DNA of 52,991 nt, counting the filler, from Bilabrum cf. latius (Eukaryota), in assembly GCA_965178125.1 (NCBI GenBank). It is 2 parts of 2 records of this genome, joined end to end, with 100 filler letters (N's around TTAATTAATTAA, not from the genome) between each part and the next. Parts side by side here need not be neighbours in the genome. Positions count along the whole stretch, not along the records: positions 26,569 to 52,991 come from CBCXTV010000034.1; 1 more part is not named here. The stretch is one strand, 5' to 3'. A model generated the notes under the pieces. It ran no database searches. It was not told the origin of the DNA and saw only the letters and a list, made by a program, of their open reading frames with translations. Below are positions 1 through 52,991 of this stretch, one piece after another (the first letter of the stretch is position 1; every line of letters begins with the position of its first letter). The translations under genes were made by a program, and so were the position numbers.

Positions 1-289
1 TGCGGCCCGCCCAGCCAAGAATGCCCGAACGAGCGGGCGTCCTGCCCAGACGCGGGGCGGGGCCGCGTCCCCGTCAAAGCCGGCCCCAGCTGGCCCGCTG
101 TCGGGGGAACCCACCGGCGGCGCTACCGCACCGGCGGCCCGTAGGTCCGCGACCAAGCAGGGAGCGCCTATCGGCGCCCAACCATTGCGTGCGGCTAGGT
201 CGCGCACCCAGTCGGGCGCCCGTCCTAAGGCCGCATCGAGCCGGCCGCTAAGCAGAGCCTGGCGGCTGCCGAAGGGCAAGGCGCCCCCT

Positions 290-1172
290 GGCCGGCACGG
301 CCCCGAGCGGTCGGCCCGCCGTCGCGGGCGCGCGCCACACTTGAGACACAAGGACGCCGCCGCGCCCGTGCCATCAAGGAAGACATGTCCTCGCCACCCC
401 GGGAGGGAAGTCCCACTGCCGGCGACGCCCGCAAGGCCGGCCGGTGCCATCGCACCGCCGCCCCCCGACGGGCGCAAGCCAACCACTCCAAGAGGCGCCC
501 CCGCTCGTACCGCTAGGCTTCCACGAAGCAGGGTTCCGGCGCCACCGGCGCAACCACCGGGCACCGGCGTGTCGGCGCAAGTCGCAGGAGGTCCGGGCGC
601 ACGCTCATGCCGCAGCGGACACAAGCATGCCCCCCGGGCACAAGCTGTACATCATGTCGCTCCCGGGTCGTAACGACCCGCCGGCGGCATCCCTGGCCCA
701 GAGGGGCCAGCCACGCCGCCGTGCCACGGACAGCCACTCCGCAGCGCCGACACTGCGCCAGCCAGGGCACAGGGCCCTGTGTCGGGACAGCCCAGCCCGG
801 CGACGCAACCGGCCCGTAGGCGGGCTGGAGCTGATGAACACCATCGTGCTCGACCAGCTCCAGCCGCGGGCGCACAGCACGCCCAGCCGGGAGCGGGCGG
901 CCTAAGCGCTTGCGTCCCCTGAGCGCCCAGCGGGTGCCCTGGCGGTTGGCTTCGACCGCCGCACATTCAACACGGCCTAACACCGTGTGCGCTGCAGGCA
1001 GGCCAGCCAACGCCTGAGCCCGACGCTGTCGCAACGGCCACGGCACCGCCGCCGTACGAGCCAGCCCTTTGGCCGCCGCATCGGCGAGATCATTGGCCAC
1101 CCAGTCCACGACCGCATCGGGCGGGACGTCATCCGCTCGCCGATGCGCTTTGACCTTGACAACCGTGAAATA
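290..1172 (-). mobile_element. 3' fragment of a non-LTR (LINE) retrotransposon: RNase H C-terminus followed by three His/Cys zinc-binding modules
   Basis: Minus ORF 513..1910 reads FTVVKVKAH...WVANDLADAAAK, matching the RNase HI motif VKAH..GNE.AD..AK. It continues H..CRRCG..C and HDVQLVPGGHACVRCG..C. A third module, GHVFLDGTGAAASLCLKCGA..C, lies at ~390-290 in another frame. The fragment is cut at ~1172 by the composite repeat. Confidence 0.6.
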
Positions 1173-1174
1173 GA

Positions 1175-4100
1175 AGCGCGAAAAACACACGCGGCCCACA
1201 ACGAGCCCCAACTGTGGGCACCGACAAGAGCGACCCTCTCGCCCCGGCGCGGCGCAAGGCAGGCACTGGTGTGGCCAACAAGCACTAAGCGATGACGCCC
1301 ACAGATGCGAGCTGAGCCGCCTTGTGGCTCCGTCCGCGGTGGGGCGCCCCTCGCCTTTGCGGGACGCTCGCCTCAACGCCAGTCGCGTCCGCGCGACAAG
1401 AAACGCGACGACCTCGTCCGGTTCACCAAATCGGACAGAACGTGGGGTGCGGCGGGCCTCGGTTTGGTGCGCAAGCGTGGCGCCGGACGCCTGCTGCGAC
1501 TCCGCCACCGGGGGGCGGCAACGGCGGGGGCTCCTGCGGGGGCAACTCTGCCAACGCCGGCACCGGCCCCGCCGGCACGACCGGCACCTCTTGCGGTGCT
1601 GGAGGGGGTGGCGCCGTCTCGGGAGGCGGCGAAGGCACGCGCCGCGGCGGCGTGGCCTGCGGCGGGGAGCTTCGTGAAGATCCGAGGGGCCCGTCTTTCG
1701 GCAAGTGAATGCTGAGTCGGGGTTTGTTTTGCTGTTTTTGTCGTCCCTATTGGCGCCTGGCGGGCGAATACCATTTGGGACCTCCATAGGCTCGTGGGAG
1801 CCTGAAGGGGGACCTGGGGGCCGGATGGAGGCATTCGTGTGGCCTCCGGGGGCAAGCCAACATCCGAGACCCACGAGGATGTGCCCACAACTAGCCCAGA
1901 CCCCCCTCAATCGGCGACAGCTAGCACAGACACCCCCTCAACCGGTGGTTCCGTGGCCGGACATGTGCGGACAGCATGCGCCTGGGAGACAGAACACGTG
2001 CGCACATAACATAAGCATCCGAAGGACACCTATGTACACACAATGCTTCCACCTCGGCGGAAGTCCGTCCTCGAGTGTGCTCTATGTCCAACCGGTTGAG
2101 ATTTTGCAAATTTCCACAATCTGGGCGGGTACCCGCACACGGGAAAAACGGAGCCCCAAGATCACTTCGGCTGGAAGCTGTGGCTCATGGCACAGTCTTG
2201 CAAATTTGTGGCGCCGGACACGTGCGGGAGCTCCGCCGCCGGGAGGGGCAAGCGCGAAAGCTTTCGCGGAGGTTCCGCCGGCGCAAGCGCCGGCCCCGCT
2301 GGCGGGACTGGCAACTCTTGCGCCCGCGGAGGCGGTGGCGCCGCTTCAGGAGGCGGCGGAGGCGGCGGAGGCACATGCGGCGGCGGTGCCTGTCTCGGGA
2401 AAACGCTTGGTGAGGACCTGGGGGGCTAGCCTTTCGGCAAATTAGTGTTGAGTCGAGTTTTGTTTCGGCGTTTCGTTGGTCGTTCCTTTGGCGCCTGGCG
2501 GCGAACGGCTTTGGGACGACTGTGGGCCCGTGGGAGCCTGAAGTGGGACCTGGGGGCCATGTAGAGGAAGTGGTCGGTTATGATGGGGCGTCCGGAGCCC
2601 GCAAACATTGGCGGGGCTGGGAGTCGCCTCTTCGGCCAGAAGCTGTGGCACATACGTATAGCTTTCATACGTACAACGCGCGGAGTGCGGATGTGAGGCT
2701 CCCAATGCCACCACGCGGCAAGTTTTTGGGGTGTTTGTGCCGACACGAGTTCCCTCTGTGCAAGTCTGCCGAAATAGGGGCTGCGGCGCATGGGGACTCA
2801 AGCGGTGTAGGCAACTTATCCAAACCGGATTCCGCGAGCGATTGCACTGCTCGTTTCGAAAGATGTGCCGCCCTTCTAACATCGGATGTGTTTCACCAGT
2901 CCTCCACAGCGAGTTCAAGCCGTGGGCTCCGGCAAAGGCTTGAGCTCAACGGCGGCGCTCCCTGAGGCGGGGAGCGCTTTGTGAAGAGCTGGGGGCTGAT
3001 CTTTCAGCAAGCACATGTTGAGTCGGACATTATTTCGCCGCTTGTTTTGTCGTTCCTGTTGTCGCCTTGCGGACGAACATCTTTGGGACCTTTAGGGGCT
3101 CGTGGGAACCTGAAACGGAACCTGACAGGGGACCTGGCGGCTAGATGGAGGCATTCCTTGGGCCCTCAGGGGCAAGCACACACGTGTCCATGGCTAGCAC
3201 CAGCTCCCCCGGTGGCCTCGTCGCCGGCGACGACTCCATGGCACGCAACGATCCTGCCGCTTGGCAAACGCACCTTCCCAGCGCATTGAAGTTCCACTGG
3301 GTTTCCCAACTGAACCCCGCCACGAGATGGCACAGTACACATAGCATTCCTTAGCATCGAGCCTGCGCAAGTGGTGATCCCTGCTGCGAAGGCCAACGCT
3401 TGTCTACTCATGATGCCGACGGTATGCTTCTGCAAAGCAGCGGACATGTGCGCGCACCGCATGAACATCCGAAGCATGTACACCCAGACACAATGTTTCC
3501 ACCTCGGCCGAGGTTGGGAGTTCGCCTCATTCGCCCCGAGACTCTGGCTCATGGCACGTTCTTGGGTTCGACGCGTGAAATGTGGATGTTGGGCTCCCGA
3601 TGCCACCATGCGGCAACTACCTGAGGTGTCTGTGCCGACAAGATAGTCTGAAGCGTTGCAAGTTGCACAGGGTTGACGGGATGATTTGCTGAGTGGGCTG
3701 CGGCACATGGGGACTCAAGCGGGGATGGGCCACTTATCCAGAGACGGCCGGACTCCGCGAGCGACTGTCACGTCCGTTTCGAACCATGTGCCACCGCTCC
3801 AGAACACGCAATCAGCTAGGTTCCAACAACCCTCCATTTCCGAAGAGGCCGCATGGTGGGTCCACCGGTGGTGCTGCGGTGAAGGCAACAAGGCCTCAAA
3901 CTGATCCACGCCATCCTGCGCACAGTCCTGACTGTACAGCTTTTCGGCTGCTGACAACCAACCGGGCCTCATTCCAACGAGGCGGAAGGCTCACACCCCA
4001 GCGAAGGCACCGGTGCCCAACTCGACTAATGGAGCGCGCCATGGTCCGCGCAAAGACCAAAGCAACATACAGAAAGGCCGAAGGCATAAAACCCTCGACA

Positions 4101-6290
4101 AGCGGATGCGCGAAACTGCCCCGTGAGCGATGTGGAGCCAAAGACATGGCGATGGGCTGCCGCATTAGTCAGCCGTCCGCCGGCCACATCTTCAATCCGC
4201 TGTTTGTGAGCTCCAATAGCGCGACGCTCGTTCAACAACGGGCGAGGGCAACCACGAAGATACATGCGCCAATGAACCACCCGCACCGGCGCAACGTCCG
4301 GCTGCATACCGCAGAAGCACGAAACACACACCGGCCCACAACGAGTCCCAGCCACGTGCGCTGTTAAGCGCAACGTTCTCGCCCGCCCGGGCGACAAGGC
4401 GCAAGGCATGAAATGGTGCGGCCACTAGGCAGTGGCACTGCCAGTCAAGAAGCTGGCCGCCAAAGCCACCTTGTGGCTCCGTCAGCGGCGGGGCGCCCTC
4501 ACCGTTGCGGGACGCTCGCCTCAACGCCAGTCGCGTCCGCACTGCACGAGCCGCGACGACCTTGCCCGATTCGCCAAGCAAGACAAGAAGTGATGTGCGG
4601 CGGGCCTCGGCTCGACGCGGAAGGGTGGCGCCCGACGTCTGTGGCAACTCCGCCGGCAAGGGCAGCAGGGATGGCGCCTCGTGCGGCAGCTCCACTAGCG
4701 CGGGCGCCGGCCCCGCCAACAAGGCTGGCACCTGCTGCGCCGGCGGGGGTGGCGCCGCCTCAGCAGGAGGCGGAGGCACACGCCGCGGCGGCGCTGCCTG
4801 AGGCGGGGAGCGTTTGGTGAGCATCTGGGTGCTAGTCTTTCGGCAATGCTCGTTTTGTCGATCCTCTTATCGCCTGGCGGGCGAACGCCTTTTGGACCTG
4901 TACGGGCTCGTGGCAACCTGAAACGGGACCTGCCGGCTAGATGTAATGGCAAGCAAACGCCCGAGACCACAAGGATGTGCCCATGGCTAGCACCAACCCC
5001 CCCTGGTGGTTTCGAGGCCGGCGGCGACACCATGGCAAACAACGTTCCTGGCCGCTTGGCAACCTCACCTTCCCGGCGCATTGAATGTGTTTCTTCAACT
5101 GGTTCTCCCAACTGAGCCCCCGCAGTAGCATCCGAAGTATGTGCACCCAGACACCGTGTTCCAACCTAGGCGGTACGCCTCTTCCCGCTAAGCTTAGGAG
5201 CGTGCGCGCTTTGTCGTGATCCAGGCCGATACTGGCAGATGCTCTCGATCCTGTGTGACACCTTGGGTGCGAGAGCCACGGAGGCAACTGACATAAGGGC
5301 CACTGGTCCACTGGCAGCCGCTGGCATTGGACGTCCGGGAACCTCAGGTACACTGGCGGGGCTGGGATTCGCTATTCACCCGAGGATTGTGGCTCATGGC
5401 ACGGTCTTGGGTCCGACGCGCGGAATGTGGATATGGGGCCTAACGATGGCACCATGCGGCAACTACGTGAAGTGTCTGAGGCGGCAAGATTGCCTGATGC
5501 TTTGCAGGTTGTACAAGCTTGCCGGGATGGTTTGCCAAAAGGGATGCGGCGCATGGGGGCTCAAGCAGGGGTGGGTAACCCGCGAGCGACTGCAATGCTC
5601 GTTTCGAAACACTCGCGGCCCTTCCACACACTAACACAAACAACAAAACGGGTTCCAACAACCCTCCGCCTCCGAATGGGCCGCATGACTCGTCCGCCAA
5701 TGCCGCATTCGGCGCAGCAACGCCTCAAGATGGATCATCGTTTGAGCGGACTCCTGACAGCTCAATCCGCCGGCTGCTGAAAGCCAACCGAGCCTCATCC
5801 CCGCGAGGCGGCATGCGCACACCTCAGCGAGGGTACCGATGCTCGATGCGAGCCATGGCGCGCGCAAGGATCCGCACAATGACCCAATGAGCATACAGTA
5901 CGAGATTACCCCCCGTGCGTTTCGAGCGCGAACACATGGCGACTGGCCGGTTGGCCCGCCCATCGGCCGGTGCACCCCAACACCGGCGGGGGCTACCTAT
6001 GCAGCCGCACACCGCGGAAGCTCGAAAAGCACACGCAACGCAAGGCGAGTCCCAACCGTGGGCGACGTCAAGACAAACCCCCCGAGCTGGTACTTCGGCA
6101 AGTGAGTGCCGGGGCCTTATTGCGCTTTGGTGCTTTTCTTGTCGCTCCTGTTGGCGCCTGGCTGGCGAGCGCCTCTGGGACCTCAATGGGCGTGTGGGGG
6201 CCTGCAAGAGGACCTGGCGACCAGACTGACCTATTCATGCGGCCTCCGGGGGCAAGCAAGCACCCGACACCGACAATAATGCGCTTATGG
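1175..6290. repeat. Block 1 of a degenerate composite tandem repeat family
   Basis: The landmark CTTTCGGCAA (or a one-base variant), followed by GTTTTG..GGCGCCTGGCGGGCGAA..GGGAGCCTGAA..GGACCTG-like sequence, recurs at 1695, 2431, 3001, 4837 and 6093. The sub-unit GGGACGCTCGCCTCAACGCCAGTCGCGTCCGC occurs at ~1361 and ~4510 and also matches block 2. Confidence 0.85.
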
Positions 6291-6299
6291 CTGTGGCGG

Positions 6300-8720
6300 A
6301 GGCGCGAGGCTCCCTCATCTTCACCCTACACAGAGGAGCTCCCCACAGAACGGATACCAAGCTGCCGCATCTGTGACGCGGAGACGAAGGCCGCACCGGG
6401 ACCACTTGCGAATGCAGCGGATGGTCGCCAAGCGGATGGGGCCGCCGCGACTGCCTGGCCATCCGCGCGCCCGCGCGCCCCGCCCGGCTGACACCCCGGC
6501 GGGCAACGCAACCGGCGGGCGGGCGAGTCGGCGGCCGAATTCGCAGTATTCCCACGAATAGCGTCCGAGGTCTGGGTTCGGGCCGACCCCACTTGCCACG
6601 ACCCACAACGATTCCTCCAACCACGCAAGGTGCGGCCGTTCCGAACCACCACGCATACCAAGTCCAACTTGCTTTCGAGCAACGGCGAAACTGTGAATGC
6701 CGATGGCGTTGCTCGTCAACAAGGCGGCGCGAGGGTGGCAGAGGGGGGGCAGAGCGATTGGCAATGTGCGACAGACGCGCTCACTGATGTCCATGGATGC
6801 CCACGCTTTCGCCGCCATTGCTGTATGCCCGGCCCACGGCGGGTGGCAAGGGCGGACGGGCCTTAGTGCAAAACCAGACTGGAGGTGAGGGCCGTCGCCG
6901 GCCGGCCAAGGAAGGGGGGCGGGTTCCTAGGGCACCCCAAGGGGTCGTCCAAGCCAATGGGCGGGGACGGAGCCGCGGTGGGCGGCAAAGAGTAAATCAC
7001 CGCGAATCAGTCTTGGATACGGGTGCTCACCGGACGTACTCAGCCTCGGGTTCGCCAGAGGCGCGCTCAAGGCAGCAACCCATCGTCTGCGCGCTCGCAC
7101 CGCAAGCGGGGCTGGGCGCAAGTGGGCCGCGCGATCGCCGATGCGGTCGCGCCTCGAGCTCTGTGACACGGCACAACATCCAGCGCGCTGGAACGGCCAC
7201 GCCCCGCAAAGTAAGCCCCAAGTCCACATCGAGATCGCGCAACTGGGTATCCCCCCACGCCCCGCGTACGGCCACTACGTTGTCAAGCACGTATTGGCAA
7301 CTAATCACGAGTGCGGAGACCTGCCGACCTGCGCAAGTGCCCGTGCCACCCACCCCACTGCGGCAAGCTTGGCGCGAGCGAAGGTCTGGCGCTGTGGACC
7401 CCCTGCGCCGGCCCGCCCTTGCGCCCGTCAGTTCTTGATGACCTCCTCTGTCCGACCTGGCGCCTGGGAGGAGCATGTGCGGACCCGCGTTGGCGCGGCA
7501 AGGAAGATGGGATCCGCTCTTAGAATGCACCGCATCAAGCGAGAAGCCGGAGCCCCCCTCCTGACTGCCGTGCAAAACACGCCTCCAACAGAATGGTCCG
7601 CTCGGGCACTCGGGCCAAAGTCTCATCTCTGGTGAGGCGACGCCGGGTGAACGCGATCATGCCAATCGCGCGGGGCCAAGGCCGCCCGAAGGTCAGAAGC
7701 GAGGGGGACTCCCTGTCGGGACGGAAAATGGGGTACGTGAAGGGGGCGCCCTTGACACGCGATCCGCCTGTTGTACAATCTCTTGCTCTCTTCCTGCTAC
7801 TCACTCGGCCGCCAACATCTCTGCACCAAGTGACCAGTCTGCTTCCAAGCTAAGCATGCAGTGTGACCGACCTGACTCCGAAGCCGAGTCCGTCTGGAGG
7901 TTGTGATTTGGAGGGCAACCAGATTCGAGAGCGGACCTTTCGAAACAGTTTTTTCTACCAAGAGTAAGCTGCATCCTCGCACCATGCGCAACCAAGATGA
8001 GCAAATCTCGAACGATGAACTCGCATCCGGGGACGCGACACAAGCATCGGCCAATGGTCAAGTAGCAGACGGCCCGGAAAGCGAAAGCCCAAGCCCGAGT
8101 TGGGCATGTCTGGAACAACCCCGCACGAAAATGCGGGTCTCGAGACCAAGGCGTTGCCAAAGTACAAGGATCCCGATCTGTTCCTATGGAGCTTCTTGTC
8201 ACTAACGAAACCAACTGGCATGGGCTCTCCGGGCTCAGACCTGAAGCGACTTCCGTGTCAGTGCATCGCCGCGCCATGGCGGAGCTGATCTCATTTGCAC
8301 GGACGCTACCGGAGCCTCTGCGAAGGCTCTTCTCGCGCGATGCGTGTTTCAAGCTCGAGCCAATGACAGACACAACCCCCTCTCAGAGCACGAGCACAAA
8401 GTCTGGTATCGCCATCGCGTGTCTGCACGCGGCGTGGAAGGCAAAATCGGCTCCTCGAGGCATCACCCACATCTCCCCGCTGAGGCATTCGGACGCGCTC
8501 CACCCCACACGATGAAACCATCCCCGCAATATCCGAAGCTTCACTCGCATCGATGGACCAAAAGAAGTGCCTGCCCCCCCCAAAAAAAATGAACACTTGG
8601 TGAAGAGTCTGTCGCGCCAAGACGCCAATGACCCATGAATACGTCATAAGGGTCCGAAGGCGCGTGTTGAGGATTTGCTCCTGGGCGGCATTCACTGCCG
8701 GATCTAACGCATCCGGTGCA
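6300..8720 (-). pseudogene. Possible highly decayed LINE (RT-RNase H) remnant
   Basis: Frame-shifted traces on the minus strand in LINE order: GVLA/FTKC (~8610), MPRGADF (~8460), SVRANEIS (YADD-like, ~8300), IFLAA/GSAH (~7490), GPAQGVH (~7405), VISCQYVLDN..DVDL (~7300-7220). Each motif is weak on its own. Confidence 0.3.
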
Positions 8721-10044
8721 CCTTTTTTGTGAAGGCGTCCGGGGCAAAGTCAACAGAGAACCCCTTCATGCCACGTTTGTCGCTAAATCTACAGACTGCC
8801 GGTGTCACGCACAGCGACGCTTTTGGCGGGCATGTCCGACAACGACCCGCGCCGGGGACGCGCAAGTCCGAAGTTCCGCGCGGCTGGCGCTCGCGGCGCA
8901 CACAGTCACTCTGGCCCCTTGGCGGCCTGCGGTGGGCCCGGCCCGGACTTAGAGCTCGGGAGGCGCGATGCCGCGCGGTCGGCGCGCCCCGCCTTCACCT
9001 GGAGCATATCTCGCGCACGCTGCCCGCTGCATTTGACCTACGCCGACTGCGCCGAAGAAAGCCGGTGTCTGACTCCAACACAAGCGAACCCCCGAGGCCG
9101 TTTTGAGACTCCGCGCTGGTTGCGAAGCCTGGACTGGTAGACAAGCGACGCAAAAACTCCTCGTTGCCGCTCGCGTCGCCTGGTGCAAGTGCTTCTCGAG
9201 AAGATGTGTCAGCCGGACTTCTTAGCTTGCTCGTGCTTGACTTTCGCCGTCTTGACTGACCACGGGATGCGCGAGGCGAGTATGGACGGATCGCACACTT
9301 CCGACCTCTGGCCCGACTCCCCGGGGGCTCACCGGCTACCTATGCTTGGACTGCGTGGCAGGACGAAGGTCAAAGCGACCCCCGGCGCACCAACTCAAAC
9401 TGAGCCCAAACCTGGTTCCAAGCAAAACCTCCAAGCGCCCTGAATCTTTCTTCGAAAATGCCGGATCGCTATCGGCCGCAAAAGCTCCACTATGCGCTAG
9501 TTACTGATTCACTGGGGCGAAAGCAATTGGCATCTGTAACACTCGCCATGGAGTGGCCCGGCTCGAGGTAATGAAAACATGGCCATGCCATGCGATGAGC
9601 CGGCATCGGCCGGAGTCTGCCTGAAAGACTTTTCCTGAAATCGGCCAGAATCGGTCGGAATCAACCAGCTTCGATTTAAATTGACCAACATCGCCGATCG
9701 GCAACCCAATGCGCCGTCCGCGCAATGCATTGGAAAACACTGGCCTCGACCGCCGCTTCGGGTGTGCGAGCATGAAGCTTCGACCACAGAGCCGCATGCT
9801 GCCATCGACCGGCGGGCATGCTGCCAAGCGACTCTCTGAAAAGGCGCCGCACAAGCGGGATCGCTTGTACCCGCCGAGACCTGCCTGGATCACAGACCCC
9901 GGGCGCACTCGCTTCCTCCGACAAACTGAATGCGCAGATAGCTGCACGGGCGAACACCTCCGCCCGGTGCGTCCGAGACATTCCGTGCTTGTGAGAAACA
10001 TCGAAAGACCTCTCCACACATCTGTGACAACGACGCTGCTTCGT

Positions 10045-10495
10045 TATACCCACCTTTCTTTGTTTTGCGCTTCCACCCTCTTGTCTTACGCCCCCACCCT
10101 TTGTCTTACGCACCCGCCCCCTTGCCTTACGCGCCCCCCGTGTCCAAAGGGCCCGCCGCTTGTCTTACCCTCCCCCGTTGTCGTACGCGCCCCCTGCTTG
10201 TCTTATGTGCCCGCCCCTTGTCTTAAGCCCCCGTCTTCTGCGCTCGCTCCCGCCGCATTGCCTCACACATTATCCCCCTCGTCTTGCGCGCCGCCCTTTG
10301 TCTGACGCGCTCGCCGCATTGTCTTAGATTCCCCCACTTGTCTTACAAGACCGCCCCCGTGTTTTTAGCGCCCCCCCCCCCCCCTTGTTTAATACGCCCG
10401 CGCCCTTGTCTTATGCAACCCTCCTTGTCTCACACACCCCCCTTGTCCTACACGGTCGCCCCCTTGTCTCGCACGTCCTCCCTTATCTCACGCGC
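10045..10495 (+). repeat. Minisatellite, ~19-20 bp period, core CCCTTGTCTTAC
   Basis: TTGTCTTA-like cores at 10081, 10101, 10122, 10160, 10198, 10218, 10298, 10319, 10338, 10407, 10425, 10443, 10464 and 10483. Confidence 0.85.
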
Positions 10496-12393
10496 AAGCG
10501 CCAACCAACTTGTCGCATGCGGCCCCGCTTGCCTTGCCCGCCGCCCGCTTGCTTTTCACCCCAAGTGTACCAAAACAGATGAAGCCATGACCAATTGCCC
10601 CGAACATATTGGTTGGGGCGCAAGCTCCTGAATCGACGGATCTTCGGTCGACGACGCGACGACGAACCGGTGTCCAACTCCTCCGCCACAACCAAGAACA
10701 TAACTAGCACCTATGTAATGGTGTGCGGCTTCCAAGAGGCCGATGGGTGAGGCCTCCCCCATGCAAGCACATCCACCTGAGGACCACAAACTTCAAGTCT
10801 CGACGGAATCGCCAAAATAATGATTGGCGAGCCGACACGCAAAGTCAAGCGCGCGTGAGATTCTTGGACTTGCTGCTTTGGAACCCCGAACCGCGGTCTG
10901 ACGGTGTGACAAGCCCGCAACAAGGTTCGTCAACGTTCAAGGGATTTCTTGCACCAAGCTTTCGCACTACGCCGCCTCCATGGATTTAACTTGCGTTGTG
11001 TGTAACTCAAAGGAGGGAGCCATGTGAATGTCATGTCGAGGTTGCGGTCCACTCCATGACCTGAAAAAAGGCCTCGTCCAAAATGCACATGGAAGCGAAG
11101 GTGCAAAGTATTGCATGCTGTACTTCTGCGCATCCGTTGCCTCTGGCCGCCATGCATGCGCCGTGGTCGGCCGCCGACGCGCCCTCGTGATCAAAGCCCG
11201 CGCCGGTCACTGGAAGGACGTCAAGGTCGCCGTCTTCGCAAGCACCTCATGCGCAGAACGCGCAGCGCCATCCCCAACCACACCCGACTAAAGACGCTTG
11301 AGGAAAATGCCAAGAAGGCGGTGCGATCTGAGGGGCTCATCCACAAAGCCCGATTCCTGCGTCCTTACAGAGATGTGCGGGAGCCCCTGGGCGAGCCCAA
11401 GCTTCTGGCGGCATGGGCAAGCGGGCGGGTGGTCTCATGTGCGTGCATGTGGTCTGTAGCTTGGGCGAGCGGGTTGGGGGTGGGCAAGCCTACGGACAAA
11501 GACCATCGCGCCGGCTGTCGGGCGACCTCACAACCAAGTCTCTGGTATCGTTCGCCCCCTACACTGGGCGGAGAAGCCGAGCGCCTGCGGGGTCCCCGCA
11601 TCAACTCCCACCGGTTGCTTCAAGGAAGCAAGTGGCGGGCGTTGCCGGGGGGTCGCGTTGAACACTCGTCCATTGCCATGGAACTTGCGCTGGTGCTGAC
11701 TTGGGGCGGTGACCATGCTTGTCTTCGTTGTGGTGCTAACGGATGGTGGCGGCGGCGGCGGCTACAATGCTGGCGGTGGTGGGTGGGTCGTGGCGATGGG
11801 TGATGGAAGCGGCGGCTGTGGTGCTTGTCTTGGTGGCGGATGGTAGCACTTGGCTGCAAGGTGGTTCAATTCTGGCGGCATCACCCCGGGGCAACACTGC
11901 CATACACGCTCCGGCGGGATCGAGGATTACAACGGCACGACAAGCCGGCCAACAGACGCTCGTCCCCTCTATCACAATTTCTGGCGCGTCCTCCAAATCT
12001 TAAGCATGCGCCCCAAGAACATACGCTGCTCGCAATCATGCTGGCGTTTCTGTGCGGCGCAGACAGTGACACCAAGCACACCTTCAAGGAAGTAATTTCA
12101 AGCATTGATGACCTCGATGGGCTTTGGTAAGGGCGGCTCCGGTACATGGCATCACAAGTTCACCATGTGCGTATCGAAGAGAATCGTGAAACGGCCGCCT
12201 AGGGCTCAAAACCTTGTGCTTTGCACATCGCTGAGGGAAACATGGTCACTGGCGGAAGGAACTGCACGTCGCATCACACGTTTGACGACATGTGTCCCGG
12301 AGTGACAAGAAGCCTGAACATGGCTGTTGTCGGTCGACATGCGGTACGGCGTTGGCCCTTGAGACTCTCGGGAGGCCAAGTTTCCTAACGACC

Positions 12394-12541
12394 GTGGGGG
12401 GCCCCGCAGATTTCTTAAGGACACTGGGGGGCCCGGAAGGCATTTTCCTAAATACTACACTAGATAATACATGACTCTACTAGATATACTAGATTATACT
12501 AGATTATCCTAGATTATGTGGGCCCGGCGGGGGGCCCGGCG
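12394..12541 (+). repeat. AT-rich CTAGATTATA tandem repeat flanked by GGGCCC boxes
   Basis: CTAGAT(T)AT occurs five times between ~12460 and 12518. GGG(GGG)CCC boxes lie at ~12396, ~12426, ~12520 and ~12528. Confidence 0.7.
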
Positions 12542-13360
12542 GTGCAAGTTGCATGGCAAACAGTGACTTCGCCTACAATATGTTTGACCAACCTGGACAA
12601 CGACTGCGCCCTCGGGTTCGAACGCTGGCACACTTAGGGTGCGGGGATCCATGCATGGATAATCTGCCAGAGGGATCACGGACCAGTCTGGTCGGGTAAC
12701 GACCCTTTCGCAAGCTCGCGTCGCTCACATGCACGATTGCGCCAATGCTGTGCTGGCTGGCGAGCCGCGTCGCGCGCGATGAGCGCGTGGCGTCGCGGAC
12801 CTGCCACTGCGTCTGCTGGGCTGCCTGCCCGTTGCTTGTGCGACCGACTGCCAGACCATGCGCGCCCCGGCCCCTGAGCGCCTCGCCATCGATCCAAAGC
12901 GCCCGGAAGAGCGCGAGCTTTGCATCGCCGGACAGCACGATCGGGGCCATCGGGTGGCCTCCCACACCACACGACGCCCGCTGAGACAACACGCTGCGAC
13001 GGCAATCGCGACGCTCGCGCGCAACCTGGGGAAACACCCAAAGCGTATGCGGAGCATCGGCCCGAGGGCCCCGTTTTTACTCCTCATGGGCACATGTTTC
13101 TTCGGCTTCTCCGTCAAGACTGACTTCACTTGCCCAGACGTCGTGGCGTTTTGACAAATCTGGCCACTGTCGACCACGATTCGCCGCGCGATTGCACAAC
13201 TCGGACAGCCTACAGAATCTCAGGTAGGGCCCTCCCACCAATCGCAAGCAGGGGGCGTTTCCAAAGAAACTACTTTCGGGAAACTGCTCGGGCTCGGGGG
13301 GCGCTTTGCGGCTGCCTATTTTGGGCACGTCTCCCGGCACCAACTGGGAGTGCGAGGGAC

Positions 13361-13363
<3 letters not shown>

Positions 13364-13391
<28 letters not shown>
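13364..13391 (+). repeat. (GA)n microsatellite
   Basis: Perfect GA dinucleotide run. Confidence 0.95.
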
Positions 13392-13393
<2 letters not shown>

Positions 13394-15528
13394 ACGATTT
13401 GTCAAATCAAGCACAAGTCCGAAGGGACTGCTTTTCGCAGCAAAAACAACTCGAGGCCATCCGACGCTGACAAGGCATGCATCCGGGTTCCCCGACCGCC
13501 AGCACCGCTCTTTGGCAGCGCGATGCCGAGGCTCTCTAAGAATAGAGTATCGCCTCACACCATAGAGTGAAATTGACCATCCTGCAACGAGGTTGCAAGA
13601 TTTGGCCAATGCCTCGGCTTCCCGAGCGCAGCGTGCTCAAGTGAGTCCGTGGGCCAAGCTCATGAGGGGGGCCTTCCGCACGATCCCCAATGCCGAGCAT
13701 CCGTCTGGCCCCTGCAACACACGCGCACAAGATACGAGGCGCCAACAACCTCGGAAGAAACCCCCCGGCGGGTCTGAAGCCCGCGAGGCGCGGTCGCACG
13801 AACCTGAAGCGATGCCACGCCGCGGGCGCGCGAAGTGGCGCGCCGCGGCAGCGATCGCGCGGTCGGCGGCGGCCCGGGGTCGGCGCGCCAAGGGGTGCCG
13901 CCAACCCAACTCAACGACAAGCTGGCGCGCCCAAGTGGACGCGCACTCGAGCGCGCGGTCGTACCGCACCGGCAAGTGGGCCACTCGGCCGCGGTCCGGG
14001 AAGTTGCGAGCTTGGCGTGAAGGAATGAATCCTTTGGGCGGGGCAAGCGGCGACGGGCAAGCCGCCGAGACCGCCGGTGCTGGGGCTCCTGCTGCACGCG
14101 GGCCCAATCCGCTAGACGGAGGATGCGCCGGCGCTTGCAACGTGAGGCCGCCGCAGAGGCGGCCCCACCGCTGAGGCTTCGGGCACCGCGGCGGCGCGGC
14201 CAAGCGAGCCCGGCCCGGGCGCACCGGCAAGGCGAAGCACATGCATGCTTGCCCCCGAGCGCCAACCGCACGTCATGGAGCGCTTACCGCTGCTCAACCT
14301 GGACTTCACATTCGGCGGCCAACTCGGCCCGTACCGGAAACCCACAGACCGCAACGCCGGCACTCCACCGTTCGGGTCACCGGGCCCTGAACCGGCGGGC
14401 GCTGGACGCGACCAAGCCGCGAGAAATGGACCGCGCGATGGGCCGCCAAGTCCACCCAAGCGCGAGCACGGCGCCCAAGCGGCTCATGAGTGTGAGGCCG
14501 CTTGGCCACACGCGTGCGCATCCATCGACGCGGCCCATGTGCGACAGCAAACGCCCTGCATTCGAAAAGGGCCACTACAGTGTGGAGCATCGCGACGTCG
14601 GCATTCGCACAAGCCCGGCGCTCATGCAAACCTCCCCGCCCGGGTGGTGGAGACTCGTCAACCTTCGCAAGCTGCGTGCAGGCCTTGTGATTCGCACGCG
14701 CCACTCGCCAAGAGTACGGATCCGTGGGAAATTCGCTGCAAGATGAATTAGATTTGGCTAGGCCGCGGCTAGAACTTGGAAACATGCGAATCATGCCGGC
14801 GAGTCCCCAATTTCGGCCAATGAGAGCTTTTTACCCGGGTAGGGGATGGCCTGCTCTCGATACAAGTAGCTGCCGATGCGGTGGATTGGATTGGCGGCAG
14901 ATCGCCACACCTGGAAGAGCCTAGATAGACTCCGTTGACTGCGGAAAGCCGTTCATGAAGTGGATAGGCTCAGCCCGGGCCGCCACCGGCGAAACCATGA
15001 CATGCGACGGGCGTACAAGGACACCTTTCACGAGAGATGGACTCCGCCCGGGCCGTTGCTGCCGAAAGCAAATCGATTGCCCCCTCCCTGGGCCGCGTCC
15101 GACAAGACCTGAACTCACTGTGAGGGATGCGGGGGACGATTGAAGGAGCAATCACACTGGCCCCGCATGGTTCCGGTCGGCCCTGGGTGTACTGCAAGTG
15201 AACTTGGAGACCAGTCGTAAAGCCCATTGACCCCTCCATGCGCCGCTTAAGGTCACACCTGAACGTAGACACCACTTGGCAAAAGTAGATCGATCAAGAG
15301 CAAGCACGGGTGCAAAAGACTGTGGGCGGGGGGATTCGCCCTCTTCATACATAAGACACCGAGAAATGCGCAAAGCGCAACGATGACAAATCAAAGCCCC
15401 TTTGACACTGACTGTGGTCAGGGCCGACTGCTATCCGTCGTTCAGTTTCCGCCGCTAGTGACCTACTGAGAGCTCTGCTAGTCAAGATGTCTTGTGATGG
15501 GCGTACGGCAACCTCTATGAAATCGTTT

Positions 15529-16365
15529 CTACTCACCCCGGCCGTGCGCGGCAACGCCTGAAAACACATGAACCTGTGGGAAAGTGAAGTACATCGCATG
15601 TGCGGAGATGTGATGAAGTAGCAACCCAAGTCGAAACAGTCCTGGGCGTCCCTCGTGCCGTACCCGTCGGCGCCCATGTCCCGCCGGGTCTCCCCGACGG
15701 GCGAAGGGGGTCCGGCGAGACCGTGCCCCCACCGTGGGCGCCCCCCGCCACCGGATCGCAGCGGGGGCTGGCGACATCTGGGCCTCCGCCGCATCAACAT
15801 GAGGCATCGAATGGCGAACCTCGTCCGCCGGCGGTACTGCGGATGTCGGTGTAGTGACTGGCCGGGCTGCGCTCTCAACCACCTCGATTCGCACCGCCAA
15901 GCCCGCAAGCTTCTCAGCATGGGCCGCTAATTCGGCCCTCACAGCCAATTGCACTTCAATAATCGCCGCAAGGCCGCCGGCAATGTCTTCACCCGACCCT
16001 CGGAGGGACTCGAGAATTGCCGCCTCCCGCCGCGCCTCCTGCGAGCAGTCCTTCTCGGGCTCATGGAGCTTGCTGACCAAGCCGTCCGACTCGGTAGCTT
16101 GTTCCGCGCGAGCTGCAGAGTCAATGGACTGGGCTTTCAAAACGTGGAGCAAGTCCGAACGCAATGCCGCCACATGGGCGCCGGTGATGTGCCGCACGAA
16201 CGCCGCCGCATTGTCGAGCGCGGTGAGCTTCCGCTTCAACCGATTCGACAGTCGACTTTGTCGAGCGGCTTGTGCGAGTTCGGTGAAGGCGATGCCGGCG
16301 TGGTCGGCGAGTGTCTGCAACGACTGCACATGCGCCGTCAACACCAACTCTGCCGCGGCCTCCAT
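15529..16365 (-). CDS. Hypothetical helical/coiled-coil protein
   Basis: ATG at 16365 opens MEAAAELVLTAHVQSLQTLADHAGIAFTELAQAARQSRLSNRLKRKLTALDNAAAFVRHITG..., an amphipathic, protein-like sequence unlike the surrounding Arg/Pro-rich spurious ORFs. The C-terminal part may be out of frame. Confidence 0.45.
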   Translation of the reverse strand: MEAAAELVLTAHVQSLQTLADHAGIAFTELAQAARQSRLSNRLKRKLTALDNAAAFVRHITGAHVAALRSDLLHVLKAQSIDSAARAEQATESDGLVSKLHEPEKDCSQEARREAAILESLRGSGEDIAGGLAAIIEVQLAVRAELAAHAEKLAGLAVRIEVVESAARPVTTPTSAVPPADEVRHSMPHVDAAEAQMSPAPAAIRWRGAPTVGARSRRTPFARRGDPAGHGRRRVRHEGRPGLFRLGLLLHHISAHAMYFTFPQVHVFSGVAAHGRGE

Positions 16366-19300
16366 CAACGCCTGAGGAAGGGGAGGAGAACACCGTCCGG
16401 CGCGAGCACAGAAGAACGCCGAAAACACATGGATGGCTTTGTGGGGGTGGGGGGGGTCTGCAGAGGCAAGCGAGACTCCAGCCAAAGGCATGGGCCGGGC
16501 GAAGGCGCGTAGCCAAGTGCCCCTCGGCGCCATGCAATCGGAGTAAGAGTGCATGTAGTCCTGCCGCAGTCGCAACCCGCGCCGCTTCCCATTCCAACGG
16601 ACAGTGAACGGCATGATGGCATCGCTGTGCAGCGCGGCGACTGCTCTTGGACAAAGTAGCACGTGGCGCTCGTGCAACAACGCGCCCCGCTCGACCACAA
16701 CCGGCACCCACCGGGGCGCGCCCACACCGCCATTGCCAATGCGCTGACCTTGGCTTGCCGACACCCCTGCGCCCGCCCCTCCGTCCGCCGGGCAAAAGCA
16801 ACGATCTGGAGGCGCAAGAAACGCGTTCAAACGCACGTCCACTGCCTTGGGTCGAGCGTCGCCCATAGAAGGGTCGGCGAAACCGGCACACCTTGAGGGT
16901 GAGGTGTGCTTCGGCGGCCTTGTGCACGAGCATGAAAACATCGCCTGGCAAGGCTACGTGCTTACCCAATCCGCGCCGAAACACCGAGCGCCCGCTGAGA
17001 TCTGGTTCCAGACCCGGAACCAAGAAGGGGGACTAGCATACGCCCTCGCAGCTCCGGCCCTGAGGCCCCCTGGGTTACCACAGCCGCGCTGGGCATGGCT
17101 GGGCGTCGCAACCCGTGGCGTACTTCGTTGCCGATCAACCGTCCCGCCTGCTGGCTTGTCGCCCCCTAGACTTTCATACGAATCCTCATGCCCTTTGACG
17201 GGCCGCCTTGCTAGTCGCTCGGATTTCCACTGTCATGCCTTCAACCTGACCATGGCGTAACATCGCGCAAAACATATGGCTGTAACCGAAACCTTGCGGT
17301 AGTACTTCATTGTCGCGCTTTCTCTCTCCCCTCTCTCTCTCTCGAAACCGATGCGCACGAGATTTGCTGAGCCAATGTTGGGAAAAAAGCTTCGACCTGA
17401 GTCATGACGCGAACTAAACTGGAACATTGGTGCAATGTTCGTCCAATAATTGGCGAAGACTGCGACCTATGCCACAATGGCAAGAACGACCGCCTCCCCC
17501 TTATCACCCCGCGCGCGCGCGCAGAGTCCTCATGGAGATCTCACGTCCTCGTCCCCGAAGCCAAATCTGGGGCACAACGCCTCGCGATGGCTGTTGAGAG
17601 CGATTGAGCACGACCCCCCTGGTTTTACATGACGATGGCCAAAGATTTGCAGCATGTGGGGTGTCCAAGGGGACCCGGCGCCCTGCAGCTGCGCAAAACA
17701 TCTGAAGTTGCCGTCCTTGAACGCAAGTCCGACGCCCATACCCCGGCCCAAGCAAACTCCTGGTGGCCTTATTTTCCGACATCGCGGGCGGGGGGGGCGG
17801 GCGGGGATGCCCGGACGCCGGCGCGCGGGCAGGCGGGTATGCGCCGCAACAAGGGGCGGGCGCGCGCCTACGGGCAGAATTTCTACATCTTGGCGAGGCG
17901 CCTCGCGGTGTCTCGCGGGCTAGCCCGGCGACCCCGGCACGCCACTCGATAAATCCAGCGCAAGCTCCGGGCCATCGGGCCGACGATTTCTGTACAAGGT
18001 GTCTGCTTCGAGGGTGTCAGGGACAAGTATCCCCTCCGCCCGGGCCGCGCTGGGAGACCAGACGGAGAAGCCAGAATGCAAGCCCGACGGGCGCCACAAG
18101 CCGCCGTGGAGTGTAGGGTGGTGATGAGGGAAGATGGGGGCGATAATGCGGGCAGTGTGTAAGCGTCAAGACTGATGGAGGGAAACTCGCCGGCAGGTGA
18201 CCTGAAGATTGAGCGGAGGGACACAATTGGTGTAACACAAGATGCGGGAAACTGAGGTCGTCGCATGTCTTGTACGTCTCAAGGGACCACTGGCAACACA
18301 CCCGCCGAAGACAAGCAAGACGACTTTGGCGCCCACTTGCCTGTTGCGCAACCCACCCTGGCTGTGACGATGAGATCCCCCGCGATTCTGCTGGCTTTTC
18401 GTCCCTCCGCCCAAGCCACCTTCACCGGAACCTCGTCAGGTGCGCCGCGAATTTCTCGTCGCCCATGGCGGCGAAAAAGCCTGCGGCCGCCGCGCCGGGA
18501 GCCGATGGCAGAGGGCACGTCGACTGCAGCAGTGTACTCGCCAGAGGCCGGGCAATCCGCCAAGGGCGGATGCTCTGCGGGCTGCAACGAGACACCGGCG
18601 AGGACGAGCGACCCGCAACACGCCACCTGCGGATGGGGGGGGTGCATGCGATTGGGGTTCAACTTGAACGGTGGCTAGACGAGTTGCGCGAGATGGGGGC
18701 ATCAGTGGTGCTTCGGCATTGCTTGCGACGCTCTGCTGTCCGCCGCCCCACCCCCTGCCGTGCGAAACTCAGAGGAAGGACGTTGCCGCGGCACCGGGGG
18801 CTCTCTGGAAACTCCAATGACTGCGGGAACCTCGGGAGCCTCCGCGCGGCCTTTGGGGTGGCGGCCCTACTGTCGGGGACGACCCCCTGGGTGGCGGGGC
18901 CTCCAACTCTGGGCTCGATGGGGGTCTCGAGATGTCCGGTCAGGCCCCCTAAAGCCGCAGACCCACACAAACGCTCCCATCCTGCGAACCCTTTGGAGAC
19001 CTCACGCCGCCCCCTTGAAAGCACCAAGCGTGCTCGACTCCTTCAACAACCCCACCGTCGACGAAATCGCAAGGATGTTTCGCTCCGTCTGAGACATCAG
19101 CGCTGGTTGCGCTCGCAGAGCCCGTCCGCTGACTTTCCGATTCCAGTCGCCGAGACGGCCGACTGACATCTAGCAAGGGCTGGTCGAACTTGGCTGCGGC
19201 ATGGCCAATCGGAGCCGCGGCGGACCCGAGCTCCGCAACTTCTGAGCAGACTCGCCCGACGCTTGCAACATCCGTCCAAGATTGGCTGGGTGGCTGCCGG

Positions 19301-20699
19301 GCTCGACAGACGGTCGTCTGGACTTGATCAACACCCGCACAAGTCGGCTGCAAGCCGACCGCGTCGGACCCAGCCCAACACCGAGCATCTCAACCCAAAC
19401 GCAACCGCCGGAACACCGATGGCAAGCCGGCCAAGACTAACGAAACCCAACGGGCGCCATGACGAACCCATCCCCATGTGGTCGCACACCAAATCCTTGT
19501 CCAGATCCCAAACCCGCGCCCAAGTGCGGCCAAAATGCGGCCGAGCGTGTTGGCTTGGACACCTGATGCCCACCAACTTGATATCCTCGAGCCGGAGCCT
19601 CACAAGCCTTCGGCCGCAGCCAACCGCTGAAAGCGCCGGCTTGGGGCAAGGATGGCCACAGTCGTTCCGGCTCGGCAAGGAAAGACTGGATATGGGTGGT
19701 TTCTCTCTTCGAGCAGAGCTTACCGCTATGGTGGCGCCGATGTGACAAAGGATGGGAGCGGTTTCTGTAGGCTTGCGGGGGGAATCTGCACACAAGGCCC
19801 AGGCGTCCCCATCAGTCCGAGGTGTAATTAGGCCTCATGTGTTCAAGGCAAATGGCCTCTCGCGGCGCAGATCTGGGCAAGGTTCGAAGCAAGTGCGGAA
19901 GCTTGACGCTCAAGGGCTCCGGGCGTGCCCCACACCATGACAAGCTATGGCACGGCTTCCGCGAGGAAGGGCTGGCTGCGGATCCCGCGTAAGGTTCTCG
20001 AGAAGCTTCGCGCATCTGTCGGCAATGCGTTTGCCGGGCCGCCGGTGCAATGGCAGAAGGCTGCCACACCGCGATTCGAGACGAAAGGTGCTCAGCAGAG
20101 CGTTGTCCTTACCCTCCGGGCCCCATTGGCTTTCCCCTGTCGGAAGAGCTCCGCTGCGGGAGGCTGTCACACTTTCATCATCGCCGCTTGAGGCATCCAA
20201 TGCAAAACAACCGTCTTCACAAACCCTGTCTCCAACGCGCTCTCCCCAATTCGGCGCCGAACCCCATGAATCGGGGGGGGGGGGGCAGTCGCCCCAAAGC
20301 TGCTCCGCGATGGGTCCCACTGTACCCATCGCGATAGACCTGTGGCCGCCGGAGTAGCAAAGCGAGGCAAGTTTTGCGATCTTTTCCGGCACTTGCCGCC
20401 ATCACTGTCGGGCCGAGAGCTTGGGGACGGCGCGAAATTCAGAACGAGGGGCCAGACGAATGCTCCCAGACCACCTTGGTCCGCCCAAGACAACAAATGT
20501 TCAAGCAACGGCCGTTGCGGTGCCAATGAATGTCTGGACGGGCGCCGCAACACAAATCCTTCTGGCACCCTGGCTCGCCAGACCGCTCGCCCGCCCGCCC
20601 GCCCGCCCGCCGCCCGCCCACCAACGCCGCCGCTGCCAACCCGTCCGCCCGTGCCCATGTCCGCCAGCCCTTGAGTGCGTCTGTCCGTGCGCCCCTCCT

Positions 20700-23600
20700 C
20701 GCCCGACGGTCCGCCTGGGCGCAGGCTTCACACGCGCCGGTCGCGGTGGCGCAGGCTCTGCCGGCGGGGGCGGTTGCGCCTCTCTGTGCGCCGGCCGCGG
20801 CACGGCCTGCGAGATGTGCTTTGTGATGGTTTGGGGTGCCTGCTTTCGGCAAACACATGCCGGCAATGCACTTGTTCGGACTGCTATTTGTGCTTCGCGT
20901 CGCCGCCAACCGGACGGGCGCCCTTGGGACCCCCAGGGTCTCTTCGGAGACCAAGAAAGGGCATGCAAGGCATCCACGAGAATCACTTCGACATACATGC
21001 GAAAACGGCGCTCCCGCTTCAAGTGCAAGCAACTCCCCTCCTCAACCGACACAGGGTGCAGCAAGGCAAGAGCCGCAGAGAGCTGCTGGTCGGCTACGAT
21101 GGGGCTGCCGGAGCCCCCGGAACCTTAGCGGGGCTGGGATTCGTTTCTTCGGCCATGGACTGGCTTATGGCACGGCCTTGGGCTCGACACGCGAAATGTT
21201 GACGTGGGGCTTTCTATGCCACCTCGCGGCAACAACTTGAGGTGTCTGTGCCGACTCGCAAGTTGTGCATGCTTGCCGAATAGGCTGCGGCGAATGGGGA
21301 CTCAAGCAAGGATGTGCAACTTATCAGGAGGCGAAAGGACTCCGCGAGCGACGGCAACGCTCGTCTCGAAAAGTGTGCCGCCCTTCCAAAAATACAGAAT
21401 CAGATGGGTTCCAACACCCCTCGACCCGCCCGGGCCGCATGGCTCGTCCACCTATGGTGCTGCCTGTGCGCTGTCCTGACTTTACAATTCTTTCGGCTGC
21501 TGGAAGCGAACCGAACCCCGTTCCCGCGAGGCGGCATGCCCACACACCTTAGCGAAGGTACCAGTGCTCACCTCCAAGAATGGCGCGTGTAACGATCCGC
21601 GAAAAAAACAAGCCGAGTACATACTTTGCTGGCGGGCGTGATACCTCCGACAAGCAGATGCGCGAAACTACCCCATGCATGCCGCCGGGCCAAACACTTG
21701 GCGATCAACTAACTATGGGCACATTGCGACTGACCGCCGGTTCGCCCGCCAATCCGCCCGCCATCTTCAATCCGCTCCTGGTGAGCTCCAACAGCGCAAT
21801 GTTCTTTCAACAAGCGGCGAGGAAACGGATAGAAAGGGAACGGGCGACATGCACCACCCGCACCGGCGTGGCCTCCCATGGGGCCGCACACCGCAGAAGC
21901 GCGAAAAACACACTCGGCCCGCAACGAGCCCCAACTATGGGCACGGACAACAGCGAAAGGCAATGGCGCCCACAAATGCGAGCTGGCCGCCAGAGCCGCC
22001 TTGTGGCTCCGTCGGCGGCGGGGCGCCCTCGCCTTTGCGGGACGCTCGCTTCAACGCCGGTCGCGTCCGCGCGGCAGGAAACGCGACGACCTCGTCCGGT
22101 TCACCAAGTGGGACAGGACATGGGGCGCGGCGGGCCTCGGTTTGGTGCGCAAGCGTGGCGCCGGACGCCTGCCGCAACTCCGCCGCCGGGGGCGGCAACG
22201 GCGGGGGCTCTTGCGGGGGCAACTCTGCCAACGCCGGCGCCGGGCCCGCCGGCGGGGCTGGCACCTCTTGCGGTGCCGGCGGGGGGGACGCCGTCTCGGG
22301 AGCCGGTGAAGCCTCGCGCGGCGGCGGCGTGGCCTGCGGCGGGGAGCTTCATGAAGATCTGAGGGGCTCGTCTTTCGGCAAGTGAGTGCTGACTCGGGGT
22401 TTGTTTTGCTGCTTTTGTCGTCCCTTTATGATGCGCCTGGCGGGCGAGCACCTTTGGGACCTCCATAGGGTCGTGGGGGCCTGAAGGGGGACCTGGGCCG
22501 GATGGAGGCATTCGTGTGGCCTCCCGGGGCAAGCAAACATCCGCGACCCACGAGGATGTGCCCACAACCAGCACAAATCCCCATTCAACCGGCGATGGCT
22601 AGCACAGACACCCCCTCAACCGGTGGCTCCGTGGCCGTCGGCGGCCCCCGCGGCTGGCGGCTACCCCGCGGCACGCGGGTATCCTAGCTGCTTGGCAACC
22701 GCACCTCCACAATGCACTGAAGGCGTGTCCTTCCAATGATGCCCCCACTGCTCGTCCGCCACTACATGTCCAATATCCTGTCACCAACCCCACACCAGTC
22801 ATGACCCCTGCTGCAAAGGACAAAGGTTGAAAGCGGAAAGATCCGTTCATGATTGAAAAAGCGCAGAGAGTGTGCTGTGGGAAAAACAACATGTGCGGAC
22901 AGTATGCGCCTGGGAGACACAATATGTGCGAAAACGGCATGAGCATCAACACTACACATGCACACACACAATGCTTCCACATCGGCGGTAGTCCTTCCTC
23001 GAGTGTGTTTTATGTCCAGCCCTTTGAAATGTTGCGGGTTTCCACCATCTGGGTGGGTACCCGCACACGGGAAAAACGGGCGTCCGGAGCCCCGGATCAC
23101 TTCGGCTGGAAGCTGTGGCTAATGGCACAGTCTTGCAAATGTGTGGCGCCGGACACTTGTGGGAGCTCCGCCGCCGGGAGGGGCAAGCGCGAAAGCTCTC
23201 GCAGAGGTTCCGCCGGCGCAAGCGCCGGCCTTGCTGGCGGGACTGGCACCTTTTGCGCCGGCGGAGGCGGTGGCGCCGCTTCAGGAGGCGGCGGAAGCGC
23301 GGCGGCGCTGCCTGTGTCGGGAAACGCTTGGTGGGGACCTGGGGGGCTAGCCTTTCGGCAAGTTAGTGTTGAGTCGAATTTTGTTTCGGCGTTTCGCTGG
23401 TCATTCATTTTGGCGCCTGGCGAGCGAATGGTTTGGGGACCTCCATGGGCCGTGGGAGCCTGAAGTGGGACCTGGGGGCCACGAAGAGGAAGTGGTCGGT
23501 TACGATGGGGCGTCTGGAGCCCCCGAACATAGGCGGGGCTGGGAATCGCCCTTTGGGCAGGAAATTTTGGCGTATAGTGCTCTCAATGGTATAACGCGCG

Positions 23601-26468
23601 GAGTGCGGATGTGGGGCTCCCAATGCTACCACGCGGCAAGTACTTGAGGTGTCCGTGCCGACACGATTTCCCCCCTGTGCAAGTCTGCCGAGATATGGGC
23701 TGCGGCGCATGGGGACTCAAGCGGGGGGTAGGCAACTTATCCAAACCGGACTCCGCGAGCGATTGCAGTGCTCGTTTCGAAACATGTGCCGCCCCTCCAA
23801 AATCGGATGTGTTCCACCAACCCTCCACCTCTGCATGGGCAACAAGGCTCGTCCACCATTAGTGCTGCTCTCAACCCAATAAAGCCTCAAGATGATCCAC
23901 GCCGGTTGCGCGCACTCCTGCCTATACAATAATTCGGCTGTTGAAAGCCAAGCGAACCTCGTTGCGAGGTCCGCCTAGTCACTGCGTTGCCAACTCGGCG
24001 GCAATTCTTCTTCGTTCGAGTGTGTTTGATGTCAAGACCATTGAGAAGCCGATATCTGCGTATGCCCTCGATCTTGTGTGAGGTTTGGGATGCAAGAATC
24101 ATGGAAGCACCGCACGTAAGGACCATTGGTCGGCTGCGACGGGGCGTCCGGAGCCCCGGGAACACTATCGGGGCTGGGATCCGTTTCTTCGGCCAAAAAT
24201 TGTGGCTCAAGGCACGCTCTTGGTTCCGACGTGCGGAATCTGGATGTGGGGCTCCCCGTGCCACCATGCGGCAACCAAATCAAGTAAATGAGCTCTCTGC
24301 GCCGACAAGACTGCCTGAAGTTTTGCAAGTTGTGCAAGTTTGACGGGACGGTTTGCCGAATGGGCTGCGGCGAATGGGGACTCAAGCGGGCGTAAGCAGC
24401 CTACCAACAGACGACAAGACTCTGCGAGCGAGCAACATTCGTTTTGAAACATGTGACGCCCTTCCAAAGCACGAGAGCAGATGGGACCCAACAAACCTTT
24501 ACGTCCGTTTTGGCCGCATGGCTCGTCCACCTGTGGTGCTGCGGTGGAGGCACCGAGGCCAGAAGATGACCCACGCCATTCTGCGCGCGGTCCTCAATGT
24601 ACAACACCTCTCGCCTGCTGAAAGCCCACCGAGCCTAATTCCCGCGAGGCGGCATGCCCGCACCCCAGCGCAAGCACCGGTGCCCAACTCGACCACTTGC
24701 GCGCGCAACGATCCACGCAAAAAGCCAAGCCGCGTACAGACCGGAGGGCGCGAAACCCTCGACAAGCGGATCGCGAACCTGCCCCATGAGCGATTCGAGA
24801 CCGAAGACACGGCCCTGCCACATCTTCAATCCGCTATTGGTCAGCTCCACAAGCGCAACGCTCTGTCCGCATACAGCGGGCGAGGGCGACTCATGCGAAG
24901 AACGCGGCGCCAATGCACCACGGCCCTTCGCGGCCGCGTACCGCAGACGCACAAAAAACACACACACACACACACGATCGGTTGCCGTGCCGATGGTTCG
25001 ATGCGGCGTTACGGGAGGCGGAGGCCCCGGGAGGACGCGGGCCCATGGGGCATCTGCACGGGCCTGACGGCTCCCGCGCCTACTGCGGGGGACCCTAACA
25101 GCCTGCGCAAGCGCGCGCGCACGGAGGCCCACACACGCGGTCGCAAGCGGGCGGCGCCAGCGCGCACAGAGGCGCATGGGACGCACGAGCACTATTGGAC
25201 GGGCGCACGGCTCGACATGAACAACATGCCGCCCCGCGCAAGCACGCACGCAACGCGCGAAATCCGCCGCGCCCGTCGCGCCGGCGCCCCAGACAAGAGG
25301 CGCCGTCGTGCGAAGCCGTCGAAACGGCTCAAAGCACGAGCGCCAGCAAACGCAAGGCTGGCCAGAAAACAAAACATCTTATAAGAAACCGGCCCCGTAA
25401 ATGGGCACATTGCAACTGGCCGCCGGTTCGCCCGTCAATCCGCCCGCCACATCTTCAAACCGCTCCTGGTGAGCTCCAGCAGCGCAACGTTCTTTCAACA
25501 AGCGGCGAGGAATCGGATAGAAAAGGAAGGGGCGCCAATACACCACCCGCACGGCCTGGCCTCCCATGAGGCCGCACACCGCAGAAGCGCGAAAAACACA
25601 CAAGAGCGACCTTCTCGCCTGCCCGGCGCGGCGCAACGCACGCACTGGTGTGGCCAACAAGCTACAAGCAATGGCGCCCACAGATGCGACCTGGCCGCCA
25701 GAGCCGCCTTGTGGCTGCGTCGGCGGTGGGGCGCCTTCGCCTTTGCGGGACGCTCGCCTCAACGACAGTCGCGTCCGCGCGACAAGAAACGCGACGACCT
25801 CGTCATTTTCATCAAGTGGGACAGAATCTGGGGTGCGGCGGGCCTCGGTTTGGTGCGCAAGCGTGGCGCCGGACGCCTGCCGCAACTCCGCCGCCGGGGG
25901 CGGCAACGGCGGGGGCTCTTGCGGGGGCAACCCTGCCAGCGCCGGCGCCGACCCCGCCGGCGGGGCTGGCACCCCTTGCGGTGCCGGAGGAGTTGGCGCC
26001 GTCTCGGGAGGCGGTGAAGGCGGCGGCCGCGTGGCCTGCGGCGGGGAGCTCTGTGAAGATCTGAGGGGCTCGTTTTTCGGCAAATGAGTGCTGAGTCGGG
26101 GTTTGTTTTGGTGTTTTTGTCGCCCCCATTGGCGCCTGGCGGGCGAACACTTTTTGGACCTCCATAGGTTCGTGGGAGCCTGAAGGGGGACCTGGGGCCG
26201 GATGGAGGCATTCGTGTGGCCTCCCGGGGCAAGCAAACATCCGAGACCCACGAGGATGTGCCCACAACTAGCACAGACCCCCCTCAATCGGCGACAGCTA
26301 GCACTGACACCCCCTCAACCGGTGGTTCCGTGGCCGTCGGCGGCCCCCGCGGCTGGCGGCTACCCTGCGGCACACGGCTTATCCTAGCTGCTTGGCAACC
26401 GCACTTCCACAATGCACTGAAGGCGTGTCCTTCCAATGATGCACCCCACTGGTCGTCTGCCATTAAAT
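20700..26468. repeat. Block 2 of the same composite repeat family
   Basis: The CTTTCGGCAA landmark occurs at 20843, 22372, 23352 and 26074. Segments 21990-22640, 25700-26335 and 1310-1960 align with each other. Also 22890-23820 aligns with 1960-2900, and 22340-22760 with 26040-26460. Confidence 0.85.
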
Positions 26469-26568
26469 NNNNNNNNNNNNNNNNNNNNNNNNNNNNNNNN
26501 NNNNNNNNNNNNTTAATTAATTAANNNNNNNNNNNNNNNNNNNNNNNNNNNNNNNNNNNNNNNNNNNN
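26469..26568. other. Artificial contig-joining spacer
   Basis: Exactly 44 N + TTAATTAATTAA (stop codons in all six frames) + 44 N = 100 nt. Confidence 0.97.
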
Positions 26569-29500
26569 CGCTCTCGGAGCTGAGGATCCGTCCCTCGACG
26601 ACCTCACGCTCTCGTCCCTCACACCCCCCGTCTCCCCAGCCGCTCCGGGATGGAGTGGTCGTCCAAGGTGGGCGGAGGAGAGCCCCCCGCGTGCCAAAGG
26701 GGCATTGACGGTGCCGCCGCCCCAGACGGTGGGAGTCGGACTCCCACAGGCCCTGGGCAAGCGCGGCAGACTCCTTCCCGCGGAGCTCAGCACTTCCTCA
26801 TCCACTCCGAAGGAGAGGAAGTCTCCGCCGGTCCCGAGCCGGACCAGGAACGGCCCCCGTCCAGGGGCCGCTCCCGGTCTCCGTCGTCTCCGCCTACGAC
26901 GTCCGACTTATCTTTGCCAGCAAGTCGCCGCTCTCGTATCGTCGCTCAGTCGTCTCGGTGCCGCTCCCAGGCACGCGGCCGCCGCGCGCGGTCGGGGTCG
27001 CGCCCCGATACCCCGCGCCCGCCGCGCCGCCATGGCGCCATGGCGCCACGACGCCTCGCGCAACGAGATCAACTGCTACGCGCTCTACAAGCAAGGCACC
27101 CGTGGATGTCACCGCGCCGGAACAGCCTCTGGGCGACGGGAGTGGTGGAAGTTGGACTTCCACACGCTCTCCCGCCCGGATGGTTGTCTTGGACGGAGGC
27201 ATCCCCACAGGAAGTGATGGCGACATGCTTGCGATAGCGGAAGATAGTCGCGCTCGAAAATTCTTGCAAAATTGTGATGATGATGGCAATTCCGACGTCG
27301 ACCTCGAGGCCGAGCTCGAGGCGATTATGCAAGAGTCCTACGACTCAGCGCTCAACGAGTTGGTCGATCCCGGCCGGAGCGCGAGCGCGCGTGATGCACC
27401 GCGACTCACCTCCCCGGAGGGCGCGCTGGTCGGCGGGAGTTGGACTCCCGTGAGACCGGACGCCCCGAAGGGAGATGGGCCGCCCCCGCGTGCGCACGTC
27501 GCGTCATCTTCGTCTTCGCTACCGCCGACTGCCTCCCCGAGTCGTCCGCCCCGATCGGCGTCGAGGACCGATCCGGCCATCTCGCGGTCGCTCCTTCGCC
27601 AAGCGATCGAGTTGTCGGTCGGTCGAGGGCTGGCAAGAGTGAAAATGATGGAATCGAATATGTGAATTTCCCGTTCCAGGGTGGCTCAATCCCCGGCGCC
27701 GATGCTAGTGGAGGTGATGCCTCCACGGATGGTATCGACGTCGGGGACAGTTCGGGCCTCCCCCATGACCATTCCGTCAGTGTCGATCCGGTGCGTGGGT
27801 GCGGGGCGCCCACCGCATCGGGTGATCAGTATCGGTTGGGTATTGATGCCCATGATTCGGCCATGGGGAACGGGAATGAATCGGCGCCAGCGGACGACGT
27901 GAATGACGTCGATCTGTCAGGAAGGAAGCGCGTGAAGATGGGAGGCGAGGGGAACGAGGGCTTGATGCAGTCCCGCGAGATCTACGCCGAGTGCGAGTCG
28001 CTCAGGCAGATGAACGTTCAAATGGAAAAGACGATCCGGGACATGCGAGAGCGCCAAGCCGAGAATGAAGAGAAATGGATGAGTTGTGAGCGGATTGCGG
28101 AGCGCAAGTACGCGCAGGTTTTGGAAGCGCACGAGGCTCTCAGCGGGCGTCTCTGTCGGACGGAGGCACTCGTTGAAGCTTCGAAGGTTCAGGCGAACCA
28201 GCAAATGGGGTATTTGGAGAAAGTAATCGAAGACCATCAGCAGCGCATGTCTCAAGTAAGGCAGGTTGAGGAAACCGCCTGCGAGATGTTGCATAGTGAG
28301 CTGCATAGTGCCAGAACGGAGTATCGTCAAGAAGTTGAGCATGCTGAGCAGTCGCGGACGAGTATGAGGAGATGGTGAAGTTGGCCGACGAACAACGTGA
28401 GTTTGCAGTCGCCCACCATAAACATAAGTATGTTGCCCTCCGCGAATCGACGGTGGTTACCATCAAAGAAGTTCGCCGAGAAGGAGGCGCAGGCTCCGCA
28501 GCGACTTCGGGCCGAGTGTCAAGTGGAGGTTGACCCCGGGGAGTCGAACCTTGAGGAGCGGATGCAGGACATGGCTGGGACGCTGGCCAACATTGAGGCT
28601 TTCGAACGGCGTGCACGCCAACAGGTCCTCTACTCTGCAGTCCGAGCTCTCCGAGGAACGGCGAAATAGTGGCGACGCGTTGATCCTGAAGAGATCGTTG
28701 GAGCAGTCGCGGCACCAGTTGGACACGTTTTCGACGGAGTTCGGCCGGTATCGCGAGGCGGAAGTCTTCATGTTACAGGAGTGCCGCCGTGAGTGTGAGG
28801 CCGCCCACCAGTACAAGACCATGTTTGATGTCGCGAGGACGTCATATCAGGGGTCGATGAAGAACAGGGACGGTCAGATCCACGACCTCAGGAAGCAGTT
28901 GCGCGACGCGGAGACTCGTGCCCATTCCGCCTTGCGTGATGCCGAGCGTGACGAGGCCAAGGCGGCCGACCGGGCTCTACATGAAAGAGTCAACGACGAA
29001 CTCATGGCCACCAGGCAGGTGTTGGAGCGCACTGAGAAAGCGTGCATCCGAGCTGACCAAGACGTGGACGATCTTCGACAAAGGCTGGCTGAACTTCAGG
29101 CGCGAGATGAGCACAAGGCATCGACGGCCAGGATGAGTTCGCCCGTTACGGTGACCCGGGCGGACGCGAGTAAGACTTGCGCAACCCTGGGTTCCGGTGC
29201 CGCGATGTCCGAGCCTTTGGCTTCTTGTTCGAATGGCCTCCCAGGCGACGCTGGGGGCGGGGTTCGGCACCCCTCCTCCGGTATCCCACAGGAAGGAGGC
29301 TATGTGCTTGGGACTGCCGCTGGTGGAGCTCGGAGCTCCACAGGTGGTGGCGTTTCCGGCCGATGAGCCAACCCCTCAGCCGAATGGTGGGCCTCCTCCG
29401 CATTCCCCCACGCCCACTGTTGCCCGTTGTGACCTCTCGGATGACGGGCGGGAGTCAGACTCCCGCGGACGTTCCGGGGGGGAATGACGGTGGGGGGGCC

Positions 29501-31126
29501 GCCCGACGGCGGAGGCGGGGGTGACGACGACCCATCGTATTGGAAGGATGAGGACGGATATGTTTGGTATCGCCTTCCCGGAGGTGGTGGACCTCCGGAT
29601 GGGGGCGGTCCCGGCGGAGGAGGGGGCGGCGATCCCGGTGACGGAGATGACGACGATGCGGATGATGAGCACCAGGATGGTGAGCCCGCTCGCCGTGGCC
29701 GATCCCGGGACAAGAAGGACAGGAAGAAGAAGAAAGAGGACAAGAAGCGAAAGAAGGGAAGTAGTAGTAGTTCCTCTTCGTCCTCCAGTTCGTCTAAGAA
29801 GTCGAACAAGCGCTCCAAGGACAACAAGTTGAAGGAGCAGAACAAGATGGAAGTGCCCCCCTATCCAGCGGTGGCCATGCTCCGCAACTACCGGGTGGAG
29901 TTGTACGAGAAGGTGTGTGCTTGTGCGCAGGACAAGGAGGAATCGGAAGTGCTCAAGTGGTTGTGCGCCGTCGAGGAGAACTCCGCGAAGTACGAGGACT
30001 TCGAGAAGCCCGGCAAGCGTTTCGCGACGCTAGACCGGAAGTTGGGGATTGCGCTCCAGGCAACCCTGACTGGCGAGGTCCTCAGGCGCGTCAAGCATCT
30101 CCGTCAGTTGGCGGCCCATGACGGAAAGTTGATGGCGGGTCGTCAGATTCTGTACGAGATCTACAAGGATCGGTCGACATCCCATACGTCGCAGAAGTTG
30201 TTCTCCGCGGGGGGAAATCACCCAGATCGACTGGTTCGGCGACGAGAACATGCAGAGATTCAAGACGGTGTGGGAAGACCGGATGAGTCATGCCATGGGG
30301 GAGATCCCCATGTGGATGAAGGCATACCAGTTGGAACGATGCATTAGGAAGTCGACTGTGTTGTCGCCGTTCTTCGTCATGTACCAACTGAACAATCCGG
30401 GGGACGTCACAGAGAACAACGCTCTTGATCGCCACACGGCTCTTATGGAGATTTTGGATACAGCTATCGAGCGTGGCCGAGAGGAGCGAAATCGGGTTCA
30501 GGCGGCGAAGTCCAACCAGACGTATCTGAACCAGATGATGGGAACGGAGAAGCAGAAGTCCGCCCACTGCTCCGGGCCCTCCGGCTGCGCCGGGAAAGGG
30601 CAAGGACAAGGGCGGTAGAGGCAAGGGCAAGGACAAGGGGCGGAAGCCATCTCCCAAGGCGCCAAACCCGGGCGGACCCGGGAAAGGGAAGGGTGGCAAG
30701 CCGTCCGGCAAGCCGAGCCTGTTGTCCAAGAACTATTGTTTTCATCATGTGTTCGATCGCTGCAACAATCCGAACTGTCAGTACGTCCACGAGATGCCCA
30801 AGACCGATGAAGAGCGCGCTGAGTTGCGGAAGAAGATGGAATACGTGAAGTCACGTTCCCCCTCGCCGGCTCGGGGTAGGCCGAAGGGGAAAGGCGGGAG
30901 AGGCAAGGACAAGGGAAAGCCTAAGGGGGCGACGTCTGCGCCGGCCTCGTCGTCGGCGGGAGGCGGATCTGAGCGCGGGAGAAGTCAGAGTCGGAAGAAG
31001 AAGAAGAAGACCAAGAAGGCCCCCGCGCACAGTCCAACTCCTCATCAGCGTCGTCCACGCCCTCGTCCACCTCTTCCCGCAAGAAGAAGAAGAAGAAGAA
31101 GAAGAGTCGGGCATCTTGACGGTTAG
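26569..31126 (+). CDS. gag: Gag-like region (frameshifted): low-complexity N-terminus, long coiled coil (~27950-29110), capsid-like core (~29830-30500), basic tail
   Basis: ORF pieces 26650, 26958, 27440, 28530, 29484, 30250 and 30722. The core reads KEQNKMEVPPYP...KWLCAVEE...FATLDRKLGIALQATLTGEVL...GKLMAGRQILYEIYK, and it lies directly upstream of the protease. Confidence 0.7.
30737..30790 (+). CDS. CCCH zinc finger at the nucleocapsid position of Gag
   Basis: CFHHVFDRCNNPNCQYVH = C-x7-C-x4-C-x3-H, flanked by GKGKGK-rich basic sequence. Confidence 0.8.
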
Positions 31127-32044
31127 CGGCGCCTGCGGTGGTGTGCCATGATGAGATGCGGAGCTTAGGGCTCCGTCTCCGTGGCATTTCCCCGCGGGTG
31201 CCGTGTGAGCCGCTGGGGTGTCCCGGCCGTCCAAAGGAAGTCCCAGTCTCGGGGTTTGTCCGGATCTCACTCCCCTGATCGTTTCTTCGATAGGGTTGAG
31301 GTTGTGATGCGTCACCTTGAGCAGTATGTCCCGTCCGGTGGGCGGGGCACATCTTCCAGCCGCTGCGGAGGTGGGACCTCCGCCCGCGGTAGGAGGAGCG
31401 GTCGTGTTCGAATCGGGAGCGAGCCGCTTGTGTATGTCTGTGATTTGGGGATGTGAGGCATCCGCAGACACGGACACTCCCGACACTCCGCCTCGTCGGA
31501 GGTCTCGTTCGCCGGGTGGAGCAAGGGCGAGGTCCCCATCTATCTCGTTTGGCTACATTCAGGTTCATGAGGTTCCGTCCGAGGTTGAGAGTGCTCGACT
31601 GCGATCGCCCAGAGGAAGGACCAAGCCATACCTCCCCCTCGACCGTTGTGCGTCTCTGCTTGACGAGCATTATTGGTCGCTGGTGCGGCAAGCCGTCGCG
31701 AGGGCTGATGCGGTGGGAGCTGCTATGAAGTTGGGACGACCAGGCCCTCACACCTGTCAGGTGGTGTGGGACAACACGGGCACGGCGTATGTCGCTCTGC
31801 CTCGTGAGAGTCATGATCCCGATTCAGGTTATCCTTTCCGTTTGTCCCGGGCGAAGGCGGTGAAGATGCTCGATGGGACGTGGAACTCATTCCATCATCT
31901 TGGCGAAGTGCCTGGCCCTCAGGAGCGAGTGCAACACGGGTCGACGTTGGGTTGGCTCGGGGCCGGCATCTGGCGTTCCCCCGATTGCGCGGCGGCTAGT
32001 CCTACGCGAGCGTCGGAAGAACTCCGGGAGTCGCTAAGGTGGAC

Positions 32045-32370
32045 AAGTGGTTGATGGATACGGGGCGTGGCTGGGATCCTGTTGGAGCCGATAACGTTGC
32101 TCATCTTCCGGGTGCCGTCGGGGAAGCTGAAGAGCAGCTGAAGTTTTGGACCGCAAACGGCGTGACGAATGCCACCAGGATGCGCTTCTTACCGTTGCTC
32201 CCTTGGGTGGGACCGTCCGCCCATTGATCATGGAGGATTCACCCGATGTGTTGTCCATTGGGAGGCGTTGCATGGATATGGGGTATTCCCTGTATTGGCA
32301 TGAGCCGTACTTCGTGCTCCCCGACGGTTCGCGTGTAACGTTTGAAGTCGAAGGGTACATCCCTTTCATG
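32045..32370 (+). CDS. pol: Retropepsin-type aspartic protease (one frameshift)
   Basis: KWLMDTG with DTG at 32057-32065, flap motif FWTANG, then in the next frame PLIMEDSPDVLSIGRRCMDMGY. Confidence 0.8.
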
Positions 32371-32688
32371 CGGTCCACCGCGGTGCCGGTGCGATGCGAT
32401 GACGATTACGGCGAGCCTTGCTTGGCGGTCCGGAGTGGGGGTTATGCCTCCATACCGGCCCTTCCGGCGGGCGACGGAGCATCCGAGGGCGATTCGCTCC
32501 CTCCCGTGGCTCCTCTTGAGGTTGGTCCAGGAGATGAGGGTGACGTTCACGGAGAAGGTGAAGGAGTTCAGATGGATGAGGTGATCGACGAGGGTGCCCC
32601 AGATGGTGGAGAGGTTGACTGGATCGGGCCCGAGGCCGATGGTCGACGGGACCTGTATAGTGTCTATGGGAGGGCCAACACGGTTGAG

Positions 32689-33560
32689 CACATGCTGTTC
32701 CATTTCCCGAAGAGCCCGTATTGCCGGATCTGTCAGGAGGCGGCTTATGCAGCGGAAGCCGAATCGTCGGCGGAAGGACTTGCCTGACCAGTACAAGGTG
32801 TTCGGTGACATGATCACCATGGATCACATCGACGCCAACGATCTGCGCAAGAACGGATTGCACGGCGAGAAGGACATGCTTATTGTGTTCGACCTGGCGA
32901 CGGCATGGATTGCAGCCTATCCTGTCATGAACAAGACCGCTGGGTGTGTTGTGTCGTCCTTGATCAACTTCCTTGGGCAAGAGAAGGCCAAGGCGTTCTA
33001 CTCCGATAAGGCCCCCGAGTTGCTGGCGGGCGTCGAGCAGTTGCCTGGTCCTCCCGTTGTTCACCGCACAAGTATACCTGGAATTCCCCAGACAAACGGG
33101 ATTGCGGAGAGTCGAGTGAAGTCCGTGATCCGGGGGGTGAGGACCAACCTGTTGCAGGCTGGGTTGCCCCATGTCTGGTGGCCGCACGCTGCACGGTGTT
33201 ATGCCGTTCACAGCAACGTTGCGGGACTCCAGGAGAACACCCCTATGCAAGCGCGGCACAAGGAGGCATTTAAGGGAGAAGTGATCCCTTCGGTGCCTTG
33301 GTGTTCGCGATGCCGAGTGGGATCAACCGGAAGCGGAACTTCAAGTTCGAGGCCGCGGCCCAGCCGGCCGTGTTCTTGGGATACGTCGTTCAGGATGGCG
33401 GGAAATGGTTCGGGGAGTATGTGTGTGCGTTCGCGTCTGACTTTGTCGATGCGTCGTTCTATTCTCGGGCCCGCTGGTCAGAGTGCCGGGTTCCCGTTCA
33501 TACTGGTCGAGAATTGCGCTTCAACTCGGCAGTGCCCGTTCAGTTCCCTTGTCGGGCTGC
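32689..33560 (+). CDS. pol: Integrase: HHCC zinc motif, DDE core, copia-type C-terminal domain
   Basis: HMLFHFPKSPYCRIC at 32689-32733; MDHID (D at 32822); FYSDKAPEL (D at 33005); PQTNGIAES (E at 33107); then KFEAAAQPAVFLGY. Confidence 0.92.
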
Positions 33561-34429
33561 CTACGAAAGGGACAACGAGACGGTGCTTGGGGTGAAGAAG
33601 TGCCTGCAGCGCGAACGTGACGCGGATGAAGGATGCGATGACGTTGGCGACCCCGATGGCTTGGGTGTCGATGGCGAGCCGGTCCCGGAACGGGAGCCAC
33701 TCCTTCGTGATGATGAGCGCCCTCCTTTCGAGGAGGATGTCGCCGACCGCGTTTGGGGAGGCCTCTCATGCGGATGAGCCGGAGGTTGTCGAGCCCTACC
33801 CGACGGAGGTGCACAAGGAGCTGCAGGAGTTGAAAGACGAGGTCGATCGTTTGGAGCACATGCTCGTGCAAATTCCTTCTGGGAGAAGGGTTCAGGGCAG
33901 AGATGTGGACCAATTTGGAAAGGTGATCATGAAGACTACCCGTCGCCTTACATCGAATCCGACGATTGGATGAGGATGAACGAGTCCACCAAGAGGTCGC
34001 TTATCGACCAGCACCAGCAGGACCTCGACATGCTGATGGGTAAGAAGGAGAGGTTGGCCATGTTGACTCACACGATTGCTGAGTACGAGCGACGGCACAC
34101 CTCCCCCGAGTTGTGTGGTGACAGGGTTACCGCAGGCTTCTCGGGTACGGGGGGTGCATCGTCCTCTTCGAGTTCTTCTGCTGTGCCTCTCTGCAGCGTG
34201 TGTGCGAGGTGCGGGTGTCAGACACCCGCGGCCTCCGGCGTGGTCGAGAGTCGCTCGGGGGGCGGATGTGAGACGTCCGCAGTCCCCGGGGGGCCCGACG
34301 TGTCCTCGGAGGACATCGCCATGCCGGTGGTTATTCCTGAGTCCATTCCCCATCGTGAGAGGAATCCCATGGTCGTTACTTCGTACTACGCCTGTACTGC
34401 TCGTGATGTGAACCACAAAGAGCGGGCAT

Positions 34430-35790
34430 GGAACGTCGAGGCGCAGAAAGCCTCAAGAAGGAGTGGGGTCGCCTTCGATCATGTGGAAATGGCGAAGGGT
34501 GTTGGGACGAGACCCGTCTCGAGAGTTCGATGATGTTCAGGCGGAGTATCGCGGGAAGAAGGTCACCGCTCATTTTGGCCGTGTCTTTGACATATGCGTC
34601 GAGAAGAACTTTCACCTGGAGAAATTGCCCAATGGAGACCTCCCTCCCGGGCGGAAATACAAGGGTCGAGCCGTCTACCAAGGAAACAACGTGAAGGATC
34701 AGGAGGGCAACTGGGCCATCTTTCAGGAGCTGGCCTCATGTCCCTCTACGATGGAGGCGTCCAAGATCGTTGACTTCTATTCCTTGTTGGAAGGTCATGT
34801 GGGCGAGCAGGCCGATGCCGACATGGCCTATACTCAGGCTCGTTTCATTGGACCTCCGACGTGGGTCGAGGTGCTTCGCGAGCAGTGGCCCGACGCGTGG
34901 GATGGTGTTGGGCGCCATCAGCCCCGCTTTCGGCGGCCGGTTTGTCGGCTTCTTCGGGCGTTGTACGGGCATCCCGATTCGGGGGGGCTTGTGGGAGAGA
35001 CATTGCGATTCTCATCTGAGGTCGATCGGGTTTCGTGAGATCGACCCGTGGCGCAGCGTCTACTTCCATGACAAATTACAGGTGCTCCTCGTTGTCTATG
35101 TCGACGACTTTAAGATGGCAGGGAAGAAATCTGCTCTCGACAAGTGCTGGGGTGAGATTAGACGGGAGTTGCGCATGGAGGATCCAGAGCCCTTCGGTCT
35201 CTTCTTGGGTTGTGCCCATGAGGTCGGGGAGGTGAAGTTGGATTCGTCCTTGCCCCCGGTGCGCACGATGACGTACAATGTCGAGGCTTACCTCCGCAAG
35301 AGCATTGACAAGTACTTGGCGGTCCTCCCTCCAGGATCCTCATTGAAGAAGGCTGCCACTCCGTTCCTGACAGTCGCGGACCCCTTTGATGTGGCGCGCC
35401 CTTCGGGCGTCGGTCACGACCCTCGGATGTGTCCGTGGTGTCGTGGTGTCTTCGACTCGTCGGAGTTTTTGCCTCCCTCGGGGAAAGTCAAGGGTAGTGG
35501 GTGTAAGACACCCGCGAAGAAATCGGGTGACGGGTGTGGGACGCCCGTGACGCTTGAGAAGCCCGCTCCCCGGGGGGTCTTGGCTGAAAAGGCAGCCAGC
35601 GTGCTGATGCAGATTCTGTACGCGGCGCGTTACGCCCGTTTCGATCTGCTCTGCGCAGTGTCCAAGTTGGCTCAGCGGATAGCCACTTGGGACGAAGATT
35701 GCGATCGCCAGATCTACCGCCTCATGTGTTACATACACTCGACGTTGAGTTGGCGGCAGGTCGGGTACGTTGGCGATCCCCTCGGGGTGG
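34430..35790 (+). CDS. pol: Copia-type reverse transcriptase (frameshifted)
   Basis: KYKGRAVYQGNNVKD, QADADMAYTQA, LLRALYGHPDSGGLW, LLVVYVDDF (YVDD at 35097-35108), FLGC and LMQILYAARYARFDL. Confidence 0.95.
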
Positions 35791-35794
35791 TCGC

Positions 35795-36270
35795 GTTCGA
35801 GCTTTATGCCGACGCTGACTTCGCCGGGGAATGGTTCTAAGAAGTCTACTGCGGGGCTCCACGTGTCCATAGCGGGACCACGCACGTTTATTATCCGGTC
35901 AACGGTCAGAGCAAAAGGCAGGAGTGCGTGAGTCATTCAACTCCGGAAGCGGAGATGGTGGCAGCTGACCTCGCAATTCGTAAAGGAGGGCCTGTCCTGC
36001 TTGGACTTGTGGGATGTCCTGTGTCCAGGTCACAATCCACTCATCTTCTGGGAAGATAACGAAGCATGATTCGTGTCTGTCGATCTGGTCGCAATCCAAC
36101 GATGAAGACTCTCAACCGCACGCATGCGGTGTCTATTGCGGCTATGAAGGAGGTGTTCGACAGGGAGGATATCGAGTTGCGGTACGTGCCTTCAGCACGT
36201 CAGGCCGCCGATATCCACACGAAAGCCTTTGACAATGGCGATAAATGGAAGGATGTATGTGTCTTGATTG
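35795..36270 (+). CDS. pol: Copia-type RNase H (frameshifted)
   Basis: YADADFAG, KSTAG, SKRQECVSHSTPEAE, WEDNEA and QAADIHTKAF. Confidence 0.93.
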
Positions 36271-36569
36271 GGATCTACGATATGCAAACGTTCGACGTTC
36301 AGGAAACCATCACATTTTGGGCCACTCCGCCTCCGTCCAAGGCGACGTTGGCTCAAGAGAATGAAGTTGCGGCTCCTGCAGGCTGTGGGCGTGAGTCGCC
36401 CGCGCCGTGGGTGCCGTCGCCCGGGGGCGTTGGGAGTGGGCGTTGGACGCCCGCGGTCCCTCCGCTCCTCCCCGTTCGCGGCGCGACTGTGTCCTCGTCC
36501 CATCCGGTACCCGGACGGGGGGGTTCTCCCACCCCTCGCGGGGGTTCTCCTGTCCGGGGGGGTTCCGTA

Positions 36570-36605
<36 letters not shown>
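36570..36605 (+). repeat. 36-nt poly-G run within four GGGGGTTC units at the RNase H / DNMT frame junction
   Basis: Read directly from the sequence. The RNase H frame enters the run and the DNMT frame is open from the run onward (+1 offset). Confidence 0.9.
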
Positions 36606-36607
<2 letters not shown>

Positions 36608-36675
36608 CCGCGCGCTTTCAATCTTTCGGTCCGACTGCTGACGTGCCGCCGAGGCCAGAATCCACCGCTCGGCGG

Positions 36676-37395
36676 GTCATTATAGAGGTGTGCTGCAGTC
36701 CGACCTCGTCGATCGGCCGTTTCGCTCCTCAGGGATGCCATGTGGAGCGCATCACGGCGGCCGACGACTTTGCGTCGCGGGAAGGTAGGAACAAGGTATC
36801 GCGTGCGCTCAAAAGATATCGTGATGTACCCGTCTTGGTGTGGGTCTCTTTTCCGTGTACCGGTGGTTCGATGTGGCAGTCGCACAACTGGTGTACGGGT
36901 GATGAGTCCACGCGGAAGTTGATTTCCCAGCATTGGAAGTTGTTCCGTCGCTTGTGGAAGTCGTTCGTCGAGACGATCTTTCCGTCCGTTGCGGCCGGTG
37001 AAGTCGAGCTTGCTTGGGAGTGGCCACTCTCGTGTGTATATTGGGGTTGGTCACGTCATGGGTCGTGTTACGACGGTTCGAAGCAGGTCCCGGTCAAAGA
37101 AGTGTTGTCGCAGTTACGATTGACGTCATTGGTTGTTCATGGGTGCGAAGTTGGGTTGGTGGCCCAGTCGGGTCGACGTTCCGGGGGATCTGTTCGTAAG
37201 TTATGGAGAATTGATGTCTCGTGCCCGGACTTGCTGGGGACGCTAGGTAAGATGATAGTTCCCGGAGCATCTGACCACTTGGTTTGCGTGCACGGTGTTT
37301 CGCATGGTCACGTCAAGTGTGAAGGGTCAGTGACTAGGTCAACGGAAATGTACCCGAGCGTTTGGCGGGGGCTATTCATCGTGGGTGGGAGCGCA
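36676..37395 (+). CDS. Cytosine-5 DNA methyltransferase-like domain C-terminal to RNase H
   Basis: Motifs in C5-MTase order: I-like VIIEVCCSPTSSIG; IV VWVSFPCTGGS (PC at 36853-36858); VI-like AWEWP; VIII-like HGCEVG..RKLWRI; X-like TEMYPSV/LAGAI. Confidence 0.7.
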
Positions 37396-37976
37396 TATCG
37401 AGGAGGACGGACAGGAAGAGGGGGAAGATCACGCATGGGGCGAGTCAGCGCGCGTGTGTCGCGCGTCAGGTCTGTCCCGACCCGCAGCCGCCAGGCCCGG
37501 GCCCTTCGCCCCCCCCCCCCCCTGTCGGCCCCCAGCGCGTGTCGTCGTGGGCCTTGTTCCTCGACGGCAGCTTTTCGACTCTCTCTTTCCTCGGTCGCGC
37601 GCTCCGGCGCGTGGCCGCGCCGTTTGGCGTTTCTTGGCCGCCTTTCTGCGGTCCTTCTTCTTCGCGTCTCCCCGACGCATCAGGCCTTTCGGCCTCTAGG
37701 GGGCGGTTGAAGACCAGTGGGAGTTGGACTCCCGTAAGGTCGGATACCCCTCCTCTCTTCCCTCAGCTATCCGGGGAGCCGAAGACTCGTGGGTGTTGGA
37801 CACCCGCAGGGTCGGAGGCCGCCTTGACACGCTTCCTCTTCGCGGGAGGTCGAGCGCCTTGCGATCGGGTCGTATCCCCGTCCCGCTCGGCATTCCCTCT
37901 TGCGCGGGTTGGCTTGGTTGAAGGGGCGTCGCTTGGTGGGCGTTGGACGCCCGCAGAGCCGGTCCCTCCTTCAACC

Positions 37977-40900
37977 ATGCAGTATGCGGCGGAGCCCCTG
38001 CCGGAGCCGCCGCCTCCCGGCGCGCCGCTTTTCCCTGACGCCGAGCCCACTGATGTGCCACCAGTGATCCCCGACGAATGGCGCATTTTCGGCGGGTGGG
38101 AAGTGCCGGCGCCTTCGCTGCCATGCGCGTGGTTGGACCCGAGCAACTTCAGCATTCCGGTGTACCTTCCCAAGCACCCGGAGAAGTGGTTGGTCGACAA
38201 CTACTTTCAGATGCGGTGGCAGAACGCGTTGCAATTCTGCGCGCAGCAGAACGACCCGTTGAAGGACATCCGCTTCCCTTTGGGAAACGCCACGTTCTCG
38301 GGTCTGCGCAGTTGGTTCAAGAAGTTCGCGGCCCAGTTCGAGCCGAGGAATCAGGATGAGGCAACGCGTATATATCCGCCCGATATCCATCTCAAGTTTT
38401 CGTTGATGAGGGAGTAAATGAAGTCGCCGCACGATATGTTCTGGCTTATGTTGGCAACGTATACGAAACGGCACAGGGAGAACAACCATAACCCTCCACC
38501 GCTTGTTGGGATGTTGAATCGGCGCGGACAGACGCCGTCGATGCCGGTCATGACGGAGGCAGAACTCTCGGGGGATGTCATCTTGTACGCCCTGAGAGGA
38601 CCGTACGGGGAGTTTCAGTCCCGTCCAAGGCCTGCCGAATTAATCACGACGCCATCGGCATCGGACTTCAGGCGCAATGACTCGTTGTTGTGCGTGCACT
38701 CGAATGTTGCGGACGATGGCATCATGATCCAGTTCCAGTCTGCGACGGCGTTGGACGCCGCCACACAGGCTGGAGCCAGGAAGAACATCATCTTCGACGC
38801 CCGTCCGGTTGGCTTCGCCATTGCGTGGCAGGCAGCCCCTCCGCCCAACCAGGACTGTCTCGTCCATTGGCGGGTCATCGGTTTGGTCGCCGGTGGCCAG
38901 GCTGATCGATATGGTGTCGAAGAAGGATGGGAGATCAAGGCCATCATGGTGCAGGAGCTTTACGGGATGAACCACGTGGCGACGCTCACGGCGTTTCAGG
39001 CCGCCGTGAGGGCGTTGCCCGAGCGGCTTCCCACGCCGCCTCCCACGCCGGCCACGGCCGCCATCACGGATGCGCCGGCGGCGGATGTTACGATGGAGCC
39101 GGCCGAGCCTTTTGCGGAGCCTCCGACGGATGGCGGAAGTGGGACTTCCGCGCGTCCGGAAGAGCAGCATGGGCAACAGGAGGCGGGCGCCGCGGGTTCG
39201 CAAGACCCTCTGCCGGAGCGCGGGAGTCGGACTCCCGCACCTCCGGCCGATGGGGTACGCACCGCGGAGCCGTATGACCCTTGGGCGGAAGAACAAGAGG
39301 AGCCGCAACCGACGTCGAGTGCCGCGAGCTCAAAGGCCCATCCGCCGGAGCGTGGAAGTAGGACTTCCGCCCCTCCGGTTAGTGGGACCCGCACATCGGA
39401 GCCATACGACCCTTGGACTATGGAGGTGGACGATGAGGGTCCGCCAGGGGCGCAGTCGCAGAGCAGCGGGAGTCGGACTCCCGCACGCTCTGCGGCCACG
39501 CCCGGGCCATATGTTCCTCCAGGACCGAAAGCCCCTCCAGCGCCTCTTCGACGAGACGCCGTTCCACATCCTCCTCGAGGAGCAGAGCCAAACGTACCAG
39601 ATCTTCCTCCTAGTCGTAAGGCACCTCCACCGGGTTTTGGGGGCACGCCGCCGGGGCCGCCGCCCCAGCGGCAAGTCCCGGGGGCACCCCCGGGGCCGCC
39701 GCCCCGGAGGGCGCCTCCCCCCATGCCCACTGTTGCCGAGGAGGGTACCCCACACCCTGGGGCGAGCGGAAGTCGGACTTCCGCGACGCCTTCGGGGCAT
39801 GGGATGCCTTCCCAGGCAGCGTCCAGCTCAGCCGCCCCGGGCGCAGCGTCCAGTGGCAGCGGAAGTTACGCTTCCGCAGCCGCCGGCGTGTTCACGGGGT
39901 GGTTTCGCAGAGCCGCATCAGCTTTGAGAGGATCGGCATCTTCTTCGACGACGGGCCAGGCCGCGGCCGACGCGTCTGCCGCCCCCTCGGATCGCGGAAG
40001 TTACGCTTCCGCACGTCCGGTGGAGGCGCGTTCGCCACGGACGCCGTACCACGCGGTGATTCCGTGGGCGCAGATCCGCGGTGGCAAACGCCCCGTCGAT
40101 TTCAGTCGGATTTACCCCGCCGGGCCGACAGGACAAGGGCTTGAAGTTGCTGGCGCGAATGGCCTGGGGCCCCCGCCATACAAGCCGACGACGCTTTGGG
40201 AGCTCATGTATCGGCAGGGCTACAATCGGGAGTCGACCGGAGGTGAGTTGAAGGTGAACGTTCCCTTGCAGGTGGCTTTGTGGAAGACGGGAGGACGTGA
40301 GGCGTTCCACTACAGTGCGGAGATGTCGGGTACCCCCATCCCGGGCCAGAGGCGCTGTGAGGCGTGGACGGATTACGTCCGCGAGCTCCTCATTGCCGCT
40401 CTGCGCCTCGGCGATAACGCGGTACGGGACGCGTATGTGCGTCAGCCGTTGACGAACGTCTTGTCCGACATCAGGGCATTGTACAACGCGCTAGGACGGG
40501 AGGGGATGTTGAACGTCCCCCGGATCAAACCGTCGCAGTTGAAGGCATTGTGTACAGACCCGTCGCAGGATGGGCTGCCAATGCCCCCTAGCACATGGGA
40601 TTCTCTGGAGGAGATCCATTTGTTTGGGGACTCGACCACGATCCTCACGACGAACAAGAGAGGGCAGCAGAAGCTTGGCACGTTCTTCACGTCGTGGATT
40701 GAGCATTTTCGGGCCGATGTGAGGGCTGGTATAGTCGATCACACCGTTGGCGGTTCGGATATTGTGGGTGTCCGAAAGACCGTCACGGCCCAGCTAGAGC
40801 GCATGAGGACAATGGCGCAAGGATCGGACGAAGAGATGCGTCGGCGAGGCTTGGGCGCCCGTGTCGGCCCCCGCGTTGGATGTATTGTCATCTATAACGG

Positions 40901-43900
40901 GAACGCCGTAAAGGCGGAGCATCATAAGGAGAAGCACAAGGATTACGACGAGATGATGCTCTTGGCCCGGGAACTCGCGGCATTTGACCGGCATCTGTTG
41001 GTGATAAGCCATCACCATGATTTGTTCACTTTGGACGAGTCGTGGGCGTACCAGATGTCCGGAATGCATGTCATCGCAGATGCCGCGGGTTGCGCCACGA
41101 CAAGTGGATGGCCGATGATCTCGGGGATGTTCCCGTTCCGAAAGGGGTACTTGCATTCCAACGGGACGTTGCCGTCGCAGCATGTGACGCTCAACGAGTT
41201 CGCGGTCCTCTGCAAGATCCTCCAATTGAGCATTCCGGTCTCGATGGCGGTGGATCTGCTCCGGGTGAAGGGAGTGTCAATTCGTGACGACCCGGAGTAG
41301 AGTACGCCTTTGATGAACGGTACTCGGTGCCCGTGTCCCTGACGCATAGTGCGGTCGTCGGAGCGGGAAAAAGGACGACCGATTTCATGCCGAACGTCCC
41401 TTCGGTGGTAGGCTACAAGGCGGACGCGTACATGGCGGTCGACCCCCGGACAGGCAGGCCAGGGATGAGTAGGCGGGAATACCTGGACGCGATCAAGGTC
41501 CAAGCCTTGACCCACTACTATGAGTTGATGGTCACACGCCTGCGCGACGACGACCCGGCGATGCTCCATTTGCATCAGCACCGGAAGGACTCAGTGAGGG
41601 CGGACGTGCGGCGCCGTTTCGCTGAGCAGCGGACGTGGGTCGTCCGTGAGTTCATCGAAATGGCCCGCAGGTTCCGCGAAACGCAGAAGGAGGAGGAGCA
41701 CACGATCAAGTACAAGCGCCGTTTGTTGAGGCGGGCGGCGAAGTATTTCCTCCTGACCGGCGAGGACGGGTTCTTCACCTTCCTCGACCCGGGCATGGCG
41801 AACTTTATGGATGTGGAAGAGTCCGCCGGTCCCCCCGAGTTGGATGACGATGAATCGTTCGACGAAGACGACATTCATGCAACCATCGATGCATGGACAA
41901 CTGGGGGGCAATGGGACATTACCGTGGCACCCGTCGACAAGATCAGGGAAGTGGTCGGCGAAATGGCGAAGGAGGAGATCCAGAGGCGAGTGGCTGCGGG
42001 GTTGATGGACGCGAGGGCTCAGGACCAGCCGGGTGATGGGAGTAGGACTCCCGTGTTGCCGGTTGATCCCGAGACCTCGGCCGCCTCCCCCGCGGCGCCC
42101 AAGGATGAGCCGATGGAGGAGACGCGTGGAGGTGAGACCTCCGCCGCGCCGTCCTCCGTCGGTCCGCCCACGTCTGAGGAGGTGCCGCGTGGGAGTCAGA
42201 CTCCCACCGCGGTTCTCCCCGATGGCTCTGGTGCCTCCGCGACGGCTCCGCGCGGGAGTGAGACTCCCGCTCCGGTTGCTGGTGCGGAGGCGCCTGGCGC
42301 GCCTGGGCCCTCAGGGCCCGGGCCGACCCCCACATCAGGTCCTGAGCCGAGCGAGATGCCCGAGGCCGGCGCTCTGGGTGAGGAGGAAGCGGCGCGCGGG
42401 AGCGGGACTCTCGCTGCGTCTGCGGAGTCCAAACCCATGGATGTCGACGAGGAGGCGCCAAGTGGTGAGAACCTGCTCTCGAACTTCATGCCGGCGCCTC
42501 CGATGTGCGCGCCGCCGACGTGCATCGTTTCCAAGGACGTCGTGGACGTTGGGACGTTCGTGTGTGCGCCCTTGGGACCGTTCGGTGCTATTGACTACCA
42601 CGGTCACCCGATCCGGCCCGACGGGGCCACAGGGTCCGGGGCCAGCGTGTTGCTCATCTCCCTTGACATGAAGCACTTCGTGTTCGGCTACACGAGGAAG
42701 TCCAGGAGCACGCAAGGTCAGTATTGGACGACTTTTGGTGGCAACCGGGACAGACAGGATGACGGGCCCGTGGCTGTGGCTATGCGGGAATTCTCGGAAG
42801 AACATGGGAAAGAGTTTCCCTTGTGGGCCCATCCATGCGTTGGATACGTTTGGTCGAGGCACCATGTCACATTCGTAGTCATGTGTGATCCAGATTACGC
42901 TTGTTGGACATTCCATAGGAACAGTGAAGTGACAGAGGTCGTGCGCGTTTGCATCTTGGAAAATGTGCAATGGTCGAAATTGGTGCGTAGGGCATGCCAG
43001 AGTGCCGTGATTGCCGTGGCCTCGTTCCTCAGCGGCTCCGACCCCAAGCACAGGGAGAAGGTGCAGAAGGCGTTGGAGTTGGACCCGTGCAGCGGGATCA
43101 GTGAGTGCAGGCGCAAGTACACCAAATTCACCATGCCCTTGATCTGGATGCCGAGAGAGGCGTTGTACGGTGCTGAGCCGAAAGGGATTGGTAGTCGGCC
43201 GCTTGGGCGAGGGAGTAAGACTCCCCCAGTACCCATCGCCGGCACCGCCCTGGTGCTCATGCACGGACAGAGGGCGAGGGTGGAGGTGTGGGACGAGCCG
43301 GTGCCCAAGTTGCACGGCAGCAAGAACAGCGAGTCGCTCTTCAAGAGTATGGAGCTCGGGTTGCAGATCGCGTTGCGTCAGCCTTGGCACCCGGTGAACT
43401 CGGTGTTCGGCCCGCTCATGTCCTCGAAGGCGGCATACCCCGACGTCGTGGAGCACCGTCCATGGGTACTCATGGATACAGTGTCAGAGTATCACGCACC
43501 ATCACGCGTCGATGGCCCATTTCGACATGTACGGCCATTATAGGGAGCATGCAATGGGGTGGTCTACTGAGGTTGACGATCGCACGCGCGTGCACCCGGA
43601 CTATATCCGTGACCGGAAGAAGGGTATCATTGGCCCGAACGTCATCGACCCCACGCGCGATGAGGACGTCGACCGCATCAAGGGCCTCCCTGGAGCGTTG
43701 GGCATTGAGCGAGACGTCGAGCTCGAGGGGCGCGGGAGTCGGACTCCCGCTGCCTCTTCGGGGCCCGGTGCTGCCGCGAGTGGAAGTCAGTCGTCCACGG
43801 ACGCGCCGCGGCCTCCGACTCTCACTCAGTCCACGATTCCCCCCGTCGCTGAGGAGGTCCCTGCCGGGAGCGGGAGTCAGACTCCCGCAGGCCCGGTGGA

Positions 43901-46900
43901 GGCCTCCAGTGAGGGTGACGTTGTGGAGCCGGAAGAGGAGGCGGACTATGGTGACGCATCCTCGGTCGACCCCATGACGGCTGCCCTTAAGGTCTCATTC
44001 AGGGGTACGTCGCACTTGGCCGAGAAGCAGGACCTCCTATCGTTTCCCTACGCCACCGAGGTGGAGTACATATATGGTGGTTGTAGGACGGGTGCGGAGA
44101 TGGCGGCGATCACCATGGCGGCGTATCTGAACCTCAATCGTGGGGGTTACGCCCCTGCTTGGGGGGACGACGCGTTCCGAATTGGTGGTTACATGCCGGG
44201 CACGCACGGGCTTTCGACGGTGCATCCGTCGGTCCCGGACGCCGAGAAGGAGGTGGCCGCGTGGCGGAAGACGCTCGAGAAGTGCGACGGCGTGCTGATT
44301 TTCTGCTGGGCTACCATGAGTGACGAATTGCTTGAGTTGTGGTACATGGCCCAACATGATTATAAGCGGCATACTAAGGTGATAGATGTGTCGGCAGGTC
44401 GAAAGCACATGGTCGGTACCATCTGCGAGTGGTGTAATGAGTACCATGTCAAACGTTTGTGGATTACCGGCGAAACAGAGGACGAACTTGCCCATCCGAT
44501 GTGGCGGCCGCTGGCATATTATCTCATCGACGAGTTCAAGCCCACTGCGGAGAACTACACGATTGAGCCGGACCGAGATTACGACCAGGACCGGACAACC
44601 TTGCCGAAGGAGCTCAACGATGTGATCCACAGGGGCGATGTCTTCTACTCCCTCGACAGGGACGAGGAGGCTCCGACGACCACGATGGGTGACGGCGGAG
44701 GTCAGACCTCCGCAGACCCCATCGAGGTCGATGAGGCGATGCCGGACGCGGAGGGCGAGGCTGGCGAGAGTGGGACTCTCGCGAAGGCCACGTTCCTGCG
44801 TCCGGACACCGCCAAGCGCGCCGGACTAGAGCTTGAAGAGGATCGAGGCGACGATTTCACCCAAGTGATCGATTCACTCCCACCAGAGCATCGCGAGCGC
44901 ATTCATCGCCTTCTTCAAGTCGAGGCCGCGTTGGGCGCCGACGTCATCGTCAGTCTTCATCGGGCCGATAGCCTTTCGGCTGCGGACGTGGCTTATGCCA
45001 GCTGGACGTCCGTGATCGCCCTGATGGAGAAGGAAGACGTGGAAGCTGCCGGGGAGTCGAAGATCTACTTGGAGAACTTGAGGAGAAAGGTTGATTCGAT
45101 CATGGAGGCTCGGTCTGAGCCCAAGGCAGCGTCATCTCACGGAGCGAGGGCCGCGATGGAGCAGCAGGACGATGAGGAAGAAGATCCGTCGCTCAAGGTG
45201 CCCGCGCCCGAGGAGTTGGCAGATGCCCAGTTCGCCACGGCCGGGCTCTCGTCATTGGCGGCGCAGGCCCGTATCATTGAGGCGGGCAAGGAGGCAGCTT
45301 CGTCGGACGTTGCGCAGATTGACAAGCCGTCCGACAAGACCACGGTCACGATCGAAGATCTGTCGGGCTGCGTTCTCCCCGGGAATCAGGCGAGATTGGA
45401 CCAGTACTTGCAGCAGAATCCCGAGGGGATGCCGCAACTGGAGCATGAGCCGCTCGACAAGAAGGCTGAGGAGCACGTGATCGGGGACGAAGACGAAGCT
45501 CCCGGACCGCCGGGGCCACCCACGGGCACCTTTGCCTCGGAGGTTCCGACCTACGCGGCGGGTGGCGTTGGGCCGGCGGTGTCGACCATGGGTTCGGAAG
45601 ACCCGACTTTCCCGGGAGGTATGGTGGGGCCTTCCCTCTCCACTGTGGGATCGGAGGTACTCCTTCTCCCGGGGCAGTTGGTCGGGAGTCGCTCCGGCCC
45701 TTATGTGCCGGAGTCGTCCGGCACTGAGGAGCCCGGGGCCCAGGCGGAGGCCGTCGTCGGCGGGCCCGGGCCTTCCAGCGGAAGTTTGACTTCCGCAGGA
45801 TTGCTTGGGACCCGATATAGCGACTCGGTTCCGCCTGGCGCGACGGAGATGCTCGGAGAGGAGCGTGGTGGAGGTAGGACCTCCGCAGCGCACCTCGAAG
45901 AGGTCGCCGGTGAGTTGGAGCAGCAGGATGTCGCGATGGACGTGGATGAAGACCTCTCCCCGAAGGATGCGACGTCCAAGTCAATGGCTAAGGCTCTGAA
46001 CAAAATCGGCCCGCGTTTCAAGGGCACCGCCGAGGGTGCGGCTCGCCGTACGTTGTCGATGACTGACAGGTCTACGCGCGTCGATCCGGTATCAGCCTGG
46101 CACAAACTCACCTCTCAGCATGATCAGTCAGGAGAGGCTTTGCCCATCTTTCCGCCGGACGTCATAGCCAGGATTCTGCGCCAACCCCCCGCTGCGGGCG
46201 CGGCGTCTTCCTACTCCCAGGCGGTCCGCGGAGGTCAGACCTCCGCAGTGGCTGCCGCGGCCGTCCCCGTTGGTGGGAGTCGGACTCCCGCAGACGTGGA
46301 AGTCAAGGAGGAGGAGGATGACGAGCCTACGATTGATCAGCAGGAGTTTGCGCGGCGTATCGCTGTTGGGGCTGCCGCGCATCCGCAGATCGACTTGTCG
46401 AAGGAGATGTCCAGGAAGGAGAAGAGACAGGTGGCAAGGGCGAACGTTCTGGCGTTGAGGGCAAGAAGAGATGAAGAGATTGCAGTAGCCGCCCAGATCC
46501 TGCAAGAACAGCAGTCCCAGGCGTCGATCCAAGGGGATGCGAGGGTTGTCGTGTCGGGCGTTGGACGCCCGAGTGACGAGCAATACCTCCATATCCCGGA
46601 GATCAGCGCTCAGGGCAGCTGGGCGCAGAGCGTCGATGAGCTCAAGGAGTTGTTGGCGGACTGGTGCGGCGACGACGTGGGCGCGAGGGATCCGGCCTGC
46701 AAGGTCATTACTCCAGAGATGAGGAAGCTCCGAAACGGACAGCGCATTGTTCCGGATACCCTCAAGCTGAAGCCCCTCACGAGCCTGATGGTTGTGACGG
46801 GCAACCGTGGTGGCTCGTTCGTGACCGAGTATTTTGCCAACTATCGGCAAGAGGAGAGTGATCTGCGTAAGCACATCAACCAGGCGAGGCATCACGCGAG

Positions 46901-49900
46901 GAACCCGAACACGAGGTTCTCGAATGCTTACAACGACATCTCCAGGACGCTCGGGGCGTGGTTGCGCCACACAGGCCTCAACCATGTCAGTGGCCCTATC
47001 ACCCGCGATCAGCCCGGTTTGTCAATGGACACCGGGGGATGGGCGCCGTGGGGCACAGTGGTCAGGCGGCTGCACCAGCTGCTGGCGGATGGCTACAACA
47101 CAGCAGGATGCAAGAGAATGACCACGTCGGCCGTCCGTTTCGTGATCACGGAGAACGTCGTCTTGGCGACCATCCTCGCGTTGGATGTGAAGGGTCGGTT
47201 CCAATTGGCCTTCTGCAAGGATCCGCACAACGAAATCGAGATCCGGGGAGTCAGAGCGGTCCAGGGGCACAGTTTGATGTTCATCGATGAGGCGCGTTTG
47301 GCCTATTGCCCCGCTGGTGCCGCGGCGTTGAAGCAGACGATCAAGGAGCTCTGGCATGGCACCAAGCAGGACAGCCTGATGGGCATTTTGGCCAACGGAT
47401 TGATCCCCGGAGGAAGCGATGGTCGTATCAGAAGGAATTGCGTCCACATCTCACCGGTTCATCCCTGGATGGAAGGAGCTGAGCACACCAACCGCTCCAA
47501 CTCCGACTGCTTTGTTCGCATTGACGTGGACAAGTTGTACCAGCGCGTCCCAGTGCAGCACATCTTTCAGTCGGCGAATGGGACGGTGTTGGTTCGGGAC
47601 GCGGTTCCGGTGTCATGCTTCAAGGAGATCGTTTACCAGAACGGCCCCGGGGATTACCAGGTTGTGTGGAGCGCCTCCCGTGTCGGACAGGCGCCAAGTG
47701 TGGTCGTCCCGTCCGCCGGGGGCATGCGCGATCACTCCGGTGGTGCGGTTCAAGCCGCCCGTCGGTGGGCCAGCGGGAGTCGGACTCCCGCAGGGTCTGC
47801 TGCGGGCGGCGGTGGGAGTCAGACACCCATGCAGGAACCGCCTACCGTGGGGATCTCGCTCGACGTGGACTTGGACATTGCAGGTCGCGTTACCTTTCAT
47901 TGCCCTGTGTGTGAGAGTGTTTGCTTCGCAGGGGCGTGTTTTTGTTTCTCGTGTCGATCCAGGTTCTACTATGAGGACGAGGCCCACAAGCTCCGGCCGA
48001 TGGCGGCAGGCGTCGCGGTGCCGAGGGCCAGCCCGGAGACGCTGGCGCTGCTCAAGGAGGCCCGAGGAGAGCTAGGTCTTGGTCGAGGACGATCCGCGGG
48101 AAGCAACATGTGGCGTGACATCAAGCGTGGTAAAAGGTTAGGAGAGGAATGGCGTGGCCCAGGTTGGCAGAACCCGGAAGCGATAGAACGCATTCAAAAT
48201 GCAGCAAAGAAGGGCGGTGTGCCATTTACGTGGTCTGCGGGACGTTGCGACCCTTGGACTCCGACGAGTGAGCATTCGCGGCCGGACTCGCAGATCACCC
48301 TCACGCCTCGTGACTTCGTGTACGCGGTGTTGAGTATGATGGGCGGCCCATACACAGACGACCCGGATTCGCTGACCGGTGACGCCGCGGTGAAGCGCAC
48401 GAATGCCGTCACGTTCATCAACATCGTGAGTGTGTTGGGCACCGATGTGCTTTGGGAGATCATGCGCGACGAGACGATCTCGGCCGACGCAGTGTTTTTG
48501 GGTATTTACAATACCATTAGAGATATTCCCCAGATTGAGGAGAGTGTCATTCAAGTATTGGGGAATACCGTCGACCGCGAGGACTTTGCGTTTGCGCTGA
48601 ACTTCACACGCCGCGAGGTCGCCTAGTGGGGCGCCATTGTTGACCCTCAGAAGGGTCATCTTGCCCGCGACGCGCCGGTTGGGACCAGCGAGAGCAAGGC
48701 AGCGGCTCTGGCCAAGGGCCATGCCATCACCACTGCCGTTGGGAAGGCGAGACGGGCGACGCCGCCTCCCAAGCCGGCGGGCCCGACGACGGCCAAGGCC
48801 GCGAAGAGGAGTGGGAGTAGGACTTCCATGACGCCTCCCGCGCCGAAGGCCCGTCCGTCCGGCTCGCCGGGTCCAGGCGCTGGCCCAAAGGGGCAAGGCA
48901 AAGGTGGCGGGGGTAAGGCTCCCACCGCGCGCGACGCAACCTGAGAAGGGGCCGGGACGCGGAAGTCAGACTTCCGCAGCGCCCGCTAAGCCCATCTCTC
49001 AGCCCGCGCACAAGGGTAAGAGTACCGGTCGCGGAGGTAAGGCCTCCGTCGAGCCGGACCCTATCCCGCCATGGAGAGCCCAAAGCGGCAAGTCGATCGG
49101 TCGCGGGAGTCAGGCTCCCGTGAGGCCGGAAGCGTCCTTCACTTTGGCGAAAGGGGGCGGAAAGGCCTCGGAGCGTGGAGGTAGGACCTCCACACCTCCG
49201 ACGGCTCAGCCGCTCCCCCACTGCCAGCAAGTCTGGTGGAACGGGTAGCGGGAGCGGCACCCCTCCACCACCGCCCTGGGCCTCGAGCCGGGGCGGACCA
49301 CCGCAACGCGTGTGGGTCCCAAAGGGGTCCGCAGCGGCACCGGCCTCTGGCACGATGCCGCCTCCTCCGCCCACGACAACGATACCGTTTTCGAGTCCTC
49401 CGGCTGGCCAGACAGCATCTACGGGAACGCCCGCAAAGTCTAAGGCTTCAACACCTCCGCCGTTGAGAGGTTCGGTTGCTCGCGACCCGTTGATCACTCA
49501 GGACCCTCCGTCGCAATCGCACTTACCTGAGACCCGTGGAAGTCAGACTTCCACAAGGCCCAGGCAAGACGAGGAGACGGGTAGAGCTAGGGAGTCTAGG
49601 GCGCAGGAGCGCAGGTCTTCGCCGAGATCGCGATCGGGAACTGGAGCTACACGAAGCGAGGCGAGACCACCTTCGGCACCGACTGCGAGTTCACGGGGTG
49701 AAGAGCGGCGCCATGAGTCTTCAGGGCAATCTAGGCCCAGTGAGCATCGACCACGTTCACAACATGGTGAATCGTCGACGAGTCGCCAGCCTCGCCGTAC
49801 CCTCGCGACTCGGGCGATCGTCGTTCTTCCCGAGACGACGAACCCCGTCGAGGGCGACGCCGATCTCCTACTCCAAGGGAATCGGAGCGTCGCCGCCGCC

Positions 49901-50460
49901 GATCTCCCTCTCCACGGGAATCTGGCGGCACGCGCCGGCGCCGTGACGAGGACCCTCGGGAGCGTGGAAGTCGGACTTCCGCTGCTCCGCAGGGTGATCG
50001 TCCGGCGCCGAGCGCGGCGTCTTGGCTGGATCGAGGTCGCGACTCTCCCATGCGCGGTCCAGGCCGGGGTGCCAGCGCCCCTTCCGTGGCAAAGGCGCCA
50101 CCGCCGCCTCCGCCTCCAGAGCGAGCGGCATCCGCCTCTTCGCGTCACTCTCACGATTCGCCCTATCCAAGGGAACCTCGTCCGCGTCGAGACGCCGATT
50201 CTCCGGCCGACGACCGGACCCGATCTCGGAGGGCGTCGGGGGCAACGCAGGGCGGTGGGCGTCAGACGCACGCAGCTCCGCGGGACCCGCCTACGGCCTC
50301 AGAGCGACCCGAGGATCGCGGGAGTAGGACTTCCGCACGTCCTCAGGGGAGTTCGACTGTTGCCGGGGACCAGGGCCCTTCCCGCGCGCGCGATAGCACA
50401 CGCCATGGCGATCCTTCGTCGACGTCGCGTCGCTGGGGCGCTGAACGCCGCGGCGGCTGA
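37977..50460 (+). CDS. Giant cargo coding region (~4,100 codons) broken by two in-frame stops (38415, 48624) and several frameshifts
   Basis: Consecutive ORFs 37977-38417, 38418-41300, 41327-43543 and 43512-48626, then 48627-50460 in pieces. Protein-like sequence continues across every junction, and the G-S-x-T-P hairpin peptide stays in phase. The final TGA is at 50458-50460. Confidence 0.75.
38781..39025 (+). CDS. PDZ-like domain
   Basis: IIFDARPVGFAI (GLGF-loop equivalent) ... WRVIGLVAGGQADRYGVEEGWEIKAI, matching V..V..G..A...G...GD.I..I. Confidence 0.65.
40610..41230 (+). CDS. SGNH/GDSL hydrolase-like domain
   Basis: Block I IHLFGDS (GDS at 40626-40634), block II HTVGGSDI, block III IVIYNGNA, block V KGYLH (H at 41154). 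The usual Asp of DxxH is not evident. Confidence 0.5.
42635..43030 (+). CDS. Nudix hydrolase domain
   Basis: ASVLLIS..FVFG..WTTFGGNRDRQDDGPVAVAMREFSEEHG = G-x6-D-x7-RE-x2-EE-x-G at 42740-42808, against the canonical GX5EX7REUXEEXGU. NSEVTEV follows downstream. Confidence 0.85.
44058..44535 (+). CDS. SLOG-superfamily domain (putative MoCo-carrier / circularly permuted YpsA type)
   Basis: IYGGCRTGAEMAA..GGYAP..RKTLEKCDGVLIF..KVIDV..ICEW...VKRLWITGETE parallels the family pattern ISGGQTGADRAA..GGW.P..RT..NV.DSDGTLI..KP.L.ID..I..W...LNVAGPRES, recalled from memory. Confidence 0.72.
46935..47635 (+). CDS. kptA: Tpt1/KptA NAD+-dependent RNA 2'-phosphotransferase domain
   Basis: ISRTLGAWLRH, GLSMDTGGW, DVKGRFQL, VRAVQGHS, LWHGT..ILANGL.PG, RNCVHIS, VRID and QSANGTVLVRDAVPVSCF. 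The catalytic Arg-His-Arg-Arg tetrad is present. Confidence 0.93.
47901..47954 (+). CDS. Zinc ribbon after Tpt1
   Basis: CPVC-x10-CFSC. Confidence 0.65.
49560..50460 (+). CDS. Arg/Ser-rich disordered C-terminal tail of the cargo protein
   Basis: ERRSSPRSRS, RRGRRRSPTPRESERRRRRSPSPRES ... RRWGAERRGG-stop. Confidence 0.55.
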
Positions 50461-51003
50461 CGGCGATGTCATTATTCCGCTGTTGGCCGCCCAGGTGCAG
50501 CCGTTCGCCGTCGTCGGCGGGCACACCTTTTGCGTAGCGAGGAGGACTACCCAGACACGGAGTTTTACATCGATTGGTGATCGGTGGGATGGGGGGCTCT
50601 GCCTGGTGTCGTTGAGCCCAGGCATCCCCGTGCATTGTATAGGCTGAGCCGTATGCTCAGCGTTCTCCCGTGCTTGCGGTGTGCGTGTCCCCTCTTGTCT
50701 TGTGGTGCGCGGCGCAGTCGATCAGGTCTTTTTAGAGGCGAGGGCTTGCCGGCTTGGCGCTCGTCATGGCCGCCCGGGCAGATCGGTGGAAGCAGTCTTT
50801 CCCGCCGACTGTCCGGGCAGGCCGCCTCCCGAAGTGCCCTCGTCTCTCCCCGGGACACTACCCGGACCGGCATTAGTTCTGGCCGCCCGGCTAGCCATGT
50901 GGAGCCTTGATGCCCACCTCTGGCCCGGGCGTGCCGCCGTCTGGAGTAGCTGTTCCCGGGGGCTGCCCGAGACCCCGCAGCGGACTTGCTCGGGGCGGGC
51001 AGC

Positions 51004-51013
51004 GGGGAGGGGA
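51004..51013 (+). promoter_or_regulatory. Polypurine tract (plus-strand primer)
   Basis: GGGGAGGGGA immediately followed by TG, ~550 nt after the last stop codon. Confidence 0.6.
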
Positions 51014-51564
51014 TGACTCCATTCCCCCTCCCCGGGTCGGTCGCGCTCGCGCGTGTGTGGTGTATAGCGCTCGTCTTCGTCGCCTTCTATTTTGATGGAG
51101 GTCGGTAGTCGGGGCACCCTCGTCTTTTTGGCATGCTCTGTGCCTTGCCGTGAGAGTTGGACTCCCACCGCGGGCCAGACGTGCCAACGGGGGGTGTTTC
51201 TCGTTTGCCCCGATAACCGGACAGTATTCCTCCAAGTAGGTTGCACCTAGGACAGTAGCATGCATGCGCATAGCGGATCCGTAGTCCTTTTGGTCTTTTC
51301 GGAAAACAGTGTTCCGCGCATCGCACACTCGCTCGCGCTCGTCGCGTCGTGGGCCCTGTTCCCTGGCCCTTTGCCCGGCTACGGCCGGGCCAGTCCCGGG
51401 GCCCAGGGCACCACGTGCCCCAGGGCTGTGAGACTATCCAAGGGTGGTCCTGGAGGTTTGGGTCCAGGATCCCCTGCCCCGGACCAGAGTGGTCCGGGCT
51501 ACAGTGAGCCCCGGCCCCAGGGTGGCCGGGCACCTACCCATTCGCAGGGGTCTTCCCATTCGCA
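51014..51564 (+). mobile_element. Candidate LTR (551 bp, TG...CA) shared between the two tandem elements
   Basis: Begins TG directly after the PPT and ends CA directly before the PBS. No second LTR copy is in the window to confirm the boundaries. Confidence 0.6.
51278..51293 (+). promoter_or_regulatory. Dinoflagellate spliced-leader-like motif inside the LTR
   Basis: TCCGTAGTCCTTTTGG matches DinoSL DCCGTAGCCATTTTGG(CTCAAG) at 14 of 16 positions, ungapped. Confidence 0.45.
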
Positions 51565-51578
51565 GGTTATCAGCCGTA
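51565..51578 (+). promoter_or_regulatory. Primer-binding site complementary to the anticodon arm of tRNA-Ile (half-tRNA priming)
   Basis: GGTTATCAGCCGTA; its reverse complement UACGG-CU-GAU-AA-CC has anticodon stem-loop architecture. The geometry matches the copia half-tRNAiMet PBS GGTTATGGGCCCAG. It abuts CA and lies 18 nt before the gag ATG. Confidence 0.7.
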
Positions 51579-51596
51579 TAGCCTGTTCCCAGGGCG

Positions 51597-52991
51597 ATGG
51601 AGCCCCGTGGCTCCACTCCGCCCATTCGAGACGGTGAAGAGGCGTCCCTTGACGACCTCACGCTGTCATCCCTCACGCCCCCATCTCCGTTACCGCTCCG
51701 CGAGGGAGCGGAACCCCAGGGCGGTGGGGGCCAAGCCTCTGCAGTCCTTGGGCCCATGGACGGTGTCGTCGTCCCTAGCTGTGGGGGCCAAGCCCCCGCC
51801 GAGCTAGGGCAGGGACGACAGGCCGAGCGCCGCGGGGCGCAGCACTTCCTCATCCATTCGGAGGGTGAGGAAGTCTCCGCAGGAGCCGAGCCGGACCAGG
51901 AGCGGCCCCCTTCCTTGGGTCGTTCCCGATCTCCGTCCGCGATGCCTACGGCGTCCGACCGTTCGTCGCCTGTCAGTCGTCGTTCTCGCGCTGTCGGTCG
52001 TTCATCTCGTTGCAGGTTTCCGGCGGAAAGTAGGGACGCGCGCTCGGGCGGTAGCCGTCCCGACCCCCCCCCCCCCCTCCCCCCCGCCGCCGCCATGGGC
52101 GGCCGTCGTTGCCGTCGACTCCGCGTTCAACGAGACCAAGTGCTACTCGCTCGCCGAGTCAGGCTCCCTTGGATGTTTCTGTGCCGGAACAGCCGCTGAG
52201 CGGATGGGGTTGTGGGAGCCAAGCTTCCGCTTGCCCCCCCGCTCGGTCATCTGCTCTGGACGGAGGCATCCACACAGGTGATGGCGATGGCCAAGTGGTG
52301 ATAGCGACTGATAGTCATGCCCAAAACTTCCTCGAAAAATCCGATGATGATGTAGCGACGGGGTGCGACCTCGAGACGCAGCTCGAGGACATCATGCGGG
52401 AGACGTTCGACGCCGCGAGCGCCGAGCTCGCCGCTCACGGCCCGACTCCGCGTGCGCACAGTGCATCGCGACGCACCTCCCCGAAGGGCATGCCGGTCCG
52501 TGGGTGCCAAGCATCCGCTAGACTGGCTGCCCCGAGGGGAGATGGGCCGCCCGCGCGCAACGTTGCCGAATCGTCGTCGTCATCATTACCGCCGGGCGCA
52601 TTCCCTCATCGGTTATCTCGTCCGGAGAGTTGCGCGGATCCGGCGACTCCGCCGGCCGCGCCGCCGCCGGCGCATGGGCATCTCGAGTACGACGGTAACG
52701 ACAAATCGGTATTTTCCGGAGTAATGAATGTGGATTTCCCGTTCCAGGCTGGCTCAAACCCCGGTGTTGGCCCTGGTGGGGGTCATACCCCCGCAGATGG
52801 TGCCGATACCGGGGGTCACATGGGCCTGCCCCATGGTCCTTTTGACAGTGTGGCTGAGGCGAGCGGGCGCCAAGTGCCCGCATCGCCAAATGGGCACGAC
52901 TCAGCTTCTGATTCTACCATGGGGAACGGGAAAGACTCCGAAGGCAGGAAGCGCGTGAAGATCCATGGGGAGGGGCTGGGGGAGCCGATGC
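51597..52991 (+). mobile_element. gag: 5' gag region of a second, diverged copy of the element (runs off the window)
   Basis: ATG at 51597. 51630-52991 is collinear with 26575-27970, sharing SLDDLTLSSLTPP, RGAQHFLIHSEGEEVSAG.EPDQERPP, CCATGGGGAACGGGA and GGAAGCGCGTGAAGAT. Confidence 0.9.

Follow-up and report, generated by a model that had tools for sequence, protein, structure and literature searches.

Covarying hairpins recur along a retrotransposon-like element of Bilabrum cf. latius and are probably selected as sense-strand RNA structures

A hairpin family spread over element 1

A single family of hairpins, all on the + strand, was found 57 times between positions 26729 and 51168 of the window, the 52,991-nt stretch of Bilabrum cf. 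latius DNA that was analysed. Compensatory changes preserve their fold, with tolerance for G-U intermediates but not for A-C pairs, and these hairpins very probably represent an RNA structure selected on the sense strand. The family occupies element 1 (26581–51168, + strand), a coding-dense, retrotransposon-like unit of 24.5 kb with 2.3 hairpins per kb, the left end of which is masked by N runs at 26469–26568. From near 51635, five further members are carried by copy 2 (51635–52991, + strand), a second tandem copy that has diverged (69% identical to 26581–27527) and is represented by its 5′ part; the final catalogue thus holds 62 hairpins. A preliminary description had placed about 45 hairpins in 26729–51168, running from gag to the LTR. 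The family proved real, its signal stronger than first described and its size slightly underestimated, but an LTR pair was looked for and not found.

The exact motif GCGGNNGTNNGACNNCCGC was matched 28 times, compared to 0.01 in shuffles, and always within 29448–50336; these matches correspond to 17 + strand sites, 11 of which are read on the − strand too because they are palindromic. A strand-symmetric scan (pattern NNGG....CCNN, triloop, at most one non-Watson-Crick pair in 8) returned 44 sites in 26569–51250, 6 after 51250, and 2 unrelated ones in 1–26468. With a covariance model built from 14 sites, 77 matches were counted at E≤1, 76 of them within 26713–52897 and a marginal one (E 0.99) at 5958; as the model was trained on + strand sequences, its + strand preference is not independent evidence. 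Neither method revealed a hairpin of the family in the 26.4 kb upstream (1–26468), in agreement with the preliminary description.

Architecture and catalogue of the hairpins

The 19-nt triloop hairpin originally described is the apex only of a larger unit. Most sites run on, via a 3′-side bulge, into a lower stem, so that the full unit is about 50 nt long, with a mean folding energy of about −27 kcal/mol. The apical stem has 8 bp, in which G1, G3, G4, G7 and their partners are fixed, and the triloop in element 1 is NRG. One or two extra unpaired bases, mostly A, follow on the 3′ side (32 loci; 5′ side in 4 loci), and the lower stem measures 4–9 bp. This lower stem is specific to each locus: 51-nt folds had a native mean of −27.4 kcal/mol, compared to −22.3 kcal/mol when the same apex was joined to the 3′ flank of another locus, and 51 of 57 loci folded better with their native flank (p 2.6e-9), as did 37 of the 43 loci held out from model building (p 4e-8). 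A crude ungapped count in the lower stems gave a non-significant G-U excess, 12 versus 8.

Apices with 8/8 Watson-Crick pairs, all on the + strand like those that follow, lie at 26729–26747 (loop cgg), 27145–27163 (loop tgg), 29323–29341 (pair 7-13 switched to C-G), 29448–29466, 31365–31383, 34211–34229, 39133–39151, 39220–39238 (lower stem CCGGAG/CTCCGG), 39466–39484 (lower stem GCAGAGC/GCTCTGC), 39766–39784, 42189–42207, 42252–42270, 43732–43750, 43870–43888, 44695–44713, 44764–44782 (pair 4-16 switched to A-T, peptide Glu...Leu), 45778–45796 (loop ttg), 46228–46246, 46554–46572, 47773–47791 (its 51-nt fold, at −39.2 kcal/mol, being the most stable found), 48959–48977 (the first of four apices at an exact 72-nt spacing), 49175–49193 and 49536–49554. 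Seven Watson-Crick pairs and one G-U were present at 27433–27451 (loop tgg), 27708–27726 (loop gat), 27795–27813 (loop ggg), 34262–34280, 35497–35515, 35530–35548 (pair 1-19 switched to A-T), 36436–36454, 37789–37807, 37936–37954, 39352–39370, 39859–39877 and 39994–40012 (both with loop tac), 42036–42054 (pair 1-19 A-T), 42126–42144, 45868–45886, 46273–46291, 49964–49982 and 50318–50336. Six Watson-Crick pairs were combined with two G-U at 31158–31176 (loop tag, an in-phase stop), 37717–37735, 48811–48829, 49031–49049 and 49103–49121; in the last of these, position 49114 is A in most other copies, which would give a Watson-Crick pair 8-12.

An A-C pair was seen with seven Watson-Crick pairs at 43209–43227 and at 51150–51168, the last apex of element 1, past the last long frame; with six and one G-U at 42396–42414; and with five and two G-U at 48907–48925. 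Apices with six Watson-Crick pairs, one G-U and one mismatch were located at 31447–31465, 36385–36403 and 41629–41647, and, in degenerate form, at 40364–40382, 47812–47830 and 50255–50273. Another degenerate apex, at 43780–43798, has six Watson-Crick pairs and two mismatches.

Covariation of the arms

The preliminary description had proposed that the two arms covary, and this was borne out. Over the 62 aligned apices, 484 of 496 stem cells were paired (97.6%), a value reached by none of 500 shuffles (85.3 +/− 0.8%); controls in which partners were slid gave 38–56% of paired cells. Changes occurred on both sides at 7 of the 8 pairs, with 76 double-change cells against 22 +/− 7 in shuffles. Non-Watson-Crick cells in the 62 apices comprised 44 G-T, 4 A-C and 8 other mismatches, in line with the G-T predominance first described.

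Coding constraint, CpG decay and duplication

Part of the conservation of the stem could be held by coding, because the fixed positions also encode Gly. On the other side, rare codons are used to hold the fold, and the constraint is at the level of nucleotides rather than of the peptide. In 38 of 41 apices loop position 3 was G, with the encoded residue being R, Q, W, G, E, K or L; elsewhere, the share of G-ending codons was only 41.6% (p 7e-12 for the excess). The base after the stem was A in 22 of 41 apices, even though the share of GCA among Ala codons is 10.7%; the arms regularly use ACT and AGT, which are rare elsewhere. Directly outside the stem, none of 41 apices had a Watson-Crick pair.

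The hairpins had been described as written in a single codon phase. This holds for 35 of the 44 scan sites, which share the phase of the longest local frame; among family members, the apex at 46554 is clearly out of phase with the 1742-aa frame around it, and the one at 31158 brings an in-phase stop. A phase this constant is not what a pure RNA signal predicts, and suggests common descent via some copying process, or an added peptide constraint.

CpG decay might have produced the G-T excess, and it does confound pair 2-18, where C>T is synonymous and G>A is not. This pair was dropped for that reason, and G-U still exceeded A-C by 26 to 2 (p 3e-6). Transitions relative to other copies displayed no strand bias either, the ratios of the two classes being 1.01–1.05 in 4 of 4 runs. 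The covariation is not a product of duplication, since only 1 of 1596 locus pairs (39220/39352) had flanks at least 60% alike and the other 1595 were unrelated. Selection on a single-stranded, sense-strand hairpin, as first put forward, survives the controls for duplication, CpG decay and abundance outside the element.

Hairpins of the second copy and a possible function

Only 5 hairpins, spread over 1.39 kb of one second copy, underlie the comparison between copies and its loop contrast. These apices, at 51781–51799, 52212–52230, 52500–52518, 52776–52794 and 52863–52881 (+ strand), are homologues of those at 26729, 27145, 27433, 27708 and 27795, respectively. Despite 7 double and 10 single changes, all 5 keep their full pairing (80 of 80 stem cells), and the peptides at these hairpins differ between the copies. 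Lower stems are also kept, with folds of −31 to −44 kcal/mol. The loop differs between the two related copies: NGG, GAT or GGG in element 1 became CAA in 4 of the 5 homologues and CAT in the fifth (52776).

The loop and parts of the stem seem to be specific in sequence and to vary in concert from one copy to the other; a series of binding sites for a protein encoded by the element is therefore the most likely role of the hairpins. As docking sites for one of the element's own proteins, they would mark and condense its very long RNA when particles assemble, and would allow each sub-lineage to tell its own RNA from that of others. Taken as a whole, this reading, in which selected sense-strand hairpins double as element-specific protein-binding sites, perhaps for packaging, is a tentative one drawn from sequence, and we place it somewhat short of an even chance. 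The obvious candidate reader would be a Gag-like CCCH protein: a basic, Gag-like frame contains a CCCH zinc-finger-like stretch (30743–30793, + strand; Pfam zf-CCCH_12, E 0.014, below cut-off). Packaging or compaction through this finger, as suggested in the preliminary description, is plausible and indirectly favoured by the element-specific loop.

Hairpins and the frames of element 1

The hairpins sit in linker-coding segments, which tolerate the peptide that they impose (Gly-Ser/Gly-x-Thr-Pro/Ser-Ala). P, S, G, A and T made up 46–63% of the residues within 20 aa of a hairpin, compared to 32–38% elsewhere. The Tpt1 match falls within the 14 longest hairpin-free intervals (794–2745 nt), as do the integrase-like frame and the RVT_2-like stretch. 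Clustering in linkers and avoidance of the integrase-like and Tpt1 cores thus stood as first described; for the SGNH core, no Pfam match was found, the GDS-type motif having been seen by eye only.

Among these frames (all + strand), the Tpt1/KptA RNA 2′-phosphotransferase domain (46935–47597; Pfam PF01885, E 1.5e-12; PDB 7yw4, E 4.5e-5) is devoid of hairpins. It lies in the range of a 1742-aa frame (43398–48623) with 11 in-phase hairpins. A 751-aa frame (41288–43540) bears 6 in-phase hairpins, and a 960-aa frame (38418–41297) bears 7 in a linker, with the GDS-type motif in its C-terminal domain. The gag, integrase and reverse transcriptase assignments are weak, all resting on sub-threshold matches. 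The integrase-like frame (32585–33592), without hairpins, matched PDB integrase chains at E 0.04–0.05; gag_pre-integrs, rve and SH3_retrovirus occur in its Atlas neighbours, and P0001 is 73% identical to it. The copia-type reverse-transcriptase-like frame (34695–35837; Pfam RVT_2, E 0.026, below cut-off) has two hairpins in its tail, and a YVDD-type motif was read in it by eye.

Hairpin family in element 1

The hairpins analysed here share an apex of 19 nt, made of an 8-bp stem and a triloop, whose pairs are numbered 1-19, 2-18 and so on to 8-12; loci are named by the start position of the apex. They lie in element 1, a unit dense in + strand coding sequence at about 26581-51168, in a window of 62% G+C, and in copy 2, its diverged second copy starting at 51635. 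The exact pattern GCGGNNGTNNGACNNCCGC was found at 17 sites of the + strand, 11 of which are perfect palindromes and are also read on the − strand. Counted over both strands there are 28 matches, all within 29448-50336, against 0.01 expected from shuffles, so that the recurrent motif of the preliminary description is real. A strand-symmetric scan for NNGG....CCNN, which required a triloop and allowed up to one non-Watson-Crick pair among the 8, gave 44 sites in 26569-51250 (22 of them perfect) and 6 sites after 51250; in 1-26468 it gave 2 sites, both unrelated-looking. A covariance model built on 14 seed sites, all on the + strand, returned 77 matches in the window at E≤1, 76 of them within 26713-52897 and one, marginal, at 5958. 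The absence of the family from 1-26468, as first described, is thus borne out by the scan and the model. The 23 minus-strand matches of the model each overlie a plus-strand match and score lower in 22 of the 23 cases, a preference that is not independent evidence, since the model was trained on the + strand.

The working catalogue holds 57 hairpins in element 1, over 24.4 kb, and 5 in copy 2. It includes 16 relaxed members, which were picked by likeness to the palindromic motif, G-T and A-C departures being treated alike, though a selection was thereby made. The evidence base is one 24.5-kb copy and 1.39 kb of a second. An Rfam search of the window gave no match at the gathering score, and the exact hairpin had no match in viral contigs. 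A scan of metagenome contigs with the exact-hairpin pattern gave 120 loci with a single match site each, none carrying two copies of the motif, and these were treated as probable chance matches in GC-rich DNA. Four apices at an exact spacing of 72 nt (48959-49193) form a tandem array of 24 codons with diverged flanks, and two more, 48811 and 48907, are placed just 5′ of it.

Covariation of the stems

In the alignment of the 62 apices (496 cells), 97.6% of the cells were paired, compared to 85.3 +/−0.8% after shuffling, and none of 500 shuffles was as high. Pairing dropped to 38-56% when the partner column was slid by 1 to 3 positions. Changes on both sides were present at 7 of the 8 apical pairs, with 76 double-change cells against 22 +/−7 in the shuffles; variation with covariation was seen at pairs 2-18, 5-15 and 6-14, among others. 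All the arm pairs previously listed were found again (AGT/ACT, GGT/ACC, TGT/ACA, CGT/ACG, GCT/AGC, GGG/CCC, GGA/TCC and GAG/CTC). Segmental duplication was rejected as the origin of this covariation: mean identity of the 30-nt flanks is 31%, and flanks were at least 60% alike in a single one of 1596 locus pairs (39220 and 39352), so that the covariation holds once duplication is controlled for.

The same behaviour was seen between the two copies. By blastn, copy 2 (51635-52991) shares 69% identity with element 1 across 972 columns, at an offset of about 25067, and is placed in tandem after a spacer of about 1 kb (50650-51634) that is unique and apparently non-coding. Over the alignable 1.39 kb, each of the five hairpins of element 1 has a homologous hairpin in copy 2. 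Among their 40 apical pairs, 7 had changed on both sides (two from A-T to G-C, one from A-T to T-A and four from T-A to C-G) and 10 on one side, each time between Watson-Crick and G-U; 24 of 80 stem positions differ, and 80 of 80 cells are still paired. The stems therefore change about as fast as their surroundings, only in ways that keep the fold. Extended folds of −31 to −44 kcal/mol are kept in both copies, with changed lower stems, the lower stem being the locus-specific pairing found below the apex. Compensatory changes beyond relatedness and composition were thus found in the apices, in their copy-2 homologues and among loci with unrelated flanks, as expected of a functional RNA.

The loops switched in concert. 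They are CGG, TGG, TGG, GAT and GGG in element 1 and CAA, CAA, CAA, CAT and CAA in copy 2, and the closing pair went from T-A in element 1 to C-G in copy 2 in three of the five hairpins. Loop and stem positions that are fixed within a copy switch together between copies.

Pairing below the apex

Folding of 51-nt windows indicated that the 8-bp apex usually runs on into a lower stem of 4-9 bp, the two being set apart by 0-1 unpaired bases 5′ and 1-3 unpaired bases 3′, and that the helix then reaches about 20 bp. Mean fold energy was −27.4 kcal/mol, compared to −13.4 for control windows of the same frames. The sequences of the lower stems are unrelated between loci (for instance CCGGAG/CTCCGG at 39220 and GCAGAGC/GCTCTGC at 39466). 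When 3′ flanks were swapped between loci, the mean cost was 5.1 kcal/mol and the native fold was better in 51 of 57 cases (p = 2.6×10−9); with the 43 non-seed loci only, it was better in 37 (p = 4×10−8). As the lower stems are independent of each other, every locus constitutes its own test of pairing.

The junction between apex and lower stem is asymmetric. A clear lower stem was present in 45 of the 62 hairpins, and the extra unpaired bases were on the 3′ side in 32 of these, on the 5′ side in 4 and equal in 9. The position next out from the apex formed a Watson-Crick pair in 0 of 41 apices, against 19% expected from marginal frequencies, and the 3′ base directly outside the apex was an A in 22 of 41.

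Codon phase, placement and translation

The preliminary description had all hairpins written in one codon phase. This is true of 35 of the 44 scan sites, which are in phase with the longest local frame, and most of the others lie where the frames of this copy are broken; 46554, which is clearly in another phase, and 31158, which has an in-phase stop, are exceptions. Up to 20 aa from a hairpin, P/S/G/A/T make up 46-63% of the residues and hydrophobic residues 12-21%, compared to 32-38% and 30-34% elsewhere. The 14 longest hairpin-free intervals (794-2745 nt) take in the integrase-like frame, an RVT_2-like stretch and the Tpt1 match, and other hairpin-free intervals hold RNase-H-like, GDS-motif and Nudix-like stretches read by eye. 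Hairpins had been said to cluster in linkers and to avoid integrase, SGNH and Tpt1 cores: composition near the hairpins is indeed linker-like, and the integrase-like frame and Tpt1 are free of them, but SGNH was seen only as a by-eye GDS motif.

Constant codon phase is the sole feature that an RNA signal alone fails to predict. It may result from descent from one ancestral module, or from the need for the imposed peptide to be harmless. In a distant relative, the protein P0009, which shares 35% identity with the 960-aa frame over residues 645-789 of the latter, the linker contains three copies of the heptapeptide GSGSSAA; these repeats may be another flavour of in-frame hairpin.

A common phase, very stable folds (mean −27 against −13 kcal/mol in control windows) and a position in linkers between domain-sized hairpin-free intervals of 794-2745 nt are also what one would see if the hairpins punctuated translation, stable folds at domain boundaries slowing the ribosome so that the domains of a very long polyprotein fold or are processed in turn. 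Pausing however needs stability only, and leaves unexplained the G at loop position 3 (38 of 41 apices), the fixed stem positions, the 8-bp apex and the one-sided bulge, as well as the concerted switch of the loop between copies. Hairpins also occur where frames are broken, and 51150 lies beyond the last long frame. Placement in linkers is equally explained by tolerance of an imposed peptide. We consider translational punctuation unlikely, while giving it some weight.

Strand of the selected structure

Among the 496 apical pairs, 440 are Watson-Crick, 44 G-T, 4 A-C and 8 other mismatches; thus on the transcribed strand G-U is tolerated and A-C is not, as in functional RNAs. In the strand-symmetric set, the 22 single departures comprise 20 G-T, 1 A-C and 1 other mismatch. 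Part of the excess has a coding explanation. Both CpGs of the stem have their C at a third codon position in the hairpin phase, and a C to T change there gives a silent G-U, while G to A gives A-C and alters the residue. Such synonymous CpG change could account for pair 2-18, with its 18 T-G cells. No such confound applies to pairs 5-15, 6-14 and 8-12, where silent changes can yield either kind of mismatch, nor to pair 1-19, where both routes alter the residue. Once pair 2-18 is dropped, 26 G-T remain against 2 A-C (p = 3×10−6). The G-T excess first reported therefore outlasts the CpG-decay null at these other pairs, its share at pair 2-18 being confounded by silent C to T change. Pair 2-18 itself, with 29 C-G, 18 T-G and 12 T-A cells and the A-C kind in 2 only, shows the classical route through a G-U intermediate. 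For the lower stems, a crude ungapped count gave 12 G-T against 8 A-C, which is not significant.

A strand-biased mutation process behind the G-T excess was rejected, as the two classes of transitions separating the window from other copies (window-to-read) are near equal in four sequencing runs: T to C plus G to A at 989, 1150, 1222 and 1139 places, and A to G plus C to T at 945, 1100, 1198 and 1128 places. Since the G-T excess and the one-sided bulge are both strand-specific, and the + strand is the coding strand, the object under selection would most simply be the sense RNA.

These observations bear directly on whether the hairpins are a by-product of DNA-level palindromes without RNA function. 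Such palindromes could be mobile in-frame mini-palindromes, comparable to the palindromic elements of Rickettsia, or products of template switching in the course of replication or reverse transcription, whereby quasi-palindromes are corrected and inverted repeats are made, re-perfected and extended outwards. The constant codon phase and the near-identical 19-nt apex do resemble copies of one sequence, and many apices are perfect palindromes, readable on both strands. Moreover, one report (10.1101/2021.04.15.439925) describes template-switch mutation as changing both sides of a pair in one step, and as creating and maintaining hairpins whose changes look compensatory. Neither an excess of G-U over A-C nor a kept one-sided bulge or a fixed stem length would be predicted from it. 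The 44 G-T against 4 A-C thus stay unexplained in the face of transitions without strand bias, as does a bulge kept on one side (32 against 4 loci). A process of this kind would tend to erase bulges and lengthen the stem, and yet 0 of 41 apices pair at the position next out. Lower stems unique to each locus could not have been inserted together with the apex, and the five positions of five common to both copies speak against any presence/absence polymorphism. We hold an origin at the DNA level alone to be improbable. Some of the double changes may nevertheless have arisen by template switching and then come under selection.

Host element and possible RNA processing

The only firm protein match in element 1 is a Tpt1 domain (Pfam, E = 1.5×10−12; PDB 7yw4, E = 4.5×10−5). 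At normal Pfam thresholds only Tpt1 and a weak SLOG match (cpYpsA type, just below the Pfam cut-off) were obtained. For a Gag/Pol reading of element 1 the evidence is weaker, and this identity is tentative, drawn from sequence resemblance of several kinds: sub-threshold Pfam matches to RVT_2 (E = 0.026), zf-CCCH_12 (E = 0.014) and SH3_retrovirus (E = 0.051), weak integrase chains at E = 0.04 as the only PDB sequence matches beyond Tpt1, Atlas neighbours of the integrase-like frame that carry rve and gag_pre-integrs, and motifs of the types DTG, DDE, YVDD and DADF, which were recognised by eye and follow one another as in copia elements (protease, integrase, RVT_2, RNase H). The integrase-like frame matched two unnamed proteins in a protein search and nothing in viral contigs. 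The 960-aa frame matched 15 short fragments, the 751-aa frame had no match in the near-length range, and metagenome contigs, scanned at the protein level for the Tpt1 region, contained no relative.

The preliminary description let the hairpins run up to an LTR. No LTR pair is visible for element 1 or copy 2: 26581-51168 lacks flanking direct repeats, 50300-51634 has no second occurrence in the window, and the left edge is hidden by runs of N. Two 44-base N runs (26469-26512 and 26525-26568), 12 bases apart, directly precede the first base aligning with copy 2 and mask the left edge of element 1.

The gag-pol part (26581-38417) is split over many frames, whereas long frames, of 960, 751 and 1742 codons, persist in the accessory part. 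Length differences from other copies were listed at about a dozen places, some of them near the frame changes of this copy. The family is very abundant (86,734 contigs of one run match 20 kb of the element at 80% likeness or more) and was found in sequencing runs labelled as four organisms. The three long frames of the accessory region (38418-48623) carry Tpt1, the near-threshold SLOG, a Nudix-box-like stretch at about 42700, seen by eye without a Pfam match, and a GDS-type stretch whose motif, LFGDSTTIL, is conserved in the distant fragments P0008-P0013. Going by these resemblances, the retroelement seems to carry a module of the NAD/ADP-ribose or RNA-end-processing kind.

Tpt1-type RNA 2′-phosphotransferases finish RNA ligation. 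With such an enzyme encoded in the element, and a helix of about 20 bp when the lower stem is included, the hairpins might be processing or recombination sites, either cut by an endonuclease and resealed, in connection with the Tpt1, SLOG and Nudix-like module, or diced to small RNAs, or acting as pause and template-switching sites of reverse transcriptase on a 25-kb template. Contigs of other copies moreover show several joints between distant parts of the element that end a few bases from hairpins. In 31000-50999, such joints were seen for instance at 42270, 43730, 43866, 43889, 47768 and 50342; the repeated apex may have been a place of recombination or of template switching there, unless the joints are artefacts of mapping, as can happen at short repeats in short contigs mapped at 80% likeness. 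The reading frame is continuous through every hairpin, against excision. The consensus recognised by IRE1-type enzymes is a 7-nt loop, and the triloop is unlike it. We therefore see only a small chance that processing or recombination is what the hairpins serve.

Nucleotide versus peptide constraint

The centre of the palindrome is the middle base of a codon, so third positions pair with first positions and second with second. Every base pair consequently couples a silent and a replacement position, or two second codon positions, and the fold thereby dictates both the use of rare codons and the linker peptide. The arms use ACT and AGT, and the base 3′ of the stem forms GCA; elsewhere, ACT makes up 19 of 186 codons for Thr, AGT 33 of 223 for Ser and GCA 38 of 355 for Ala. 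The loop codon ends in G in 38 of 41 apices, compared to 41.6% of codons elsewhere in the three long frames (p = 7×10−12), and has a purine at its second position in 40 of 41, while the encoded residue varies (R, Q, W, G, E, K or L).

Were the peptide itself selected, for instance as a Ser/Thr-Pro phosphorylation site or a protease site in linkers, palindromy would be incidental. The single codon phase common to the sites agrees with this, as does the encoded Gly-Ser-x-Thr-Pro-Ala with its Thr-Pro pair, in disordered linkers. The bases nevertheless obey the fold: at 5 of the 8 pairs, a replacement position in one arm is followed by a silent third position in the other, rare codons are favoured in the arms, the third loop base is fixed with the amino acid left free, and the flanks pair too. 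In copy 2 the peptide is not kept (GGSRTPT becomes CGGQAPA, GGSWTPV becomes RGCQASA) and reads Gly-Gly-Gln-Ala-Pro-Ala, with the fold retained. The peptide-only reading is largely refuted and we judge it very unlikely.

Stimulation of −1 ribosomal frameshifting, which the many frame changes in the gag-pol part of this copy might suggest, is hardly credible and was rejected, as an XXXYYYZ heptamer lies within 40 nt upstream of only 3 of 57 hairpins (at −16, −23 and −24) and at 5-9 nt upstream of none of the 57, and the lengths of other copies differ near some of this copy's frame changes.

Known systems and proposed function

Dispersed packaging signals occur in MS2, STNV, parechovirus and the HBV pregenome. 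In working principle, such signals of single-stranded RNA viruses appear to be the closest analogue (PMC6281560). Both systems have tens of small stem-loops genome-wide, coding regions included (57 over 24.4 kb here), with a short common loop motif on variable stems; the loop is N-R-G in element 1, and the virus signals are read by the capsid protein. Element 1 differs by its retrotransposon-like host of about 24.5 kb, by far more uniform stems with fixed positions, by the single codon phase in linkers and by the lower stem and one-sided bulge at each site.

RNA phages carry a single coat-protein operator per genome; that of Q-beta, for example, combines a stem of 8 bp and a loop of 3 nt with a bulged A. 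In geometry these operators seem closest: as in the hairpins of element 1, an unpaired A accompanies a short stem capped by a triloop, and in the phages this is a unit of protein recognition. They differ in being one per genome, with the bulge within the stem and no coding-phase rule.

Rickettsia palindromic elements (RPEs) are selfish in-frame insertions of 100-150 bp that have spread into many unrelated genes. They look like the closest relatives as in-frame palindromes, located in tolerant parts of the proteins, and in-frame location is shared by 35 of 44 sites in element 1. Here, however, only the 19-nt apex is common and the lower stems are local, the flanks pairing but differing at every locus; the mismatch spectrum points to RNA; and no presence/absence difference was seen between the two copies in the 1.39 kb compared, all 5 of 5 positions being common. 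The one related publication found was a review of MITEs (PMC10969869).

The closest host is probably yeast Ty1, with cis-acting RNA structures inside its GAG coding region (PMC3592414 and PMC5454406). Those too are RNA folds in the coding sequence of a copia-type element, serving packaging, dimerisation and priming; as described there they form one complex domain at the 5′ end, whereas element 1 has a single motif more than 50 times across its whole length.

We tentatively favour, at somewhat less than an even chance, the reading that the hairpins are sites for an element-encoded reader, serving selection and condensation of genomic RNA for particle assembly. The reader protein would bind many sites along the sense RNA, and its binding would select and condense the genomic RNA; the Gag-like CCCH stretch, itself a sub-threshold match, is a candidate for this protein. 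Recognition would go beyond stability, since stability alone would not fix loop, stem length or bulge; the reader would be encoded by the element rather than be a conserved host factor, since the loop differs between related copies.

A more specific version is possible but rather doubtful. The more than 50 in-frame hairpins might form a private "hairpin code" with sub-lineage-specific loops (NRG in element 1, CAA in copy 2), co-evolving with an element-encoded reader. They would act as distributed assembly and condensation signals that make an RNA of about 25 kb packageable, and would let competing sub-lineages tell their own RNA from that of relatives. If true, this would be the retrotransposon counterpart of packaging-signal-mediated virus assembly, written through coding sequence.

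The RNA of element 1 is about 4-5 times the usual copia-type length. Should the hairpins prove to bind protein, they would account for the way in which a retroelement of several times the normal size copes with its RNA, and would provide a case of packaging specificity diverging between transposon sub-lineages. As a rule, a functional RNA fold within coding sequence occurs once and is difficult to demonstrate. Here one motif recurs nearly 60 times in one transcript, and since the lower stems are independent, the same test of selection is repeated separately at every site. The case shows RNA structure and protein sequence using the same bases. Material for testing exists, as the family is highly repeated in the runs of the four labelled organisms. 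Literature searches, supplements being outside their reach, returned no description of a repeated field of in-frame hairpins in a retrotransposon.

Other features of the window

A repeat unit of about 1-2 kb, unrelated to the element, is found upstream at 1224-2907, 21715-23828 and 25401-26468, with 85-89% identity, and in more diverged copies at 3544-5898 and 24048-24963; it holds no family hairpins and has no Pfam match. GC skew is about +0.04 to +0.16 in all 2-kb bins but one of 28001-50000, and near zero or negative upstream; the positive skew fits one long coding strand. A G-rich run at 36556-36616, encoding about 12 glycines in one frame, was marked as a skipped repeat in read mapping. 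Finally, a perfect hairpin that does not belong to the family, CCGGACCA gag TGGTCCGG, with 9 bp including a flanking C-G pair, sits at 51479-51497, in the spacer between element 1 and copy 2.

Follow-up and report, generated by a model that had tools for sequence, protein, structure and literature searches.

The accessory region of a very high-copy, copia-like repeat family of about 25 kb appears to encode a polyprotein in which a Nudix-like, a SLOG and a Tpt1/KptA domain may form a three-domain NAD+/ADP-ribose unit, a reading to which we give a probability of about 55%. The window, by which we mean the whole stretch of DNA analysed (52,991 nucleotides, filler included, from Bilabrum cf. latius, GCA_965178125.1), carries the three domains in this order on the + strand, and the profile matches and their coordinates put them where the initial annotation had placed them. 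The accessory region contains the following features.

41288 to 43543, + strand: open frame (frame 2) holding the Nudix-like domain; its ORF, 41327-43543, is protein P0002
42662 to 42898, + strand: divergent Nudix-like domain (PF00293 at 20.1 bits, NudB, Atlas neighbours)
42734 to 42811, + strand: Nudix box, with REFSEEHG at 42785-42808
43398 to 48626, + strand: open frame (frame 0), 1742 codons from stop to stop; its ORF, 43512-48626, is protein P0001 (1704 aa)
43462 to 43463, + strand: frameshift parting the Nudix frame from the SLOG and Tpt1 frame (contigs, proteins P0005 and P0007)
44070 to 44480, + strand: cpYpsA-type SLOG domain (PF12694), with the glycine-rich loop GGCRTGAE at 44076-44099
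46935 to 47597, + strand: Tpt1/KptA RNA 2'-phosphotransferase domain (PF01885 and other matches)
46965 to 46970, 47196 to 47198 and 47433 to 47435, + strand: Tpt1 tetrad codons R1152-H1153, R1229 and R1308 (KptA alignment)
47841 to 48623, + strand: Cys-rich motif (47901-47954), then a conserved C-terminal domain without known family
48624 to 48626, + strand: TAG stop private to the window copy (contigs of four runs; P0003, P0004 and L001)
48627 to 50647, + strand: low-complexity Arg/Ser/Pro-rich tail of the polyprotein (translation; homologous to the tails of P0003 and P0004)

The Tpt1 domain is firmly identified. Pfam PF01885 matches residues 1142-1362 of the 1704-aa ORF over profile positions 5-176 of 177 (E 1.5e-12, 48.3 bits, cut-off 26), and the same profile scores 44.6 bits on the relative P0003. 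Further matches came from NCBIfam (RNA 2'-phosphotransferase, E 9.6e-8), PHROGs (phrog_5470, E 5.9e-6) and the PDB, where the best match is 7yw4, a tRNA 2'-phosphotransferase (E 4.6e-6). A full R-H-R-R tetrad had been claimed for this domain and was borne out, as all four residues pair with E. coli KptA in a MAFFT alignment, with R21, H22, R69 and R125 opposite R1152, H1153, R1229 and R1308. A residue count in the phmmer alignment also places R138 of 7yw4 opposite R1308. The available text of PMC6097658 names the tetrad as essential, both in yeast (R23, H24, R71 and R138) and at the same four KptA positions, and the chemistry of Tpt1 is described in the available text of PMC6182162 and PMC6573784. 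Judged by these residues, the domain is predicted to be catalytically complete.

The Nudix call is borderline by profile, with additional support from the motif and the Atlas neighbours. The consensus of the Nudix box is GX5EX7REUXEEXGU. In the window copy the box reads GGNRDRQDDGPVAVAMREFSEEHGK; against this consensus REFSEEHG fits REUxEExG, with one extra residue upstream, D in place of E, and K at the last position. PF00293 reaches 20.1 bits on a 180-aa piece (E 6.7e-4), one bit short of its cut-off of 21.1, so we class the domain as Nudix-like and not as a proven member, and Pfam gave no Nudix match on the whole 738-aa ORF. The initial Nudix assignment has the REUxEExG part of its motif, and 28 of the 30 nearest ESM Atlas clusters are NUDIX (score 0.95-0.96), but its profile support falls short. 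The only NCBIfam match of the piece is to the Nudix enzyme NudB (E 0.093). Phmmer matched no Nudix protein in the PDB or among 1.84 billion representatives, where six of the seven hits belong to the same element and one is a spurious ankyrin repeat protein. The relative P0006 matches NUDIX as well (PF00293 19.5 bits, E 0.001) and keeps 125 of 138 residues in the Nudix core versus 65 of 93 in the upstream linker. The corresponding counts for P0011 are 44 of 47 versus 127 of 165, and REFSEEHG is retained in the more distant P0009. We also observed that the Nudix piece has viral NUDIX clusters as its closest Atlas neighbours, which we note as a lead only.

For the SLOG domain the support is moderate, and the isolated domain upholds the earlier call. 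Scanned alone it scores 28.2 bits against PF12694 (E 1.8e-6, cut-off 26.2, profile positions 1-127 of 145), whereas the whole ORF gives 24.0 bits, under the cut-off. The relative P0005 carries a cpYpsA match (E 7.9e-5, 22.9 bits), and the sole PDB match of the domain is 3imk, a weak one at E 0.021, in which GGCRTGAE lies opposite GGQTGAD. The domain is conserved about as well as its flanks (83% against 79-81% identity). AlphaFold2 models of the Nudix and SLOG pieces have pLDDT values of 35.5 and 38.5, so both folds are unconfirmed by AlphaFold.

The initial annotation had the three domains in a single protein. In the window copy they occupy two overlapping frames, with Nudix in frame 2 and SLOG and Tpt1 in frame 0, but in relatives the frame is single. 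The contigs of all four public runs carry a one-letter length difference at 43463, accounting for all of the depth in X1 and X2 and for part of it in X4 and X6, and the database proteins P0005 and P0007 cross the frameshift junction in a single frame. P0005 (768 aa) covers the segment after Nudix, passes the junction and enters SLOG; P0014 connects Tpt1 with the segment before it, and in P0003 and P0004 Tpt1 is continuous with the C-terminal domain and the tail. The TAG at 48624 is replaced by another letter in all covering contigs of the four runs (38, 27, 7 and 14 contigs); homologous sequence goes on past this position in P0003, P0004 and L001, and the window itself stays in frame beyond it, from 48627 to about 48940. 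A further frame change near 49214 coincides with a one-letter length difference in the contigs of all four runs. As the breaks are absent from the contigs of the four runs and from two database proteins, the family would read the three domains in one frame, and the window copy is, by this comparison, a recently broken family member whose frameshifts and stop are its own. In other family members the domains are collinear and in one frame (P0005, P0007, P0014); every copy found as a protein or locus is fragmentary or broken. Past Tpt1, the C-terminal domain is 83% identical to P0004; it had no match in Pfam, NCBIfam, PADLOC or PHROGs, and its best Atlas score was 0.77.

The four runs, which represent three organisms and three studies, yielded 24,198, 12,394, 1,606 and 2,236 contig pieces from the region. 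Omega was computed for Tpt1, the C-terminal domain and the tail on one pair, the window copy and L001, the latter itself broken, with dS near saturation. For Tpt1 it was 0.093 (70 codons) and 0.16 (101 codons), at dS of about 0.9-1.1, and for the C-terminal domain and the tail it was 0.15 and 0.36. The Tpt1 codons thus appear to be under strong purifying selection relative to one other copy, which speaks against neutral evolution as far as Tpt1 is concerned.

The setting of the module is described by three further features.

26581 to 51634, + strand: repeat unit, 25,054 nt long (self-comparison of the window by blastn; repeat family D17)
32765 to 33352, + strand: integrase-core-like segment of the pol-like region, frameshifted in the window copy (PDB matches)
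34980 to 35837, + strand: copia-type reverse transcriptase segment with a YVDD motif (weak RVT_2 match; motif)

A next, diverged unit starts at 51635, where 51635-52594 is 68.7% identical to 26581-27527 over 972 nt. Runs of N at 26469-26568 adjoin the left boundary, so the true 5' end of the unit is not seen. We found no direct repeat pair (LTRs) at the ends of the 25,054-nt unit, an absence that is unproven given that its 5' end abuts the N runs, and for this reason we name the element copia-like. The best two PDB matches of the integrase-like segment, both weak, are the catalytic cores of retroviral integrases (4mq3, E 0.018; 4pa1, E 0.025); a Pfam search of this segment gave no match. By eye we spotted in its translation what we take to be D, D and E-type motifs, going by the consensus. 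The RT segment has a Pfam match to RVT_2 (PF07727) with E 0.023 and a score of 14.7 bits, well under the cut-off of 31.6, and its motif, also read by eye in the translation, is LLVVYVDDFKMAG. The integrase segment (32.8-33.4 kb) precedes the RT segment (35.0-35.8 kb), an order as in copia. A hairpin motif occurs 31 times against 0.08 expected, all within 26731-52792; it is found throughout 26.7-50.3 kb, before and after the pol-like region, and again in the next unit. Strand and G-over-C skew are common to 28-50 kb. A poly-G run (36571-36614) separates the pol-like region from the accessory ORFs. The retroelement setting is drawn from the weak RT and integrase matches, the motifs read by eye and the unit-wide hairpin motif, and the pol-like region and the module are joined into one unit by the distribution of that motif and the 25,054-nt periodicity. 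The data are consistent with a module set in a highly repeated, retroelement-like unit of about 25 kb. The earlier description of the module as lying inside a retroelement protein is compatible with this, given weak matches to RT and integrase and no LTRs found.

We infer the enzymatic steps, and their benefit to the element, by analogy with what has been proposed for KptA-Nudix and SLOG-Nudix pairings in viruses: NAD+-dependent chemistry at RNA or DNA ends may be combined with disposal or interception of ADP-ribose derivatives. With NAD+, the Tpt1 domain would act on phosphorylated ends of RNA or DNA, whether of the element or its host, the Nudix domain would cut the pyrophosphate of ADP-ribose by-products or of ADP-ribose/NAD-type caps, and the SLOG domain would bind or cut ADP-ribose-derived nucleotides. 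Together they could constitute a self-contained NAD+/ADP-ribose unit by which the element's nucleic acid is repaired or marked and toxic or signalling ADP-ribose derivatives may also be cleared. A Nudix that strips ADP-ribose caps would work against a Tpt1 that adds them, which means that the three activities do not have to belong to one pathway.

It is possible, if unlikely, that the module acts purely in counter-defence and leaves the element's own nucleic acid untouched, draining or destroying toxic derivatives of ADP-ribose as well as host signals of immunity or stress that derive from NAD+. In that case SLOG would be a sensor or glycosidase, Nudix a pyrophosphatase, and Tpt1 would repair host RNAs cut by defence nucleases. 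In the available text of PMC9503650 the same is proposed for viral combinations of SLOG, Nudix and Macro domains, and tRNA repair for phage KptA, and the viral NUDIX clusters nearest to the Nudix piece would fit as a lead; against this, PADLOC returned no match, and Macro, NADAR, 2H and RNA ligase partners were not detected in the unit.

Whether Nudix and SLOG are merely chance resemblances in a long, partly low-complexity polyprotein, with Tpt1 the only real domain, is a question raised by their scores (20.1 against 21.1 bits and no match on the full ORF for Nudix, 24.0 against 26.2 on the full ORF for SLOG), by the low pLDDT of both models and by the lack of distant sequence relatives in our searches. 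We consider this doubtful, as four lines converge on Nudix (the Pfam score, NudB, the 28 NUDIX clusters out of 30 in the Atlas, and REUxEExG, intact and preceded by the strand and GG) and P0006 gives the same Pfam match, while the isolated SLOG domain passes its cut-off, its sole PDB match is a cpYpsA protein and P0005 agrees. The broken or fragmentary state of all copies seen would suit domains that are passengers, a captured host or viral gene fragment with no role in the propagation of the repeat. This appears improbable in view of the low omega of Tpt1 (0.09-0.16) and the C-terminal domain (0.15) at dS of about 1 between two copies, the domain order and frame kept across independent contigs, the intact tetrad, and a frame open for 1742 codons in DNA of 62% G+C. 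That the module lies outside the retroelement, as a host gene in many copies or an endogenous piece of a DNA virus beside a decayed copia element, is very improbable: the weak RT and integrase matches, the missing LTRs and the absence in the window copy of a frame link from the pol-like region to the accessory ORFs, with the poly-G run between them, would allow it, but the hairpin motif is present to either side of the pol-like region and again in the following unit, the repeat takes in all 25,054 nt, and strand and skew are shared across 28-50 kb.

Taken as an accessory polyprotein with an NAD+/ADP-ribose unit, the region can be set beside several known systems. Like cellular Tpt1/KptA (yeast Tpt1, PDB 7yw4, and E. 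coli KptA), its Tpt1 domain matches PF01885 and aligns at the tetrad and at the QGHS and HGT motifs; unlike these standalone proteins of about 180-230 aa, it is embedded in a 1704-aa frame, has several insertions in the N-terminal lobe and reaches only 28.9 bits against the nearest Tpt1 of known structure. The SLOG domain aligns with cpYpsA proteins (PF12694, 3imk) at the glycine-rich loop and a GG-aromatic-x-P motif, but the similarity to 3imk is weak, the fold is predicted, and the domain is fused into the polyprotein of a eukaryotic mobile element.

The available text of PMC9503650 describes a fusion of KptA with Nudix in the giant virus Bodo saltans virus, with the Nudix proposed to process the ADPr derivative made by KptA, co-occurrence of SLOG, Nudix, Macro and NADAR domains in DNA viruses, and KptA inside the polyproteins of RNA viruses (Beihai picorna-like virus, Botrylloides leachii nidovirus). 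The likeness to the Bodo saltans virus fusion, taken at the level of domain content, is that Tpt1/KptA and Nudix occur together in a single protein chain of a genetic parasite of eukaryotes. That fusion has two domains and belongs to a DNA virus, whereas here the polyprotein is retroelement-like, SLOG lies between, about 4 kb separate Nudix from Tpt1, and the copy number in a cellular genome is huge. As in the RNA-virus polyproteins, KptA would be one module of a long replicative polyprotein, but of a reverse-transcribing element, and the same text does not report Nudix or SLOG beside KptA in those viruses. DNMT-bearing retrotransposons of Symbiodinium (available text of PMC5890265) are likewise an amplified family that carries an added enzyme domain with a supposed role in host conflict; the enzyme class differs, the copia elements of Symbiodinium are said there to be without DNMT, and the words Nudix and phosphotransferase do not occur. 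Our literature search found no retrotransposon with Nudix, SLOG and Tpt1. Three NAD+/ADP-ribose enzymes together are known from some viruses, and here they would be found in a retroelement.

The module lies in a chain of long open frames on the plus strand of the ~28-50 kb stretch, along which G is steadily in excess of C on the same strand; the G+C content of the window is ~0.59-0.71 in 2-kb windows. Estimated from base composition, a stop-free frame of 1742 codons at ~62% G+C is far beyond chance.

Open frames and predicted domains of the module
36571-37710, plus strand, open frame
37338-38417, plus strand, open frame with TAA at its end
38418-41300, plus strand, open frame of 960 aa, beginning right after the TAA
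41288-43543, plus strand, open frame of P0002; Nudix-like domain at 42662-42898
43398-48626, plus strand, open frame of P0001, 1704 aa counted from the first ATG; SLOG at 44070-44480 and Tpt1 at 46935-47597
49124-50647, plus strand, open frame

Searches of Pfam, NCBIfam, PADLOC and PHROGs found nothing for the 960-aa frame or for the two overlapping frames upstream of it (36571-38417, plus strand). In its C-terminal half the 960-aa product looks globular, and an FGDSTT stretch there may resemble the first block of SGNH/GDSL hydrolases. The dinoflagellate spliced-leader motif had no match in the window with up to three mismatches allowed.

At the level of sequence the Tpt1/KptA domain call is secure. 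Pfam PF01885 matches residues 1142-1362 of P0001 (profile positions 5-176 of 177) at 48.3 bits against a cut-off of 26 (E 1.5e-12), with further matches in NCBIfam (E 9.6e-8) and PHROGs (E 5.9e-6), where Tpt1 was the sole match to the pieces searched. The closest solved relative in a PDB search is 7yw4, a tRNA 2'-phosphotransferase (E 4.6e-6). Using E. coli kptA from NC_000913.3 as the reference, KptA residues R21, H22, R69 and R125 align with R1152, H1153, R1229 and R1308 of P0001, so that the full R-H-R-R tetrad claimed in the initial annotation is present at all four positions. These KptA residues and R23, H24, R71 and R138 of the yeast enzyme are essential according to PMC6097658. The domain also keeps the QGHS and HGT motifs; compared with E. 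coli KptA, it has several insertions in its N-terminal lobe.

The SLOG call is of moderate strength. The cpYpsA profile PF12694 scores 28.2 bits (E 1.8e-6) when the domain is scanned alone, above the cut-off of 26.2, but falls short of that cut-off when the whole ORF is scanned (24.0 bits). The sole PDB match is the cpYpsA-type entry 3imk (E 0.021), with the glycine-rich loop and the GG-aromatic-x-P motif aligned. By profile, the Nudix call is borderline. Pfam found nothing on the whole ORF, and a 180-aa piece reached 20.1 bits with PF00293 (E 6.7e-4), just under the cut-off of 21.1; NudB was the sole NCBIfam match (E 0.093), and up to E 10 a PDB search with the piece brought up no Nudix entry. 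The Nudix box noticed initially, GGNRDRQDDGPVAVAMREFSEEHGK, nevertheless keeps REUxEExG, and NUDIX accounts for 28 of the 30 clusters nearest to it in the ESM Atlas, at scores of 0.95-0.96 that shuffled proteins reach about 1 in 100 times. With the Nudix region as query, phmmer found no distant Nudix relatives among 1.84 billion representatives: of its seven hits, six are copies of the element, and P0012 was rejected as a spurious ankyrin-repeat match. As both AlphaFold2 models are too poor (mean pLDDT 35.5 for Nudix from the seven-row alignment A1; 38.5 for SLOG from the two-row alignment A2), neither fold is confirmed. These profile scores bear on the rival explanation that only Tpt1 is real; on the other side, Pfam recognised NUDIX in P0006 (E 0.001) and cpYpsA in P0005 (E 7.9e-5) among the protein database matches, as well as Tpt1 in P0003 (E 2.1e-11) and P0013 (E 1.6e-4). 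The other six of the ten proteins scanned, which are fragments or frameshifted, gave no Pfam match.

The three domains had been described as standing in series in one protein. In the window copy they occupy two frames, with Nudix (frame 2) parted from SLOG and Tpt1 (frame 0) by a frame change near 43463, and P0001 stops at TAG 48624-48626, beyond which homologous sequence goes on in frame. Each domain is unbroken in the natural sequence of the window. The junction is read through in P0005 (768 aa) and P0007, both of which link the post-Nudix segment to the N-terminal part of P0001; P0005 extends further, through SLOG. Reading likewise passes the position of the TAG in P0003, P0004 and L001, a related DNA locus covering Tpt1 to the tail. 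We also mapped Logan contigs from four runs to 41288-50700, building no consensus and repairing no frame. All contigs covering 48624 (38, 27, 7 and 14 in the four runs) carry a letter other than that of the window, and in all four runs there are contigs one letter longer or shorter than the window at 43462/43463 and 49214. Since these relatives lack them, the frame change and the TAG are private to the window copy.

Selection was gauged by Nei-Gojobori comparison of the window with L001, a single DNA relative of 1673 nt that itself has a frameshift and a stop.

Omega and dS, window against L001 (single pair, dS near saturation)
Tpt1, first part: 70 codons, omega 0.093, dS 1.13
Tpt1, remainder: 101 codons, omega 0.16, dS 0.88
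Linker: 60 codons, omega 0.27, dS 0.85
Cys motif and C-terminal domain: 235 codons, omega 0.15, dS 1.53
Tail: 89 codons, omega 0.36, dS 0.84

In this one pair the Tpt1 part is clearly under purifying selection, its omega of 0.093-0.16 speaking against the neutral evolution that the initial annotation had named as a possible refutation. For Nudix and SLOG, conservation was gauged from protein relatives only. Identity is higher in the Nudix core than in its linker (91% vs 70% in P0006; 94% vs 77% in P0011), and SLOG shows no extra conservation over its flanks in P0005 (83% vs 79-81%). Against a further rival, that the domains are passengers, stands the selection on Tpt1. Downstream, 47841-48623 (plus strand) encodes a Cys-rich CPVC...C..C motif and then a ~200-aa domain, 83% identical to P0004 and under constraint (omega 0.15), which had no match to a known family (best ESM Atlas score 0.77, uninformative). 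A long Arg/Ser/Pro/Gly-rich low-complexity tail follows (48627-50647, plus strand), also seen in P0003 and P0004; it evolves faster than the C-terminal domain (omega 0.36; 59-61% identity).

The repeat family is highly repeated. Contig pieces mapped to it in four runs number 24,198, 12,394, 1,606 and 2,236, with cover in 30 of 30 bins, and eight runs (four studies, four organisms) contain part of the stretch, with no RNA run among those listed. Word-indexed protein searches returned only copies of the element (2, 1 and 3 hits), and a metagenome scan gave one related locus, L001. No related locus was found in viral contigs searched with alignments A3 and A2 or in genome contigs searched with the Nudix piece, and PADLOC matched none of 10 pieces. 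In a blastn of the window against itself, 51635-52594 repeats 26581-27527 at 68.7% identity, and the unit is therefore 25,054 nt long. Its 5' end abuts runs of N, with two 44-N runs (26469-26512, 26525-26568) just before the first aligned base. A second, diverged unit begins at 51635 (51635-52991, plus strand), so that two 25-kb units lie head to tail. A run of ~35 G at 36571-36614 separates the RNase H-like end from the accessory ORFs and has a C-rich counterpart near 52.05 kb (52045-52098); the N runs, G run and C-rich tract may be assembly-sensitive places. Dispersed and tandem repeat families unrelated to the unit (D1-D14, D16, D18-D20) lie in 1-26400; their copies recur in two areas, near 1.3-6.3 kb and near 21-26.3 kb, and are often spaced by ~3.7 kb.

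Upstream of the module, its unit carries frameshifted integrase-like, RT and RNase H-like segments, also on the plus strand. The top two PDB matches of the first are retroviral integrase cores (E 0.018 and 0.025), the copia-type RT segment with YVDD matches RVT_2 far under the cut-off (E 0.023), and the RNase H-like C-terminal end of the pol-like region was read by eye. Lys/Gly/Pro-rich tracts occur in a gag-like region at 30539-31123 (plus strand), along with a motif resembling a CCCH zinc finger (Pfam zf-CCCH_12, E 0.014, under the cut-off). No LTRs were found in the window, and none is recognisable between the two units, so we call the unit copia-like and not a proven Ty1/copia member. The retroelement setting proposed initially is consistent with the data: weak matches and the LTR result would suit the rival in which the module does not belong to a retroelement, and the shared unit and strand argue against it.

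A 15-nt hairpin, GGRRGT-NNN-ACYYCC, occurs at 31 sites in 26731-52792 (plus strand) against 0.08 expected by chance, and at none in 1-26730. It is often lengthened to GCGG...CCGC; example sites are 39222, 43734, 46275 and 47775. Pairing is perfect in 29 of the 31, with G.T in the other two, and because four stem variants exist the changes are compensatory; in one hairpin a Ser-to-Gly change is matched by a synonymous ACT-to-ACC change. The pattern suggests selection on a plus-strand RNA or DNA hairpin. An alternative reading is a repeated peptide site, for example a cleavage site. Wherever it falls within the long ORFs, the motif occupies one and the same frame, as G-S/G-x-T-P/S-A, mostly in inter-domain linkers, and the peptide recurs in P0003-P0007 and L001.

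By analogy with viral precedents, Tpt1 may perform NAD+-dependent end chemistry, Nudix may cleave the pyrophosphate of ADPr products or caps, and SLOG may bind or cleave ADPr-type nucleotides. Some Tpt1 enzymes also ADP-ribosylate RNA or DNA 5'-phosphates, as described in PMC6182162, PMC6573784 and PMC12678800. PMC9503650 reports that KptA occurs in RNA-virus polyproteins and that Bodo saltans virus has KptA fused to a Nudix domain, which is proposed to process the ADPr product. The same text notes that SLOG, Nudix, Macro and NADAR domains tend to turn up together in DNA viruses, a pattern interpreted there as countering ADPr-derived signals and toxins. Under pure counter-defence, the rival closest to that reading, the module would leave the element's own nucleic acid alone. 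It is also possible, though in our estimate improbable (about 7%), that the substrate is the element's own RNA, with the hairpins as cut/rejoin or end-marking sites and the life cycle dependent on NAD+. The transcript would be cut and rejoined, or end-marked, at the 31 in-frame hairpins, their pairing maintained through compensatory and G.U changes. Chemistry of the tRNA-splicing type would leave 2'- or 5'-phosphates, which the element's Tpt1 would resolve or ADP-ribose-cap; Nudix would clear or uncap, and SLOG would handle the ADP-ribose products.

Full-text literature searches, whose coverage stops short of the supplements of PMC9503650, turned up no description of a retroelement with KptA, Tpt1 or SLOG, and in the accessible part of that viral survey retroviruses are mentioned only for 2H domains. 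The idea of Symbiodinium copia elements as DNMT carriers is contradicted by a passage of PMC5890265. KptA, Nudix, SLOG and Macro domains are known viral weapons and repair tools. The retroelement-like repeat that carries the module counts thousands of pieces, and the Tpt1 part of the module is under purifying selection; this suggests that eukaryotic reverse-transcribing elements also engage NAD+-dependent nucleic-acid chemistry. This would widen the NAD+-ADPr conflict network to retrotransposons, and it would offer a new context for asking what Tpt1 does where yeast-type tRNA splicing does not need it, with natural, unbroken domain sequences on hand for three simple enzyme assays. Were the element's own RNA the substrate, the life cycle of a retroelement would depend on NAD+-driven RNA end chemistry.

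Follow-up and report, generated by a model that had tools for sequence, protein, structure and literature searches.

Drosophila copia and yeast Ty5 belong, like the element described here, to the Ty1/copia superfamily, with integrase placed before a YVDD-type reverse transcriptase (RT). Both are primed by the 5' half of the initiator tRNA-Met (anticodon CAU), and to our knowledge both are about 5 kb in length, and contain no Tpt1, Nudix or SLOG domain, their half-tRNA priming thus involving no self-encoded Tpt1. RNase P cleavage has reportedly been proposed for the copia primer, and an RNase P cut leaves a 3'-OH. Half-tRNA priming has been documented for copia (PMC10275265). In other mobile genomes, KptA, the Tpt1 homolog, serves RNA repair in phages, including jumbo phages, is fused to Nudix in Bodo saltans virus, and is embedded in two RNA-virus polyproteins, picorna-like and nidovirus (Iyer et al. 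2022, PMC9503650). These viral systems share with the present element a KptA of their own, the Nudix pairing and the embedding in a large polyprotein, whereas their hosts are bacteria, a kinetoplastid and animals and the partners here are RT and RNase H, with no ligase or 2H enzyme found. The words "retrotransposon" and "retroelement" were absent from the main text of that paper. Ogre, Burro, the rotifer Terminons and dUTPase-bearing elements resemble the present element in having an internal region of more than 20 kb, enzymatic ORFs after pol and very high copy numbers, but Ogre and Burro are gypsy-like and the Terminons Penelope-like, whereas the present element is copia-like (PMC6431247); the searched text of this review does not mention phosphotransferase, Nudix or "ADP-ribos-". 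A literature search found no report of Tpt1 within a retrotransposon, and a copia-like element with its own Tpt1 downstream of RT is unusual.

The window, which is the whole 52,991-nt stretch analyzed, contains one 5'-truncated copy of the element (copy 1, which bears Tpt1) and the start of another. Region 46935-51578 is best read as the 3' part of one giant Ty1/copia-like retrotransposon copy, followed by a spacer before the next copy. The element is about 25 kb in length, Ty1/copia-like and very abundant, and the copy is partly decayed. In contrast to copia and Ty5, it has an internal region of about 24 kb, with some 14 kb of additional coding sequence 3' of pol, and a half-tRNA primer binding site (PBS) that is a candidate only. 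The contig starts at 26569, directly after the N44-TTAATTAATTAA-N44 linker; this start cuts off the 5' end of copy 1, and the 5' LTR and PBS of this copy lie outside the contig. The gag-pol part, the second copy and the dispersed hairpins are located as follows:

26581..31126, + strand: gag-like 5' part of copy 1, with coiled-coil ORFs and a CCCH-type zinc finger (30539-31123); ORFs read by eye
32689..33289, + strand: integrase, with an HHCC finger (32689-32736) and a DDE-like core (32738-33289)
34412..36300, + strand: copia-type RT and RNase H, with YVDD (35091-35123), DADFAG (35805-35831) and the RNase H C-terminal motif (36183-36230)
51597..52991, + strand: start of a second, diverged copy, with its gag ORF ATG at 51597, about 70-76% identical to 26581-27746
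26729..52881, + strand: 47 dispersed 19-nt hairpin palindromes, consensus GYGGRNGTNNGACNYCCRC, with compensatory changes

The copia-like setting, with integrase upstream of a YVDD RT and RNase H, was confirmed. The integrase-like core showed 35% identity (E 1e-31) to residues 475-658 of the relative P0086, a polyprotein in which RVT_2 lies downstream at residues 1021-1201; Pfam detected no rve domain in the integrase region. The RT motif VVYVDDFKMAG and the RNase H motif YADADFAGE were present, RVT_2 matched the RT region weakly (E 0.026), and PF07727 was found in 19 of the 37 longer relatives of the RT ORF. The relative P0083 mapped over 35049-36434 in a single frame by tblastn; the RT of copy 1 has an internal frame change and its RNase H has stops. 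We infer the gag identity of the 5' part, where zf-CCCH_12 gave a weak Pfam match (E 0.014). Long ORFs tile the same strand from pol through Tpt1, and the hairpins, nearly all of which translate in frame as G-[SGC]-x-T-[PS]-[AT], form a signature common to gag-pol and the accessory part.

The coding sequence after pol contains a Nudix-like box, a cpYpsA-SLOG-like domain, Tpt1 and a zinc ribbon. Between RNase H and Tpt1, we found the following features:

36571..37707, + strand: domain without an assigned family directly 3' of RNase H, with the motifs EVCCSP and FPCTGGS in translation
38418..41297, + strand: 960-codon ORF, with SGNH/GDSL-like motifs read by eye in its C-terminal part (LFGDSTT, 40620-40640; YNGNAV, 40890-40910)
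41288..43540, + strand: 751-codon ORF, with a Nudix-like box (...REFSEEHG...) at 42737-42811
44070..44480, + strand: cpYpsA-type SLOG-like domain (PF12694, E 3.6e-5, 24 bits, just below the 26.2 cut-off)

The first domain had no family match in four libraries, and in P0083 it is fused with RT-RNase H in one protein, as evident from tblastn. A single in-frame stop (38415-38417) divides the 960-codon ORF from the upstream ORF; family searches with this ORF gave no match, and its SGNH/GDSL reading is a candidate based on the motifs seen by eye. The 751-codon ORF is Nudix-like as judged from the motif and from language-model look-alikes: NUDIX clusters made up 25 of 30 feature hits in the ESM Atlas (score 0.95), with giant-virus proteins as the nearest look-alikes, while Pfam gave no Nudix match and the single-sequence AF2 model of the region had a pLDDT of 41, too low for use. 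For the SLOG-like domain, the top three Atlas matches were cpYpsA clusters (score 0.86-0.87, 170-174 shared features). Searches of Pfam, PHROGs, NCBIfam and PADLOC revealed no RNA ligase, 2H/cyclic phosphodiesterase, polynucleotide kinase or macro domain in the element; a complete repair pathway is thus either not encoded or too divergent to detect.

The Tpt1 domain lies in a long ORF of copy 1; this ORF and the tail after it are arranged as follows:

43512..48626, + strand: 1704-codon ORF (1704 aa from ATG), with SLOG-like, Tpt1, zinc-ribbon and C-terminal domains
46935..47597, + strand: Tpt1/KptA RNA 2'-phosphotransferase domain (aa 1142-1362; PF01885; tetrad R1152, H1153, R1248, R1308)
47895..48623, + strand: Cys-rich zinc ribbon (47895-47966) and conserved C-terminal domain (about 48213-48623)
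48627..50460, + strand: low-complexity Ser/Arg/Pro-rich tail, collinear with the C-termini of the relatives P0001 and P0002

The sequence-only reading had claimed an intact Tpt1 in the element, and this was borne out. PF01885 matched with an E-value of 1.5e-12 and 48.3 bits, where the cut-off is 26, and phmmer against the PDB matched yeast Tpt1 (7yw4, E 4.5e-5). When an AF2 model was compared by Foldseek, all 21 matches at E <= 0.001 were Tpt1/KptA structures, the best at 6.3e-9 with a TM-score of about 0.7 on the target. The Arg-His-Arg-Arg tetrad, whose residues bind the 2'- and 3'-phosphates of the RNA junction, is intact, and the QGHS and HGT motifs are also kept. The domain has the Pfam family, two-lobe fold and tetrad of the fungal and plant tRNA-splicing Tpt1 enzymes, but it is only 24-31% identical to ordinary cellular Tpt1s, its RNA lobe contains insertions, and it is one part of a 1704-aa fusion protein that also includes SLOG-like, zinc-ribbon and other domains. 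Divergent as it is, it looks catalytically competent. The order of Tpt1, zinc ribbon and C-terminal domain also appeared in alignments with the distant relatives P0015 and P0039; the zinc ribbon/C-terminal region was modeled at low AF2 confidence (pLDDT about 45-55).

The decay of copy 1 bears on whether its Tpt1 is a passenger, that is, a host gene fragment captured 3' of pol that brings no benefit and decays with the element. LTR retrotransposons do capture ORFs 3' of pol (PMC6431247), and the Tpt1-bearing copy has in-frame stops and frame changes, owing to which its own product may never be made. The 1704-codon ORF ends at an in-frame TAG that two relatives read through, and the tail has three frame changes, with tblastn frames of 3, 1, 2 and 1 for both P0001 and P0002. 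Accessory load also varies among the 37 longer RT-ORF relatives, with dUTPase in three and Tpt1 annotated in one. Nevertheless, the 1704-codon ORF and the tetrad survive where the tail and RT are already broken, and the same four residues persist both among copies at 67-99% identity and among relatives that are about 30% identical, with the Tpt1 motifs retained in copies at 67-88%. The nearest relatives of the domain, moreover, are a divergent clade that also has this zinc ribbon and C-terminal domain rather than ordinary cellular Tpt1s; only 71 of 1.84 billion representatives reached E 0.001. A distant relative, P0116 (1663 aa), encodes RT-RNase H and Tpt1 together in a single ORF without interruption, with a YVDD RT and RNase H at residues 1-410 (34% identity to the RT ORF in the window, E 1e-35) and PF01885 at residues 910-1121 followed by a zinc ribbon. 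A mere passenger is thus very unlikely. Because P0116 joins the two activities in one ORF, Tpt1 is probably a conserved pol accessory. In the Tpt1-domain tree, 2 of 20 inner branches were well supported and P0116 lay on a very long branch, so that the tree fits a single ancient acquisition and two captures alike.

We favor, at a probability of about 0.55, an element-borne, NAD+/ADP-ribose-linked RNA clean-up module with a long-kept accessory Tpt1. Tpt1 would most likely be a long-kept accessory enzyme of the element, made together with pol or just after it, and would use NAD+ to remove 2'-phosphates from RNA, whether from the ends of molecules or from the internal junctions that host repair of the tRNA-ligase type produces. 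Candidate substrates are the genomic template, the primer tRNA and host tRNAs. If the Nudix and SLOG domains cooperate with Tpt1, they would handle the ADP-ribose products, and the module would resemble those suggested for phages, for a giant virus and for some polyproteins of RNA viruses.

The same partners could also suit a domain that acts mainly as an ADP-ribosyltransferase or as an NAD+/ADP-ribose conflict tool rather than as a 2'-phosphate remover. Such a domain might cap 5'-phosphate ends with ADP-ribose on element RNA/cDNA or host nucleic acids, or might, with SLOG and Nudix, intercept or destroy NAD+-derived host immune signals. Tpt1/TRPT1/KptA enzymes ADP-ribosylate 5'-phosphorylated nucleic acids (PMC12678800, PMC10415124, PMC6582358, PMC6573784), the SLOG domain of Thoeris ThsA is a ligand sensor for cyclic ADP-ribose isomers, and SLOG, Nudix and ART have been placed in one NAD+-ADPr conflict network (PMC9503650); the giant-virus look-alikes of the Nudix-like region point the same way. 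However, the full tetrad fits the canonical chemistry, PADLOC models gave zero matches for all accessory ORFs, and neither TIR nor macro nor sirtuin partners turned up in the element; we consider a conflict role rather unlikely.

The proposed action of Tpt1 on a tRNA primer draws on the sequence downstream of copy 1:

50650..51564, no strand assigned: 0.9-kb non-coding spacer between the two copies, lacking a hairpin-marked ORF frame; candidate single (shared) LTR
51565..51578, + strand: candidate half-tRNA PBS of the sequence-only reading (GGTTATCAGCCGTA), directly 3' of the "CA" that ends the spacer

The spacer is probably an LTR; direct repeats above 22 nt are absent within it. The window contains no second copy of the spacer, and its LTR end therefore stays a candidate. 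The sequence of the proposed PBS, a string of 14-19 nt, is as had been described, and its complement resembles a 2-bp stem with a 7-nt anticodon loop. The string was, however, picked after the sequence had been read, and it lies upstream of the second copy (about 51597), not of the Tpt1-bearing copy. The anticodon-loop-like pattern (2-bp stem, Y-T-NNN-R-N loop) occurs 88 times on the minus strand of the 26,423-nt contig, a chance expectation of 0.13 per 40 nt, and TGG-type PBS candidates lie nearby at 51493, 51523 and 51598. ARAGORN found no tRNA genes in the window, and Rfam gave no tRNA-like match. The complement presumably differs at one base from the CAU (Met) anticodon loop; its GAU anticodon is not usual for cytosolic tRNA-Ile in eukaryotes. 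The half-tRNA PBS was thus not confirmed, and of its pairing with an intact Tpt1 in one element, the Tpt1 stands while the candidate PBS lies next to the second copy.

In the primer-healing proposal, the family would use the 5' half of a tRNA as primer, and Tpt1, linked to pol, would turn a nuclease-left 2'- or 3'-phosphate end into a 3'-OH for RT. As the enzyme is present, competent-looking and pol-linked, it could meet the primer inside the particle, where it would be co-packaged with RT, and copia provides a half-tRNA precedent in the same superfamily. On the other hand, copia and Ty5 are not known to carry a Tpt1 of their own, and the cut reportedly proposed for copia would itself give a 3'-OH. 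Some Tpt1 enzymes do strip terminal 2'/3'-phosphates with NAD+, as had been claimed, but this is a minority activity: three tested enzymes show it well, those of Runella, human and E. coli lack it, and in most tested enzymes it is feeble or absent. Yeast Tpt1 is 34,000-fold less active on such ends than on an internal 2'-phosphate (PMC6573784). Cleavage by metal-independent RNases yields 2',3'-cyclic phosphates, which a 2H-type enzyme must open before KptA acts (PMC9503650); no Tpt1 is reported to open them, and no 2H enzyme was detected in the element. The adjacent Nudix-like and SLOG-like domains also point to a wider NAD+/ADP-ribose module. Primer healing is one among several possible roles and, in our judgment, an unlikely one.

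We also observed a purine run at 50585-50598, a possible polypurine tract (PPT) just before the spacer. Summed word depth over 50900-51799 was 2-3-fold higher in runs X1, X2 and X6, and not in X5, which is a weak hint.

The longest open reading frame (ORF), on the + strand at 43512-48626, has 1704 codons counted from its ATG, and Pfam placed a PF01885 (Tpt1/KptA) match at residues 1142-1362 of its product, with an E-value of 1.5e-12, a score of 48.3 bits (cut-off 26), and coverage of profile positions 5-176 of 177.

46935-47597, + strand: Tpt1/KptA domain (PF01885), starting where the finding of the sequence-only reading also starts

The PDB sequence search matched the yeast Tpt1 7yw4 at E 4.5e-5, and PHROG 5470 and NCBIfam PRK00819 gave weak matches to the same region, far below their cut-offs. 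Residues R1152, H1153, R1248 and R1308 aligned with the canonical LRH, IRAxQGHS and RNxVH motifs, which completes the Arg-His-Arg-Arg active-site tetrad as defined in PMC6333775, and the QGHS and HGT motifs were kept. An AlphaFold2 (AF2) model built from an 11-row alignment had a mean pLDDT of 60, with values of 78-92 over the NAD+ lobe and less confidence in the RNA lobe. When this model was submitted to Foldseek, all 21 chains retrieved at E ≤ 0.001 were Tpt1/KptA (best E-value 6.3e-9, target TM approximately 0.7), and the two-lobe fold, with a winged-helix RNA lobe and an ADP-ribosyltransferase NAD+ lobe, was recovered. The identity to canonical members was 24-31%. On the profile, structure and tetrad evidence, the domain looks like a divergent yet catalytically competent Tpt1, in agreement with the sequence-only reading, which had described it as intact.

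When 1.84 billion representatives were scanned in full with HMMER, only 71 proteins reached E ≤ 0.001, and PF01885 was the sole family in 32 of the 40 proteins that were taken from these matches and scanned. A JGI metagenome scan with an alignment of the divergent Tpt1 clade found five loci, each of which was an ordinary Tpt1 gene (172-187 bits) that had no RT nearby, and the IMG/VR scan found one locus of 22% identity. On two unrelated metagenome contigs (L002, 1806-7847; L001, 88-1431), canonical Tpt1 was present in unusual fusions; one is the last part of an open ORF of 2014 codons that also encodes a CCCH zinc finger, and the other is joined to an RNase T-type exonuclease.

The copia parts were located by eye, by a loose Pfam scan and via protein relatives; at E ≤ 0.01, Pfam gave no family in 155 ORFs (8 + 147) except for one spurious weak match.

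32738-33289, + strand: integrase-like core (35% identity to the relative P0086 at its residues 475-658, E 1e-31)

This D, D, E core is contained in the ORF at 32585-33592 and had no match to Pfam rve. It lies upstream of the RT (34412-35837), and the order is identical in P0086 (1890 aa), in which RVT_2 (1021-1201) is found downstream of the integrase-like residues. Integrase before RT is the Ty1/copia order. The ORF at 34695-35837 contains the sequences VVYVDDFKMAG, with the YVDD motif, and YADADFAGE, and the RVT_2 match of the RT was weak (E 0.026, 14.6 bits against a Pfam cut-off of 31.6). Among the longer relatives of the RT ORF (28-69% identity), 19 of 37 carried PF07727. The surroundings of Tpt1 are those of a copia-like retroelement, as supposed in the sequence-only reading. 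Coiled-coil gag-like ORFs, whose gag identity was read by eye, are present upstream of the integrase. The gag-like region at 30539-31123 contains a CCCH-type zinc finger instead of the usual CCHC knuckle (motif read by eye; weak zf-CCCH_12 match, E 0.014). We also observed a dUTPase (PF00692) in three of the 37 longer RT relatives (P0091, P0106 and P0110), which indicates that the accessory load varies within the copia-like clade. By internal coding length, the element is among the largest copia-like elements.

The + strand ORFs run on for approximately 14 kb beyond RNase H (about 36300), and the following parts were recognized besides Tpt1.

36571-37707, + strand: accessory block without a family match, directly after RNase H, with EVCCSP and FPCTGGS motifs
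38418-41297, + strand: 960-codon ORF with SGNH/GDSL-like motifs, read by eye
41288-43540, + strand: 751-codon ORF with a Nudix-like REFSEEHG box, from motif reading and the ESM Atlas look-alike search
44070-44480, + strand: cpYpsA-SLOG-like domain (Pfam E 3.6e-5; 24 bits, below the cut-off of 26.2)
up to 50460, + strand: low-complexity tail, the last coding part of the Tpt1-bearing copy (copy 1)

The first block is joined to RT-RNase H in a single protein, the relative P0083. Neither this block nor the 960-codon ORF matched a family in PHROGs, NCBIfam or PADLOC, and these three libraries returned only weak Tpt1 matches for the accessory ORFs as a whole. The PDB sequence search with the 960-aa and 751-aa ORFs found no match. 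Compared with the Nudix signature GX5EX7REUXEEXGU, the 751-codon ORF contains the REFSEEHG core with a spacer that is one residue longer and with the first Glu replaced by Asp. No Pfam Nudix profile matched this ORF; 25 of its 30 Atlas look-alikes were NUDIX (score 0.95), and the AF2 model of this part, made without an alignment, had a pLDDT of 41. For the SLOG-like domain, the top three Atlas look-alikes were cpYpsA, with scores of 0.86-0.87 and 170-174 shared features. In the 1704-codon ORF, a zinc ribbon and a C-terminal domain lie downstream of Tpt1, and both recur in distant relatives; AF2 confidence in this region was low. The Nudix-like, cpYpsA-SLOG-like and Tpt1 domains share one accessory region, and all three belong to NAD+/ADP-ribose biochemistry.

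A further feature spread over the whole element was a set of 47 hairpin palindromes of 19 nt (consensus GYGGRNGTNNGACNYCCRC; 26729-52881, + strand), nearly all of which share one reading frame, giving G-[SGC]-x-T-[PS]-[AT]. Changes in the stem were compensatory, and orthologous hairpins of the two copies of the element differed by paired changes. When sites were picked by their flanks alone, 68 were found on the retroelement contig versus six on the other contig, and at least four of the five inner pairs were Watson-Crick in 37 of these 68, where 11.9 were expected from partner permutation. Stem position 5 was G-C 25 times and A-T 26 times. At non-Watson-Crick stem positions, G-T occurred 51 times versus 20 for A-C, with a milder bias in the same direction on the other contig; this excess fits folding of the hairpins in + strand RNA. 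They might act as signals for RNA packaging or processing that are scattered along the element. Joints in the matching of contig pieces from the sequencing runs were also seen to link hairpin-like repeats.

Four lines of evidence agree that Tpt1 is part of the element, as read from the sequence. One strand is tiled with ORFs from gag through the tail, and the in-frame hairpin motif is common to gag-pol and the accessory part and absent from the other contig. The stretch is highly repeated; over the 8,992 bases compared, contig pieces that match at 90% likeness or more numbered 29,996, 17,707, 942 and 4,079 in the sequencing runs X1, X2, X5 and X6, respectively. The most telling line is P0116. 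This protein of 1663 aa, which comes from an unrelated data set, starts inside a YVDD RT and continues through RNase H in one uninterrupted ORF. Its RT-RNase H showed 34% identity to the RT ORF of the window over 274 residues (E 1e-35), and the same ORF contains PF01885 at 910-1121, with a zinc ribbon after it; P0116 showed no significant similarity to the 960-aa ORF. In the tree of Tpt1 domains, two of the 20 inner branches were supported and P0116 was on a very long branch, so that one old acquisition and two separate captures fit this poorly supported tree alike. Set beside the RT-Tpt1 ORF of P0116, the idea that Tpt1 is a mere passenger appears highly improbable. Copy 1 itself is decayed, judging from an internal frame change in the RT, stops in RNase H, in-frame stops at 38415-38417 and 48624-48626, and three frame changes in the tail relative to two relatives collinear with it.

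The usual view is that retrotransposons borrow all RNA processing from the host. Within the literature searched, Tpt1 in a retrotransposon was unreported, and among the papers listed, joint mentions of Tpt1, KptA and retrotransposons were incidental lines of Pfam tables. The text of PMC9503650, the viral KptA paper, never mentions retroelements, and the terms phosphotransferase, Nudix and ADP-ribos- do not occur in the text of a review of giant eukaryotic transposons (PMC6431247). If Tpt1 is indeed conserved and linked to pol, with neighbours of Nudix-like and SLOG-like type, retroelements would be able to bring along NAD+/ADP-ribose-dependent tools of their own for RNA clean-up. The literature has so far considered such tools in phages, in a giant virus and in a few RNA viruses. 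Tpt1 enzymes would moreover gain a natural substrate context beyond tRNA splicing, a question that PMC6573784 treats as open for the field.

The chemistry of Tpt1 is well established. We consider it somewhat probable (about 0.55) that the element carries a conserved, NAD+/ADP-ribose-linked module that is predicted to process RNA 2'-phosphates or RNA ends; its substrates might be the template, the primer or host tRNAs. This reading is favoured because the terminal activity of Tpt1 enzymes is patchy, because no 2H, ligase, kinase or macro domain was found in the element with four profile libraries, and because there are viral KptA-Nudix precedents. The sequence-only reading had stated that some Tpt1 enzymes remove terminal 2'/3'-phosphates; such activity exists but, according to PMC6573784, varies across enzymes, being good in those of Clostridium, Aeropyrum and Chaetomium (2' only in the last), missing from those of Runella, human and E. 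coli, and 34,000-fold weaker in yeast Tpt1 than the activity on an internal 2'-phosphate. Moreover, metal-independent RNases leave cyclic phosphates, which must first be opened by a 2H enzyme (PMC9503650). In the same paper, KptA is treated as an RNA-repair enzyme of viruses; in Bodo saltans virus it is fused to Nudix, and two RNA-virus polyproteins contain it. A different role, in ADP-ribosyl-capping or in interference with immune signals, seems rather unlikely.

A more specific form of the RNA-processing module is tentative at most. A giant copia-like lineage may have made an NAD+-dependent RNA 2'-phosphotransferase part of its pol polyprotein and may use it inside the particle to ready packaged RNA for reverse transcription, either by freeing a cut tRNA primer at its 3' end or by erasing 2'-phosphate marks from the 25-kb template, perhaps together with the Nudix and SLOG domains and with the in-frame hairpins as possible dispersed packaging signals; this would be the first RNA-repair enzyme known in a retroelement. 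Cleaning of the template would involve arrest of reverse transcriptase at RNA 2'-phosphates, a step that we infer; the literature search returned nothing useful in its support, and PMC9095486 contained no such statement.

Healing of the primer by the element's own Tpt1, a special case of the RNA-processing module, was linked in the sequence-only reading to a half-tRNA primer-binding site (PBS) in the Tpt1 element, GGTTATCAGCCGTA at 51565-51578. This sequence follows a CA, and its complement resembles the end of an anticodon stem-loop. As stated, however, the claim did not hold up: the site lies before a second, diverged copy, which is approximately 70-76% identical to 26581-27746 and whose gag ORF runs from the ATG at 51597; the pattern is within chance expectation; and no tRNA-like match was obtained. 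An equally loose anticodon-loop-like pattern occurred at 88 sites in the 26,423 nt of the contig's minus strand, which corresponds to 0.13 expected per 40 nt. No tRNA genes were found in the window, Rfam at the gathering score gave no family across the window and no ribozyme or tRNA-like match near the candidate PBS, and a 101-nt Rfam search at E ≤ 10 gave no tRNA-like match. Three strings starting with TGG are present within 75 nt (51493, 51523 and 51598) and are equally admissible as the PBS since the LTR end is not fixed. To our knowledge, the usual tRNA-Ile of the eukaryotic cytosol does not have a GAU anticodon. One base separates the loop complementary to GGTTATCAGCCGTA from the CAU (Met) loop, the type of primer that copia and Ty5 use; a half of initiator tRNA-Met would, if anything, be the more plausible primer. 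Primer healing by Tpt1 appears distinctly unlikely; if half-tRNA priming were true, the element would provide a handle on how tRNA-half primers gain a 3'-OH.

The non-coding 0.9 kb at 50650-51564 contains no internal repeat and was not repeated elsewhere in the window, and is at best a single, shared candidate LTR. It is the one candidate LTR within the window; copy 1, which bears Tpt1, loses its 5' end at the contig start. Summed word depth was two to three times higher over 50900-51799 in three of the four runs, which is a weak hint of an LTR. We also considered the repeat of 26581-27746 and 51647-52814 as the two LTRs of one element and rejected this reading because it lies in a coding frame consistent with the hairpins and because, at approximately 70-76% identity, the intervening 1704-codon ORF would not survive.

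The two contigs are joined at 26469-26568 by an artificial spacer, N44-TTAATTAATTAA-N44, with stops in all six frames, and features are not readable across it. Tpt1 and the rest of the retroelement are on the second contig, 26569-52991. Neither a Pfam match nor the hairpin motif was found on the other contig (1-26468). A separate repeat system is present on this contig, its units lying approximately 20.7 kb and 3.1-3.7 kb apart, and the contig contains two 474-codon minus-strand ORFs at 516-1937 and 15532-16953.

Follow-up and report, generated by a model that had tools for sequence, protein, structure and literature searches.

The tips of a family of short hairpins, carried by two related copies of a putative giant retroelement, were changed in parallel between the copies while the stems beneath them were still paired. 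Both copies lie in the window (the whole 52,991-nucleotide stretch of DNA analysed here), and the tip comprises the closing base pair of the stem and the 3-nt loop. The tip C-CAA-G was present in 5 of the 6 hairpins of copy 2 and in 0 of the 53 hairpins of copy 1 (Fisher p = 1.2e-6). For the closing pair and loop, the identity between the copies was 7/30 (23%; binomial p for 7 or fewer of 30 = 2.5e-6), compared with 63/84 (75%) for the stems without the closing pair, 815/1239 (66%) elsewhere and 223/360 in the flanks of 30 nt on either side. As the identity of the tip was far below that of its surroundings, the tip was replaced and not eroded. This change is a parallel, non-neutral switch, and the four kinds of change needed for it come from no single mutational process. 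The stems within copy 2 differed at positions 5 and 6, which makes gene conversion or homogenisation between the hairpins unlikely.

Two contigs make up the window, with an N/TTAATTAATTAA/N linker between them at 26469-26568. The second contig carries the hairpins, and is occupied by copy 1, then by a 1.1-kb spacer, and then by the start of copy 2:

26569 to about 50460, plus strand: copy 1 of the predicted giant copia-like retroelement, truncated at its 5' end where the contig begins
26729 to 50336, plus strand: hairpin array of copy 1, with about 47 perfect 8-bp/3-nt members, all on the plus strand
51150 to 51168, plus strand: spacer hairpin of the copy-1 type, GTGAGAGT-TGG-ACTCCCAC, 7/8 paired
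about 51582 to 52991, plus strand: copy 2, a diverged paralogue with about 66% nucleotide identity outside the hairpins, which continues past the end of the window

Copy 1 shows slight decay: several frameshifts interrupt its frame, where small indels distinguish it from other copies, and the frame meets one stop, at 48624-48626, which the related proteins P0002 and P0003 read through. For copy 2 the sample amounts to six sites over 1.4 kb; the window ends before its Gag region. The spacer hairpin (GT-TGG-AC) is located about 430 nt upstream of the first ORF of copy 2.

The homology of the sites was taken from a pairwise alignment of the two copies. The hairpins of copy 2 and their counterparts in copy 1 are as follows:

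51724 to 51742, plus strand: copy-2 hairpin GTGGGGGC-CAA-GCCTCTGC, with three G.U pairs; aligns with 26672-26690
51781 to 51799, plus strand: copy-2 hairpin GTGGGGGC-CAA-GCCCCCGC, with a lower stem of 8 bp; homologue 26729 (GT-CGG-AC)
52212 to 52230, plus strand: copy-2 hairpin GTGGGAGC-CAA-GCTTCCGC; homologue 27145 (GT-TGG-AC)
52500 to 52518, plus strand: copy-2 hairpin GTGGGTGC-CAA-GCATCCGC; homologue 27433 (GT-TGG-AC)
52776 to 52794, plus strand: the exception in copy 2, GTGGGGGT-CAT-ACCCCCGC (GT-CAT-AC); homologue 27708 (GT-GAT-GC)
52863 to 52881, plus strand: copy-2 hairpin GCGGGCGC-CAA-GTGCCCGC; homologue 27795 (GC-GGG-GC)
26729 to 27813, plus strand: copy-1 counterparts of the copy-2 hairpins, at 26729, 27145, 27433, 27708 and 27795

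The original prediction had read GC-CAA-G on intact stems at 51724, 51781, 52212, 52500 and 52863, and when all pairs were re-read GC-CAA-GC was confirmed for these five of the six hairpins; the pattern proved stronger than first described. Over the six, 48 of 48 stem positions were paired, 38 of them as Watson-Crick and 10 as G.U pairs. The readings given for the copy-1 homologues (GT-CGG-AC, GT-TGG-AC, GT-TGG-AC and GC-GGG-GC) were exact in the alignment, and 52776 was rightly set apart as the exception (GT-CAT-AC). Its homologue is likewise atypical, as 27708 has the loop GAT with a U.G closing pair and is itself outside the NNG class; both 52776 and 27708 belong to a second loop class. With this exception facing a homologue that is not of the NNG class, all four well-formed sites of that class (26729, 27145, 27433 and 27795) were switched, and a fifth C-CAA-G tip, at 51724, stands opposite 26672-26690, where copy 1 is degenerate and has two A.C mismatches. 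Within copy 1 the tip was U-NNG-A in 37 of the 53 hairpins, with nine U.G closing pairs and a second class with NAY loops.

The family has a 19-nt consensus, GYGGRNGT-NNG-ACNYCCRC. In a strict scan copy 1 had 46 members and copy 2 had 5, with 51724 missed through the 3'-end filter alone, and contig 1 had none. Relaxed criteria brought the totals to 53 for copy 1, 6 for copy 2 and 1 for the spacer, and also yielded six plus-strand matches in contig 1, so that about 6 of the 53 could be chance. For the folding, covariation and flank tests a set of 53 sites was used, in which 31158 (loop TAG) was left out and 44140 and 44764 were included. On the plus strand, hairpins of the generic 8-bp/3-nt form were also in excess over 100 dinucleotide shuffles, with 65 against 13.5 +/- 3.2 in copy 1 and 6 against 0.8 +/- 1.0 in copy 2, and were near background in contig 1 (14 versus 10.7 +/- 3.1). 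A less circular test of pairing than these scans was to pick sites by the 5' arm alone. A perfect partner then followed after 3 nt in 42 of 88 sites in copy 1 and in 6 of 6 in copy 2, and none of the 52 plus-strand arms in contig 1 attained 7/8 pairs. The hairpins were clustered, with up to 7 per 900 nt. None of the tandem repeats in the window includes hairpins, and a recent tandem array was rejected as their origin for this reason. No Rfam family matched anywhere in the window at the gathering score, and a lax Rfam search of 38900-40100 returned only sub-threshold miRNA look-alikes.

These hairpins are real, conserved plus-strand RNA structures with compensatory changes; the original prediction had stated that pairing was preserved. 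The non-Watson-Crick pairs were 33 G.U, 4 A.C and 15 others (n = 55 sites; p = 1e-6), in a set chosen by Watson-Crick pairs and signature only and so unbiased as to G.U versus A.C. This strong excess of G.U over A.C argues against a double-stranded DNA site and against a structure of the minus strand. Double changes were observed at 7 of the 8 stem pairs, in 63 cells compared with 11.8 +/- 6 in shuffles, among 53 perfect hairpins that were preselected for perfect pairing and are therefore 100% paired by construction. Positions 6 and 14 of the stem covary as A-U, G-C, U-A and C-G; the former is the first base of a Ser, Gly, Cys or Arg codon (NGT) and the latter is the third, synonymous position of ACN (Thr). 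Double compensatory changes from copy 1 to copy 2 were found at 27433/52500 (A-U to U-A, stem position 6/14) and at 26729/51781 (A-U to G-C). A list of 40 positions at which nearly every other copy disagrees with the window includes three in hairpins and one in a lower stem, and at all four of these the better pair is found in the other copies.

Each hairpin is predicted to top a longer stem-loop, a larger structural unit than was first described. In MFE folds of 49-nt and 55-nt contexts the apical stem was retained in 53 of 53 hairpins, and the number of enclosing pairs was 12.1, compared with 8.8 for shuffled flanks (Wilcoxon p = 4.5e-9). A lower stem of at least 5 bp was present in 66% of the hairpins versus 13.6% of 2000 random places. 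The two stems were separated by 0-1 unpaired nt 5' of the upper stem and, in most cases, by 1-3 nt 3' of it. The lower stems varied in sequence between sites and between copies, with pairing still kept. Eleven windows around copy-1 and copy-2 homologues were folded, nine of which had z-scores of -3.0 to -6.1; the two that folded weakly were 51709 (z -1.4) and 26714 (z -1.0). The hairpins are GC-rich and stable, with -21 to -34 kcal/mol for the 49-nt contexts.

In the three long ORFs, 21 of the 22 hairpins share one codon phase. They start at codon position 2, with the consequence that the triloop is exactly one codon. The exception is 46554, with the peptide SGVGRP, for which the phase was derived by hand from the ORF start. 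The peptide encoded by the copy-1 hairpins is x-G-[S/G/C/R]-X-T-[P/S]-A and that of the copy-2 hairpins is G-x-Q-A-[P/S]-A; no residue is fixed at the loop, where R, Q, W, G, E, K and Y all occur. Hydrophobic residues were scarce in the flanks (25 residues on each side), at 0.18 compared with 0.27 in the long ORFs (p = 2e-9). The hairpins lie between modules: ahead of the integrase-like part, between that part and the reverse transcriptase (RT), in the stretch from the RT to the RNase H-like part, and at several points of the 3' extension. It would seem that linkers alone can accommodate so strict an RNA element, and then solely in the phase giving small, flexible residues. The conserved stem sequence and the fixed phase leave room for an additional role at the peptide level.

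The host of these hairpins is probably a very high-copy, divergent retroelement of the Ty1/copia kind, at least 24 kb long, to judge from its sequence features. Its predicted parts include:

30737 to 30790, plus strand: CCCH zinc finger C-x8-C-x5-C-x3-H (zf-CCCH_12, E=0.014, below cut-off)
32585 to 33595, plus strand: integrase-like ORF (weak match to PDB integrase chains, E=0.04; motif by eye)
34695 to 35840, plus strand: copia-type (RVT_2) reverse-transcriptase ORF, containing the two hairpins 35497 and 35530
43398 to 48626, plus strand: 1742-aa ORF of the 3' extension, with 10 hairpins in phase

The CCCH finger of copy 1 is flanked by basic stretches rich in Lys, Gly and Arg, and is in a nucleocapsid-like position, upstream of a protease-like DTG and of the integrase-like parts. 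The motif scan found this one CCCH finger and no CCHC zinc knuckle. The Gag-like features gave a weak lead only (score 0.80). The RT ORF of the window matched RVT_2 weakly (E=0.026, 14.6 bits, cut-off 31.6). It has 3749 relatives in a representative protein library, of which three long ones matched RVT_2 at 26.9-32.1 bits, one of them above the cut-off; the long relatives are polyproteins of 2000-3000 aa. The integrase-like ORF is upstream of the RT ORF, and in the relative P0047 the integrase motifs, identified by eye, also precede the RT; the protease DTG and the RNase H motifs were identified by eye only. The hairpins 35497 and 35530 are in the linker that precedes the RNase H-like part, and about 14 kb of further coding sequence follows downstream of that part. 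Residues 1180-1400 of the 1742-aa ORF contain a Tpt1/KptA RNA 2'-phosphotransferase domain (E = 1.5e-12), and residues 225-361 gave a weak SLOG match. Short contigs from four public runs align to the element in tens of thousands, at 80-99% identity, which indicates a very high-copy family with many diverged members. No LTRs were detected when the 1.1-kb spacer was compared by blastn with the whole window, where it matched only itself; the 5' end of copy 1 is missing. A polyprotein with a Tpt1 domain makes an element of this probable size, copy number and kind an odd object.

Relatives were searched for in several databases. Among the metagenome contigs there was one relative locus, L001, of 1.67 kb and about 71% protein identity. 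It has two hairpins at the homologous place with the tip U-CAG-G, where the copy-1 homologues read U-CGG-A and U-CAG-A, and a compensatory A-U for G-C in the stem. This tip may plausibly be an intermediate between U-NNG-A and C-CAA-G. In the protein database, the 1742-aa ORF matched only P0002 and P0003, and the copy-2 ORF gave a single weak match, P0006, which reads C-K-A where copy 2 has C-Q-A and copy 1 has S-W-T. The hairpin peptides are retained in P0002, P0003 and P0007, and in the single protein P0002 the loop residue is followed by T at some sites and by A or S at others. Among the best 150 of the 3749 RT relatives, at least two motif peptides were found only in P0007 (98% identical), which indicates that the hairpin, in its peptide guise, is confined to a narrow lineage. 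The RT relatives differ widely in their 3' extensions. A protein search of the viral contigs and genome contigs found no relatives. Matches to the hairpin pattern in genome and viral contigs were discarded as chance, as they occurred at one site per locus, with no cluster, in unrelated bacteria and phages; two entries for L175 were one palindromic site matched on both strands. The repeated SGHAP of P0107 was ruled out as an equivalent 8-bp hairpin by codon reasoning, without DNA. Long-range joints at hairpins were rejected as signs of recombination, because their shorter side was 20-23 letters, about one hairpin, and they reflect cross-alignment of the hairpins.

The existence of the hairpins, their strand, covariation, codon phase, linker location and extended structure, and the parallel switch are directly supported. 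The reading that we prefer, tentatively and at slightly less than even odds, is that the hairpins act in cis on the sense RNA, that a trans-acting factor reads their tip many times, and that its specificity was changed in the lineage of copy 2. The hairpins would be structures of the genomic or messenger RNA of the giant copia-like retroelement. The unit would consist of a variable lower stem, a small asymmetric internal loop, an 8-bp upper stem (GYGGRNG plus the closing base) and a 3-nt loop, placed in inter-domain linkers in the phase that yields the harmless G-[S/G/C/R]-X-T/A-[P/S]-A. The closing pair and loop would be the part that bears specificity, read repeatedly along the RNA of at least 24 kb. 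The likeliest reader may be a nucleic-acid-binding protein encoded by the element, e.g. the CCCH nucleocapsid-like segment, and it would act in multi-site capture or packaging of the element's own RNA. In the copy-2 lineage, C-CAA-G has taken the place of U-NNG-A at all NNG-class sites observed and the stems are still paired, which would then represent a change of specificity. We infer that a protein reads the tip, and with it the identity of that protein, its part in packaging and the discrimination between lineages. Packaging signals of retroviruses usually lie close together near the 5' end and are not genome-wide, and by analogy this would count against a packaging role for dispersed hairpins.

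The original prediction had proposed a subfamily-specific recognition code that co-evolves with an RNA-binding protein of the element, and this interpretation is partly supported. A lineage-specific code for recognition by a protein is plausible on the sequence data, and is in line with the parallel change at 4-5 homologous sites, the paired stems and the CCCH finger of copy 1. Three observations speak against a strict version with one code per subfamily: the copy-1 tip is degenerate, the tips of P0002 are mixed, and a hairpin of the copy-1 type (51150) lies just upstream of copy 2. These three, together with the C-K-A of P0006 and the small number of copy-2 sites, also count against the preferred reading. 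A more far-reaching version, possible although on the unlikely side, would be an RNA address code, in which about fifty hairpins are read by the element's own CCCH protein, sister lineages have rewritten tip and reader against cross-packaging, and the shared phase lets modules recombine in frame.

Among the other explanations, a reader supplied by the host is the one that comes closest to the same evidence. A host factor might bind the hairpins for export, localisation, stability, modification or silencing, and the tip switch would be an adaptation or an escape. The structural evidence fits this equally, nothing in the window ties the tip to a protein of the element, and the very high copy number points to a family under host pressure; however, two tip lineages side by side in one genome are easier to understand with separate cognate readers, and we regard a host reader as unlikely. 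Whoever the reader, selection on the tip would be superfluous if recurrent hot-spot mutation or editing, or a thermodynamic trade-off between closing pair and loop, had produced it. The copy-1 loops CGG, TGG and CAG are linked by CpG transitions, the U-CAG-G of L001 is a possible intermediate, and transitions predominate among the differences between copies. Such processes would nevertheless have to account for up to five tip positions and more than one type of substitution, U to C and A to G in the closing pair together with changes in the loop, at 4-5 sites, all ending in CAA, and relaxed constraint would scatter the loops and not unify them, so that an origin by mutation alone is quite improbable. 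A similarly small probability is given to a role of the hairpins in reverse transcription or recombination, as places of pausing or template switching, with a common phase that keeps the frame and allows domains to be shuffled. The single phase throughout, the sites at module boundaries and the variable 3' extensions of the RT relatives are in keeping with this, but the joints at hairpins are explained by cross-alignment and hence are no evidence for it, and the tip switch is left unexplained.

Two further explanations concern translation and its product, and both are very unlikely. If the repeated peptide G-S-x-T-P-A were the functional entity, for instance as a linker module or as a site of protease cleavage or phosphorylation, the pairing of the RNA would be secondary to it. 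The phase fixed in 21/22, the sites between domains, where cleavage of a polyprotein is expected, and the peptides kept in relatives would all follow. Such a function gives no account of the synonymous third position of Thr, which tracks its stem partner, of Gly being only GGR, which matches YCC, or of the asymmetry between G.U and A.C, which has no peptide meaning. The loop residue is free to vary, the clusters of up to 7 per 900 nt are not needed for cleavage sites, and the lower stems pair outside the motif. The stem-loops could instead slow ribosomes at domain boundaries and so aid the co-translational folding of the polyprotein, with the tip irrelevant. Their location in linkers and their stable, GC-rich stems would suit this, but the conserved stem sequence, the exact length of 8 bp, the fixed phase and the directed change of the tip are left unexplained. 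Of all these alternatives, those based on the peptide only or on mutation only are the most clearly disfavoured by the data.

If the tip is a recognition code, the element would be an unusually clean natural example of how a retroelement's RNA is recognised by protein at multiple sites, dozens of them near-identical, with tips that differ between lineages. The switching of specificity and the competition of co-resident lineages could then be tested with short RNAs and one small domain. The element also illustrates how coding sequence can carry a strict RNA structure, through the choice of linkers and of the one phase that gives a bland peptide. A limited literature search found no description of such a hairpin array or of a copia element that bears Tpt1.

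Ty1 Gag-RNA binding and retroviral genome packaging are the subjects of PMC8396678 and PMC5035971. The closest concept in the literature consulted would, by analogy, be the dispersed packaging signals of ssRNA viruses: for MS2, STNV, parechovirus and HBV pgRNA, stem-loops with a common tip motif are dispersed in coding regions and repeated binding by the coat protein is proposed (PMC6281560, PMC5431903, PMC7612645). The element likewise has multiple stem-loops with a common tip motif along its genome. It is unlike these viruses in that the stem sequence is conserved, the hairpins have exactly 8 bp and 3 nt and a single codon phase, the carrier is a retroelement, and binding is a prediction from sequence.

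The nearest analogue among retroelements is found in SL2 and SL3 of HIV-1, hairpins with an exposed G that are read by the zinc-finger nucleocapsid. Unlike the repeats described here, which are genome-wide and in frame, the psi signals of retroviruses and Ty elements are few and near the 5' end, and they involve a CCHC finger where that of the element is CCCH. Roquin and Regnase recognise a stem of 5-8 bp with a 3-nt loop by its shape plus its tip, and these readers carry CCCH fingers. Their decay elements differ in having pyrimidine-purine-pyrimidine loops, in lying in the 3' UTRs of host mRNAs and in causing decay, and domain searches of the window proteins found no ROQ domain. In LINEs of the stringent type (UnaL2 of eel), the element's own protein recognises a lineage-specific hairpin tip and thereby separates self from other elements, but there the hairpin is single and 3'-terminal, the element is non-LTR and the reader is the RT. 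Finally, the RPEs of Rickettsia and the mitochondrial GC clusters or byps are palindromic elements tolerated within ORFs at permissive places. These are mobile insertions of 27-150 nt in variable phases, whereas the hairpin sites of the element are orthologous between copies diverged by about 34%, and covary.

The open reading frame at 43398-48626, in the 3' extension of the polyprotein of copy 1 (the copia-like giant retroelement), contained an RNA 2'-phosphotransferase (Tpt1/KptA) domain at residues 1180-1400 (E=1.5e-12). A weak match to a circularly permuted SLOG domain was also obtained for residues 225-361 of the same frame. The joining of Tpt1 to a copia retrotransposon was not encountered in the literature searched, which was covered at the level of titles and the opening parts of abstracts.

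Copy 1 (at approximately 27000-27060) and its diverged paralogue, copy 2 (at approximately 52055-52110), both required an identical -1 shift from an upstream to a downstream reading frame. Only synonymous differences were observed in the upstream frame around 26780-26880, and the place of the frame change in copy 2 contained a long run of C. Programmed frameshifting, a short intron or a fault in the assembly could each account for this shared frame change. The window also contained 36 consecutive G residues on the coding strand at 36570-36605, 3' of the RNase H-like part, and a long C-rich run at 52063-52090, close to the start of copy 2.

Two hairpins of copy 1 were unusual beside the others of the family (an 8-bp stem with a 3-nt loop, as a rule read as one codon).

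Unusual hairpins in copy 1
31158-31176: family-type hairpin, GCGGAGCT-TAG-GGCTCCGT, with a stop codon as the loop codon, in the usual phase
46554-46572: hairpin TCGGGCGT-TGG-ACGCCCGA, with inner stem and tip of the family type and two differing outer pairs

The stop codon in the loop of the first hairpin probably reflects decay of copy 1. Of the 22 hairpins in the three long ORFs, the second was the only one in a different codon phase, where it encodes the peptide SGVGRP.

The copy number of the retroelement was very high, with a continuous spread of divergence (window 33000-52991; public sequencing runs X1, X2, X4 and X6). In one run, 93488 contigs were placed on the retroelement, with identities from below 90% to above 99%.

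No Pfam match and no family hairpin was found in contig 1 (1-26468). This contig carried a repeat family other than that of the retroelement, whose units recurred at a spacing of about 3.7 kb within 1.3-6.3 kb and within 21-26.4 kb, as well as two minus-strand ORFs of 474 aa each. The interval 26469-26568 consisted of TTAATTAATTAA between two blocks of 44 N, and appears to be an artificial linker between contigs that places stops in every frame; the parts of the window on either side of it are therefore not necessarily adjacent in the genome.

In P0107, a distant family member recovered as a reverse transcriptase relative (1922 aa), the short peptide SGHAP occurred four times in the 3' extension, and was unlike the peptide of the hairpins in the window. 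Lineages other than that of the window may have a recurring linker motif of their own.
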